Assembly: GCA_043228905.1 (NCBI GenBank)
Contig: JBHGNT010000011.1
Span: 2,108,001 to 2,172,000, forward strand
DNA: 64,000 nt
Source: Azolla caroliniana
Lineage: Eukaryota; Plantae; Polypodiophyta
Reading direction: 5' to 3'
Shown: in pieces, positions 1 through 64,000 of the stretch
Numbering within the stretch: the stretch's first letter is position 1
Layout: each line of letters opens with the position of its first letter
Made by a program: the position numbers and the translations under genes
Notes under the pieces: model-generated
What the model was told of the DNA's origin: nothing
Databases searched by the model: none
What the model saw: only the letters and a program-made list of their open reading frames with translations

Positions 1-300
1 CATTCCACAAGAGCCCTTTCATCCCATGAGAGCCCCAAGGACTCCTTGAGCACCCATTCATAGTATGTATGCTAGCTCATTCCATGAGAGCCCCTTGGAT
101 TCTCTGAGTGCCTATTTATAGCACATGCATCAACTCATTTCCTGAGAGCCATTGCATCCATTAGATCCCTGTGAAATCCATGAGCGCCCATTTATTCCAT
201 GAGCGTCTTGATTCCACACCATCCTTACATTACACAAAGGTTTTCCATGAAAGGGGAATTACCCAAGGGCATTTCATGAGAGCAACCCATGAAGGAAGCA
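1..300. repeat. Degenerate short tandem repeats built on CCATGAG(AG)C motifs
   Basis: ccatgagagccc/ccatgagcg/ccatgaa recur many times in 1-300. Confidence 0.4.
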
Positions 301-424
301 CACGAAAGTTCGTCCACTTAAGAAATGCATGAAGGATTTTGAGAACTTCTAAGGTCATTGCATCAGCTTGGTTTAGGTCCCCCATGATCCATCTCGAATA
401 TCACACGCATGCGCAAGTTTACGT

Positions 425-1539
425 TGTCATGAAGATCCTTCACTACGTGTGGATCGTGAGGCGGAACCGCTAGGGTTCTGGACCGGAAGGATTTGAAGTT
501 TGCACAAGCTTTAGTGAGAAAGTATTTAAGATAAATTGAAAGAGAGAGAGAACTTGAGATAAGAAAGAATGCTTGACTTTAGATTGAGAGACATTAAGAT
601 TGAACTCTTGACTTTAGATTTGAAGAACAAGATTGATACATCAATTAGATAACAAATTTCTTACTTTTAATTTCTTGATTAATACCTCGCTTCCTTTTTG
701 TCTTTTTCAACCACTCTTTTATAGATGCCCCATGCATATGATGCATGTGAGGCTACAAGACATGCATACAATGCAGGGAATGCATGTGATGCATGTTTGC
801 CATTTGGCCCTCATGCATTAAATGTGATGCATGATAACCATGTCACTCAATCAAGCTCTAATATGAGAATTTACATGTAAAAGTATAATGATAGAAAAAA
901 ACATTTTTAAGCAAATGATTTAGCTTAGTGGTAAGTCTACTACCTCCTATCTTGGGGGTGCAAGGTTCAAGCCTTGCTTGCATCCCTTTGATTACAAATT
1001 TCTAATTGGTTTAGTCTAGATGATTTTGTTTGTTTCACACTGAAATCGTCGCGATTAACCAATCCGATCGATCCGTTCCGCTTCCGACCCAGTGATCCGG
1101 TCTATCTGGTCCAGTCCCGGTTTGATCGCCGTCGCCGTCCGTCCGTCCGGTCACCCAAAACAATTACAAGTAGTTAAGCGACAGTTTAGCCCAAGAACAT
1201 TCTATGTTCCACTCATAGACAAAAAGTAATAAGTTCTGGCTTTGCTGATATAATGTGGGATCTTGATTTGTCCTATATATGTGGGATATCTCATAGTTTT
1301 GTTTTTCTCTTCTTCTTCTCAAACTTCACATTCGCATAACGTGACATTTATTTGTCCGTTTCAAATGTAGTAAAGTACATTCAGATGCTCTTGAAGACCT
1401 CCATATTCCCGTACCAAGATATTAAGCTAATCTAAAATAGTATCTTTACTATCATTGTTTCATGTCTTGTGTGAAGAACCACACTCGATTTTGGACATTC
1501 CTCGCAATTTTCACACCGTTGCTGAAAATCTTCACGACA
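425..1539 (+). mobile_element. Solo LTR, Ty3/gypsy-type (TGTCATGAAGAT...ATCTTCACGACA), 4-bp TSD ACGT
   Basis: Terminal inverted repeat; ACGT at 421-424 and 1540-1543; empty site tttACGTgacact seen in the sister tandem unit (~1735-1746); 5' part homologous to the LTR 10011-11046 (minus) of a gypsy element. Confidence 0.85.
914..980 (+). promoter_or_regulatory. tRNA-like Pol III type-2 promoter cassette inside LTR
   Basis: A-box TAGCTTAGTGG (921-931); hairpin acctcc-tatctt-gggggt; B-box GGTTCAAGCC (964-973) within stem caagg/ccttg. Confidence 0.6.
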
Positions 1540-1859
1540 ACGTGACACTACAAATGATAGTGTCAAACAAAGACACTACAAACAATAGCATACATGATCA
1601 ACCTATTGTCCTCGAAGCCCACGAAAGTTCGTCCACTTAAGAAATGCATGAAGGATTTTGAGAACTTCTAAGGTCATTGCATCGGCTTGGTTTAGGTCCC
1701 CCATGATCTTGCTCAAATATCATGTGCACACACATTTACGTGACACTACAAATGATAGTGTCAAACAAAGGCACTACATACGATAGCATAAATGATCAAC
1801 CTATTGCCCTCGAAGCCCATGAAGCTACAAGTACTACATGTACTACAATTTGGGAAAAA

Positions 1860-2100
1860 AACCAACTTTGCATGTTAAGAATATGCACTTATGTTGGCGG
1901 AGCAACAACAAGAACTATTCCCTTGGTCAATGTAATGCATTTTCTCAACTATGACCTCAACAGACAATTTCAGTACCAATTATGGGACCTAGAGCAATAG
2001 AAACATATTCAAAGCAATGATGTCATCTTCAATGAAGACATGATGTGCTTGGCCTAGTTATGAACAAAAGTGGCAAAGAGGGTCATCTTTGACAACACCA
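1860..2100 (+). pseudogene. Highly decayed Ty1/copia integrase C-terminal remnant
   Basis: CIFL..(F)LNYDLNRQFQYQLWDLEQ*KHIQSNDVIFNED resembles the copia 'CIFLGY...GYRLWD...SRDVVF.E' segment. Confidence 0.5.
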
Positions 2101-2299
2101 ATGAGTCTAACTCATTCACAATGGACAAAGTTGGTAATTCTTCCCTGAGAACAAAAGGAGACAAATCAATGAGCCTTGAGATTAGTTTGACATAGGTACT
2201 AGGAACCAAAACCATTTGGTCCCTTCATGGGAACCAATTAGCCAAATGTTACCAAGCATAAAGAGCCCCTGATAGATAACTCATGGTTCATTTACTAGA

Positions 2300-2669
2300 A
2301 TGTTACCAAGCATATAGGCGTCAAAGATTGCACTACGCTGAAGGTTCAAGGCGAGCCGGAACGGGCCCAACCTTTGTAATGAAGCACAAAGCCAACTCGA
2401 TGGCGGTGAACACATCAAGGTTGAACAAGGTAAATGGTACGTGGATTCAGGTGCATCGAACCACATGCTGAATCACAAGGGGGGGTGATTCTCAACTCTG
2501 GAGAAGCCAAAGCAGCCATGGGTCAGCTAAACTAGCGATGACACCCCTTGCACCATCGAACACATCGGCGTTGTCCCTCTAAGCCATGTTGGCCAGAGAG
2601 GAATTATGAGAAATGTCTTTTGCATGTGTTGGTCGGAAAAATTGTCGACCAGGGCATGCAAGTTCGATT
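2300..2669 (+). pseudogene. Old copia gag/protease remnant (host of the 2670-29347 nest); continues at 29348
   Basis: GPTFVMKHKANSM, WYVDSGASNHM, KIVDQGMQVRF match the element at 53283-59662; sequence resumes as TACTCACCTTGGGTG (THLG...) after 29352. Confidence 0.75.
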
Positions 2670-2971
2670 TGTGAGGAATAGGGCTTGGCCACAATCGAGT
2701 CTTAATCACTCAATGGAAGAACAAAACAGAAATGGGGATTAATACACTTACACAAACTATAGAGAGGACACATGATGTTTATGTGGAAAACCCTAATAGG
2801 GAAAAAAAACCATGGGAGCCCACAAACTCCAACTTTCATTGTAAGACAAAGGGGGTACAATAGGAGACTTAGAGGCAACAACCTCGAGCTCTACGCCTTC
2901 GCCAACTGGCAGTTACAACAGAAAGAAATTTTGTATCTCACTCTCTCTGTATCTCTATGCATACATATATT
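2670..2971 (-). repeat. 3' LTR of copia element A (partial, interrupted by element D)
   Basis: Similar to 28817-29130 (tgtgaggaatagggct.ggccacaat.gagtcttaatcactcaatggaag...). Confidence 0.8.
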
Positions 2972-5264
2972 TGTTGAGAATCGAACTCAAGTTCCCATAG
3001 AACTAGGATTCACACTAGCTCATGGACATACCAGGCTAGTTTTGTAAATAGTAGAAAGGTATCTTGGCCTAATTTAGTTGGTATTTAAACCAACCCTTTG
3101 TAACCTTGTTAACGTTGGATGTAATATATAGTTATCTCTGTCTTAAGCTCTCTCTTACTCTCTCTCAGTTTTGCCTTACGTACACACAATACATCCACTA
3201 CATCTCAACCAGTCTTGCTCCTCTTTACATGGTATCATAGCGTGTGGTTGCTTAATCATCCTCATTTCTTGTGTGGTGCTACACACCGACGAACAATAGA
3301 ACCTGCTCATCAACAGAGAAAAAACCACCATGAATACTCAGATGGGAAGCACTCTTCTGATGGAGAAGCTCGACAGAATGAACTTTGCATCTTGGGAATA
3401 CAAGATGCATCAATCGAATGTGGGTACTGCGGAAAACTCGGCCATTATGAAGAGGAGTGCCGAAAGAAGAAACACGAGGCATGCCGACATCTTACTAATT
3501 AAGCTTTGAATTCCGACTACGACGACTGTGGCGGAATGTTCATAATGAAACATGAAACGCACTCGACGTCCGCACAGGCTTCAACTAGCGCGTCCACCTC
3601 AAATAATGTATGGTTCGTCGATTCAGGAGTGTCAAATCACATGACGTCTCATGAAGATTGGTTTCGGGAATTACGAAAACCCGAACCTCTCGGATATGTC
3701 GAGACAGGAGATAGCATATCGGGAATGTCCCATTTGGAAACGATGGCAATCAAACCTACCTAAAGAATGTACTGCATGTCCCTACCATCACGAAAAACTT
3801 GGTCTCAATCGGCCATATTGTCGAACAAGGAATGCAAGTACGATTCAACAATGATGGAAGCTTCATCGAAATGGGCGGTCAAGTTGTAGCTCACGGTCGA
3901 CGAGAAGGCCATTTGTTCATCCTTGAATCAAACGAGGTAAAGTCAACCATGTTCGCAAAGGGCCTCAAAGTCGAACCAGACTTAAATTTGTGGTACAAAA
4001 GAATCAGCCACATCAATCTCCAAAAACTTCAGAACATGCAATCGAAAGGAGTCGTAATTGGACTCCCGAACTTTACGATGAAGGAGATTACGGGCATATG
4101 TGAAGCGTGCCAGTTCGGAAAGCAACGTCGACACCCATTCCCAAAAGAGAGGAATGTGAGCAAAGGGATCCTGGATGACGTACATTCAGATGTATGGGGA
4201 CCGGCCTAGACAAGCACACTTAGCGGATGCCGATACTATGTCACTTTCATCGACGACTTCTCCAAGAACACCTGGATTTACCCGATGAGACAGAAGAGCG
4301 AAGTGTTTGGACACTTCCAGAGGTTCAAAGCCGAAGTCGAAAAAGCTACGAGTCGGCATGTACGTTGCCTTCGATCGGATGGAGGCAAAGAATACTTTTC
4401 AGATGAGTTTACGATATCTCTGAAAGGAAGGAATCCGACGAGAATTCTCATGCCATCACACCTCAGCAGAACGGCGTAGCTGAGCATAAAAACCGGCACA
4501 TAGTAGAAGTCGCTCGGGCTATGATGAATGAGAAGAATCTGCTGAAATCGTATTGGGCAGAAGCGGCAAACACGGCCATATATCTCATGAATAGGTGCAC
4601 AACCTCAGGAGTACACACCGTAACTCCTCATGAGAAGTTCTTTGGAAAGAAGCTGGACTTATCAAATGTCCACATTTTCGACGCAATCGCTTACGTGCAT
4701 ATTCCCGATGATACACGACAAAAACTCAACCCGAAGTTGGAGAAATGTATCCTCGTGGGGTACTCGCTCGAACAGAAGGGGTACATATGCTACAATCCAT
4801 CTACCCAAAAAGTTCGAACAAGTAGAGATGTCGTTTTTGACGAGTCAGCATCCTGGTACGCACTAGAGACAACTTCGACTCCAACTCTGATATATGCCGA
4901 AATAGAGGCAGAAGCTGAAGATCAAGTTACGCGCATGTTCGACAAAAGTCCAATTACGACACGACTGAGTGGGCCGTCAGAGCCTCCGAGCGATCAGAGC
5001 ACATCTCGGCCGAGTCCCAAGCTGGACAAAGGGAAGGCGAAAATGCGGGAATACGAAGATCAGTTCGAATTTGAATCGACTCACTCCTTTGATAGTGAGT
5101 TGGAAGGACTTGACATCCGGACAGACGGCTTGAAGAAAGCTTTAGAATCGGTGAACGAAAAGCTATGCCGGTCCACCCGAGAGAAGAACCCCGTAAGCTG
5201 TTAAGGCTATAATGAGTACATGGTGTATCATTACACCTTTATGATGAAGGTAGCAACAATACGG

Positions 5265-6134
5265 TGTCGTGCCTTTCGGCTCCGGATCGTTTGCGTGAGT
5301 CGGGTGGGAACCGCCGAGGTTTTGGACTAGGAGGAGGAAGAATTTGAGGCTAATCTAGTTATGAATATGAATAGATTATAAGAAAGAGATATAGAAACTT
5401 GTGAATCCCACAAGTATAATTGTTTTAGTTTATCTAAATCGTAGTAATAAATTGAAATAATTTAGAATAGATTAGAGTAGATTGAGAAAAGAGATCAAAC
5501 CTTGTGAATCCCACAAGTATTACATTAATCAATATTTATGTAAGAATATGAATTTAGATTGAAAGAGATAGATTATCTTAAACTTCGTGAATCCCACGAG
5601 TATATTTTATTGATTGTTGGTGTTTTAGGAAATATATCCAATTTCCCAAATATTTTTCACACCTATTACATTGTGCTCCCCATCCTTATGTAGTGATGGG
5701 AGAGACTAAGCATAGCTACATGCTTTTTTTTCTAATATGTTCATGCACACTAAATGTGCATGTGATGCTTTTCTAATCCTTGCTTTTATTTGCTAAATAT
5801 AGTGCTCATGCACGCTAGATGTGCATGAGTCACTTTTTAGTCGCTTGCGTTTTTCTATAAAATATTCACGCACTCTAAAAATACATGATTTACCTTTTAA
5901 TAAAGGTAGGCGCAAATAAAGCACTTATAGTTATTAAATCTATTTATAGAACACTAAAGATAAGGTAGCATAATGGTAAAGTTGAGGTTTGGCTACGTGG
6001 AGGTACAGGGTTCAAATCCTGCCCTATGCACGTGATAAATATCTTGATATCTTATTTTATTTATTTATATGTAATTAAATCGGTTATATTATTTTTTTTA
6101 CTTTTTCACGTAGTGTACGAAATACACTACGACA
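5265..6134 (+). mobile_element. Solo LTR (TGTCGT...ACGACA), gypsy-type, 4-bp TSD ACGG
   Basis: ACGG at 5261-5264 and 6135-6138; removal rejoins copia coding sequence (..ATIR/VLET..); shares ggaaccgc..gg.tt.tggac motif with LTRs at 425 and 11046; internal repeat aaacttgtgaatcccacaagtat x3. Confidence 0.85.
5959..6030 (+). promoter_or_regulatory. tRNA-like Pol III promoter cassette inside LTR
   Basis: A-box TAGCATAATGG (5966-5976); B-box GGTTCAAATCC (6009-6019) preceded by gaggtac as in tRNA variable loops. Confidence 0.65.
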
Positions 6135-7922
6135 ACGGGTGCTGGAAACGGTTTCCGAAGCTGTAAAGGATCCGCGATGGGTCAACGCGATGCATGAGGA
6201 AATGGAAGTGTTATGCAAAAACAAGATATGGGATCTCGTTCCTCACCTGCCGAACAAGAAAGCAATTGGTTGCAGATGGATTTACAAGGTGAAGCACAAT
6301 GCCGACGGCTCTGTAAATCGCTTAAAAGCATGTCTTGTTGCAAAAGGATATGCACAAACCCACAACGTAGACTACGAAGAGACCTTTGCCCCGGTGGCAA
6401 AGATGACCACTGTACGGACAGTAATTGCCCTGGTAGCGGCGAAAGGGTGGCACCTCCACCAGATGGATGTAAAAATTGCCTTCCTCCAAGGAGAATTAGA
6501 AGAGGAAGTGTATATGATTCAACCACCCGGATTTGAATCGCATAACTATCCACACGCCGTATGTCGACTGGAGAAACCACTTTACGGCCTCAAACAAGCA
6601 CCGCGTGCGTGGCACTCGAAGATCACGTAGTATCTTCATCAGATTGGATTTCAAATGTCAAAATCTGATACTTCTCTGTACATCCGAAGCGAATCGGATA
6701 GCCCGATTGTCATCATCCTATATGTGGATGAAAGACTTGCACGAGCTCCATTACTTCCTAGGCATTGAAGTAATTCGAACACCAGTTGGAATATGATATC
6801 ACAATGGCACTACGTTCTCAACTTACTCTACAAGTTCGGAATGACGGAGTGCAAACCTGTGTCTACACCTCTCGATCATAATTTCAAGATCGATGCTAAC
6901 TCCGGCACGGCCAATAGCGAGCTGACTCAGTATCGTCAACTGATTGGTAGCTTAATTTATCTAACCATCACGAGACCCGACCTCAACTATTTGGTTGGCT
7001 TGCTTAGTCAATCTATGCAAAATCCACAAAATCTTCATCTGGATTGCGCTCAGCAGATACTTCGGTATATCACCACGACGATGGACTACGACATCATGTA
7101 TAAGTCGAATACGATCATTCGACTCGAAGGGTACACAGACGCAGACTTGGCAAGATACAAAGTAGATAGACGATCCACATCCGGATTCGTCTTCTCTCTT
7201 GGTAGCAGATCGATCTCCTGGAGCAATAAGAAGCAGTCGACAGTCGCACTATCGAGCACGGAAGTCGAATACAGGGGCATGGAAGTCGTTGTATACTGAA
7301 GGAGTTAGGCATACTCATCAAAGATCCAATTCTTCTATACTGCGACAACATCAATAGTATCTACCTAGCGCAGACTAAGCACGTCTAAGTGCACTATCAT
7401 TTCATCTGCGAGCGCGTACAAGCCAAAGATATTGATTTACAACATATCAGTACGCACCTACAGGTAGCTGACATTTTCACGAAACCCCTTGGTATCGACA
7501 AGCTGCAGCAGTTCGCGTCGAACCTTGGCCTATCTCTTCCCAACCAACCAAGCTTGAGGGGGAGTACAAAACAATGAACCGATCAAACCGATCGATTGAT
7601 CAAGGAGTATGCAACCAGAAAGCCGAACAATCGAAGTTCGAAGTGTTCCAAAGACCGGACAGATCCGAAACCATTTTTCGATATTCGGAAATTGTGTTGA
7701 GAATCGAACTCAACTTCCCATAGAAATAGGATTCGCACTAGCTCATGGACATACCAGACTAGTTTTGTAAATAGTTGAAAGGGCTCTTGCCCTAATTTAG
7801 TTGGTATTAAACCAACCCTTTGTAACCTTGTTAACCTTGGATGTAATATATAATTATCTCTGTCTTAAGCTCTCTCTTACTCTCTCTCAGTTTTGCCTTA
7901 CGTACACACAGTACTTCCGCTG

Positions 7923-9974
7923 CATCCGTGTGAACTGAAAAATGCCTTTCCTAGTGCGGAATGCAGTTTTGTGGGCATCTTTAGGATTCATAGGGATCTG
8001 CCAATATCCCGAGGCCAGATCGAGGGAGGTGAAGTACTTTGATTTGCCGAGCTAGTCAAGGATGTCATCGATACGAGGGAGAGGATATCGGTCATGGGTG
8101 GTGACATGGTTTAGTTGTCGGAAGTCGACACAAAAACGGTAAGAGCCATCCCCATTCTTTACCATGTGTGGCTCTGAGATCCACTCGCTCTTGGAAGGTG
8201 TGATAATCCCTTGTTGTAGCATAGTTTTGACGGCGTTGTCGATGCGCTCGTGGTCGAGAGGCGAGCGACGTCGAGGAGCTGTGTGGATGGGGCGGGCGTT
8301 GCCGATAGGAATCGTGTGGTGGATCGGAAAACAGACCGAGGGAGGTTTTGCAGGTGGTGTAGACAATGATGGAAAGTTGGCTAGGAGCCGTCGGATGTCG
8401 TGGATGCGCTCTATCGGTGATACTAGGTACTGTGTTGGTGATGTGGGTGGTATCTCGCGGAATAGTGAAGAGCGCGATCGGAAGGTGATTGGGGAGGATG
8501 AGTTGTTGTGAGGAGAAATCGAGACAGGCTCGACTATGGAGGAACCAATCACAACCTAGGGTGATTGGGAACAACTGGCGCGGGAGGACGTAGAAACGAT
8601 GTTGGATCTAGGCGGAACTGATGGTGAGCATGCACATGACTTGCCTATGTGAGTGGTACACCTGTTGTTGGTCGCCAAAGAGGATTTTAATGGGCGGTGC
8701 GTGGCTCGTGGGAAGTTGTAATTGGGTGACTAAATCTGCGCTGATGGAAGAGATGTTGCTACCGGAGTCGAGGAGAACTTCTTGGGTCGTGTGTTGGAGG
8801 CGGGCGATTGTGGTGCAAATGGGCGAAGTTGATGACGTGGACATGCGGGGTCGGCTCGATCGTGGTATAAACGGGAGAAGTTGATGACATGGAGGTGTGG
8901 ACATGCGGAGGCGGCTCGATCGTGGGAGAAATGGGAGAAGTTGATGACGTGGAGGCGTGGACGTGTGGGGGCGGCTCTCCCTGCGGCACCCCACGCATTA
9001 GTTTTCCGGGAGCTCAGAGAGGGAGGCAACGTCAGCTAATTGGATGTTCTGCTTCTGTTGGTGATTTTGCCACTTTCGGCAGTGACGCCGAATGTGGCCA
9101 TAGTTGTTGTAGTAGAAACATTTGGGGTGTCCTTGGCTATCTCGTTCGGGCAATGCACGCTTGGCGCATAATTGCGTGTTTTGGACGTCGGTGTCCATGG
9201 GAGTGGCGGCTGGCATAGTGTTTGAATGATCGTGACTGAGATTACCTGGTGTGTGCATGTCGTGCGCATCTATAGCTTCGATGCGTTGGGCGGTGAGGAT
9301 GGCTTCGTGTAGTGTCATCTGGCCTTGATCGCGTACACGGCGGCGGAGGTCATGTCGGATACGCGGCCAGAAGAAAAACAACTTCATGTCTTCCGACATG
9401 TTGGCGTCAGCCCGGCGTAGGATCTGCACAAACCGAACCACAAACTGGGTGATGGGTTCGCGTGGCTGTTGGGCAATTGACTCGAGTTGTTGTAGGGCTG
9501 TCTGGCGGGAGTCTTGATGAGAAATTTTTTGAATCATGGCTGCCCGGAATAGATCCCAGTCGTTGCGTGTGTCTTTGGGTTGCTATACGAGCCATGTTGC
9601 TGCGATATTCTCGAGGAGTGTCTTCATTTCCATTACCTTCCGAGGGTGTGGCCACTAGAGGTAACTGGCCACCATTTCGAAATGATCCAGCCAAGAGAGG
9701 ACATCTTTCGATAGTAGGCCGGAGAATGGTTTTGGGCGAACTCGAGGATCCGGGAGATTCTGTTGTGGCTCGGATCATGCTGAAAGAAATGACAACATGG
9801 CTTGGTTAGTATGGTTAACTTGTAAAATAATGTTGGACAGGGCTTGAACCAGTTGGTCGATTGGCGATGTGGCTGATGATCTTGAATTTGTTGTTGGAGG
9901 AATTCCAGATTCATTGAGTTGGCGTTGCCGCCGTTGTTGTCGTGTTGCATCGTGGCGTGTGTTGTTGGGGTCAT
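7923..9974 (-). pseudogene. Gypsy gag-pol fragment
   Basis: ORFs 9633-9974, 8998-9537 (gag), 8608-8994 (protease), 8052-8552 (RT). Confidence 0.85.
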
Positions 9975-9989
9975 GAGTTGGGGTTGCTT

Positions 9990-10007
9990 TGCCCGTCTTC
10001 TCCACCA
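9990..10007 (-). promoter_or_regulatory. Primer-binding site, tRNA-Ala-like
   Basis: TGGTGGAGAAG.. is complementary to the ...CTCCACCA 3' end typical of tRNA-Ala; 3 nt from LTR end. Confidence 0.6.
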
Positions 10008-10574
10008 AGATGTGAAATGCTCTCCTGAATAGCTCCCATTCCATTACGTTCTAAGTTACATTTTATAGACTACTCTTAGCGTGGAGGGTGTTCTCCCGCT
10101 CCAATTAGCTCTTGTAATTATGGGGCTTGGTAGGGGCCTAATTTGGGTGTGGTCCATGTGATCGCCACAATATCCCACATAGACAGGACAAATATGGATC
10201 TCGCCATATATAAGGCAAAGCAAAAGCTATTATCTTGGTGTTTATGTGTGGAGCATAGAGAGTTCAAGGTGACTTGAACTTAGCTAATTGGATGAGTGAG
10301 TGTGGCCTAGCTACTAGTAAAAGTTTATGGCCAACCAAAACCGGCTACAACCGGTGACGGAGCCGATGAGCCGGCAGCAACCGGTGGTGGACTCGGTGGA
10401 CCGGCAAGCAGCGAGGTGACTAGCGACCGGCCGATGACCGGCAAGCGACTCAGGATGCGGACCGAATCGGGCCAAACCAAACGGATGCAAATTGGACGGA
10501 TCACGATGCATGGTGTCTTAAAGATATTTGGTCCAAAAGCCTAATAGTATTTTGTGCATAAAAGAAAAAGATGT

Positions 10575-10640
10575 AAGCAAGACTCGAACTTTGCACCTCC
10601 AAGATAGGAAGCAATAGGCTTACCATTAAGCCAAATCATT
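10575..10640 (-). promoter_or_regulatory. tRNA-like Pol III promoter cassette inside LTR
   Basis: Minus strand TGGCTTAATGG (A-box) ...cttcc-tatctt-ggagg... AGTTCGAGTC (B-box-like); homologous to 914-980. Confidence 0.6.
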
Positions 10641-11974
10641 TCTTTAGGGATTATATTTTTATCATTATAGATTTACATGTAAATTCTCATATTAGAACTT
10701 GATTGAGTGACATGTGATGCATGAGCACCAAATGGCAAACATGCATCACATGCATTCCATGCTTTGTATGCATGTCTTGTACCCTCACATGCATCATATG
10801 CGTGGGAACATCTATAAAAGGGTCGATGAAAAAGATCAAAGGGAGCGATGAAATTCGTTATCCAGTTGATGTATCAATCTTGTTCTTCAAATCTAAAGTC
10901 AAGAGTTCAATCTTATCTCAATCTCTCTCTCTCAATCTATCTTAAATCCTTTCTCGCTAAAGCTAGTGTGTACTTCGAATCCTTCCGGTTCAGAACCCCG
11001 GCGGTTCCGCCTCACGATCCACACATACTAACGGATCTTCACGACAACATAAGTCGCCGTCATCAGTGCCTTAGCCCAAAATGTCTTGGGTAACATCGCA
11101 TGTGCTGGACTCTCTCCATCACGGTCTGGTTCATCCGTTCGACCAACCCATTTAGTTTAGGCGTCTTCGGCACAGTAAATTCGAGCCGGATTCGCTTCGA
11201 TCGGTAGTACTCCTTGAACTGCCCCCGATATTCTCCTCTATTGTCTGCTCGAATCGCCTTCAGCTTCCGGCCGGTTTCTCTTTACACACTCAGGTGGAGC
11301 TACTTGAAGACGGATAACACCTGATCCTTTGTCTTCAGCGATGAGACCCACAACTTTCGACTGTGGTCGTGTATGAACTTCACGAAGTGCTGCGATCTAG
11401 CATGTGACTTCGTGTCCACTTGACACACATCAGTATTCATCAGATCCAATGGTGCATTCTGTCTCATCAGTGGTCTTGACCGGAAGGAAGTTTGTTTTTG
11501 CTTTTCGGGCAAGCAATCGGTGCACTTCTCAAGTTGCACGTCCTTCACCGGAATGAGATTGTCTTCGGCAAGTCTCTTCATCCCTTTTTGACTCATGTGA
11601 CACAATCTCTTGTGCCACAGCTCACCGATATTGTTGGATGCTATGTTCACTTCTTCTCGGCATATCCGGGCATTCATTTAGTGTGTTGACCTTCCGAGCT
11701 CAAGCCACTATTAGGCTCCCTTCGTTGAACTTCATAACTTCGTTCCGGATGCTACCCATATAGCCTTCATCATCTAGCCGACCGACTGATATCAGGTTCA
11801 GTCGAACTTCTGGGATGTGTTAGACATCTTTCAACAGCAACTTGCATCCGGTTGATGTCGTCAACAACACATCTCCTATGCCGACAATTTGGCATGTACC
11901 TTCATTCCCCATCTGGAGACAACCATGATCTCCGGTTGTGTAGGATGAAAAGTATCATGAACACATGACCATTA

Positions 11975-12042
11975 TGGTGTCACCCAGACTTGAACCTCGA
12001 ACCTTGTAATCCGTACTTGAAATACTCAACCATTACGATAGC
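11975..12042 (-). promoter_or_regulatory. tRNA-like cassette inside LTR (antisense to element)
   Basis: Minus strand TATCGTAATGGTTGAG...AAGGTTCGAGGTTCAAGTCTGGGTGACACCA. Confidence 0.5.
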
Positions 12043-12405
12043 TTATTGTTATATGAAACAATAAAAGCTACTTCTTGTATTACATTGGTTATTGTAAAAA
12101 CTCTAGATTATTCTAGAATGTTCTAGAATGTCCTAGAGCATTCTAGGTCTAGAACATTCTAGAACATTCTAGAAATCTCTAAGCTATTCTATAGGAACCT
12201 ATAAATAAGGGCATACATGTATTCTCAAATCAATTCGAATCAACACCACTCTTTAGCTCTCATTACATATCTTGTATCCATTCTCTTTCTTTCTCTATCT
12301 TATACATCCATTCTTCTCTTAGTATTTGGTTCCTTTCTTCTCGTGTTCTCTAATATCCTTCTTCCATCACTCTATCTTTTATCCTTGGTTCTGAGAGTTT
12401 GATTC

Positions 12406-12410
<5 letters not shown>

Positions 12411-12462
<52 letters not shown>
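12411..12462 (+). repeat. (CT)n microsatellite in retroelement leader
   Basis: ~26 CT units directly upstream of gag ATG 12493. Confidence 0.9.
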
Positions 12463-12467
<5 letters not shown>

Positions 12468-12492
12468 CCTCCTTTGCAACCATCCTGAAACC

Positions 12493-13206
12493 ATGGCTGC
12501 CATTAACTCAAAAGAATATCTCACCCTTGTTGCAGAAATGGAGAACCTTAAATCCAAGTTCGCATCTCTTGAAGTAGAGAATCAACGTCTACTTGGGGAT
12601 CTACAAAAGGTTACTATAGAGAAGAAACAACAACAAGAGGAGTTCATGCGACGAGTGCAACAGTTAGAGTCGACAATCGTAGTGTTACAACAACAAAGGG
12701 TTGAAGGTCATGGACTTATCAAGGAGCCCAAAATTAGCCTCCCAGCTAAATTTGATGGGTCGAGGGCGCATTTCCGAGGTTTCTTGAATCAAGTACGGTT
12801 GGTGATTCAAATGCATCCCGCGCGTTATCCAACATATGCATCACGAGTCGGGCTAGTGGGCACCTTATTGACTTGCATAGCGTTGTCGTGGTTTGCTCCA
12901 TTGCTAGAGACCAATTCTCCTCTACTGAATAATTTCGAGGAATTTATCAAGGAATTTAAGGCTTGTTTCGGAGATACTGATGGGGCGAGAACAACTATCA
13001 ACAAGATTCGTACACTTCGTCAAGGTGATCAACCCGCTTCGACATATGCTGCCAATTTCCGTCTCATCGCAAGCGATATTCCTTGGGATGAACAAGCCCT
13101 AATGGAGCAATTCCGTTCAGGCCTTTGTAGTGATGTCAAAGACTTACTTCTTACCTTCCCTGAGGATCCAAGGTCACTTACAGAAGCTATTAGCTTGAAA
13201 TGCTAA
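12493..13206 (+). CDS. Ty3/gypsy Gag (coiled coil + retrotransposon capsid, PEG10/Tf-like), C-terminally truncated
   Basis: KEPKISLPAKFDGSRAHFRG...ALSWF...LRQGDQPASTYAANF...WDEQALMEQFRSGL. Confidence 0.8.
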   Translation: MAAINSKEYLTLVAEMENLKSKFASLEVENQRLLGDLQKVTIEKKQQQEEFMRRVQQLESTIVVLQQQRVEGHGLIKEPKISLPAKFDGSRAHFRGFLNQVRLVIQMHPARYPTYASRVGLVGTLLTCIALSWFAPLLETNSPLLNNFEEFIKEFKACFGDTDGARTTINKIRTLRQGDQPASTYAANFRLIASDIPWDEQALMEQFRSGLCSDVKDLLLTFPEDPRSLTEAISLKC

Positions 13207-14480
13207 CAGTTCTTATGTAAGTGGCCCGGCTTCCCACAATAGAAGCAAGTAGGCCTCCCCCTTGTCTTTGACCTCGTCCCCGATTTGTCCCAGTTTTTGG
13301 GACTCCGATACCAGCCTTTTCCCCAGTTGTGGTCATCTTTCGTAACCAAGGCCTTCGGATCGGTTCCAGACTCCCGGTCCTTTCAGCGAGCTTCTTCATC
13401 TAGCAAGCTTGATTTTACCCTTGCTAGCAACAACTGCTTTCCTTCTGGCCCAGCATTGCCCAACATGACAACTAACGTCTCCCAATTATGCAGGAGGGAA
13501 CCAAGTAGGAGCAATGCGAGAACCTCATCCACGAGAGGTACTTCCAACAAGGTTGCTTGGTGTATTAGCCCCTGGAAGTCATTCATGTGCTCCGCCATAC
13601 TGGAGCCATCTTGGTATCAGAGCCTCACTAGCTTCCGGAATACCAAAACCCGATTAATAGCATTCTTGTTTTGGAACATGATGTTGATCTTCTCCCAGAG
13701 TTCATGAACCTTGCTCTCTTCATTGAAATTGTTGTACAGGTTCATTTCGATGAAGCACCAGATGTATGTCGTCGTCTTCATGTGCATCACCTCCCACACT
13801 ATGGCGTCAATCTTATCTGGTCTCTTGTCACAGAACTGAACAAGCAACCAAAAATCTTTAACCACAAGCATATCCCTCATCTTCGACTTCCACACTAAGT
13901 AGTTGGAGCCGGTGAGCTTGAACATGCCGACGAATGATTCTTCCATTTCCTATGTTGTTCGCTCTGATACCATATTGAGAAGAAAATAGCGCTCGGCCAC
14001 AACCGAGACTTAAACAACGAATGGAAGAAAACAAACTAACACAGAGATGACACATGATGTTTACGTGGAAACCCTAAATGGGAAAAACCATGGGAGCCCA
14101 TAGACTCCAACTATCACTATATAAGAAAGGTACAATCAGAGACTCGGTGGCAACGACCTCGAGCTCAATGTCTTCGCCAACCGGTGGTTACAACTGAAGT
14201 TGCTCTGTATCTCCTCTCTCTCTATACAACAGTTATGCACATACAACAATATGACCACCACAAATTCTGTGATTGCCCTAGGTCATATTTATACTCATAT
14301 GAACTTAGGGCTATTTACAAATATAACCTCAATAGGCTTACTCAAAACATATTTACAAATATGTATTCTCTTCTGGTTCTCACAAGGTCCATCCGATCCG
14401 GTTTCCGGATCTCTTCTGGTTTTCACCGGGTCCTCTTCATTCATAACCGGATTCCATCCGGAGGGACTAACTTTCCAACA

Positions 14481-15370
14481 CCTTTGAAGCACCTTGGTCA
14501 CGTACTTTTCCTGTGACAGCCACAACTACTTCTTCGACCGGTTCCGGATTATGTGCATCCCGAAAACTTGTCTCGCCGGACCCATATCTTTCATTGCAAA
14601 TGACTAGCTCAAAACCTTCTTCAACATTCTGATTTTGATTCGGTCCCGTCCGACGATCAGCGTGTCGTCCACATATAGAAGTAATATTAGGAAGTCGCCT
14701 CCATCAAATTTCTTCACGAATGTACGCAGTGGTCAGCCTGCGTCTTGTGGTATCCCTGATTGGTCATGAAGGAGTCGAACTTCCGATACCATTGCCAAGG
14801 AGCTTGCTTCAGTCTATATAAGCTCTTCTTCAATTGGCATACAAGGTGTTCCTTCCCTTTCTTGACAAATCCCTCCGGTTGTTGCATGTAGATCTCTTCT
14901 TTGAGGTCACCGTACAGGAATGCCGTATTGACATCTAGTTGCTCGACCTCGAGGTCCATGCTTGCCACTATGCTCAACACAGTTCGGATGGATGTCATCT
15001 TTACTACCAGGGCAAAGATCTCGTCAAAATCCACTCCCTTTTTCTACTAGAAGCCCTACACCATGATCTGGGCTTTGTATCTTGGTGGATTTCCGGCGTC
15101 TCTTGGTTTCAGCTTCTACACCCAGTTGTTCCGGAGTGCTTTCTTTCCTTTCGGTAGCTCCATCAATTCATATGTTTGGTACTCGTGCAGGGAATTCATC
15201 TCGTCCTACATGGCACTTAACCACTTGCGGTTGTGGGTGTCTTTCTTTGCTTCTTTGAGGCTTTCCGGCTCCCCCTCGTTGGTCAATAACACATGCTCTG
15301 TATCTGGAAACCTCCAAGAAGCTCTTCTCTCCCTGAGAGGATATCTTCTTCCTTGGTTTTCGACCACCGG
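14481..15370 (-). pseudogene. Copia RT fragment of element A
   Basis: DFDEIFALVVKMTSIRTVL...EQLDVNTAFLYGDL...YVDD. Confidence 0.85.
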
Positions 15371-16133
15371 TGTCGCGTTGTTACGTGCGTGCGTGGAGAA
15401 CAAGGCAGGACCACTGGGGTCTTGGACCGAGGAATAGGTGGGGAAAAGAGAGAGAGGGAGAGAGAGACACGCTCACACACAGATAGACAAAGAAGCGCGC
15501 GGGAATGCAGCCCAATCAACACAAGAGACACAAGTGGGGCAGGAGATAGAGTATAAGAACGCGTATATAAATATATGTATACAGATGACTCGAACGGTTA
15601 TAGCCGATCAGGTTGGCGAGACGGGTGTCGACGCCTGATCACCCACGCACACAGGGGAGCAAGATGGAGATTCTGCCGGAAGCACACGGGCGTTCCACGG
15701 AGCAGAATCAGCCTCTCGAGAACCTGCGCAAAGAAAGCTTATGGAGAACGACAGAGGAGAAGAGCTCGGTCCCAGTCCGACAACACTTCGTCCCCTCTAG
15801 CGCGCGATGCCTTCTCTCCCCCGTCTCCCTCTCTTTTATAGCTCAAGGAGGGAGGTCGTCTTGCCCGTTTACATCACATTAATTCTCTGTCCTTTCGGAC
15901 AGAGATACTCCTCGATTCTCCCTACAGAATATTGCTACCTAGGATCTACCCCTTGCGCCTACCTATCTTCTTTACGACAAGGGACGTGCCCACGTGTAAG
16001 GGCCGGTTCACACACATTATACACGGTTTGCGCTCGGGGACAGTTTTCTTCACGACATCCACCCCCACCTAACCGCGCATCCACCGGTATGCGCCAAAAT
16101 TGGGTTCCTACGAGAGAAAACCGATCCTTGCTT

Positions 16134-19100
16134 TTATTCCTCGTTTACCAGTTCATCCTCCGCCTCGGGCTGCTCGTCGTCGCTGTCCATGCCTCCTAGC
16201 CCCGGCTTCCCGTCATGCCGTTTCTTGAACGCTTTGATCCTCTTCCCCACTACCAGTATCGCCATTCTCGTACCGTCGAGCTCTGCGAGATGGTACGTCC
16301 CATTGCCGTTGGCGCCTGTTACTACGTCAGGCCCGAACCACCTCCTCGCAAACTTCCGCGTGGCCCTGTGCTGATTGTCAAGGCTGCTGTTGTAGACTAG
16401 CACCCAGTCGCCTTCCTCGATCTTCCTTGGCCTGGACCGGTGTGTTCGGTCGAACCGGGCTTTGTTCCTTATCCTCGCTACTCGAAGTTTCTCCGCGGCT
16501 CGCTCTACGTACTCCGGCCTCCGCTCGAGCTGTCGAATCCGCGCCGCCAACAGTTCCTCCCGGCTCATCTCATCCCTCCAGTCCACCGTGGCCCACGAGG
16601 AGATCGTTCGCTCTGTTGGCATGATCGGCTTCTGTCCGAACATCAGCTCGGCCGGCATGAACCCGGTTACCGAACTATGCGTAGTCCGGTCCGCCCACAA
16701 GGCATAAGGTAGCAGCCGTGGCTAGTCCCCGACTCGGCCTCCGCACGCCCGTACAAGCGCTTTGACAATTGGCCCGTGTCCACGCTCCACGTTCCCGTTC
16801 GCCTCTGGATTGTACGTTGTGGTGAGCGAAAGTTTGACTCCTAGCCGGTCGAACAACTCTTCAGCTTCTTCTGCGTCCAACTCACCACGGTCAGCCACGA
16901 TCTTCCCTACGCACCCGTATCGGCATACTACGTCCTCAATCAAAAACCGGCACACGGCTGCCGTCATCTTGTTCTGCAGGGCTCGGCCTTCAACCTGGTT
17001 CGTTAGATCTTCCCGAGCCAGCACCAGATACCGCATCTATCCTACCCCCATTGGCATCGTCACCAAATCCACCATCCACTTGAAGTGGACGGTCGGAGGG
17101 TAGGTCAGGTGAAGCTCGTCCCGATGTCGGATCATGGAGTGCACCCGGCAGCTTTTGCAAGTCGTCACGAACCGATGCACGTCCCGGTATAGTCCCGGCC
17201 ACCAGTACTTCCCCTTTAGCTTTTCGAACGTGGCCCACGTTCCACGGTGTCCAGCCCACGGGCTATCGTGGTACGCCGCCAACAAATCATCCTGTTCCTC
17301 CTTCTTCGCCACCACCCGGAGCGGGACGTCGTTCCTCTTCTTCGGGTGCTTCCATATGTATCCGTCCCGGAGAAAGAATCGGTAGGCTTTCTTCTGAATC
17401 CGGTTGGCCTCGTCCTTTGTCCATGCCACGTCCGGTGTCATTGTTTTCAGGAACCTGCCGATCTGTAGCCACTCCCCGTTGTACTTGCTCTTGTCGAAAT
17501 CGTTAAGCGTTGGAGTGCATTCCCTGCCGGTTGTTACGTAGGCCGCCTCGAAGAAGTCCACGCCGACTTCCTCGTCCTCCGAAACCATGCCGCCCTCGTT
17601 TTCGAACCTCGCCCTTGAAAGCATGTCGGCCATGGTATTGTCTTTCCCGGAAATGTGTCGTACTTCCGGATTCAGGGACTTGATGTACGCTATCCACCTG
17701 AGCATTGCCAGGTCTGGCGTTGCGCATCCGGAAACCATGCCAAGAATTGGCAGGTAGTCCGTCTTGATAATTACCTCTGTCCCGATTAGGTAGTCTTTAT
17801 CGGCCTTTACCGCCGAAACGATACCCCAGAGCTCGCGTTTAACCTGGGCGTATGCTCGTTGTCGCTCGCTGAGGACCTTGGCGTCGAACCGGATCGGGAA
17901 ACGCATGCTGTCCTCGCCCTCTTGGTTGACGACCCATCCGATCCTGGTCGGACTCGTGTCCACCGTTACGTAAATTGGAGTGTCCTTTCCGTAGACAGCC
18001 TTCCGGAGCGCCGGAGCTGCGGCAAGTGCTTCCTTCATCTTTCGGACAGACTCCGTATGCTCATCTCTCCACTCGAATTTTCGCCCCTTTTTCAGCAACC
18101 CGTATAACGGCTCCGCGACGTGGGCGTAATGCGGGATCCATATGTGGTAGAACGCGCATGCTCCCAAGAACCTCCGAACCTCCGTGACCTAGTTGCAGCC
18201 GTCCTTCATTGCGGAGATGGCTTCTACCTTAGCCGGAGACGGTTTCCGGCCGTACGACCCGCATAGGTGTCCGATGACCATGATCTCTGCTTGCCCGAAG
18301 GCCGATTTTCCCCTGGAGAAGGTGAGCCTCGCGCCCTCCAACCTCCGTAGCACCTTTTCACAATCATCGATGTGCGTCGCCACGAATTTCCAGCACCCGT
18401 CTGGTCCGATCGTCTCGTCCTTTTCCTCCACCGGGCATCCCTTGATCGGGACGTCGTCCAGAAACGGCATGGTGATGTCCGGGATACAATCCCTCAGCAC
18501 CTTGTTCATTGCGTTCACCATGTGAGCCACCGAGTTCGTCCCTCCTTGCGGTAGGGTACACATTCGTACTAGGCCGAGAGGAGTTCGCATTGTCATGATG
18601 TCTCTGCTCTCTATGGCTAGCTGGAACTGATCGTACCCCGAGTAGAGATCACTGACCGAGTAAATCGACCTTTCGGCAAAGGCCTCCGCGAACTCGTCTA
18701 TTGTCGGTCCGATTCCTGCGTTTCGAATGCTCACCTTGTTGACCGGCTGCAAGTCTTGTATAAAGCGCAGCGTGTCGTTCTTCTTCGGCACGGTAAACCA
18801 CCGATTCGAGTATGGGGCACTCGACGGTTCGAGGATTCCCATCTCGACCTCTGCTTTAACAGCTCCATCAGCTTCGGGATGTGAGCTCTGGGTTTTGGAA
18901 TCGGTTTGAGACTCCACGGCACATGTGGTACCGTGAATATCACCATCGGTTCCACGATTGTCGGGTCTACGCACCCGATCTCCTCCGGTGAGAATGCGAA
19001 GGCCTTCCCGTGCCTTCCGAGCATTTCCCGAAAACGATCCTCTTCCGCCAGCAGTAGGAAGCCGCCCCCACCGATTTTGAGCTCGCGCAGCATTATGTCG

Positions 19101-20046
19101 GTGAACGTGTGTCCTATGCGGGCCGGATTTCGTAAACTTGGGTCCGACACACCCCCCTTTATTCACAACCCGCTACCCTCCAGCAAGGGAGCCGCGACTG
19201 GCCTCACCTTCCGGTCCATAGTCTTGTACCTCGTGTCCACCCAGGCCGTCCGATCCGACTCGAGCCCTCTACTGAAGTCCGCGATGACTTCGTACATCTT
19301 TTCCAAACATACCGGAATCGTCCGGTCCTCTTGAAGGACTCCTCCAACCACCTCCCGCAGCTCCCCCAAGGTATCGTCGAAAGAGACCGCCTCCATAGCT
19401 CCGTTGATTTCCTCTCCGAGGTCGAGGACGCCACATGCCCGAAGTCACTCCTCCGCCCTTCTCTTCTTCCGTCCGACAATGTCAACTATCGTACACCCTC
19501 CGTTGTCGAAGAACCAAAATTTCCTACTTATAGTACAGGTCTTTTTCGCTATCGTACACTGGTAGGGTTTTCCCGGAGTGTCCGGACTATCGCGGCCCCA
19601 CGCCTTGATAGCCCTCTCTAAAAATCCTCTCGGCTTTCGCCCTGGAGGGTCTCGCGGTTCCGCTCATGGTTCAGTCTCACCGTCTGGAACTGGACCGAGT
19701 GACGCCCATCTTGGCTCTTGACCCTTGCATAGGCCGAGCCGTTGTCCAACACCTTGGTCTCCATCCGTGCTGCCGTGATGTACGGTTCTCCGAGTATAAC
19801 CGGATGTGAGGACGTCTCCTGCACGAAGAAGTGCTGGTCAATCTCGACATCGCCGATCTTTACTCGTACATTCGGGTAGGTTCCATACAGTTCCTCAGTG
19901 GCACGCGTCGCTGCCCGTATCTTCCACCCGTGCTTGGTGTTGATCGGCCATTTCCCCTTCTTATAGAAGTCCATGGACATCAAATTGATTTCTGAATTGT
20001 GGTCCACCAACGCCACCAACGGTTCCTGAACATCTCCGATCTTCAC
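16134..20046 (-). pseudogene. Gypsy protease-RT-RNaseH-integrase (few stops/frameshifts)
   Basis: ORFs 19618-20046, 19163-19396, 18731-19150, 18189-19166, 17037-18167, 16722-17036, 16134-16700. Confidence 0.9.
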
Positions 20047-20070
20047 GGGGGTCTCCGTGGTCGCTCTGGC

Positions 20071-21744
20071 CTAGTGCAGCCTTGAATAGTGGCTCTCCGC
20101 CAACTCGTCTTCCAACGCCATGTCCTCTATGTGCGTCGTCCACACCTCCACTGGCTTCTCCGGTTCTGTCTCCGTCGACAGCCTCTTCCTCTTCACCAAG
20201 TCTACGATGGAGTCGTGGAACTCCTTCTTGGCGATCCCGAGCACTTCCCTTAGCGACAGTTCCACCTTGCTGTTGAGGATTCGTTCTTCCAGGACCTTTC
20301 GCAGGTCCGTGGATCTTTCGATTTCTGTGCCTAGCCGGTACCCGCCCCTCTTGGGATGATCCTGGGCGCCGGTTATACCGGCCTCATTTCGTCTTTGCCC
20401 AAATCGAGTTTCATATCGCTGCGAGGGCCCGGCCCCTCCGGTTTTCCCTACTCTCTTGTCCTCCACCAAGGCCTCGTAGTTTTGACAAGCGGCTTCGACG
20501 AAGCCCGTCTTTTCTTCCACCGGGTCACTCCACCCGGTTACCTCCCGGACCCGTTTTTCCGCGCGGTTCACCTCTTCTTTCCTCAGCTGTGCGTCGGCGA
20601 GGCCTTCTAGCATCATCGGCCAGAACCCGGCTTTGTTCGTCTTCGGGGTCTCGCCTCCTCCGACCCGAATACCAGCTGACGCCGAGTAGTGGACGGTCTC
20701 CGCGTGACGAGCCGCCGCCTCCTCCATCAGCCTTTTCATACCCCCTCGCCCGACGTTCAAGTTCAGGGCCCTTCGGGTCTCGCTGGCGTGCACCTGACCG
20801 TTCCACAGGTACACCACGTTGCTTCTCATCGCCTCGGCGAAGTCCCCGCAGTCCTTTCGGATGTGCCCAACCGCGTCACACCACATGCACCTATTTTCAG
20901 CCAGAGGTCGTCGGTCACGGGCCTGTTCGCCACCATCCCTCCGTGCCTGGGCGATTTGGAGATCCCTTACCATCCGCATCAGCTCCTCCAGAGCTGCTCC
21001 CCCGGACAAGCCATTGACCATGCCGGTTGAAGCCGACCCGGTCTCGAGCCAATCTTGGGTCTCTCCCCTTCGCGTTGGTGGTGTTGGCTCGGGCTTCTTT
21101 GCTGCGACAGAGCCCGCCCCTGTCGATCCTTTGTCAGCCCATTCCCGCCGTTTGTCGAAACGGCCACAGACCTTTTTCACTACGGCCCAGTCGGCCGTCA
21201 GCCCATCATCAGTCTCCAATAGGAGGCCTACCTGCTCCCAATCCCGCTCATCAACCGACTTAACAAACAATAGGACACGGCTTGTGTCCAGAACGGTCCG
21301 GTCAAGCACCGAGAGGCGCGCGAAGCATTCCTCAAACTCCAGAAGGAGCACTGACGCGTTCCTTCCTTTGTCGGGGGTCTCCACCCACTCCATGAAGTCC
21401 CACTTCGAAAGTCGAAGCGCATCTTCAAGCTCGTATCTTTCGAGGAGCCGACCTTCGAACTCCTCCCAGGTCCGGCTCTCGGTCCGTACCTCGAGCACCT
21501 CTGTATGGATACTCGGCATCGCCACTCGAGGGAATCCAGCTAGACGCCTCTCTTTCGGAATGTCCCTCATTACCATCTCAGCCCGGTAGCACGCCAGGTA
21601 GCTCGTGGTATCCTTCCCACTAAACCGGCCGATCGTACCGACAACCGCCTCGATAGCCCTATCAAGGGCGCCGGTGCCTTCGCGCACACTCACTATACGG
21701 TCTACAGCCGAAGCCATGGCTTCTGCAAGGTCCGACCCCCTCAT
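20071..21744 (-). CDS. Gypsy Gag (557 aa, CMWCDAVGHIRKDC knuckle); in frame with protease beyond a likely TGG>TAG stop
   Basis: ORF track; CCHC motif; protease ORF 19618-20046 is in the same frame. Confidence 0.85.
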   Translation of the reverse strand: MRGSDLAEAMASAVDRIVSVREGTGALDRAIEAVVGTIGRFSGKDTTSYLACYRAEMVMRDIPKERRLAGFPRVAMPSIHTEVLEVRTESRTWEEFEGRLLERYELEDALRLSKWDFMEWVETPDKGRNASVLLLEFEECFARLSVLDRTVLDTSRVLLFVKSVDERDWEQVGLLLETDDGLTADWAVVKKVCGRFDKRREWADKGSTGAGSVAAKKPEPTPPTRRGETQDWLETGSASTGMVNGLSGGAALEELMRMVRDLQIAQARRDGGEQARDRRPLAENRCMWCDAVGHIRKDCGDFAEAMRSNVVYLWNGQVHASETRRALNLNVGRGGMKRLMEEAAARHAETVHYSASAGIRVGGGETPKTNKAGFWPMMLEGLADAQLRKEEVNRAEKRVREVTGWSDPVEEKTGFVEAACQNYEALVEDKRVGKTGGAGPSQRYETRFGQRRNEAGITGAQDHPKRGGYRLGTEIERSTDLRKVLEERILNSKVELSLREVLGIAKKEFHDSIVDLVKRKRLSTETEPEKPVEVWTTHIEDMALEDELAESHYSRLH

Positions 21745-21765
21745 CTTCTACTCCTCTACCGCCTG

Positions 21766-21783
21766 TTCACGTCGGGTTAACCA
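21766..21783 (-). promoter_or_regulatory. Primer-binding site complementary to tRNA-Trp 3' end
   Basis: Plus strand ttcacgtcgggttaacca vs plant tRNA-Trp end ...TTCACGTCGGGTTCACCA (recalled sequence; 1 mismatch). Confidence 0.75.
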
Positions 21784-22474
21784 AATATGTCGCGTTGTTA
21801 TGCGCGTGCGTGGAGAACAAGGCGGGACCACTGGGGTCTTGGACCGAGGAATAGGTGGGGAAAAGAGAGAGAGGGAGAGAGAGACACACTCACACACGGA
21901 TAGACAAAGAAGCGTGCGGGAACGCAGCCCAATCAACACAAGAGACACAAGTGGGATAGGAGATAGAGTATAAGAACGTGTATATAAATATATGTATGCA
22001 GATGACTCGAACGGTTACAGCCGATTAGGTCGGCGAGACGGGTGTCGACACCTGATCACCCACGCACACAGGGGAGCAAGATGGAGATTCTGCCGGAAGC
22101 ACACGGGCGTTCCACGGAGCAGAATCAGCCTCTCGAGAACCTGCGCAAAGAAAGCTTATGGAGAACGACAGAGGAGAAGAGCTCGGTCCCAGTCCGACAG
22201 CACTTCGTCCCCTCTAGCGCGCGATGCCTTCTCTCCCCCGTCTCCCTCTCTTTTATAGCTCAAGGAGGGAGGCCGTCTTGCCCGTTTACATCACATTAAT
22301 TCTCTGTCCTTTCGGATAGAGATACTCCTCGATTCTCCCTACAAAATATTGCTACCTAGGATCTACCCCTTGCGCCTACCTATCTTCTTTACGACAAGGG
22401 ACGTGCCCACGTGTAAGGGCCAGTTCACACACATTATACACGGTTTGCGCCCGGGGACGGTTTTCTTCATGACA

Positions 22475-23581
22475 CCGGTTCCTCCATTTTCTCTTCATCG
22501 AAATCTGATTCGGGGTCTTGTCTGGTTCCAGTGTCCCATTCTTCCTCTTTGGCCGGTTCGGTTTCTAGTCCGACTCCGGCTGGCTCTTCAAGTGTCATCC
22601 GGCTTCCGGCCGGATGGGTCCATGTGTCTTTCGACCGATCTCTGTCGGTCGACCCGGAGTCCATTGTCATCTTCTCCGACTCCCAGCCAACTATTGTCAT
22701 GTCTTCCATGAAGACTAGGTCTCGACTCTGGAAGACCTTCTTGTCGACCAAGTCCCATACTCGATATCCAAACTCATCATTTCCGTATCCAAGGAATATG
22801 CATGGACGGGACTTCGGATCCAATTTCGCTCTCTTGTCCTTTGCCACATGCACGTAGGCAAGGCAACTGAACACCTTCAAATGCCGGTAAGACACATCTT
22901 TACCAGTCCATACTCTTTGTGGTGTGTCTCCATCCAATGGTGTTGAGGGTGATCTATTTATCACGTACGTCGATGTTATTAGCGCCTTCGCCCAAAACGT
23001 CTTGGACAGCTATGTATGTGCCAGCATGGTTCGGACTCTCTCCTTCACGGTCTAGTTCATCCTTTCAACCAATCCGTTCAGTTATGGGGTCATCGACACG
23101 GTGAATTCGACCCAGATGCCCTTCGACCAGTAGTATTCCTCAAACTGCCCCCGGTATTCTCCTTTGTTGTCCGCTCGAACCACCTTTAGCTTCCGACCGG
23201 TTTCTCTTTCCACTCTCGCGTGGAATTCCTTGAAGACAGATAACACTTGGTCCTTCATTTTCAGTGGTGAGACCCACAACGTCACAAAGTGTTGCGATCC
23301 AGCATGTGAAGTTCCAGTGGTGCATTCCATCTCATCGGTGGTCTTGTCCGGAAAGAGGTTCGGTTTTGCTTGCCGGCCAAGCAATTAGTGCACTTCTACA
23401 GATGCACGCCTTTCACCTCCGGAATGAGGTTATCTTTGGCAAGTTTACGCATTCCTTTCTGGATCATGTGACACAACCTCTTGTGCCACAACTCACCGCC
23501 ATTGTCGGATACCACGTTCACTTCTTCCCGGAAAATTCGGGCATGCATCAAGTACAATGTCTTGATCTTCCGGGCTCGTGC
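22475..23581 (-). pseudogene. Copia integrase fragment of element A
   Basis: LWHKRLCH, VRADNKGEY, KLDPKSRPCIFLGYG. Confidence 0.85.
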
Positions 23582-23772
23582 TGACGGGAACCCAACGTTC
23601 CTTATGCGCAACGCTCGGCCACAACCGAGATTCTTTTCATACACAGAAAACAGGAAATGAAACACACGACACAAAGGAGAGGAAGATATACACACACTAC
23701 ACAGGAGGTTTACGTGGGAAAACCCCAAACTAGGGGAAAAAACCACGGCAGCCCACAGGCTGCAAACTGTCA

Positions 23773-26082
23773 CTATGTATGAATGTACAAAACAGTGAGT
23801 TCACCGTAACCGGCTGGTTCCTCGAGTGCTAACCAGTCTCTTGCCGGTTGGGTCTGCTCATTGTAGAGTCTATCCTTACCGGTCGACTCGGAGTTCATTA
23901 TCTTCTTCTCTGACTCCCAGTCGGCGAGCGTCTTGTCCTCCATGAAAATAATATCTCGACTCCGGAATACCTTCTTGTTGACCGGGTCCCACACTCGGTA
24001 ACCGAACTCATCGTCACCGTAACCGAGGAATATGCATGGCCGGGTCTTTGGATCTAACTTTCCTCTCCTGTCCTTTGCTACATGCACTAACGCGAGACAC
24101 TCGAACACCCTCAGATGCCGGTAGGACACTTCCTTACCGGTCCATACTCTCTGTGGCGTGTCTCCATCCAAGGGTACTGAGGATGATCTATTTATCACAT
24201 ATGTCGCCGTCGACAGTGCCTCAGCCCAAAACTTCTTGGGTAGTTTTGCATGCGCTAACATACTCCGGACCCTCTCCATTATGGTCCGGTTCATCCTCTC
24301 GGCCAGTCCGTTTAGTTCCGGCGTCTTCGGCACGGTAAATTCGAGCCGGATTCCCTTCGAGCGGTAGTACTCCTCGAACTGCCCCCGGTACTCTCCTCCG
24401 TTATCTGCTCGAACCGCCTTCAGCTTCCGGCCGGTTTCTCTTTCCACTCTCGCGTGGAGCTCTTTGAAGACGGATAGCACATGGTCCTTCGTCTTCAGTG
24501 GTGTGGCCCACAGCTTCCGGGTGTGGTCATCTATGAACGTCACGAAGTACTGCGCTCCGGCATGTGACTTCGTGTCTACTTGACACACATCCGTATGCAC
24601 CAACTCCAGTGGTGCATTACGTCTCATCGGTGGCCTTGGTCGGAAGGAGGTCCGGTTCTGCTTACCGGCCAGACAATCAGTGCACTTCTGTAAGTGCACG
24701 TTCTTCACTGGAATGAGGTTGTCTTCTGCAAGCCTCTTCATCCCCTTCTCGCTCATATGACACAGCCTCTTGTGCCACAGCTCACCGGCAGTGTCGGATG
24801 CCACGTTCACTTCTTTCGGACATAACCGGGCATTCATCAGGTACATCGTGTTGACCTTCCGGGCCCGAGCCACAATCAGGCTCCCTTTGCTGAACTTCAG
24901 GACACCATTCCGGATGCTACCCGTGTAGCCTTCATCATCTAGCCGACCGGCTGATATCAGGTTCAGACGAACTTCCGGAACGTGCCGGACATCCTTCAGC
25001 AGCAACTTGCATCCGATTGGTGTTGTTAGCCACACGTCTCCTATGCCGACAATTTGGCATGTACCTTCATTCCCCATCCGGACACAGCCGTGGTCACCGG
25101 CTGAGTAGGATGAGAAGCATTTCCGGTCCGGGGTAAGGTGGAACGACGCTCCGGAGTCTACCACCCAGGTCATCTCGTCGCCGGCAAGGTTTCTCTCACT
25201 CTCCTCGGTGATGAGCATCAACTCTTCTTCACTTGCCGCGATTGCCGTCGTTCCCTTCCGGTCCGGCCCCCTCCGGTCTTTACCGTTCCGGTCCGGGGTT
25301 AGCTTCGAATCGGTACCGTCGGTTTCCTTGTCTTTACGGAAATGCCGACAGTTCTTTTGGAAGTGTCCCGGCTTGCCGCAATAGAAGCAAGTAGGCCTCC
25401 CCCTTGACTTTGACCGTGTCCCCGACTTCTCCCGGTTCTGAGGACTACGGTTTCTATGTCTTCCGCGTTCTGATTCGGTAAGGAGCGCTTTGGAGTCGGA
25501 GCTCGTATCTTTATCCTTCCGACGCGCCTCCTCATCTAGCAAGCTCGACTTTACTCTTGCTAGGGATAACCGCTTTCCTTCCGGCCTGGCGTTGCCCAAA
25601 GTGACAACCAACGTCTCCCAGCTATCCGGGAGGGAACCGAGCAGGAGTAGCGCTAGTACCTTGTCGGCAAGAGGTAGTTCCAATGACGTTGCCTGGTGGA
25701 TCAGCCCCTGGAAGGCATTCATGTGCTCCGCCATGCTGGAGCCATCTTGGTACCGGAGTCTTACTAGCTTCCGGAATACCGACACCTGATTGACAGCATT
25801 TTTGTTTTGGAACATTATGCCGATCTTCTCCCAGAGCTCATGAGCCTTGCTCTCTTCATTGAAGTGGTTGTATAGGCTCATGTCGATGAAGCACCGTATG
25901 TACGTTGTTGTCTTCATGTGCATCACCTCCCATATCGCGGCGTCGATTTTGTCCGGTCTCTTGTCCCCGAACTGAACCGGCAGCCAGAGGTCTTTAACCA
26001 TGAGCATGTTCCTCATCTTCGACTTCCACACTGAATAGTTGGAGCCGGTGAGCTTGAACATGCCGCCAAACGATTCGTCCAT
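23773..26082 (-). CDS. Uninterrupted copia Gag-protease-integrase ORF (no RT)
   Basis: MDESFGGMFKLTGSNY..., CFYCGKPGHFQKNC, WVVDSGAS, LWHKRLCH, HTDV/DNGGEY/AERMNRT (DDE); ATG at 26082. Confidence 0.85.
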   Translation of the reverse strand: MDESFGGMFKLTGSNYSVWKSKMRNMLMVKDLWLPVQFGDKRPDKIDAAIWEVMHMKTTTYIRCFIDMSLYNHFNEESKAHELWEKIGIMFQNKNAVNQVSVFRKLVRLRYQDGSSMAEHMNAFQGLIHQATSLELPLADKVLALLLLGSLPDSWETLVVTLGNARPEGKRLSLARVKSSLLDEEARRKDKDTSSDSKALLTESERGRHRNRSPQNREKSGTRSKSRGRPTCFYCGKPGHFQKNCRHFRKDKETDGTDSKLTPDRNGKDRRGPDRKGTTAIAASEEELMLITEESERNLAGDEMTWVVDSGASFHLTPDRKCFSSYSAGDHGCVRMGNEGTCQIVGIGDVWLTTPIGCKLLLKDVRHVPEVRLNLISAGRLDDEGYTGSIRNGVLKFSKGSLIVARARKVNTMYLMNARLCPKEVNVASDTAGELWHKRLCHMSEKGMKRLAEDNLIPVKNVHLQKCTDCLAGKQNRTSFRPRPPMRRNAPLELVHTDVCQVDTKSHAGAQYFVTFIDDHTRKLWATPLKTKDHVLSVFKELHARVERETGRKLKAVRADNGGEYRGQFEEYYRSKGIRLEFTVPKTPELNGLAERMNRTIMERVRSMLAHAKLPKKFWAEALSTATYVINRSSSVPLDGDTPQRVWTGKEVSYRHLRVFECLALVHVAKDRRGKLDPKTRPCIFLGYGDDEFGYRVWDPVNKKVFRSRDIIFMEDKTLADWESEKKIMNSESTGKDRLYNEQTQPARDWLALEEPAGYGELTVLYIHT

Positions 26083-26581
26083 TTTCTGTGTCGATTTCGC
26101 TCTGATACCACTTGACGGGAACCCAACGTTCCTTATGCGCAATGCTCGGCTACAGCCGAGATTCTTTTCATACACAGAAAACAGGAAACGAAACACACGA
26201 CACAAAGGAGAGGAAGATATACACACACTACACAGGAGGTTTACGTGGGAAAACCCCAAACTAGGGGAAAAAACCACGGCAGCCCACAGGCTGCAAGCTG
26301 TCACTATGTATGAATGTACAAAACAGTGAGTTCACGGAGGCAACGACCTCGGACTCACGATCTTCGCCACAGGCGGCGGTTACAACAGAGGCAACGACCT
26401 CGTCTCTCTCTTTCTCTCTGTACAGTTACGCACTCTCTCTTCTTCTTGCACCAACAAGGAAAAATGACAACAACAGTTACTAAAAGTTTTGCCCTAAGTC
26501 ATATTTATACTAATATGACTTTTCGGCTATTTACAAATGTAGTCTCGATAGGCTGTCAGAAACATATTTACGAATATGTCT

Positions 26582-26762
26582 CCTCATCCGGTTCATACCG
26601 GGCCTACACCATCCGGCTCTCCGTAGCCGAGTACTCCTCATCCGGTTCATACCGGGCCTACACCATCCGGCTCTCCGTAGCCGAGTACTCCTCATCCGGT
26701 TCATACCGGGCCTGCACCATCCGGCTCTCCGTAGCCGGGTACTCCTCATCCGGTTCATACCT
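26582..26762. repeat. 54-bp tandem repeats in LTR of element C
   Basis: ctcctcatccggttcataccgggcctacaccatccggctctccgtagccgagta x3. Confidence 0.9.
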
Positions 26763-27203
26763 CGGCCTATCGGCCTCGGCCGAGTTTGTTCGTCGGCATT
26801 GTTCTTCTCCCTTCCCATCCGGAGGGACCTGTTTCCCAACACGTGCCACAATCAGGCTCCCTCTGCAGAACTTCATGACTCCATTTCAGATGCTACCCAT
26901 GTAGCCTTCATCATCTAGCCAATTGGCTGATATCAGGTTCAACCAAACCTCCCGAACGTGTCCTATGTCTTTTAGTAGCAACTTGCACCCGGTTGATTTC
27001 ATCAACCACACGTCTCCTATGCCAACAATTCGGCATGCACCATCATTTCCCATCCGGACAGAACCGTGATCTCCGGTTCTGTAAGATGAGAATCACTTTC
27101 GGTCGGGATCAGATGGAACAACACTCCGGAGTCGACCACCCATGTCGTCTCGTCGCTGACAAGGTGTAGCTCGCTATCTTCGGTGATAAGCAGTAGTTCT
27201 TCT

Positions 27204-27948
27204 TGACAGGAACTACATGCTCCCGATGAACAACGCTCGGCCACAACTGAGCCTAGAATAAAACACAGAAAACAAGGAATGAAACACAACACGATAGAGA
27301 GAAGAGTACACAGGATGTTTACGTGGAAAACCCAAACTCGGGAAAAACCACGACAGCCCACAGACTGCAAACTATCACTATGTCAAAATGTACAATAAGA
27401 AAGCACCGAGGCCACGACCTCGAGCTTCCTATCTTCGCCACAGGCAGCAGTTACAACAGAGGCAACAACCTCTTCCTCTCTCTCACTCTCTCTGTACACA
27501 GTTGCACGCTCTAATCTTGCGCCAACAAGAATGACAACTACAATTTAAGTTTGCCCTAAGTCATATTTATACTAATATGACTTTTCGGCTATTTACAAAT
27601 ATAGCCCTGATGGCTTCTCAGGAAAACATATTTACGAATATGTCCCTTCATCCGGTGAGCACTTCTCACCGGGCCTTCACCATCCGACGCTTGCCGAGCA
27701 CTCGTCATCCGGTTCTCCGTAGCCGGGTACTCCTCATCCGGTTCTCACCAGGTCTTCACCATCCGGCTCTTGCCGGGTACTCGTCATCCGGTTCTGGGTA
27801 GCTGGGTACTCCTCATCCGGTTCTCACCGGGTCTTCTGTAGCCGGGTATTCCTCATCCGGTTTCGGCCTCGGCATATCGGCCTCGGCCGAGTTTGCTCAT
27901 CGACACTGTTCTCCTCACTTCCCATCCGGAAGGATCTGTTTCCTAACA
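27204..27948 (-). mobile_element. Copia solo LTR, TSD CTTCT
   Basis: CTTCT at 27199-27203 and 27949-27953; same family as solo LTR 40195-40902. Confidence 0.9.
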
Positions 27949-28792
27949 CTTCTTTGCTTGTTGCGATTGCTGACGTTCCTCTTCTCTTCGAAATCTTCAT
28001 CAGTTCCAGAGTCCAGACCGTTGGTTTCCCCTTTGGCTTTTCGGAAGTGTCGGCAATTCTTCATGAAGTGCCCCGGCTTTCTGCAATAAAAGCAAGTGGG
28101 CTTTCCCCTTGACTTCGACCTCGTCCCCGATTTGTCCCGGTTTTGGGGACTCCGATTCCGACCTCTTCCCCGGTTATGGTCATGTTTTGTGACCAAGGCC
28201 TTCGGATCGGTTTCGGACTCCCGGTCCTTCCGGCGAGCTCCTTCATCTAGCAAGGTCGTCTTTACTCTTGCTAGGGATAAGTGTTTACCTTCCGGCCCGG
28301 CATTGCCCAAAGTGACAACGAGCGTCCCCCAACTATACGGGAGGGAATCGAGCAAGAGCAATGCGAGTACCTCGTCGGCTAGATGTACTTCCAACGAGAT
28401 TGTTTGATTTATGAGCCCCTAGAAAGCATTATGTGCTCCGCCATGCTGAATCCATCTTGGTACCGGAGTCTCACTAACTTCCGGAATACCGAAACCCGAT
28501 TTAAGGCGTTCTTGCTCTCCAGCATGGTACCAAGTTTCTCCCAGAGCACATGTGCCTTACTTTCTTCATTAAAGTTGTTGTACAGGCTCATGTCGATGAA
28601 GCACTGGATGTATGTCGTCGTCTTTATATGCAGTACCTCCCACGTCATGGCATCGATCTTGTTCGGTTTCTTATCCCTGAACTGTACCGGAAGCCAAAGA
28701 TCTTTGACCACGAGCATGTCCCTCATCTTCGACTTCCACACTGGATAGTTGGAGCTAGTGAGCTTGAACATACTTCCGAATGACTCTTCCAT
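27949..28792 (-). pseudogene. Copia gag of element A
   Basis: MEESFGSMFKLTSSNY..., CFYCRKPGHFMKNC. Confidence 0.85.
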
Positions 28793-28816
28793 CTGTTGTT
28801 CGCTCCGATACTAGTT

Positions 28817-29347
28817 TGTGAGGAATAGGGCTCGGCCACAATTGAGTCTTAATCACTCAATGGAAGAACAAAATAGAAATGGGCATTAATACACTTACAC
28901 AGACAACAAAGAGGATATGGGATGTTTATGTGGAATACCCTTATAGGGGGGGAAAAAACAAGAGCCCATAGACTCCAACTTTCACTATAAGAGAAAGGGG
29001 GTATAATAGGAGACTCAGAGGTAACGATCTCGAGCTCTATACCATCACCAACCGGCGGTTACAATAGAAAGACTTTTTGTATCTCACTCACTCTCTCTCT
29101 TTCTCTCTGTATCTCTATGCACACATATATTAACAACTACACCTTGTGTCCTAAAGTGATTGCCCTAAGTCATATTTATACTTATATGACTTCATGACTA
29201 TTTACAAATATAGCCATGACAAGCCCACTAGAAACATATTTACAAATATGTCCTAGGATCCGGTTCACACCGAATCCATCCAGATACCTTTCCGGATCCA
29301 TCCAATCCGGCTTCCGGATCCCATTCGGAGGGACCTATTTCTCAACA
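28817..29347 (-). repeat. 5' LTR of copia element A
   Basis: TG...CA termini, adjacent PBS remnant, followed by TSD CGATT. Confidence 0.85.
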
Positions 29348-29569
29348 CGATTTACTCACCTTGGGTGTTTTATGGAAGAAGAAAGACGAATCATCGCACA
29401 AGGTCGTCGAGAAGGGAGGATGTTTATTCTCAAAACGAACGACGTAGGCACCAGTATATTCGCCAAAGCGTAGAAAGTCAAAACAGATATCAACTTGTGG
29501 CACAAGTGGTTCGGCCACGTCAACTTCCCACGGCTTCGGGAAATGCAAATGAAGAATATCGTTTATACA

Positions 29570-29881
29570 AACTCTCTCTGTGTCTATACAACAATGATAA
29601 TAACAACCTTTTTGCACTACATAAAGTGATTGCCCTAAGTCATATTTATACGTATATGACTTCAGGACTATTTACAAATATAACCATGATAGACTTACTA
29701 GAAACATATCTACAGATATGTCCCTAGATCCGGTTCACACCGAATCCATCCGGATACCGTTCTAGATCCATCTGATATGGCTTCCAGATCCCATCTGGAG
29801 GGACTTGTTTCTCAACATGATTTACTCACCTTGGGTGCTTTATCGAAGAGGAAGGACGAATCATCGCACAAGGGCGCCGAG
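29570..29881. repeat. Second copy of LTR end plus flanking host sequence
   Basis: 29623-29880 resembles 29153-29410, including the LTR/host junction ctcaaca-(c/t)gatttactcacc. Confidence 0.8.
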
Positions 29882-31356
29882 TGTTAGATATAATCAATGA
29901 TCGGCCTGAAGTTGTAAATCTATCCCCATATGTGCTCTTAGAGTGCACATTTTGTGATAGCGCCCCAAATGAGGAGTGGCTAGTGTGCAATTCGACCATA
30001 TGGGTTGATAAGGTGTTAATCTAGGAAACCATAGATGTGTAGGACACAATGTATTTAGGAAAGAGCGAAATAGGTAATAGGATTGGCTAATCAAGTCAAC
30101 TAGAATATTTTGTGGGCAAGTTACGATGTACTTAGTCTTGAAATATGTGCCATTGACTTCAAGATAAGTACTATCTAGCACTGGCCTATATCTAGGGAAT
30201 TGGGTCATGTTAAATGACAAGTCAGTTGACAGAAAAGGAATATCTCCAATACTATCAATTGACTTGCACATTTAATGTTATACTCAGACCAAACATAGAA
30301 TATAATCCACTTTCTTACATAGTGGTTGGATTGATCATCAGTTCCCACTAATTTTGTAGTGATGAAAGATCAAATGCCTCAGGACTGATGGTAGAAAGGA
30401 GTACTTTTCTTACCAGTTCTGTAGTTATCTGCAAAAGGAAAGAATTGGACAATAGAGGAAGTGACACGAGAAATGGTTGAGGAGATGTTAAGATACAAGC
30501 TCAATATTGAGTGCGTAAACCTGTGCGTAGACTGGATGTGTAAACCGGGTGCAAATGAGAGGTCATAGCGGTGTGTAAACCGGGAGGCCTTTGGATGGAT
30601 ATTGTGCGTAGCAATGGGCGCGGTTCGGTTTCGGTTCAGTTCGGTTTCTTGGCCTTGAAACCAAACCAAACCATTTATTTATATTAAAAACCAAACCAAA
30701 CTGTTTAAATTTTATGAAGCCATTTAAACCAAACTGTTTACAACCGAACCGTTTAAACCAAATTGTTTATGAAAAATTTAGAACCAAACCAAATTGGTTT
30801 ATCATAAATCAAAACCAAAGAAAACCTATAAACCTTCAAAACTTTTAAACCTTTAAACCAAACTATATAAACCAAAACTGCTAAATCGTGGAATTCAAAA
30901 CCGAACCGAACCAAAACCGATAAAATGATAAGCCGCTAAACCATGAAATTCAAAACCAAACCGGATCATAATATTTGAAACCAAACCAAACGGTTTATTT
31001 ATCTTCGAACCAATAAACTGTTAAGCCATGGCTTAACGATTCAGTTCGGTTTGAGCCGAAACCGTGCCCATTGCTAGTTAGTGTAGGGGCTCATTGATGA
31101 GCATTGAAGTACGAGTCAGTACTTTTGTCAATCCGTATGGACTTGTATAAAAGTGCTCTCTGAGCACATCCTATGTACAGAGTTTTAGAGTATTTTTTTG
31201 GAATAGAGTTTGTTGTGTTCTGCTCTCTCTATCTCTCCCGCGTACGCTGTGTTCATTAAGCTTTCCATTAAACCTTCCTCATCTTCCTTGTCTCTTTGCC
31301 TTTTGTCTGTTGTTATCGGGTTGTGTCTGTTAAGCTTTCGCATGTATTATTTTACA
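29882..31356. mobile_element. Unclassified LTR-like segment (TGTTAG...TTTACA)
   Basis: TG/CA ends interrupting copia coding sequence; LTR-like U5 (ctctctatctctcccgcgtac); no TSD recovered. Confidence 0.45.
30609..31076. mobile_element. Non-autonomous DNA transposon (hAT-like MITE)
   Basis: TIRs TAGCAATGGGCGCGGTT / AACCGTGCCCATTGCTA; many AAACC(G) subterminal repeats; TSD not clean. Confidence 0.75.
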
Positions 31357-31865
31357 AGAAGCATATGTTGAAGTTCTACTGGGCCGAAGTGGTTAGGACA
31401 GCCGTGTACCTTCAGAATCAGACTTCTGCAAATGGAGGAGTGTCACCACATGAGCTATACTTCGGGAAGAAACCGAATTTGGGACACTTGAGGGTGTTCG
31501 GCAGCATAGCATATGTGCATGTTTTGAAGGAGAAGCTGAGGAAGCTAGACTCCAAAGACGATAAGTGTTATAACCCCCAAATGAAAGAGGTCTGAGTAAG
31601 CCAAGATGTCGTATTCGATGAGTCAACTTCGTGGTACTTGCCCTCTTCTCCAACCCCTGTTACCTCCATTCCGAATTCTGAGGATGAGGTGAGGTATCAC
31701 CACATCTTAGAGCTAATCTCTAACAAATGTTTGAACCTCCGAAAGATCAACACCAAGTTTAACATTGTCGATTTCTTAACAAAACTGCTTCAAGGGCATT
31801 GGTTCAAAGCACTTATTAGACATATGGGGTCCTACAATTCCAAATCAACTGAAAAAAGTAACTAA
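31357..31865 (+). pseudogene. Copia integrase and RNase H remnants
   Basis: KFYWAEVVRTAVYLQN...HLRVFGSIAYVHV; INTKFNIVDFLTKLL. Confidence 0.7.
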
Positions 31866-32957
31866 ATTGGCAGAAATGTCATTCCCTCTTCCTTTATTGG
31901 ATTTGGGAACAAGTTTGGCTCTCTTCCTATGACGATAGGCTTGATGTTCCTGTTGAAATAAATAAGCTCATTAGTATATTAGAATTTAAATATATTGAGT
32001 TATTATAACTAGGGTATAAGTTTTATTTAATAAATAAGTAAATATTAAGTAGTATTGTTACTAACTTATTAGTATATTATTAAAATATTATAATATATAG
32101 TAGATAATACTAATAATTTAAATATGTTATAAAGATTTTACATTTAGACATATATCTATTTACTTTAAAAGTAGTGGGCAAGATGAGGTGGAACTACCAG
32201 CCCCCACATTGGTTGTTTCCTACTCACCTCCCACCCTCCCTCCTGTTAGGATCTTGTCCCTTCTAATGGGAGAAATTAGCAGTCGAATCCTAGTCAATCA
32301 ATCAAATAGACCAATAAGTCGACTTGTGGGTCAACTGTATTGGATGGTCGATCCAAGTCAAGGACAATAGGTGGACTAATCGGCCTGACCGGATGATCGA
32401 TGACAAGATCTGCAAGTCAGACCGACTAGATAGTCAACATAGGAGTGGGCTAGTCGAATTGACTAGACAGTCAACTTGTCGGTCGGACAGTCGAGTCAAC
32501 TAGTTGGCCGATTAACTGTAATTATTATTATATAATAACAATAACTTATTCCTAAGTTCTATAAATATGAGGAGCTAGGGAAAACATTAGCAAGAGAGAG
32601 AGAGAGAGAGAGAGACATAGATGTTGTGCAGAAAGAGATACATAGAATAGAAGAGAAACAGAGAGAGTGTGAGTGAAGGCATAGTTTTGTGGAACCTGCC
32701 CAAACCCTCTAAAGGGATTCTCTGTTGTCTGAGTTTTATATATAGAAAGCTTGAGAGCTTTGTAACCTACTGTTTGTACTCTTGAATCATAGTGAAAATC
32801 TATTGTCCCATGGTTTTCCCTGTCTTTAGGGATTCCACGAAAAAGGTGTGTACTGTGTATTTTTGTTCTGTTTTCTGTTTTGTATATTTCCATCTATCTT
32901 TCTCGTCTATCTACGGTCCTAAACCCAACAAACTGGCATCAGAGCTTGAGGTGCAAG

Positions 32958-35900
32958 ATGGAAGGAGGTGTGAGTGGTTTCCTAGGAATGATAGTCCTAA
33001 ACTCACACAACTACTTTGACTGGAAGATCTTCTAATAGTCAGAGACCTGTAGGAGCCCATAGACAGAAGTGAAATACCCAGAGGTGTGTTAGAGTCTTAA
33101 TGGAAGATCCTAAACAGGAAGGTTGTGGCCACCCTTAGACAATGTGTAGACGTGAGTTTCCTACAACATGTGGCTAACGACACAAATGCCTACGAAATGT
33201 GGCACAAACTGTCAGGGTTGTATGAAAGGAAAAATGCCCTCAGCAAGGCCTCTCTGATGAGAAAGATCGTAAGACTAAAGTACAGAGATAGAGAAAGCAT
33301 AGTAGTACACATCAACACCGTCATGGGGTTAGTAAAGTCAACTTGCGGCAGCCAAGTTGCCCCTAGACGATGCTCTTCAGGCTCTACGAGCCTAAAGAGC
33401 ATCGTCTCAGTGCCTTCTACCAAGAAGAGAAGTATTCTAAAAGAGGAAACAAGAATGAAGGACAACAGTGTCTTGTCCCAATTGGAGGAAAATATGGCAC
33501 GACATCCTGGAAGAGGAAGAAGTAAACACAGAAGTCCAGAAAAGAGAGACGAGGCTCATGCCAGGTCCAAGTCCAGAGGAAAGCTCACATGTTTTTATTG
33601 TGGAAAACATGAGTACTTCCAAAAGGATTGTCGACACCTTAAGAAAGAAAAAGGCGCTTTGAACAATGTCAAACCCAGAATGATTTTTGAGGAGAAGGGC
33701 ACTACTAAAGAAGAGGTCTTGTTCATTTGCGAGCAAGTGAGTGTAAACCTCGCAAATGAAGAGTGCACTTGGGTGATTGTCGTTCCATTTAATTCCCATC
33801 TTACACAATCGGTGACTATGGTTATGTAAAGATGAGAGATAATGGAGCATGCAAGATAGCCGGCATCGGAAGTGTATGTCTGACAACATCGATTGGTTGT
33901 AGACTGATCCTAAGGGATGTTCGACATGTGCCTGATATTAGGCTAAATCTGATATCAACTAGAATATTGGACGATGAAGACTACAATGGTAGTTTTCAAA
34001 ACGACATGTGGAAGTTCTATAAAGGAAGTCTCATAGTGGCCCGAGCATAGAAGTAGGGCACATTGTATGTGATGCATGCCAAGTTGTGCAAGGATGAAGC
34101 AAATGTGGCAGTTGACTCAAAAGGGGAGCTATGGTATAAGAGGCTTGGTCATATGAGCAAGAGAGGCATGCATATTCTGGACAACAAGAAACTTCTTCTG
34201 GAAGTGAAACATACACACTTGGAGAAATGTGTTGACTGCTTGGTCGAAAAGCAAAACAGAGTTGCATTTCACTCAAGACCACCAAAGAGAAGAGAATGTG
34301 CACTAGAATTAGTCCACACATATGTGTATTATGTGGATGCTCAATCACAATGAGGTGGACAATACTTTGTGAAATTCATTGACGACTATAGCAGAAAGTT
34401 GTGGGATTTCATGCTAAAGTCGAAAGACCAACTGTTGACGGTTTTTTAGGAATTTTAGGCCAGAGCTAAAAGAGAGTCTGGAAGAAAATTGAAGATTGTC
34501 CAAACCTACAATGGTGGCAAATACAGAGGACAGTTTGAGGAATATTGCAAGACCCAAGGCATAAAACTCGAGTATATGGTGTCTAAGAACCCTGAACTGA
34601 ATGTTCTTGGAGAGAGGATGAATCGAACCATAATGGAAAGATTGAGGAGCACGTTGTAACATGCAAAGCTTCCAAAGTCGTTTTGGGTTGAAGCTATGTT
34701 GACAAGAGTCTATCTGATTAATAGGTCTCCCTCAGTGCCCTTGAGAGGTGATGTCCAACAGCGGGTTTGGATAGGTAAAAGTGTGTCCTATCAACACTTG
34801 AAGGTGTTTGGATGCTTGGCATATATGCATGTTGCAAAGGACCATAGGTCGAAGCTGGATAGCAAGTCAAAGCCATGCATATTTCTGGGGTACTCTGAAG
34901 ATGAGTTCGGCTACAAGATATGGGATTTACTTGACAAGAAAGTGGTGAGGAGTCAGGACATTATGTTCTTGGAAGACAAGACGATTCAAGACTAGAAACA
35001 ACAGAAGTTGGGGTCTTCTTCCTAGTCGACTCCCACTACTATGGACTCAAGACTAGTTGATTCTACACAGTCGACTGTTAGAAGACAGTTAGTCGACTCA
35101 ACCGAATATGAATTAGTCGACTCGGAGCAATCTACTAATACATATGAGTTGGAATCGGCTGACCTACAGAGATCGATTGAGGCATACGAGTCGGAGTCAG
35201 TCAATCTTCAGAAACCGGTCGACATGTATGAACCAGAGTCGAGTGAATATTCGGCAGATACATCCGAACCTGAGCCGACCATGGTAGGTGGAAGATATCC
35301 ACTCAGACAGAGGAAAGAACCTTCATGATACTCTAGCCAATATGTTCTATTGATTGATGAGGATGACCCGGAATGCTACGAGGAAGTTATGGCAAACGAG
35401 CACAAGGAGAAGTGGCATAGTTCAATGCAAGATGAGATGAACTCCTTGCATTAAAATTACACTTACGACTTGGTAGAGTTACCAAAAGGTAAGAGAGCCC
35501 TGAGAAACAAATGGGTCTTCAATCTAAAAAATGGGGAAGATGGCAGCTCACCCAGATACAAGGCCCGAATTGTAGTAAAGGGATTTCAACAGAAGAAGGG
35601 GGTCGACTTTGATGAGATATTTACACCAGTTGTAAAGATGACATCCATTCGAACAATGTTAAGTATTGTTGCCAGTATGAATATGGAAATAGAGAAATTG
35701 GATGTCAAAATAGCATTCTTGCATGGAGAATTAGACGAAGAGATCTGTATGCAGCAACCCAAAGGTTTTGTAGATAAAGGAAAAGAGAATTTGGTGTGTC
35801 GACTAAGGAAGAGCTTGTATGGTTTGAAGTAAGCTCCACGTTAATGGTATAAGAAGTTTGAATCCTTCATGTTGGAACATGGATTCTATAAAGCACAAGC

Positions 35901-36915
35901 TTATCACTGTGTGTTTGTCAAAAAGTATAATGAAGACGACTTCTTGATTCTCTTGCTATATGTAGATGACATGTTAGTGGTCGGACAAGACACCAAGAAG
36001 ATTTAGAGCTTGAAGAAAGCACTAGGCAAGTCGTTTTCCATGAAAGATCTTCGACCGGCAAAGCAAATCTTGGGGATGCACATAGTTCAAGACAAAACGA
36101 AGAATGTGTTATGGTTGTCACAAGAGAAGTATGTGACAAAGGTCTTGGAAAGATTTAACATGTCAGGAGCATAACCAATAGGGTCTGCATTGTCGGAAAA
36201 TTGCAAGTTGAATGCTAGGCAATGTTCGAAAAGCGAAAAGGACAAGCCTAATATGAAGAAAGTGCCATATGCCTCGGTTGTTGGAAGCCTAATGTATGAC
36301 ATGGTTTGTACAAGGCTGAACATAACATTTGCGGTTGGAACAGTAAGTCGATACATGAGTAATCCAGGAAGAAAACATTGGGCAGCTGTAAAATGGATAC
36401 TCAAGGGTATGCCTCAGGTATGGCTCTAGAAAACCTATCCTCGAAGGTTTTACAGATTCTGACATGTCAGGGGATGTAGACTCTAGTTGATCCACATCAA
36501 GTTATGTGATGACCTATGCAAGGAGAGCAGTGTCATGGCATTCGCGATTGCAAAAGGTTGTGGCTTTGTCGACCATAGAGGCAGAATATATGGTTGTAGT
36601 GGAGGCTAGAAAGCAGTTGATATGGATGAAGAGCTTTCTTAGTGAACTGGGAATGAAGCAAGAAAGATTCCTACTCCACTGTGATAATCAGAGTGTCATA
36701 CACTTAGCCAAGAACGTTGCCTACCACTCCCGTACCAAGCATATACAGAGAGGGTATCACTGGTTACGAGAGAAAGTGGATGAAGAAGAGTTCATCCTTG
36801 TGCATATCTATATTGATGATAATGGATCTGACATGCTCATGAAAAACCTACCTATGGACAAACTCAGAGCTTGTTGACAGAAGATAGGATTAGCTGACTC
36901 TCCCTACAGGAGTGA
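32958..36915 (+). pseudogene. Copia gag-pol of element E (many stops)
   Basis: ORF fragments 33125-33829, 33832-34050, 34063-34353, 34696-34995, 35470-35832, 36190-36429, 36506-36877. Confidence 0.9.
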
Positions 36916-36919
36916 ACGG

Positions 36920-36986
36920 TGTTAAGAGTCTATTACTAATGTAAATATTAGTGACCTACCCTCACCAACGTTATGTGTACATAATA
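36920..36986. mobile_element. 67-bp LTR-like micro-insertion in the PPT, TSD AACGG
   Basis: AACGG at 36915-36919 and 36987-36991; termini TGTTA...TAATA; removal restores gagtgaa.gggggagtttgttagg-like PPT/LTR junction. Confidence 0.65.
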
Positions 36987-37123
36987 AACGGGGAGTTTGT
37001 TAGGATCTTGTCCCTCTCCTAATGGGAGAAGTCGACAGCCGAATGGGAGAAATCGGCAATCGAATCTTGATCAATCGGCCGGATCAACTAGTAAGTCAAC
37101 TTGGGGGTCAATTGTATTGGATG

Positions 37124-37663
37124 TATCAAAGACACACCAACGCTAGACTATGACAAAGCACAGATGACGAGGTTACGACCGATAAGGTTACGAACGTGGA
37201 ACTCGACGTGATGAGGCTAGAAACTCAGGAAGTTGGGAGCGACGAGACGAGGAACTTAAGAAGTTGGGGAACAACACAAGAGCATAACACAAAGATGTAA
37301 ATAAAGGAGAGAAGATGGGGCGAAATGAGAATCCTAGATTGATGTGTCAATGACTGGCGTTGAATCCCTTGAAAGGGACCAAGGAGGTTACAAGTATTTA
37401 TACAAGTTCTGAGATTGAGTATCTCTTGAATATACCTAACAAATATATCTAGAATATACCTGTTTATAATACACCATAGAATATTTCTAGAATACACTAA
37501 AGGCTCTAGAATATTTTGGAATGTATATATACTAGAATATACAATACTTTATCATATATAAATATATACTTATATCGAGATGGTTGAGCATGACGTCTTG
37601 TAGATGTGAGGTTGTAGGTTCAATCCTCACTATTTACATATTTGATGTCATTGTGTCGTGACA
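37124..37663 (-). mobile_element. Solo LTR (gypsy-type, related to 11953 element), TSD GGATG
   Basis: GGATG at 37119-37123 and 37664-37668; minus-strand start TGTCACGACAC; TTCTAGAA-rich. Confidence 0.85.
37571..37635 (+). promoter_or_regulatory. tRNA-like cassette inside LTR
   Basis: TATCGAGATGGTTGAGCA (A-box/D-arm-like), acgtc-ttgta-gatgt hairpin, GAGGTTGTAGGTTCAATCC (variable loop + B-box). Confidence 0.6.
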
Positions 37664-37869
37664 GGATGGCATAGTTTTGTGAACTTGCCCCTACAAAGGG
37701 ATTCTTTGTGGTTTGAGTTTTATATATAGAAAGCTTGAGAGCTTCATAACCTACTGTTTGTACTCTTGAATCATAGTGAAAATATGTTGCCCTATGGTTT
37801 TCCCTATCTTTAGGGTATTGGAAAATCGGTCCCTCCTGATGGGATCCGGTTATGGATGAAGAGGACCCC

Positions 37870-38008
37870 GTGAGAACCGGAAGAGATCCGGAAACCGGAT
37901 CGGATGGACCTCGTGAGAACCGGAAGAGATCCGGAAACCGGATCGGATGGACCTCGTGAGAACCGGAAGAGATCCGGAAACCGGATCAAATGGACCTCGT
38001 GAGAACCG
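37870..38008 (+). repeat. 43-bp tandem repeats in 5' LTR of element F
   Basis: gtgagaaccggaagagatccggaaaccggatcggatggacctc x3; one unit in the 3' LTR. Confidence 0.9.
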
Positions 38009-38133
38009 AAAGAGAAGACATATTTGTAAATATGTTTTGAGTAAGCCTATTGAGGCTATATTTGTAAATAGCCTTAAGTTCATATAAGTATAAATATGAC
38101 TTAGGGCAAACACTGTGGTAATTATGTTGTAGC

Positions 38134-39072
38134 CATAGATTGACATATTCGCATTCGTGGGGGTTATCAAACAAATGCATACGAATACGCATAAGAATGC
38201 ATGAAAAATATTCGTTAAAAAGAAAAAGAAAAAAAAAGAGTTCATACTTTAAAAGTTTCTAATATATATATTATATAACAAAGAGACTTTCACATTAAAA
38301 AGGGGACTTGCATTAAATAACATTTTTATATAATAGATGGAAAAGTTAAAAGTTAAAATATTTTATTTTATTTTTAATAAATATAAAATAATAATAATAA
38401 TAAATAAAAGGTTCATTAATTCCCCACTTTTTACTCTCCCACAAAAATTGATATTTTTATTATTAAAACGGGACCTCATACTAATAATATTTTTATAATA
38501 TATAAAAAACTTAAATGTATTTATTTTATTTTTTAATAAAATAAAAGATAAATAAATATATGTAAATAAATAAAACACTCCCATAAATTTCATATTTTTA
38601 TCTCACATTAAAAATGGGAACTCACAATAATAATATTTTTATAATATATATAAAACTTAAATGTATATGTTTTATTTTTTAATAAAACAATATATATATA
38701 TGTAAAATAAATAGAATAAATAAAATATTCTCATAAAATTTCATATTTTTATCTCACGTTAAAAAAGGGACTTCACACCAATAATATTCCTATAATAGAT
38801 GAAAAACTTAAAAGTATTTGTTTTATTTTTAATAATAAATAAATAAAATGTTCATTACTTCCCCATTTTTTACTGTCTTGACATTAAAAAGGGGACCTTA
38901 GACTAGTAATATTTTTATATAGTAGATGTAAAAATATTTGTTTTTAAAATAATAAATAATAAATAAATAAACAAATGGTTTTGTAATATTCTTGGGGTCA
39001 TTTTGTATTCTCGAATTCTACGAATATTACAGATGTCAAATACAACGAATTTCACGCATGGGTCAATCTATG
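38134..39072. mobile_element. hAT-family MITE, 939 bp, AT-rich
   Basis: 11-bp TIR CATAGATTGAC/GTCAATCTATG; 8-bp TSD GTTGTAGC (38126-38133, 39073-39080); absent from the 3' LTR. Confidence 0.92.
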
Positions 39073-39441
39073 GTTGTAGCCATATTGTTGTATGTGCATA
39101 ACTGTTGTAAAGAGAGCGACAAAGAGAGAGAGTGTGTGTGTGAGATATAGAGTGATACTCTGTTGTAACCGCCGGTTGGCGAAGATAAAGAGCTCGAGGT
39201 CGTGGCCTCCGAGGCTTTGTTTGTACCTTTCTCATAATAATGATAGTTCGGAGTCTGTGGACTCCCGTGGTTTTTCCCACTTAGGGTTTTCCACGTAAAC
39301 ATCATGTGTATTTTCCTTGTGTACTCTCCATTTCCCGTTTCTGTGTTTGATTCTCATTGAAGTGATTCAAAACTCGGTTGTGGCCAAGCAATATTCCGTG
39401 CTTTTCTCATCAAACTGGTATCAGAGCGAACAACACAAGAA

Positions 39442-42400
39442 ATGGAAGAATCATTCGGCGGCATGTTCAAGTTCACTGGCTCCAACTACTCAGTGTGGAA
39501 GTCGAAGATGAGGGATATGCTGGTGGTTAAAGATCTTTGGTTGCCGGTTCAATTCAGGGACAAGAGACCGGATAAGATCTACGCCATAGTGTGGGAGGTG
39601 ATGCACATGAAGACGACGACATACATCCGTTGCTTCAACGACATGAGCCTATACAACAACTTCAATGAAGAGAGCAAGGCTCATGAACTCTGGGAGAAGA
39701 TCGGCATCATGTTCCAGAACAAGAATGTCGTTAATTGGGTTTCGGTATTCCGGAAGCTAGTGAGGCTCCGGTATGGTGGAGCACATGAATGCCTTACACG
39801 GGCTAATACACCAAGCAACCTCATTGGAAGTACCTCTCTCCGATGAGGTACTCGCATTACTCCTGCTTGGTTCTCTCCCGGATAGCTGGGAGACGTTAGT
39901 TGTCACGTTGGGCAACGCCGAGCCGGAAGGAAAATAGTTGTCCCTAGCAAGGGTAAAGTCAAGCTTGCTAGATGAAGAAGCTCACCGGAAGGACCGGGAT
40001 TCCAGAACCGATCCGAAGGCCTTGGTCACAGAAGATGACCATAACTAGGGAAGAGGCCGGTATCGGAGTCCCCAAAACTAGGACAAGTCGGGGACGAGGT
40101 TGAAGTCAAGGGGCAGGCCTACTTGCTTCTACTGTGGGAAGCTGGGGCATTTCCAGAAGAATTGTCGACATTTCCGAAAAGAGAAAGAAACCGGTGTTAG
40201 GAAACAAGTCCCTCCGGATGGGAACTAAAAAGGACAATGATGATGAGCAAACTCGGCCGAGGCCGAAACCGGATGTGGAGTACCCGGCTACGGAAGACCC
40301 GGTGAGAACCGGATGACGAGTACCCGGCAAGAGCCGGATGGTGAAGACCCGGTGAGAACCGGATGTGGAGTACCCGGCAACGGAAGACCCGGTGAGAACC
40401 GGATGACGTGTGGCCGGCAAGCGCCGGATGACGCAGGCCCGGTGATAAGTGCTCACCGGATGAAGGGACATATTCGTAAATATGTTTCTGAGAGTCCATC
40501 GGGGCTATATTTGTAAATAGCCGAAAAGTCATATTAGTATAAATATGACTTAGGGCAAACTTAGTACTGTTGTTGTCATTCTTGTTGGTGCAAGATTAGA
40601 GCGCGTCGTACAAAGAGAGGAAGAGAGAGGAAGAGGTCGTTGCCTCTGTTGTAACCGCCGCCTATGGCGAAGATAGCAAGCTTGAGGTCGTTGCTTCGGT
40701 TCTTTACTATTCTACATTCTGATATAGTGATAGTTTGTAGTCTGTGGGCTGTCGTGGTTTTTCCCTAGTTTGGGTTTTCCACGTTAACATCCTATGTACT
40801 CTTCTCTTCACTATGTCGTGCGTTCATTACCCGTTTTCTGTGTTTTTATCCTAGGCTCGGTTGTGGCCGAGTGTTGTTCATCGGAAGCGTGTGTTCCTGT
40901 CAACCGGCACTACCGATTCGAAGAAGGGTTCGAACCGAAACGGTTCGGACCGGAGAGGCCCGGATTGGAAACCATCCAAGTGCAGAGGAACTGATGCTCA
41001 TTACCAAGGAGAATGAGTTAAATCTTGTCGGCGACGAGACAACGTGGGTTGTCGATTCCGGAGCGTCGTTCCCCCTAACACCAGGTCGGAAATGTTTCTC
41101 ATCCTACATAGCCGGTGAACATGGTTGTGTCCAGATGGGGAATGAAGGTACATGCCGAATTATCGGCATAGGAGATGTGTTGTTGACGACATCAACCAAA
41201 TGCAAGTTGTTGTTGAAGGATGTCTGACACGTTCCGGAGGTTCGACTAAACCTGATATCAGCCGGTCGGCTAGATGATGAAGGCTACACGGGTAGCATTC
41301 GGAATGGAGTCATGAAGTTCTGCAAAGGGAGCCTAATAGTGGGTCAAGCCCAAAAGGTCAACACCCTGTACCTAATGAATGCCTGGATATGCCAAGAAGA
41401 CATGAACGTAGCATCAGACACTGTCGGTGAGATGTGCCACACGAAACTGTGTCACATGAGCCAGAAGGGGATGAGAAGACTTGCCAAAGACAACCTCATT
41501 CCGGAGGTGAAAGACGTGCATCTTGAGAAGTGCATTGATTGCTTGGCCGGCAAGCAAAACCGAACCTCCTTCCAGTCAAGGCCACCGATGAGACGGAATG
41601 CACTATTGGAGTTGGTGCATACCGATGTGTGTCAAGTGGACACAAAGTCACATGTCGGAGCGCAGTACTTCATGACATTCATAGATGACCACAACCAGAA
41701 GTTGTGGGTCTCACCATTAAAGACGAAGGATCAGGTGCTATCTGTCTTCAAGGAGCTCCACACGAGAGTGGAAAGAGAAATCGGCCGGAAGCTGAAGGCG
41801 ATTCGAGCAGACAACGAAGGAGAATACCGGGGGCAGTTCAAGGAGTACTGTTGGTCGAAGGGAATCCGGCTCAAATTTACCGTGCCGAAGACATCGGAAC
41901 TAAACGGGTTGGCTGAACGGATGAACCGGACCGTGATGGAGAGAGTCTGGAGCATGCTGACACATGCAAAGTTACCCAAGACGTTTTGGGCTGAGGCACT
42001 GATGATGGTGACCTATGTGATAAACATATCACCCTCAACACCCTTGGAAGGAGACTCACCGTAGAAAGTATGGACCGGTAAGGATGTATCTTACCGGCAT
42101 CTGAAGGTGTTCGGGTGTCTCGCTTACATGCATGTTGCGAAGGACAAGAGAGCAAAGCTGGATCCAAAGTCCCAGCCATGCATATTCCTTGGATACGGCG
42201 ATGATGAGTTCGGTTACCGGGTGTGGGATCTGGTTGACAAGAAGGTGTTCCGGAATTGGGACATGGTCTTCATGGAAGACAGGACCATTGCCGACTGGGA
42301 GTCAGAGAAGAAGAAGATGAACTCCGGATCATCCAATGAAAACCGGTTTGAGGACACAAGGACTTACCCAATTGAAAACCGGATGTTAACCGGTAACCGG

Positions 42401-44185
42401 ATGACACTCGACAAACTGGTCGGATACGGACAAGAAACTGAACCGACCGAAGAAGAAGAAGACACCGGAACCAGACAAGATCCCGAATCGGATTCGGATG
42501 AGAAACAAACGGAGGAACCGGTGGTCAGAAACCAGGGATGGAGATATCCTCTCTGAGAGAGAAGAGCCCCCGGGAGATTTCCGGATGTAGAGCATGTGTT
42601 GCTAACCGATGAGGGGGAGCCGGAAAGTTTTGAAGAAGAACAGAGAGACATCCACAGCCGCAAGTGGTTGAGTGCCATGCAAGACGAGATGGATTCCTTG
42701 CATGAGAACCACACGTATGAACTGACGGAGTTGCCGAAAGGGAAGAGAGCACTCCAGAACAAGTGGGTGTACAAGCTGAAACCGGGAGATGCCGGAAACC
42801 CGCCGAGATACAAAGCATGAATTGTAGTGAAGGGTTTCCTGCAGAAGAAAGGAGTGGATTTCGATGAGATCTTTGCCCCGATAGTAAAGATGACATCCAT
42901 CCGGACGGTATTGGGCATAGCGGCAAGCATGGACCTCGAGGTAGAGCAACTAGACGTCAAGACAACATTCCTACATGGCGACCTCGAAGAAGAAATCTAC
43001 ATGCATCAACTAGAAGGATTTGAGAAGAAAGGGAAGGAGCATCTGGTGTGTCGGCTGAAGAAGAGCCTATACAGACTGAAGCAAGCTCCCCAGCAATGGT
43101 ACCGAAAGTTCGACTCCTTCATGACCAACCAAGGGTACCACAAAATGCAAGCGGATCACTGCGTGTTTGTGAAGAAATTTGACGAAGGAGATTTCCTTAT
43201 ACTCATATATGTGGATGATATGTTGATCGTCGGATAAGACCAGGGCAAGATTCAGATGCTGAAGAAGGCTCTGAACCGGACTTTCGCAATGAAAGACTTG
43301 GGTCCGGCAAGACAGATATTGGGAATGCACATCATCCGGGACTGGTCGAAGAAGTTGTTGTGGTTGTCACAGGAGAAGTACGTGACAAAGGTGCTTCAAC
43401 GGTTCAACATGTTGGTGGCGAAACCGGTCGGATCGACACTTCCGGCAAACTACAAGCTATCCGGGAAACAAAGCCCGAGAACAAAGGCGGAGAAGACGGA
43501 TATGATGAAGATACCATATGCCTGTACCGTCGGGAGCTTGATGTACGCGATGGTATGTACCCGGCCGGATATCGAATATGCAGTCGGAGTGGTGAGCCGG
43601 TTCATGAGCAATCCCAGAAGAGAGCATTGGAACACGGTCAAGTGGATACTCCGATATTTGAAAGGCACCTCGAGTATGTGCCTCCGGTTCGGCTCCGATA
43701 ATCCCCAACTTGACGGATTCACGGATTTGGACATGTCGGCTAATGCAGATACCAACCGATCTACATCCGGATATGTCGTGACTTATGCAGGGGGAGCAGT
43801 GTCATGGCAGTCGAGGCTGCAGAAGACGGTTGCGTTGTTAACAACGGAGGGGGAGTACATGGTAGTTGTAGAAGCCGGCAAGGAGATAATCTGGATGAAG
43901 GACTTCATCGGAGAGCTAGGGATCCAACAGGAGGAATATCAACTCTACTGCGACAGTCAAAGTGCCATCCACCTTGCAAAGAATGCGGCCTACCATTCCC
44001 AGACGAAACATATCCAGCAAAGGTACCACTGGATTCGGGAGAGAGTAGAAGATCAAGAGTTCGTACTAACGAAGATTCACACAGAGGAGAATGGGTCGGA
44101 TATGTTGACCAAAGTGTTGACAACCGACAAGCTGGATGCATGTCGAAAGTGGATCGGACTGGCGAGACATCCCATGCCGGAGTGA
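39442..44185 (+). pseudogene. Copia gag-pol of element F
   Basis: ORFs 39442-39846, 40871-41227, 41312-42064, 42107-42556, 42827-43237 (YVDD), 43256-44185 (RNase H). Confidence 0.92.
40195..40902 (+). mobile_element. Copia solo LTR, TSD ACCGG
   Basis: ACCGG at 40190-40194 and 40903-40907; TGTTAGG...CCTGTCA. Confidence 0.9.
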
Positions 44186-45575
44186 AGGGGGAGATTGTTG
44201 GGAAATCGGCCCCTTTGGATGGGATCCGGTTATGGATGAAGAGGACCTGGTGAGAACCGGAAGAGATCTGGAAATTGGATCGGTGGACCCGGTGAGAACC
44301 GAAAGAGAAGACATATTTGTAAATATGTTTTGAGTAAGCCTATTGAGGCTATATTTGTAAATAGCCCTAAGTTCATATAAGTATAAATATGACTTAGGGC
44401 AATCATTGTGGTAATGTTATAGCCATATTGTTGTATGTGCATAACTGTTGTACAGAGTGTGTGTGAGATACAGAGTGATACTCTGTTGTAACCGCCAGTT
44501 GGCGAAGATACAGAGCTCGAGGTCATTGCCTCCGAGGCTCTGTTTGTACCTTTCTCATAATAGTGATAGTTCGAACTCCGTGAGCTCCCGTGGTTTTTCC
44601 CACTTAGGGTTTTCCACGTAAACATCCTGTGTATTTCCTTGTGTACTCTCCATTTCCCGTTTCTGTGTTTGATTCTCATTGAAGTGATTCAAGACTCGGT
44701 TGTGGCCGAGCAATATTCCGAGCTTTTCTCATCATAGGGTTTCCACGAAAAAGTTGTGTATTGTGTATTTTTGTTCTGTTTTCTGTTTTGTATATTTTAG
44801 TCTATCTTTCTTGTCTATCTACAGTCCTAAACCCAACACCTCCATTGTAGGCTAGAGGATCAGGTTCGCACTGGCCGACGATGATTGCCACTAGTTTGTA
44901 GCTCTCGATACCTACTTGCATTAAGTAGAAAGTAAGAGTGGATATGTACGTAGGCTCATATTCTTGAACTCGGTCGTGAGGTCATTCCCTATTTTCTTCT
45001 ATAGTCTTTCTGTAAAAATCTCTCCTAACTAATGGGAAAGTAGTTCTTTTTTTTTTTAAGAATTTAAAGAAAAAGTAGTGGGCAAGAAAAAATTAAAAGA
45101 GTAATTGTATGGTGGAGAAATAAAGTGTGCATGAATGGGGGAAAAGAGGAGCAAAGCAATGGTAAAATATATATATGTGAAAAATATGAATCACCCAAAT
45201 TAGACATGCAAGTAATTTAAGACACAATATTTTCTGTAAAGGGCAATGCATGGATGTACAAGGAGTGGATTAAAAAAAGATTTATGTTATATCATTTCTG
45301 TTCTCTCCTAAGTCATCTACGCTATCCATGTTTATTCTCTGTGTATAAGCAATAATCCTCTTCTAACAGTCTTATTTGATCCATATGCTCGCTTAATTAT
45401 ATGTATTTTCTTCCTATATCTCATGATATCATAGCTTCTGTCACTAATTAAACATATAGTATGAATTACAAGTGTCCTGCTACTCTTCTAGCTATGTGGG
45501 AATAGAATAAATCCTCATAGTTACTAGTATCGGAAAAATGTCACAACAAATTATCTCTCTCTCTCTCTCTCAAAT

Positions 45576-46620
45576 CATAGATGGAATGAATGTGCTGCAC
45601 GCCGCTTAGAGGCGGGTAAGCGAGCATACTATGCATTTGAGAACACATGCAATCTTAGAGATATAAAGTGTTGGGTCCTCAAGAAATATCTTTTCGACAC
45701 TTTGGTGACACCGGATCTTCTCTATGGGGTGGAAGTATGGGGCGGTAGCATCCCTAAATCTATGTGGAAAGAGTTTGAAAATGTCCAAAAACATTTTCTT
45801 ACAAAGTTTCTACAAGTTAAGAATCAAACGCCCTACACCCTCCTCCTTGAGATGGGATCGCTTCTCATTGAGATCACGGCCATGGAAGGGTTGTTGAATA
45901 CATGCTTAAGGTTCAAAAAGTTCCTTCACATCGACTTCCTAGAACTGCGTGGGAAGCAAGCAAAAAGATCCAAAAGACGCATAAAAGCAAAATTTTGTGT
46001 TTCGGTTGGATGCAAGATATAGAAAAATGGTTCGGTAGATGGGATGCGAGACACTTGCTTCATGATGCATCATTAGATTCCTCTGTAAATGAGGCCTTTT
46101 ATCAACGCCAATGTATCATGACATGGGACAAATGTGGAGGCTCGCGCTTCACACATTATACTACACATGTTGCACCTAACTACAAAACCATATTCTTTGC
46201 GGAACGGGGAAATCGTACACATCAATACATGTTAGAGCCCATTCCGTTATCTGCCATTCGAACCATTGCTTCCATGTGACTTAGCTCACATGGATTGCGA
46301 TGTGAAACAAGGCGTTGGGGCACAAGTGATGAGAGTGGTCGGCTATGCACACTTTGCCCTAAACAAGTTCGCGAGTCTGAGTATCACACTTTGATACAAT
46401 GCTCTACCTTTGATCATATTCGACCATGCTTTCCACATCTCTTCGACTGAGCCCAATCTTTGCATGAATTCCTCTCACAACCACAATGTGCACTCTCGAT
46501 TGCAACATTCATTGGTAAAGTTCTTGAACATCGAGTCACTACTCACTTTCACACATATCACGTGAAATGTAATATGTTTGGTCTCATAGGTCATATTTGA
46601 CCTCCGAAGACGATAATATA
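45576..46620 (+). mobile_element. 5'-truncated LINE (RTE/L2-like RT C-terminus and 3' UTR) between (CT)n tracts
   Basis: LFDTLVTPDLLYGVEVWG...; RLSSHGLRCET.RW; LCTLC...ESEYHTLIQC zinc motif; atctctc..ctcaaa on both sides. Confidence 0.75.
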
Positions 46621-46929
46621 ATCTCTCTCTCTCTCTCTCTCTCTCTCAAAATACTTATTCAAATGAAGAGAAAAACATGGCATGTTAAAATAGAGTTTCT
46701 CCATACCTTAGAAAAAGTAAATAAGTGTGGAAATTTTTGGAGAAATCTCAAAAGGAAAAGTGTTGAGAATTATTATAGCTCAACTCTAATGGATTTGTAT
46801 ATCCATTGTAAGAACTTATATAGGTGATTAAATGTTGGGAAAAATATGTGGTATGGTTTTCTTTCACACATGGCTTCCTTCTTTACCATTGAAGAAGTGG
46901 ACATAAGGCTTAAAATTGTGGCCACTACT

Positions 46930-47260
46930 AAGGTAGGAGATCGTCAAAGTATGAAGACAAAAATGCTCAAATGGCCAAGAAAGGATGCGCATGTTTAGAT
47001 AACTAATATGTTTTATTATGAAATTTGCAAGGTAGGAGGTCTTCAAAGTATAAAGACCAAAATTCTCAAATGGACGAGAAATGAAGCACATGTTTGGATA
47101 AGTAATATGTTTAATTCTGAATTTCACAATGTTGGAAGTCTTCAAAGTAAATGTTGAATATGTTTAATTGTGAATTTCACAAGTTAGGAAGGCCATAATG
47201 CTCAAATGGACAAAGGAAGCACATGTTTGTTTAAATAATATGTTTAACTGTAAATTGCAC
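46930..47260 (+). repeat. Degenerate ~100-bp tandem repeat
   Basis: aaggtaggag..cttcaaagta...ctcaaatgg...gcacatgttt...taatatgttt recurring about 3 times. Confidence 0.6.
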
Positions 47261-49244
47261 CATGGCATACCTCAAGATTAGGATACACACTTCATCAAAT
47301 CTTTACCTAAAAGAGGAAGACATACAAAATGTAAACAATTATCACACAATCACAATTTGTTCTCTATTGGTGAAGTTATTTGGATGTATAATGGAAACGA
47401 GGTTAAGTACAAAGAAATGGTAAGAGGGCTTATGGATAAACTTGTTTTCAAAAACACCATACTAACACCAATAATATTATGTTAATAGAAGAAGGTTCTT
47501 TGAAAGATAGAGCATTATTTTGTTTCTGACATTCTCTTCAACGTGAGATAGGGCATTGTGGTAAGTGAGAAGACAATATGACACAATGCAAGTACCATCA
47601 ACTATAACTTTTGGTAGAAATGGAGTAGCCCCAATATAGTTATTGCAAACATAAAATTATGAATGTAAAATAATAGCATTCAAAGCTAGAAAGAATGACC
47701 ATTAACCACCACATTGAGATAGACATGGTAGAGTACTATCTCACCTTTGTGGCAATCTATGGATCAAGCCACCTATTACTACTTGTCAGGGAGATGTTTC
47801 TTACAAGTTAGTTGATTGCATATAGACTTGGACATGGAAGCCCACTAGCATATATCCATTAAATGGTCGATTGAATTTGATGTTGGCTATCAAAATCATG
47901 GTCCCATAAATCTCCACTATTGTTATATGTGAATAAACAAGACATTGCGAGTAATACACAATCTGAATCGGTATCTTTTCTTAAATGCCCCCAAGTTTTC
48001 ATTATTTCCCTAAACCCTCTTTGGTCAAAACTCAAAAGAGAGATTCTAAAGTTAGATAATCCACTTGTCCACTATCATATGCATTATTTCAGCAATTCTA
48101 CAACCAATTTTTGCTCAATTTCAAGGGGTTCATATTAGACTAAGATAGAACCAAACAAATGAGAATGGAATAGGAATATATTATGCTTCTATGGCATCCA
48201 CATTTCTAGCATTACTAGATTTCTAGAGTTTCAGGCAGAAATAAGTTCCAAGAACAATGACACCATTATGTTATTATTGGACAGATTATCTTGGGATATT
48301 ATATTGACATTTCATATCAAAGTTGTATCGTGGTATAATTTAAAAGATGTTTATCCCCATTTACATGTTTGACCAAGTGAACTAATATCTTAATATCTAG
48401 TATGGGGTATGGTGGAGTACATTGAAGAAAATCCAATGCCTAGGCAATTTTATACTATAATTTGGTCTTTATGATGAATTATAACAACCAGGACAGGGAC
48501 TGACAGATAACACAAGATGACAACATTTCAGATGTAACAATATCACATGCAACTTTCAATCATAAGAACATTTGAAGTGAAACATTCCAGTTTCCAATTG
48601 AATGCCTTCTCTTCGTTTTCAAGAATAGTATTGAAGCACAAATTTAGTACAATCAGAAAGGGAATACCCCATTTTTGAAAATATGCATCAACAGATTGTA
48701 GAGGATGAATGAAATATGATTTAACTATAGACAAATCTAATCAAACTTATGTCATGACCCAATTGCACAATAATATCAATAAGATAGCCAATATCTGCTT
48801 CTAATAATGAACAGTGGACAAAATCTTTAATCAATGAATTAACATTTGGCAACCGAAAGTGTATTGAGTTTATTAGACGTCAAATCAGTAAACTGAAAGG
48901 CTTATTTTGTTTACTAATATGTCTAGTCCTATTTGTACCATATTATCATAGATATAAAACATCGGAGACAATCGTGTTTGCTAATGTCCGATTCAGTCTT
49001 CATGCTTCTTTCAGATTGAACACATACATTCTACAACATAAAGTTTGGTAAAGTTTTCTACTAATCTTTGATTGTACAATTGTTTACAAATTACAAGAGA
49101 CTTTTACAGGGAAATAGTGATCTTATACATCCATCAAAAACTTCCGCACCTAGACATGCTCTTACATTATTGAAGTTGCATGCTACGTTATTATTGCCTC
49201 AGAATTTGCTTGATCATACAAAAATACAAGATCTTGCCTTTTCC

Positions 49245-51525
49245 TTAATTTTCCTTTCCAGGAAGCTGCAATGCATCATAATGACCAAACCCATGGTATA
49301 AAACTGTTATAGGCGCAACACTCTCTTTTCTGTACTCTTCACCATATTCAGCAATAGATATTATTCCTCCTGACCGTTGCTCAAACATGTAAACTGAGAT
49401 AGGCATCCTGGAAGTGATACGATGTATTTGCTTATTGTTATACAACATCCTTAACCAAGCTATCCAATTATTATATTAGCACTGGCATGTGTCCTGCATT
49501 CTTTATCATCATAATGTGGAAGCTTTTGTGCATTAAAAACAAATTGTATACCTGAGTACATGTGATGCCATTAGCAGTTCTGGCTCTCCACCCCAAACAT
49601 GAGGTTGTCTCATTTGCCTTGTGTAAGTGTCGAAATCTCCTTCAATGAACCTGGAAAAAGAAAGTTAAAGAATCATATGCGTAAAGACTCCCAACGTTAC
49701 CAATACGAACACGAAAACTTTGCATTTCAATGAGAATATTTACCATTCTGTATCTCCACGGCGCTTTACAAGCTCATCCACGACCTACACAAAGCTTGGA
49801 CTTTAACAATTTTTTTAAAAGATCATCGCACTAATTTAATTTGCCTTACCTTTTCTCTTAAAGCGTCCGCATACTCTCGTTGTAAAGTTTCATTTGGTGC
49901 ACCCACCCCCTTCCTCACTTGGGCACCATGAGCCACTGCTCGGAACAAACAGCGTCCATCTCCAGGTATACCTTAAGAGAAAGGGGATAAACAAAGGGGC
50001 AGTCTTCATTTATCACAATATTTTATCCAATACTTTTGTCAAAACTCTTATAAAGAAAGAGACCCAAAACATTTACCAATGACTGAATACCCCTTAATGA
50101 CTTTCTTCCCATGAGATACAGTTTCTGCAACTGCGGACATACGATTTGCATCAACTCTACCAGAATCAGATTTTTTCATGGGTACTTCTGCTAACACTGG
50201 AGAGCCACCAAATGTCCATGTGCCTGTTGCCACACTGCAAATCCCAAATAACGTCCACGCTGATTGCCTACGAAGCAAATAAACAATTTCTAGCACCTTA
50301 GCAAATAAGGTGTAACCATACAAATTACAGAAGGAATCAAAACAGCTTAATACCTTAAACCCATGGATTTAGCACCTTTCCTGGACAAACATTTGGAGAT
50401 TTTGCAATTCCCAAGTGTTGAAAAGAATGAATTTGGTTGCCCCACGACCAGCTTTGCCATAGACATCCCTCACTATGCTTTCTCTGCCAGTTCTATAAAC
50501 TGGTCTCTTCCTTAGTATATTTGGCCCACAAAAATGTCAAATGATTTTGGGCAGCATTTGCCGGTGCACAATACTTCCCAGCAATTCAATCACAAATGGT
50601 CACAATAAAGGACTTTTCAATGTACGAGACACTTGAATAATCTGAATGTTTTAGTAAAGCAGTACTTCCCAGCAAAGCAGTGCTTTCTTTACAATAAAGA
50701 GCTCATCAATAATGCAAGAATCTTGAATAACCTGAATGTTTCAGTAACACAACTCCTGCAAACAAGTACAATCATGTAAGACAGATCCACAAAGGGTTTG
50801 AAAATTTCCTCATTAACAAGATGACAGTGAAATCTAACCCTTCCTAGCTAAGTACACTTGGAGTCGTATAAGGTAGATGCTAAATCCGGGAAAACATTGA
50901 AATCAAAAATTTGCTATGTGTTTGCTTAGCCCTAATCTTGATTTGTTATGTGCATATGCATCACCTACAATACAGAGTCACCTATTCGCATGTGGAGAGA
51001 TGGATGCATTGGCTATGACAATCTGGATACTAGACCTCAGGCTGTCTGGATATTGAAGGGGTCAGGTAGCTACCTATGCTCACCTTCCATTTCATTTCCC
51101 TCCATATCTCTCCATTTCATTTCCCTCCATATCTCTCCATTTCCTTTAGTAGATGTTAGAGTCAACCTGATTTCTTTGAGCATATGCCTAACTCAGGATG
51201 TGCATTTGGTGTAGCTACGAGTAGTATGGGATACATCTAGTTCTCTACCCCAGCCTATACGCCTAGCGTCTGGGATACAAAATTGATTAGGAGAGTTTTC
51301 TCTAGCATTCTTATGCCGCCATTGACATAATTCGTGATTTTATTACATGAAATGTCATGGCCACACTTCTATGCAGAGGAAGCAGAAACTAAAATGTGGT
51401 AATCAGACTTGTTGGATTTGTTTGATGAGAGGAATTAGGTCAAACTTTGGAGTTACGGAAAAAGCGAGCCTGAAGAAATCTGAAACCAAGGGAAAACGCG
51501 CATTTCTGGCTCAGATTTCGTCTAA

Positions 51526-51560
<35 letters not shown>

Positions 51561-51755
51561 ATATAGAAGGTTTTCCGTGTTCTCAGCCACACAATAACAT
51601 AAAACAGAGATCAAGAAAACAAGAAGCAATAAATGAAGAAGAAGAAGAAGAGCCGAGGAATTGTGAAGGAAGGAGGAGGTTAACCTGGACGAAGAGACTG
51701 TATGGGCCGGGGAAGAGAAACGCACAGAAGAAATTGGCAGAAGAAGAAGAGGCAT
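49245..51755 (-). CDS. OTU-domain deubiquitinase (OTU4-like), 6 exons: 51685-51755, 50077-50267, 49850-49971, 49744-49784, 49552-49650, 49245-49407 (228 aa)
   Basis: GT-AG introns with consistent phases (687 nt incl. stop); catalytic GIPGDGRCLFRAVAHG, WGGEPEL, LYHGFGHYDAL; exons 49245-50267 well supported, first exon inferred. Confidence 0.88.
51527..51557. repeat. (TA)n microsatellite in OTU intron 1
   Basis: Direct observation. Confidence 0.9.
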
Positions 51756-51759
51756 AGCC

Positions 51760-51885
51760 TCGTGTCTGTCACTGTCTCTGCTGTTTCTGTTTCTCTTGTC
51801 TCTGTTTCTCTGTCTCTGTCTCTGTCTGTGTCTCTGTCTGTTTCTCTGTTTCTCTGTTTCTCTGTCTGTCTCTGTTTCTCTCTGT
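51760..51885. repeat. CTGT/TCTG low-complexity repeat in OTU 5' leader
   Basis: tctctgtctctgtttc repeats immediately upstream of ATG 51755. Confidence 0.8.
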
Positions 51886-51980
51886 TTGGTAAAAATGAAC
51901 AGAAATGAGCTTCTGTGGTTTATCAAAATTGAGAAAGGTAGGTTTTGTAAAATTATGAAAAATACCCCTGTCCCACCCAC

Positions 51981-52022
51981 TAGGTTTAGGGCTTAAGGGT
52001 TTAGGGGTTTAGTGGTTTAGGA
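51981..52022 (-). promoter_or_regulatory. Cluster of telomere-like TTTAGGG repeats (telo-box-like) upstream of OTU gene
   Basis: taggtttagggcttaagggtttaggggtttagtggtttagga, ~230 bp upstream of ATG. Confidence 0.55.
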
Positions 52023-52049
52023 CTATTTGTATCATTTCTCACAACTAAC

Positions 52050-52430
52050 ACTTAGGACTCGGCACCGAACCGAACCTCGGTTTAAATGGTTCGTATCGGT
52101 TCAGGTTCAGGTTTTTTTAAACGGTTCAGTTCAGTTTCAACAGTTAGAAAATCGCGGTTTTTAAACGGTTTTTTCTTTTTTAATTGTTTTTAAACAATCT
52201 TTTCATTTTCAAGCCTTATTCTCACATTTTAGGAAAACCTTTAAATTTTTGAAAATTTAAAATAATGAAACATTTTAAATTTTAAATTTTAAAATTTGAA
52301 TTTTGACCTAAAGTTAAAAACTGAAACCGCGATTTTAACGGTTTGAAACATTTTAATGGTTCGGTTCAAGTTTCAAAAGTTTAAAACGATTTGGTTTTGA
52401 CACTCTCAAACCGAACCGAATTGTTGCTAA
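52050..52430. mobile_element. Degenerate MITE-like element with AACCG/CGGTT subterminal repeats
   Basis: ccgaaccgaac and ggttcggttc motifs, internal inverted aaaatcgcggtttt/aaaccgcgatttt; resembles 30609-31076. Confidence 0.5.
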
Positions 52431-53669
52431 TTGTTACTCACAACCAGAACTCAGTGCTCGAACGCATAATAACATGAACATGCGGGGAAACGCTTCTCCG
52501 CGATCTTTTCGTGTTTTGCCAGAAAGCTGTCGATCGATCTTCAAAACATGATTATTCGCCCTCAGAACCCTGAATACATTATTTAGAACCCTGAATGCAT
52601 TATTTAGAGAAAAGGTTGTGATGAGATTAACTCGATTCGTTAGCAATTTTTGTCCAATTTTAGTCTACGTCGAATTCGAGATTCTTAATGCATGAGAAAT
52701 TGCATCCAAAACAATTGGGGTACCTACCCATCATGTCGCAACAATCATTCCAAGCCTTTGAGGATCATTGTATTCAATATATATATATATATATAAGGCT
52801 TACAACACTCACGATACACAGCATCCTTGCCCTACTAACTAGTAAAGCGAGGACCTTGGTGTGAAGCAAACCCTATAGTGTAACCCTCTCTCGCGTGTTG
52901 TAAGACTAGACGCCTTTAAAGAGTTGTGAAAACAGTCAAACCATTAATAAGCGTTAACCCACCCTATGTACCTTTGTGTGGTACTCCATGGAGGACATCA
53001 AATAATAACTCATTTCTCGGTACTTCAATCATGCCATAAGACCCCAATACATAAAGAGTTGTCAAACACAAAAAAGATCATGATCATTCACACTCTCTTG
53101 ATCTCACCCTAAACTTGTTTGATTACATTTAATAATTGTATCATGTATCTTTATGAATTCTAACTCTAGGCGCAACATGCATTCACATTTGATGGTAAGA
53201 GGAACAAAAACCATCTCTCGAAGGTGGACACTCACATGGAGCTATCGAAAAGACCCAAGTTTTCTCGGAAACTTAACACAACTGTTGAGCGGCAAGCTCA
53301 ACCGGAGCCGGATCGGCTGAATAAGCCTGAGCCAGTAAGCGAGATGAATCGGTATGTCGGTGAGCAACCGAGCCGGTAAGCAGTAAGGACCGGTGAGCTG
53401 GGGAGCCGGTATGCCGGATCCAATCCGTAACCGGAAGCCTAGTATAGGTTAGACTACTAGGCAGTTATAGTCTCGTAGCTAGTGTCAGATGCTCGTGTGA
53501 GCATTGAAATACACCATACTTCTAACAGTCCTGTGTGAACTTGTATAAATAGCGTTGATGGGCGCGTTGTAGATACAGAGCACAGAGTATTCATATAATT
53601 TTGAAAAATAGTGTGCCTTGCTGTCTCTCTCTCTGTCTCTCCCGCGTACTCTCTCTCTCTCTGTATTGT

Positions 53670-54104
53670 TGTTACCGGGTGGCAAAGGAGTCCAGAGTGG
53701 GAAACGGAGAGTTATTTAAGTAGTAGGAATGTGGTTGTAATTAAGCTATGAGTGTGGACAGACGGACCGGAATCGGTATGCCGTTCCGGATCCGGACCGA
53801 TCCCGAACAGGTGCGGATGGCACCATTTTGTAATACAGACCGGAAACCTATTTAAAGGCCCGGATACAATGTAATCAAGAGCGGTTAATTAATAGAAGCT
53901 TAGCGTTGTTATCTCTCTGTGTTAATTGCCATTCTGTCTTAATTGTTATATTTTACGCATGTAATTATGAAAGACGATCATGCCACGTAACTTAATTAAG
54001 TCGGATTAAGCGTTGAGTCTAATCCGGTTGCCGTAACACCCTTTGGTGAAATGTCTTCCGTAGACACCCTGTGTTAGGCCATTGTCCGGCCCGAAGAGTT
54101 AACA
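53670..54104. mobile_element. Solo LTR inside 5' LTR of element G, TSD ATTGT
   Basis: TGTTA...TAACA termini; ATTGT at 53665-53669 and 54105-54109; absent from the 3' LTR. Confidence 0.9.
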
Positions 54105-54236
54105 ATTGTTCTTTCTAACGCCTCCGCAAGCAATCTTTTACATGGTATCAGAGCGCGTGGGTTGAGAACCTCTGCTGCAGACATCTACGCATGTGAAGGA
54201 AACCCTAACAGATCGGAAAGCAGACACAAAGGAGAA

Positions 54237-57200
54237 ATGGACAGAGGTATGACTATGTCACTCCCGGTGGAGAAGCTCGACAGAACCAACTACGCATCTT
54301 GGTCATACAAGATGCACCAATACCTGCTTGGGCATGGCTACTGGAGTTATGTCGATGGAGTGAACGACTCAACACCGGAGACGACACACAAGGTCTTCCC
54401 AGTGTGGGATCAGGTGGCAAGCAGGGTGATGTACTGCTTTGCATCCAGTGTCGGTGACCAGCTGCTCAGCCATATCCGTGACGCCAAGACACCGAAGGAT
54501 GCATGGGGAAACTTGAAAAAGGTTTTCGCCGCAAGCACCACTGCCCGAAAGCTGCAACTCAGACAGGAGTTGAGCAATGTTCGACAGAAGAACATGTCAG
54601 TGGCAGATTACACAGCTCGGATCAAAGGGATCAGTGACTCGCTTGCCTCTATTAACGTCACCATAGAGGAAGACGAGATGGTGCAGGTCTGTCTTGGAGG
54701 CCTAGCGTCCAAGTTCAGAGCTTTCCGGACTGCGGTTTGTACAAGGGAGAATACGCCCTCATTTTTCGACTTACAGTCGATGCTCCTTGTAGAGGAGAAC
54801 CACGCCGGTGCATCTACTAGTGCATCCCCAGACAGCCGGATGTTGTACACGGGAGCGGATCGGTCCCGCGGGCGTGGTGGACGAGGCGGCCGACAAGAGC
54901 AGGAACGAAGGCACAGTGAGCGTGCCGACAGCAGTTCCGGGACTTCTACAAGAAGGGGGAGTCAAGGTGGTGCCGGAGGCCGGCAAGACAAATCCGCTAC
55001 GGAATGCTGGTACTGTGGGAAAAAGGGCCATAGGGAAAGCGAGTGTTGGAGAAAGCGTGCCGATTCGGACAAATCCGGATCCGGCAAGACCGGTAAGGAA
55101 GGTCGGCAAAGCTTGCACTACGCAAACGGATCAGGAGGATCCAAGAACGGTAAGGGGCCAGCCTTGGTGATGAAGCACAAGGCAAACTCAATGAAGAAGA
55201 CCACTTCCAAATCGGAGGAAGTGTGGTACGTTGACTCTGGCGCATCGAACCACATGACGAGCCACGAGGAGTGGTTCTCCTTTTTGGAGAAGCCGGATCA
55301 ATCGGGAGTTGTCGAAACCGGAGATGACACTCCCCACCCGATCGTGCACGTCAGAGAAGTCCCTTTGACCCACGTCGGACAGAGGGGGAAGTCGATGAAT
55401 GTATTACATGTTCCGACGATCACGAAGAACCTGGTGTCGGTCGGACAGATCGTCGACCAGGGGATGCAGGTGCGGTTTATGCACCTCGGGTGCTTCATTG
55501 AGGATGAGGGCGAAGTTATTGCGCAAGGGCGCAAAGATGGGAGGATGTTTATTCTCAACACCAATGATGTCGGCACCGCACTATTCGCCAAAGGACAGAA
55601 GGTCGAGTCGGATATCGACCTGTGGCACAAGCGGATCGTCCACGTCAACTACCAGAGGCTTCAAGACTTGCAAACGGAACAAGTCGTTTTCGGTTTGCCA
55701 AAGTTTAGCAGCCGGAGAGCCCAGATTTGTGAAGCCTACCAACTCGGGAAGCAACACCGGCTTCCATTCCCCACCGAAAGAAATCGAAGCCGTAACAAGC
55801 TCGATCTTATCCATTCGGATATGTGGGGACCGGCACAAAATGTTAGCATTGGCGGGAGTCGATATTTCGTCTCCTTCATCGACGACTACACGCGGCATAC
55901 GTGGATCTACCTCATTGAGCGGAAGAGCGAAGTCTTCGAGTGTTTCCGGAGCCTCTAGAAGATGGTGGAACGGGAATCAGAGAGGAAGATCAAATGCCTA
56001 TGGTCGGATGGCGGAAAAGAGTACTTTTCCGGCCAATTCAACAACTATCTACAACAAAAAGGAATTCGGCGAGAATTCAGCTGCAGATACACACCGCAAC
56101 AGAACGGTGTGGCCGAAAGGAAGAATCGGTCGCTGATTGACGCGGCTAGGGCAATGCTGGAGGAAAAGAGCATGCCCAAGTTCTACTGGGCGGAGGCGGT
56201 CCAAACGGCCGTTTACATCCAGAACCGGATTGGGGACAAGGTGTCAGCTCACGAGCTGTATTTCGGGCGCAAGCCGAATTTGAGACACCTCCGGATATTC
56301 GGCAACATAGCCTATGTACATGTGCCGGATGAGAAGCGGAGAAAACTGGATGCAAAATCGGAAAAATGCATCTTAGTCGGCTATGCTCAAGAGCAAAAGG
56401 GGTATAAGTGTTATAACCCCCGGACGAAGCAGGTCCGAGTCAGCCGAGATGTTGAGTTTGATGAATCGACATCGTGGTATTCCTTACCAACTCCGACTTC
56501 CGATCCCGACCCGATGTCGGAGGATGGGGCTAGTGAGCCTGCACCGGCCTAGGTAGAGAAAGATGAAGCCGGGACTCAAGATGAGAGTCCGGAATCATTC
56601 CGGTTAAGCGGACCGAATGAGAGACTGGATCAGTCCAACCAATCGGATGATGAGACGACGAGTAGTGGAGACTCTGTCGTGCTCTCCCCGCGCAAGCAAC
56701 CGAGGAGACGGTTCACACGCAAAGAGAAAGGGAAGCAGAAGATGCCGGAATTTGAGACCGGCAATGATGAGTCGGATCGGTACCTATCTTACTTCGACAA
56801 GGACATAGTCAGATCTTCGGGAACAAAGACCGAACCGGCCAAGAAGGGTCTCATACCGGGTAACGGTGAGTTACGCTAGCCCACCCGCCAGAAGAATCCC
56901 GTTAAGCGGTACGGGTATAACGAGTACATGGCGCATCATTATGCGTACATGACCAAGGTCGTGGAAGTGCGTGAGCCGGAGAGCTACGTAGAAGCGGCAA
57001 AGGACGCAAATTGGCGTGCCGCTATGGAGGAAGAAATGCAGGCACTGGATGCCAACGAAACTTGGGACCTGGTTGACCCTCCCCGTCATTGTAAACCGAT
57101 CGGATGCAAGTGGGTGTACAAGGTAAAGTACAATGCCGACGGTACAATTAACCAGTACAAGGCCCGGTTAGTGGCGAAGGGATATGCGCAGACCCACGGA

Positions 57201-59242
57201 ATCGACTACGACGAGACCTTCGCTCCTGTAGCGAAGATGACGACGGTCCGTGTGGTACTGGCGGTTGTTGCGGCAAGGGGGTGGCATCTTCATCAGATGG
57301 ATGTGAAGAATGCCTTCCTTCAAGGAGATCTTGAAGAAGAAGTCTTTATGACTCAGCCCCTCGGATTTCAGTCGGAGGTGAACAAGTCGGCGGTATGCCG
57401 GTTGAGGAAGTCGTTGTACGGCTTGAAGCAAGCCCCCCGTGCTTGGAATGCTAAGATCACGCACCGGTTGCGAAAGATGGGGTTTGTTGCCTCTAAGTCG
57501 GACTCTTCCCTGTTCATCCGTCTAGGCTCAAACGGTCTGGTATGTATTTTACTCTATGTTGATGATTTAGTCATCACCGGCCTAGGTCTTCCGGAAATCA
57601 ACTGTGTCAAGTCCCAGTTGTCAGACGCATTCGATATGAAGGACTTGGGGGACCTTCATTATTTTTTGGGGATCGAGGTGATCCGCACCCCCGGCAGCAT
57701 ATTGCTTTCTCAACGCCATTATGTGTTGAATATATTGTACAAGTTCGGCATGACAGAATGCCGACCTGTCTCCACACCCCTGGACCGGAATAAAAAGATC
57801 CGTCCCAACTCCGGATCAGCCTGCGATGAGAAACGGTTCCAACAAATAGTCGGAAGCCTGATCTACTTGACCATCACCCGACCCGACATTAGCTATCCGG
57901 TCAGAGTGGTAAGCCAATTCATGCAGAAGCCGACCGTGGAGCACCTTTAGTGCGCGCAACAGATACTGAGGTATGTAAGCGGCACTAAGGACCGGGGGCT
58001 CTTATACCAGCAAGGTATAACCGAATAGCTTGTTGGCTACACGGATGCCGACTGGGCTGGCGATGCAACAGATCGTCGCTCAACTTCCGGCTTTATGTTT
58101 TCTCTTGGGAGCGGGGTCGTTGCGTGGAGCAGCAAAAAGCAAGCAACAGTGGCTCTATCAGCACCGAGGCTGAATACCGAGGCGTGACCGTTGCCACTTG
58201 CGAAGCCATTTGGCTTCGGCAACTACTGCAAGACCTACGGATCGAGGTGCCGACCCCGATCCTGATCTACTGCGATAACCTCAGCAGCATGCAGCTCGCC
58301 AAGAACCCTGTGTTCCATGCTCACACAAAGCACATAGAAGTGCATTATCACTTCGTGCGTGAGCGGGTCCTGAGCGGTGAAGTTGAACTACGGTATGTTC
58401 ACACAGATCGACAAGTTGCTGACATCTTCACCAAGCTGCTCGGGTCGGACAAGTTGCAGCACTTTACCGAAATGCTTGGTGTTCAACATCTCGACGTGCC
58501 GCACTTGAGGGGGAGACGCAAGGGCAAAGACACTACCGAAACGGGCAAAGGCAAAAAAACGGTTGAACCCGTAGGTAAGAGAAGAATTGGTAGAGGTGGA
58601 GACAAGAAGAAAAATGAAGCTGAGTCGACGAAGGAAGTCGGCACATCCGAACAGGTCGGAGTAAGCGGATGTGAAGAAGAAGTGTACACTCAAGAAGAGA
58701 AGTGCATGTTGTGTGGAGGTCATCATGATCGTAATGGCCATGATGCGGAGTCGAATGAAGAATTCGACTTCGGTGAACCAGCTGAAGAAGCCAAGGGAAG
58801 CACGGAGAAGGCCAAGATCCGGACGTGGTCCGATGTGGTGAAAGGCCTGAAGCCGAAAATCGAATCGGAGGATACCGATTCAGACAAGAGCTGGAACGAG
58901 TCAGAGACAACCGATTCGGATCAACAGACGGATCCGGATGAGTCAGATCAACGAGAGGCCAAGGAGACACGGACGCAGCGGAAGTCGATGCCATCGCGGT
59001 GGAACCGATGGATCGGCAAGCGCCGGAGTCATAGCAGCGAAGGAGTTGAGATGGGCCTATTGAGCAGACATGCCGAAGGTCGAGGCGCACAGAACCAAAG
59101 GGGTCGCGGCAAACGGGACCGGACCGGACAAGGAGCGCGAGCAAGGCGAAGCGACGCCAGGAGAAGTTGGTTGGAAGAACCGGTTGCCACAGACGTTGAC
59201 ACTACGACCCTACCTCAGGTTGAGCTTGAGGGGGAGTGTTGA
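54237..59242 (+). pseudogene. Copia gag-pol of element G (few premature stops, one frameshift) with long C-terminal extension
   Basis: ORFs 54162-55958, 55962-56552, 56928-57950, 58124-59242; CWYCGKKGHRESEC, WYVDSGAS, YVDDL, RNase H. Confidence 0.93.
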
Positions 59243-59977
59243 GCGGCAAGCTCAACCGGAGCCGGATCGGCTGAATAAGCCTGAGCCGGTAATCGAGATG
59301 AATCGGTATGCGGGTGAGCAACCGAGCCGGTAAGCAGTAAGGACCGGTGAGCTGGGGAGCCGGTATGCCGGATCCAATCCGTAACTGGAAACCTAGTATA
59401 GGTTAGACTACTAGGCAGTTATAGTCTCGTAGTTAGTGTCAGATGATCGTGTGAGCATTGAAGTACACCGTACTTCTAACAGTCCTGTGTGGACTTGTAT
59501 AAATAGCGTTGATGGGCGCGTTGTAGATACAGAGCACAGAGTATTCATATAATTTTGAAAAATAGTGTCTTGCTGTCTCTCTCTCTATCTCTCCCGCGTA
59601 CTCTCTCTCTCTCTCTCTCTGTGTATTGTTCTTTCTAACGCTTCCGCAAGCAATCTTTTACAACAACGAACTATCACGCCTACCATTATGTATGTATGCC
59701 ACAGGGAAGAACCATTTTGTATGTGTCATAGGGTAGAGAGACCCCTCGTCTCGCCTGCTCAATCTTGGTTTAGTGATGCAACTACGAGGAACTTCGAATA
59801 GAAACTGGAGGGGCATTATTTTGAGATAATGAGAAACAAGAGGAGCCATAGTCATGTTTTTTTGTGAATTTCAATTTTCAAAAACAAGACATGGGCACTT
59901 TGAGAGGAAATACAGGGAGATTAGAGGGAAACTCGGGGGATTCTTGAGAATGGAGGATCTCAACAAAGATGATAAGA

Positions 59978-62269
59978 ATGATAGAGAAGGAAGAATTCAC
60001 CATTGTTTCCTTGCTCAAGGCATGTGCCAAGAACAGAGACCTTATCATGGGCGCTCAATTGCATGCCCTTCTGATGAAAAGAGGAGGTGGGTTGTTGAGC
60101 CATAGTCATTACCTATCCAGCGCTTTGATCAATATGTATGCCAAATGTGGTGCTTTATCAAAAGCAAGACAGGTCCTTGAAGAAATTCCTCGTAGGCATA
60201 TCACCGCTTGGAATGCCCTGATATCTGGATATGCAAAGCTTGGCCATGGCCATGAAGCTTTCTCCTGCTATGAAGAAATGCAAAGAGAGGGTCTCTTTCC
60301 AGATGTGGTTACTTTCACTTCAATCTTGAAAGCTTGCGGTTGCGTTGGGGCTGTAGAGAAGGGGAAAGAAGTTCATGAAAAGGTTGTGAGTAGAGGTTTA
60401 CTTAGGAAGGATGTCATGCTTGGTAATGCTTTGGTTGATATGTATGCCAAATGTGGGATGCTTGTGAAAGCACAAGAGGTGATTGAAGATCTTCCGATCC
60501 GAAATGCTGTCACTTGGTCGGGCTTAATGGCTGGATATGCCCAACAAGGACAAAGTCATGAAGCACTGAATTGTTTCGAAAGAATGCAAAGTGAGGGCGT
60601 TGATCTAGACACTATCTCCTTTGTTGGTGCCCTAAAGGCTTGCAGTAGTACACGATCAATTGATAAGGGTATACAAATTCATGACGAGATTGTGAGTAGG
60701 GGTTTGTTGGCGAAGGAGAATATGGTGATTGGGGTTGCATTGGTTGATATGTATGCCAAATGTGGTGTCCTAGAAAAAGCACAAGAGGTGTTTGAGGAGC
60801 TTCCTATAAAAGACATCGTCGCTTGGAATGCACTGATTGGTGGGTATGTGCAAGAATATCAAAATTATAAAGCACTAAATTGTTTTCAATGTATGCAAAA
60901 TGAGGGTCTCTCCCCAGACGCGACAACTTTGACTTGTGTTTTGAAAGCTTGTGGAAGCATAGGATTGTTAGACATAGGCGAACGAATTCATGAGGATATT
61001 GTGAGTAGGGGCTTTCTCAAGAAGGATATTGTGCTGGGTAATGCTCTGGTTGATATGTATGCTAAATGTGGTATGTTGGCAAAAGCACTAGAAGCTCTCC
61101 GAGAGCTTCCTATTCATAACGTTGTTTCGTGGTCCTCACTAATTGCAGGGTATGTCCAAGAAGGGCAAAGCCAAGAGGCTCTCACATGCTTTGAATGGAT
61201 GCAAAATGAAGGCATCTCTCCGGATGTGGTGACCTTCGTTTGCATCTTGAAGGCTTGCGGTATTGCAAGAGCTATCGACAAAGGCAAAAAAATTCATAAT
61301 GAGATGGTAAGGAGGGGATTGTTGAAGAATGATACCGTCCTCGGCACTGCTTTGGTGGATATGTATGTGAAATGTGGAGATCTAGCTAAAGCACAACAAG
61401 TGCTCGATGAGCTTCCCGAGCGAGACATAGTGTCTTGGGTTGCTCTCATCACAGGATATGCCGAGCAAGGGCAATTGCATGAAGCTCTGAATTGTTATGA
61501 ATATATGGGAAAAGAGGGTCTCTCTCCGACCGCAGCTACGTTTGTCTGCATCTTGAAGGCATGTGGGAATACTGGAGCCATAGACAAGGGAAAACAAATG
61601 CATGATGAGATTGTGATTAGGGGTTTGTTGGAGGAGAAGGACGCTATGCTTGGCACTTCCTTGGTGGATATGTACGCGAGATGTGGTGCACTTGCAAAGG
61701 CACAAGAAGTGTTGGAACAGCTTCTTGTTCGAGATGTAGTCTCATGGTCGGCACTCATTGCAGGGTATGCACAAGAGAGGCAAGCCCATGAAGCATTGAA
61801 ATGCCTAACACGAATGCAAAGTGAAGGTCTCTCTCCAGATGAAGTTACTTTCACTTGTGTCATGAAGGCATGCAATCACGGAGGTCTAACAAATGAGGCT
61901 CAAATGCTTTTCGCTGATATGTCCAAGGGATATAGTATTGCCCCAAGCTTAGAGCACCATACTTCTATGGTGACTAGTTTTGGGTATGGGGGGCACTTCG
62001 ACAAGGCGATGGAAGTGATGGAGGCGTTGCCATCGTCGGATCATATTGAGTTGTGGATTGCCCTATTGGGTGCTTGTAGAAAATGGGGAAATGTGAAAAT
62101 TGGGAGATTAGCTTTTCATCAAGCAATGGAGATTGATCATGGTTGTGGTGCAGCCTATACACTTATGAACAATATCTTTGCAGCAGCTGGTATGCAAGTG
62201 GATGCAAAGAATGTGGAAGCTATGAGATTGAAATATTTTGTTGGGAATCAGCTAGAGAACAGTTTGTAG
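59978..62269 (+). CDS. PLS-class pentatricopeptide repeat protein with E domains, no DYW (organellar RNA editing factor-type)
   Basis: Single-exon ~763 aa ORF; repeated 'ALVDMYAKCG', 'VSWSALIAGY', 'TF.CILKACG' triplets; C-terminal 'WIALLGACRKWGNV...AYTLMNNIFAAAG'. Confidence 0.93.
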   Translation: MIEKEEFTIVSLLKACAKNRDLIMGAQLHALLMKRGGGLLSHSHYLSSALINMYAKCGALSKARQVLEEIPRRHITAWNALISGYAKLGHGHEAFSCYEEMQREGLFPDVVTFTSILKACGCVGAVEKGKEVHEKVVSRGLLRKDVMLGNALVDMYAKCGMLVKAQEVIEDLPIRNAVTWSGLMAGYAQQGQSHEALNCFERMQSEGVDLDTISFVGALKACSSTRSIDKGIQIHDEIVSRGLLAKENMVIGVALVDMYAKCGVLEKAQEVFEELPIKDIVAWNALIGGYVQEYQNYKALNCFQCMQNEGLSPDATTLTCVLKACGSIGLLDIGERIHEDIVSRGFLKKDIVLGNALVDMYAKCGMLAKALEALRELPIHNVVSWSSLIAGYVQEGQSQEALTCFEWMQNEGISPDVVTFVCILKACGIARAIDKGKKIHNEMVRRGLLKNDTVLGTALVDMYVKCGDLAKAQQVLDELPERDIVSWVALITGYAEQGQLHEALNCYEYMGKEGLSPTAATFVCILKACGNTGAIDKGKQMHDEIVIRGLLEEKDAMLGTSLVDMYARCGALAKAQEVLEQLLVRDVVSWSALIAGYAQERQAHEALKCLTRMQSEGLSPDEVTFTCVMKACNHGGLTNEAQMLFADMSKGYSIAPSLEHHTSMVTSFGYGGHFDKAMEVMEALPSSDHIELWIALLGACRKWGNVKIGRLAFHQAMEIDHGCGAAYTLMNNIFAAAGMQVDAKNVEAMRLKYFVGNQLENSL

Positions 62270-62499
62270 ATGGATATGGTGATCATTTATTTTTATTGAA
62301 AACATAACAAAACCCGTGGTATGATGGCTGAAAGTGAAGATTCAACAACCTCCTCCCTATGGAAAGGAATGAAGTTTAAATTGAGAATTCTATATTCCAA
62401 ACATGCCTCGAAGAACAAGAAGAAAAAGTCAACCGTTGGATAGGATGCTTAAACACTCTCACATATTCAATGCACAACTCCATTAATCTATCCTTGTAT

Positions 62500-63100
62500 A
62501 GGACTGAAAGGTCGATCCAGCGTAAAGCTCGAGGGTGAAACCTCGAAATTGACCAAAGCTTGAGGATGGAACCGTGAAGTTTATCCAAAGCTTGAGGGAG
62601 AGACTTCAAAGCTTGACCAAAACTCGAGGATGAACCCTCAAAGCTTATGCAAATCTCAATGGCAAAACCTTGGAGATCATCCAAAGGTCAATCGAGGTCA
62701 ATCCATGCGTGAAAGCTCGATCAAGGGCTAAATCTCGAGTCGACTAGAGGAGTGAGTGCTAAAACTTGAGTATGCTAAAGGTCAATAGAGGGCCAAAGCT
62801 CAAGTTTGCTAAAGGCCGACTGAGTGCTAAAGGTCCAATAAACTAAAAGTAGATCAAGTGCTACAACTTAAGTTTGATTCTCTCTCAAAGAATGGCAGAC
62901 AACAAAAAGAAGGTTCGAGTAGAAAATCATACAATTGGAGCTATAAAAGATGGCACAACAACAATAGAACAATGTTAAATGGTTGAATGCTCAATATGTA
63001 GTAGAAATCAGTAAGCAAACTTCGCCAAACCCTAAAATCTCTGCACTAACTCCAAATGCTTCTCTAAACCCAAAAATCTTCAGTGTGATACCAAATGTTG
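62500..63100 (-). mobile_element. Possible decayed copia 5' end (PBS-like site next to TG start) with short degenerate repeats
   Basis: gtgtgatacca-aa-tgttgg at ~63083-63101 resembles a reverse iMet PBS/LTR junction; aaagctcgag/gtgctaaagg repeats. Confidence 0.35.
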
Positions 63101-64000
63101 GTTAGCTATGACATTATGTAGGCACATAGAAAATTACACTCTATTCAACTACAACAAAAAACTTTGCAATAACTTGTGTATATACAACTTACATTCAACT
63201 TAAACCTTTCATTAATTATGAATGTGGCCATTACCACATATACTATAATTTCATAGCTTCAAGTGTTGGCCTTGTACTCCTTAGTAACGACACCAAAAAG
63301 ATGTGTCAACTCACGTTGTTCACATCGAGTGCACGTCTCTATACCATCAAACTTGTGTCTCCACTCTGGCATTGTTGGTCGAGGGGTTTGGACTATCATT
63401 TACAATATTGATGATGAGTCACAATGAAAGTGGTTGTCAATTACTCGAGCTACTAATCCTAATCTTGCAAACTCTCACCGACCTCTCATTAGAGCATTAA
63501 TCTCACTACGAAGTCTGTTAATACCCTAATTTGTTTTATAGTTAAGTAAACACACTAGTAAGAGACCCCTTTCACATTGGCGTAGTCATTAGGCCTAAAG
63601 TTCTATAGCAAACATTGTGCTATTGCCCTTCCCTTGGTATTGCATTTAGTCCTTAGTGCCATTGCCTATGCTTATGTATTCACGGGTTGTAGGAACAACC
63701 CTGTGTCATGAAAACAACAAGCATGTGAGAGTTCTAAAACTACGAGATGGGAAAGAAAGGGGGAAACCACGATCTAAAGGTCATATAAAAAACTTTGGTA
63801 TTCGTGAATCTAAAGAAAATATGTGCATGGTGAGTTATTTTTTCCTCAATTGGAGACCCCAAGAGCCACGATCTTGGAGATATCACATGCAACGAGATTT
63901 GAGTGGGACAAACAATTCAAGGGAAGCTCCCTCCAAGTTAATGGCATTTCATTCAAGAGCACATGTTGATGGTTCCAGGGGGTATATTCTAGGCACCATC

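Follow-up and report, generated by a model that had tools for sequence, protein, structure and literature searches.

The window, that is, the whole 64-kb stretch of DNA analysed, contains five cassettes in which a tRNA-like A box is followed by a B box, all at the places where an earlier sequence-only reading had put them, and each lies within a gypsy LTR. Three of these LTRs are Phygy-type. LTR 1 (425–1539, minus strand) is a solo LTR between 4-bp target site duplications (TSDs) of ACGT (421–424 and 1540–1543), with its cassette at 914–985 (plus strand, type A). LTR 2 (10169–11046, plus strand), whose 5' part was cut away near 10168 by another gypsy element, carries a second type A cassette at 10570–10641 (minus strand). 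The TATA motifs of LTRs 1 and 2 (approximately 716–723 and 10813–10820) place the cassettes 189 and 171 nt upstream, respectively; all TATA calls were made by motif matching alone, and the type A spacing may reflect shared ancestry. LTR 3 (5265–6134, minus strand) is a solo LTR within a copia element, flanked by ACGG (5261–5264 and 6135–6138), and contains a type B cassette at 5959–6030 (plus strand); no clear TATA motif was found in it. LTRs 1 and 2 are 75% identical over 567 nt and form one family, so that the five cassettes represent four LTR families, and the earlier view that the cassette-bearing LTRs are only distantly related was not upheld for this pair.

The other two LTRs are Tcn1-like. 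LTR 4 (11953–12396, plus strand), with TTCTAGAA repeats and a TATA motif at 12200–12207, is the 5' LTR of a gypsy element, and its cassette (11975–12047, minus strand) lies about 22 nt in from the 5' end of the LTR. Just after this LTR lies a predicted self-priming site (12399–12410, plus strand), 12 nt complementary to 12232–12243 just downstream of the TATA motif, followed by a gag gene (12493–13203, plus strand; Retrotrans_gag, Ty3_capsid and DUF4939) that is interrupted by a copia insertion; no pol of this element was seen in the window. LTR 5 (37124–37663, minus strand) is a solo LTR inside a copia LTR, with the 5-bp TSD GGATG, a TATA motif at approximately 37395–37402 and a cassette (37566–37637, plus strand) about 25 nt from its 5' end, the weakest of the five at 26 bits. 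The antisense placement near the LTR 5' end that had been described for this second lineage agrees with our coordinates. The window also offers a control: a near-intact Phygy-type element (15371–22474, minus strand) with LTRs 96.7% identical, the TSD CCGG, a polypurine tract (PPT) at 16058–16069 and a tRNA-type primer binding site (PBS) near 21766–21783. No cassette was found in its LTRs by the profile described below, which contradicts the notion that the cassette is general for the lineage.

The window was scanned for an A box and a B box 40–61 nt apart, with general consensus sequences for the two boxes. The strict scan (at most one and at most two mismatches) gave six matches against a null mean of 0.55 (maximum 3 in 20 Markov resamplings), and four of the six were cassettes of the earlier reading. 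The fifth cassette (37617) appeared only when two mismatches were allowed in each box, at which setting nine matches compared with 4.0 by chance. A profile was built from the five window cassettes and 18 outside ones, making its test on the window partly circular; over the 64 kb it matched only the five known places (26–59 bits, next best 3.7), and therefore no cassette is present in the copia LTRs, as had been noted before. The two remaining strict-scan matches are probably fortuitous; one lies at 43686 in a copia RT, the other at 52123 within a repeat rich in GGTTC.

ARAGORN found no tRNA gene in the window, and its relaxed settings (17 calls at -ps85 and 121 at -ps75) were uninformative. 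Rfam likewise returned no tRNA for the window or for nine short loci; the copy at 5959–6030, within a 131-nt stretch, aligned end to end with RF00005 at 14.2 bits (gathering threshold 29), and 11975–12047 gave no match. A functional tRNA gene was rejected on these results and on the failure to find a cloverleaf with paired acceptor and anticodon stems. The five cassettes are tRNA-derived A-box/B-box units of 72 bases in which both Pol III promoter boxes are kept, 43–44 nt apart, and the tRNA fold is not. The A box, which is needed for Pol III start-site choice, is retained alongside the B box.

Clades were assigned from TSD, PBS and protein family matches and not from a tree with REXdb references. 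Phygy elements are described as having a preference for NCGN targets and a short coding internal region, and Tcn1 elements as using self-priming in place of a tRNA PBS (Neumann et al., 2019; PMC6317226); the targets ACGT, ACGG and CCGG of the analysed elements agree with the former, and the sections consulted of that description, unlike our LTRs, mention no tRNA-like LTR unit. LTRs 1–3 have a 4-bp NCGN TSD, a tRNA PBS, and a PPT and termini in common with a gag-PR-RT-RH-INT element, and the same PPT, PBS, gag and integrase are connected to the LTR-1 family through three relatives (L025, L071 and L087). We take the PBS of the Phygy-type elements to be that of tRNA-Trp. The best named homologues are from Riccia and Adiantum (40–58%). 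Self-priming was found for LTR 4 only; LTR 5 is Tcn1-like by layout only, with no BLAST match to LTR 4. An integrase tree (18 rows, about 70 aa) was too poorly resolved for capture counts. The 12-bp inverted ends of LTRs 1 and 3 had raised the possibility of MITE-like DNA elements, which is ruled out by the PPT, PBS and gag beside relatives, and a role of the cassette as reverse-transcription primer was dropped, as a normal PBS or a self-priming site is present in these elements.

The orientation of LTR 1 was read from PPT-anchored relatives (L025, L061 and L071); the 3' ends of LTR 3 and the PPT-anchored L026 share 90% identity, and the cassette of LTR 3 matches L019 in the same sense. Because relatives with PPT, PBS and gag attached show the opposite direction, the Phygy LTRs of the window are reversed relative to the sequence-only reading, which had taken the cassette as sense in the TGTCGT/TGTCAT lineage. 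All five cassettes are antisense and in U3, and in LTRs 1, 2, 4 and 5 they lie upstream of the Pol II TATA motif.

Relatives outside the window were surveyed by a metagenome scan anchored on the PPT (86 anchors, 69 related LTRs). The named loci derive from eight assemblies whose accession numbers lie close together, which probably reflects a single campaign, and where short reads are joined at the PPT, chimeras can arise. The cassette was present in 28 of the 69 LTRs and at 29 of the 86 anchors (22 antisense and 7 sense). Multi-member LTR clusters were uniform for its presence or absence in 13 of 14 cases, and when one family was delimited after masking of the cassette, 13/13 members carried it. 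All 30 profile matches of at least 18 bits in 233 kb of fetched loci fell within LTRs, with one 14-bit match elsewhere. The cassette alignment showed no cassette-specific TSD or poly-A tail. This result, the cluster uniformity and the lack of a strong match outside LTRs in the 64 kb and the 233 kb argue against independent insertion of a tRNA-derived SINE; they support a cassette fixed in LTR families, in line with the earlier remark that no separate TSD or poly-A marks it as a SINE. For the Tcn1-like lineage, the sole evidence for a family-wide cassette is the contig pile-up over LTR 4, in which contigs of three DNA runs cover 11975–12047 like the rest of the LTR, with loose ends before 11955.

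It could be argued that SINE heads or tRNA genes were inserted into a few ancestral LTRs and have since been copied along as passengers, which LTR recombination reshuffled and which bring the element no benefit; we consider this unlikely. A SINE-like tRNA insertion is known in one gypsy LTR, cqgypsy_1 (PMC3286476, from the part consulted), and the cassette is indeed dispensable for the lineage, as it is absent from 17 of 19 integrase-bearing relatives and from the intact element of the window; L071 is a full LTR of the LTR-1 family in which it has been deleted. Exchange is visible as well, since parts of LTRs and internal regions have been swapped between families (L026, L070, L029/L066 and L061/L087). 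Against a passenger stand the confinement of the 30 profile matches to LTRs, the recurrence of five sequence types on the same side of the TATA motif at a similar distance, and the conservation of promoter bases. In one family (eight non-redundant members), the ten invariant tRNA promoter positions were 0.95 identical compared with 0.69 for base-matched columns (permutation P = 3.5e-5, with columns treated as independent and relatedness ignored), so that the check proposed earlier, of A/B-box conservation against neighbouring LTR sequence, came out positive in this family.

Between types, identity was 0.64 in the A box, 0.92 at tRNA positions 44–47 and 0.74 in the B box, compared with 0.33 in the anticodon arm and 0.28–0.41 in the flanks; the A and B boxes served to find most alignment rows, whereas positions 44–47 and T33, the latter kept in 24 of 25 rows, did not. 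The B-box core deviates in several copies (L025, L062, L112 and L113). Pairing reached 35% of cells in the acceptor stem and 38% in the anticodon stem, the whole-structure value was attained by 53 of 500 shuffles, and RNAalifold found no consensus pair in the cassette alignment. A shifted T-stem paired in 70% of cells compared with 62% for the canonical one (11/500 shuffles for percent paired); it was not accepted as a sign of RNA structure, its covariation being at shuffle level. Judged from the sequence comparison, this pattern indicates that what is maintained in the cassettes is the promoter motifs of the DNA and not the tRNA fold.

The same data bear on the reading that the cassette is a genuine Pol III gene and acts through a short (approximately 80–230 nt) or read-through RNA, for example as antisense RNA tuning or decoying small-RNA silencing, similar to foamy-virus LTR units. 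The retained spacing of the boxes, 5' flanks of 67–97% A+T, a T4 run downstream within the LTR in all 30 Phygy-type rows, the conservation of T33 and positions 44–47, which are not classical promoter bases, and the good single-copy fold of 914–985 (z = −2.9) are consistent with it, and Pol III units in LTRs have been shown for foamy viruses (PMC3993851, from the part consulted). However, no common RNA structure exists, for three of the five copies in the window the fold does not exceed that of shuffled sequence, the T4 run lies anywhere from 1 to 154 nt away in DNA so AT-rich that T4 is common, and neither Tcn1-like cassette, including that at 11975–12047, has a terminator before the LTR end. 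An RNA product as the reason for the cassette appears to us about as improbable as a passenger.

A further possibility is that Pol III transcribes the genomic RNA of the element from the cassette, a mechanism demonstrated for Cassandra and put forward for Helenus, and the sequence-only reading had suggested this Cassandra-style drive. The cassette is commoner in elements without integrase (16/26 compared with 2/19; Fisher P = 7e-4, ignoring relatedness), and the type C elements (L033 and L075) are non-coding and have a sense cassette, their LTRs being separated by only about 200 nt; L033, at about 2 kb, is the shortest cassette element seen. However, a cassette that is antisense in five of five window LTRs and at 22 of 29 outside anchors cannot transcribe the element, the sense units measured (six of the seven) are followed by a T4 run after 11–26 nt, and the LTRs are T-rich, 440–1200 nt long and retain a separate TATA motif. 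We regard this reading as very improbable. Some cassette-bearing elements are coding, with gag in L025 and L074 and an open pol of 816 codons in L066.

We tentatively favor, at somewhat less than an even chance, the reading in which modules derived from tRNA genes have been fixed in the U3 of several Phygy-type and Tcn1-like families, mostly antisense and approximately 85–190 nt upstream of the TATA motif, and kept as DNA motifs that would bind TFIIIC/TFIIIB and hold the Pol II promoter open. Position, orientation, fixation within families, conservation of promoter bases and loss of the cloverleaf are observed directly. LTR 1 aligns to five other LTRs (L009, L074, L076, L084 and L118) over the cassette only, and cassettes of either orientation occupy the same place relative to the TATA motif. 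In three DNA runs, the bin at 946–984 (the 3' half of the LTR 1 cassette) had 6–11 times the depth of its two neighbouring bins, a value that is summed contig depth and not copy number. The modules would descend from captured tRNA genes or SINE heads; five sequence types, two orientations and two gypsy lineages make several captures probable. Exchange of modules in the course of reverse transcription may have carried them from one LTR family to another. Bound TFIIIC/TFIIIB beside the Pol II promoter could then provide a nucleosome-poor patch or a barrier against silencing, with a benefit presumably greatest for pol-less derivatives competing for the enzymes of a helper. If Pol III did make a transcript, it would be short or directed out of the LTR, and so would not be the genomic RNA. 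TFIIIC has nanomolar affinity for the B box, can keep a nucleosome-free region and insulates at ETC sites (PMC12409998); its barriers are documented in yeast and animals, and the plant review cites no plant case in the part consulted (PMC9540200).

The same anatomy, in which no more than about 200 nt separate a Pol III unit from a Pol II promoter, would suit the opposite effect, in which the unit dampens the LTR promoter and lowers the visibility of the element to host silencing. Repression of Pol II promoters by tRNA genes is known in yeast. However, the cassette-bearing families are very abundant, as approximately 3,700–4,700 contigs per DNA run fall on LTR 1, and the consulted parts of one review hold no passage on such repression; we hold dampening to be improbable, less so than Pol III genomic RNA. 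Returning to the open-promoter reading, a bolder form, which we rate as possible but unlikely, is that moss-type gypsy elements of two unrelated clades repeatedly captured tRNA-gene promoters and keep them, oriented either way, roughly one nucleosome upstream of TATA as a portable TFIIIC barrier against LTR silencing. If so, transposons would carry a device against silencing that is also the first TFIIIC insulator in plants, present in very many genome copies.

The closest known system is Helenus (TRIMp3), with tRNA-derived A and B boxes in its LTRs and one member from Selaginella (Kojima, 2024; PMC10886601). As far as the consulted sections of that paper go, the two share tRNA-derived LTR sequence with boxes A and B conserved, lack of tRNA function, multiple proposed origins and common solo LTRs, and "not a few" Repbase LTRs are said to contain tRNA-like sequence. 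Helenus elements are non-coding and 311–1263 bp long, with LTRs in the supplement of about 120–220 bp in which the tRNA-derived part runs in the sense direction, and Pol III has been put forward as their polymerase; the screen left out elements over 1000 bp. In contrast, the LTRs analysed here alone measure 440–1200 bp (LTR 1, 1115 bp), so these are not short non-coding TRIMs under about 1.3 kb; their cassette is mostly antisense in U3 beside a retained TATA motif, not placed for Pol III transcription of the element, and they include elements with gag or open pol. What is new relative to Helenus is thus the long TATA-containing LTRs, the gag- or pol-coding elements, the five sequence types and the mostly antisense orientation. 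Cassandra TRIMs, non-coding and transcribed from 5' LTR to 3' LTR (PMC10886601 and PMC12786077, in the parts consulted), likewise have a Pol III promoter from a small-RNA gene fixed in plant LTRs, but theirs is 5S-derived (type 1), and the antisense layout of our cassettes excludes such transcription. Foamy-virus microRNA units (PMC3993851) share A/B-box Pol III units in an LTR with a genome made by Pol II; according to the part consulted, they yield processed hairpin RNAs by experiment, whereas our cassettes, known from DNA, are tRNA-shaped in sequence with no conserved hairpin. With tDNA/ETC barriers, the proposed working would be common, B-box-bound TFIIIC acting as placeholder or insulator, but in the sections consulted these are known at fixed loci of the host and at SINEs and are not described as a module of plant LTR promoters (PMC12409998; PMC9540200). 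The earlier statement that no description exists therefore fails for tRNA-derived LTR boxes as such, given Helenus, and holds for the present arrangement in the literature searched, largely open-access papers; single entries in Repbase Reports may mention it. The putative TFIIIC-binding helper role would be new for tRNA remnants in retrotransposons.

Pol III promoters in LTRs have been accounted for as promoters of short non-coding elements (Cassandra and Helenus); a module conserved where transcription of the element is impossible points to a second retrotransposon use of the Pol III machinery. Matched LTR families with and without the cassette, together with the natural deletion in L071, suit a simple reporter test of TFIIIC-bound DNA as barrier or activator in plants. 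In practice, the cassette LTRs also give rise to many tRNA-like false positives in these genomes and supply possible TFIIIC sites. In the viral_contigs collection, neither the LTR motif nor the Tcn1-like gag was found. Run X13, taken at first to be RNA but possibly DNA, had a few contigs over both LTR 1 and LTR 4, which were not counted as evidence on expression.

The five units proposed in the sequence-only reading as tRNA-like Pol III promoters (hereafter cassettes, tRNA-derived modules of about 72 nt at 914-985, 5959-6030, 10570-10641, 11975-12047 and 37566-37637) are real: each has both promoter boxes, A and B, spaced as in a tRNA. Scanning the window with what we take to be the A-box and B-box consensus motifs, with one and two mismatches allowed, gave six matches against 0.55 expected, four of them being these cassettes; the fifth surfaced only at a looser setting (nine matches, 4.0 by chance). 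The match at 52123 was attributed to chance and lies inside one of two GGTTC/AACCG-rich MITE-like elements with inverted ends (30615-31075 and 52040-52430). A cassette profile, of which these five units were part, matched only the same five places across the window and none in any copia LTR, as previously stated, or in either LTR of the intact gypsy element (15371-22474). The cassettes are not tRNA genes: over the whole window ARAGORN found no tRNA gene and Rfam no tRNA match, and against RF00005 on short stretches one cassette scored 14.2 bits and a second gave no match.

Copia and gypsy retrotransposons are nested in the window, together with one PPR gene (59948-62269, with an E motif) neighboring a copia element (53283-59614) whose LTRs are 96% identical. 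The gypsy clades among them may point to a moss. Two solo LTRs, LTR 1 (425-1539) and LTR 3 (5265-6134), are flanked by 4-bp duplications of ACGT and ACGG, respectively, and the intact element by CCGG, all matching the NCGN target duplication given as the Phygy hallmark in the accessible text of Neumann (2019; PMC6317226). The same text lists self-priming as a Tcn1 trait, and LTR 4 (11953-12396), upstream of a gag gene, lacks a tRNA primer site and has a self-complementary one of 12 nt in its place. LTR 5 (37124-37663) is again solo, flanked by a 5-bp duplication. It shares the layout of LTR 4, and its placement as Tcn1-like is a guess from that layout because its sequence is unalignable. The description of these LTRs as distant or unalignable outside the cassette does not suit LTR 2 (10169-11046), which belongs to the family of LTR 1. 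A gypsy element on the minus strand (7930-10168, truncated near 7930), with its own PBS and an LTR of only about 160 bp (10010-10168), is inserted in the U3 of LTR 2.

Metagenome contigs were scanned for the polypurine tract (PPT) and LTR start of the intact element, giving at least 125 anchors in at least 123 loci; among the matches listed, 86 anchors with a conserved motif upstream of the tract were kept and 39 were dropped as chance. The kept anchors match LTR 1 on its minus strand, one locus (L025) running in the order tract, whole LTR, PBS and gag, and matches to L026 and L019 orient LTR 3 likewise. LTRs 1 and 3 therefore run opposite to the direction assumed when the cassettes of the TGTCGT/TGTCAT lineage were called sense, a reading misled by the similar ends of LTR 1. 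With these orientations, all five window cassettes are antisense, in U3 and upstream of a TATA motif, which is not clear in LTR 3. Where callable, TATA lies 126-189 nt downstream of antisense units; for sense units this spacing is about 85 or 149 nt. The distance from cassette to LTR 5' end varies from about 20 to 600 nt. This layout leaves the unit unable to transcribe the element, contrary to the earlier proposal, and Cassandra-like transcription by Pol III is highly improbable. Many families have short palindromic repeats between cassette and TATA (TTCTAGAA, ATGCAT or GTGCAC types; e.g., window 12100-12175 and 740-830, L009 and L074). The TTCTAGAA array resembles heat-shock elements, and an Rfam microRNA match over it was judged spurious.

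Among the matches listed, the profile found cassettes in 29 of 86 anchors (22 antisense, seven sense); the figure was 28 of 69 for anchors showing 280 nt or more of LTR, and 19 of 53 after dereplication. Many anchor LTRs could be followed for no more than about 300 nt, and cassettes lying further in may be missed. When these LTRs were clustered with the cassette masked, 14 clusters of at least two members formed, six wholly with the cassette, seven wholly without and one mixed; in 233 kb of outside loci, all profile matches of at least 18 bits fell inside LTRs. Such uniformity in 13 of 14 clusters speaks against sporadic SINE insertion. The mixed cluster is the LTR 1 family, in which L071 has lost the unit to a deletion and the sequence of L032 stops at the cassette boundary. 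Contigs from three DNA runs cover the LTR 4 cassette much as they cover the remaining LTR; in LTR 1 they pile higher on the cassette 3' half than on neighboring sequence. The named cassette loci come from eight assemblies with neighboring accession numbers, probably one campaign.

Sorted by eye, 25 units fell into five types with 43-62% identity between types. Conservation between types was 0.64 in the A box, 0.92 at positions 44-47 and 0.74 in the B box, falling to 0.33 in the anticodon arm and to 0.28-0.41 in the flanks; T33 was retained in 24 units. Across the 25 units, pairing in the acceptor and anticodon stems did not exceed chance, and a consensus fold was looked for and not found; a short or antisense Pol III transcript of the cassette with a function of its own seems unlikely. 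To avoid circularity, a 13-member cluster was defined outside the cassette. In its eight non-redundant members, ten positions that we take to be invariant in tRNA promoters were 0.95 identical, against 0.69 in base-matched columns (column permutation P = 3.5e-5). Conservation over the whole cassette (0.76) did not stand out from that of the 60 nt flanking it towards the promoter (0.75). The expected excess of conservation over the flanks thus exists at the promoter positions but not across the cassette. The cassette is genuine, recurs and appears to be under selection, and that it is a mere passenger is improbable, about as much so as a functional RNA.

Its function we infer from this pattern. 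The simplest reading is a DNA site, because promoter bases are kept whichever way the unit points, a Pol II promoter follows closely downstream, and the element cannot be transcribed from the unit: TFIIIC/TFIIIB would bind the cassette and serve the adjacent Pol II promoter of the LTR, which we consider plausible at somewhat below even chances. According to the accessible part of one account (PMC12409998), TFIIIC has a high affinity for B boxes, is able to keep a region free of nucleosomes and has insulator activity at ETC sites. An essential role is counted against, as most pol-bearing relatives have no cassette, one copy has lost it by deletion and some B boxes deviate. Among the matches listed, and with relatedness ignored, the cassette was commoner where no integrase lay next to the tract (16/26) than where one did (2/19; P = 7e-4); L066 has a sense cassette together with a pol open over 816 codons, its short-read joins at the tract being possibly chimeric. 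That the cassette instead damps the LTR promoter is very improbable, though less so than Cassandra-like transcription.

tRNA-derived boxes in LTRs are already known from Helenus TRIMs, for which Pol III was proposed as the polymerase (Kojima, 2024; PMC10886601, accessible parts). These parts mention tRNA-like sequence in other Repbase LTRs without analysis, retain only elements under 1 kb and, in the supplement, give short LTRs with the tRNA part in sense. The present elements share such boxes but differ in size, coding state and layout, and are therefore not Helenus. From partial text, foamy virus LTRs combine Pol III units with a Pol II promoter (PMC3993851), and in one gypsy element of a mosquito a tRNA dimer has inserted at the end of the LTR (PMC3286476). 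No description of units of this kind in the LTRs of Phygy or Tcn1 elements came up in the literature searched (Repbase Reports and most subscription papers lying outside it); given Helenus, the earlier remark that no description was known is right only in part. The nearest likeness to Helenus in this LTR set is L033 and L075, non-coding elements that have a normal PBS and PPT and bear a sense cassette in LTRs of about 900 bp set about 200 bp apart.

Several outside elements had further features. L029 and L066 have internal regions 95% identical and LTRs wholly different from the PPT onward; L061 and L087 share an LTR at 97% and have different internal regions. Either LTRs have been exchanged at the PPT in these elements or the assemblies are chimeric. 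PPT-LTR-PBS junctions in L012, L025, L061 and L070 are tandem arrays with one LTR in common, and the LTR of L012 has shrunk to 116 bp. L074 (2584-4482) and L061 (794-2401) are pol-less derivatives with long open frames of 633 and 536 codons, respectively, neither matching Pfam; both frames end about 100 nt before the PPT and share a short C-terminal block, that of L074 being gag-like in its first part and continuing into a charged repetitive tail.
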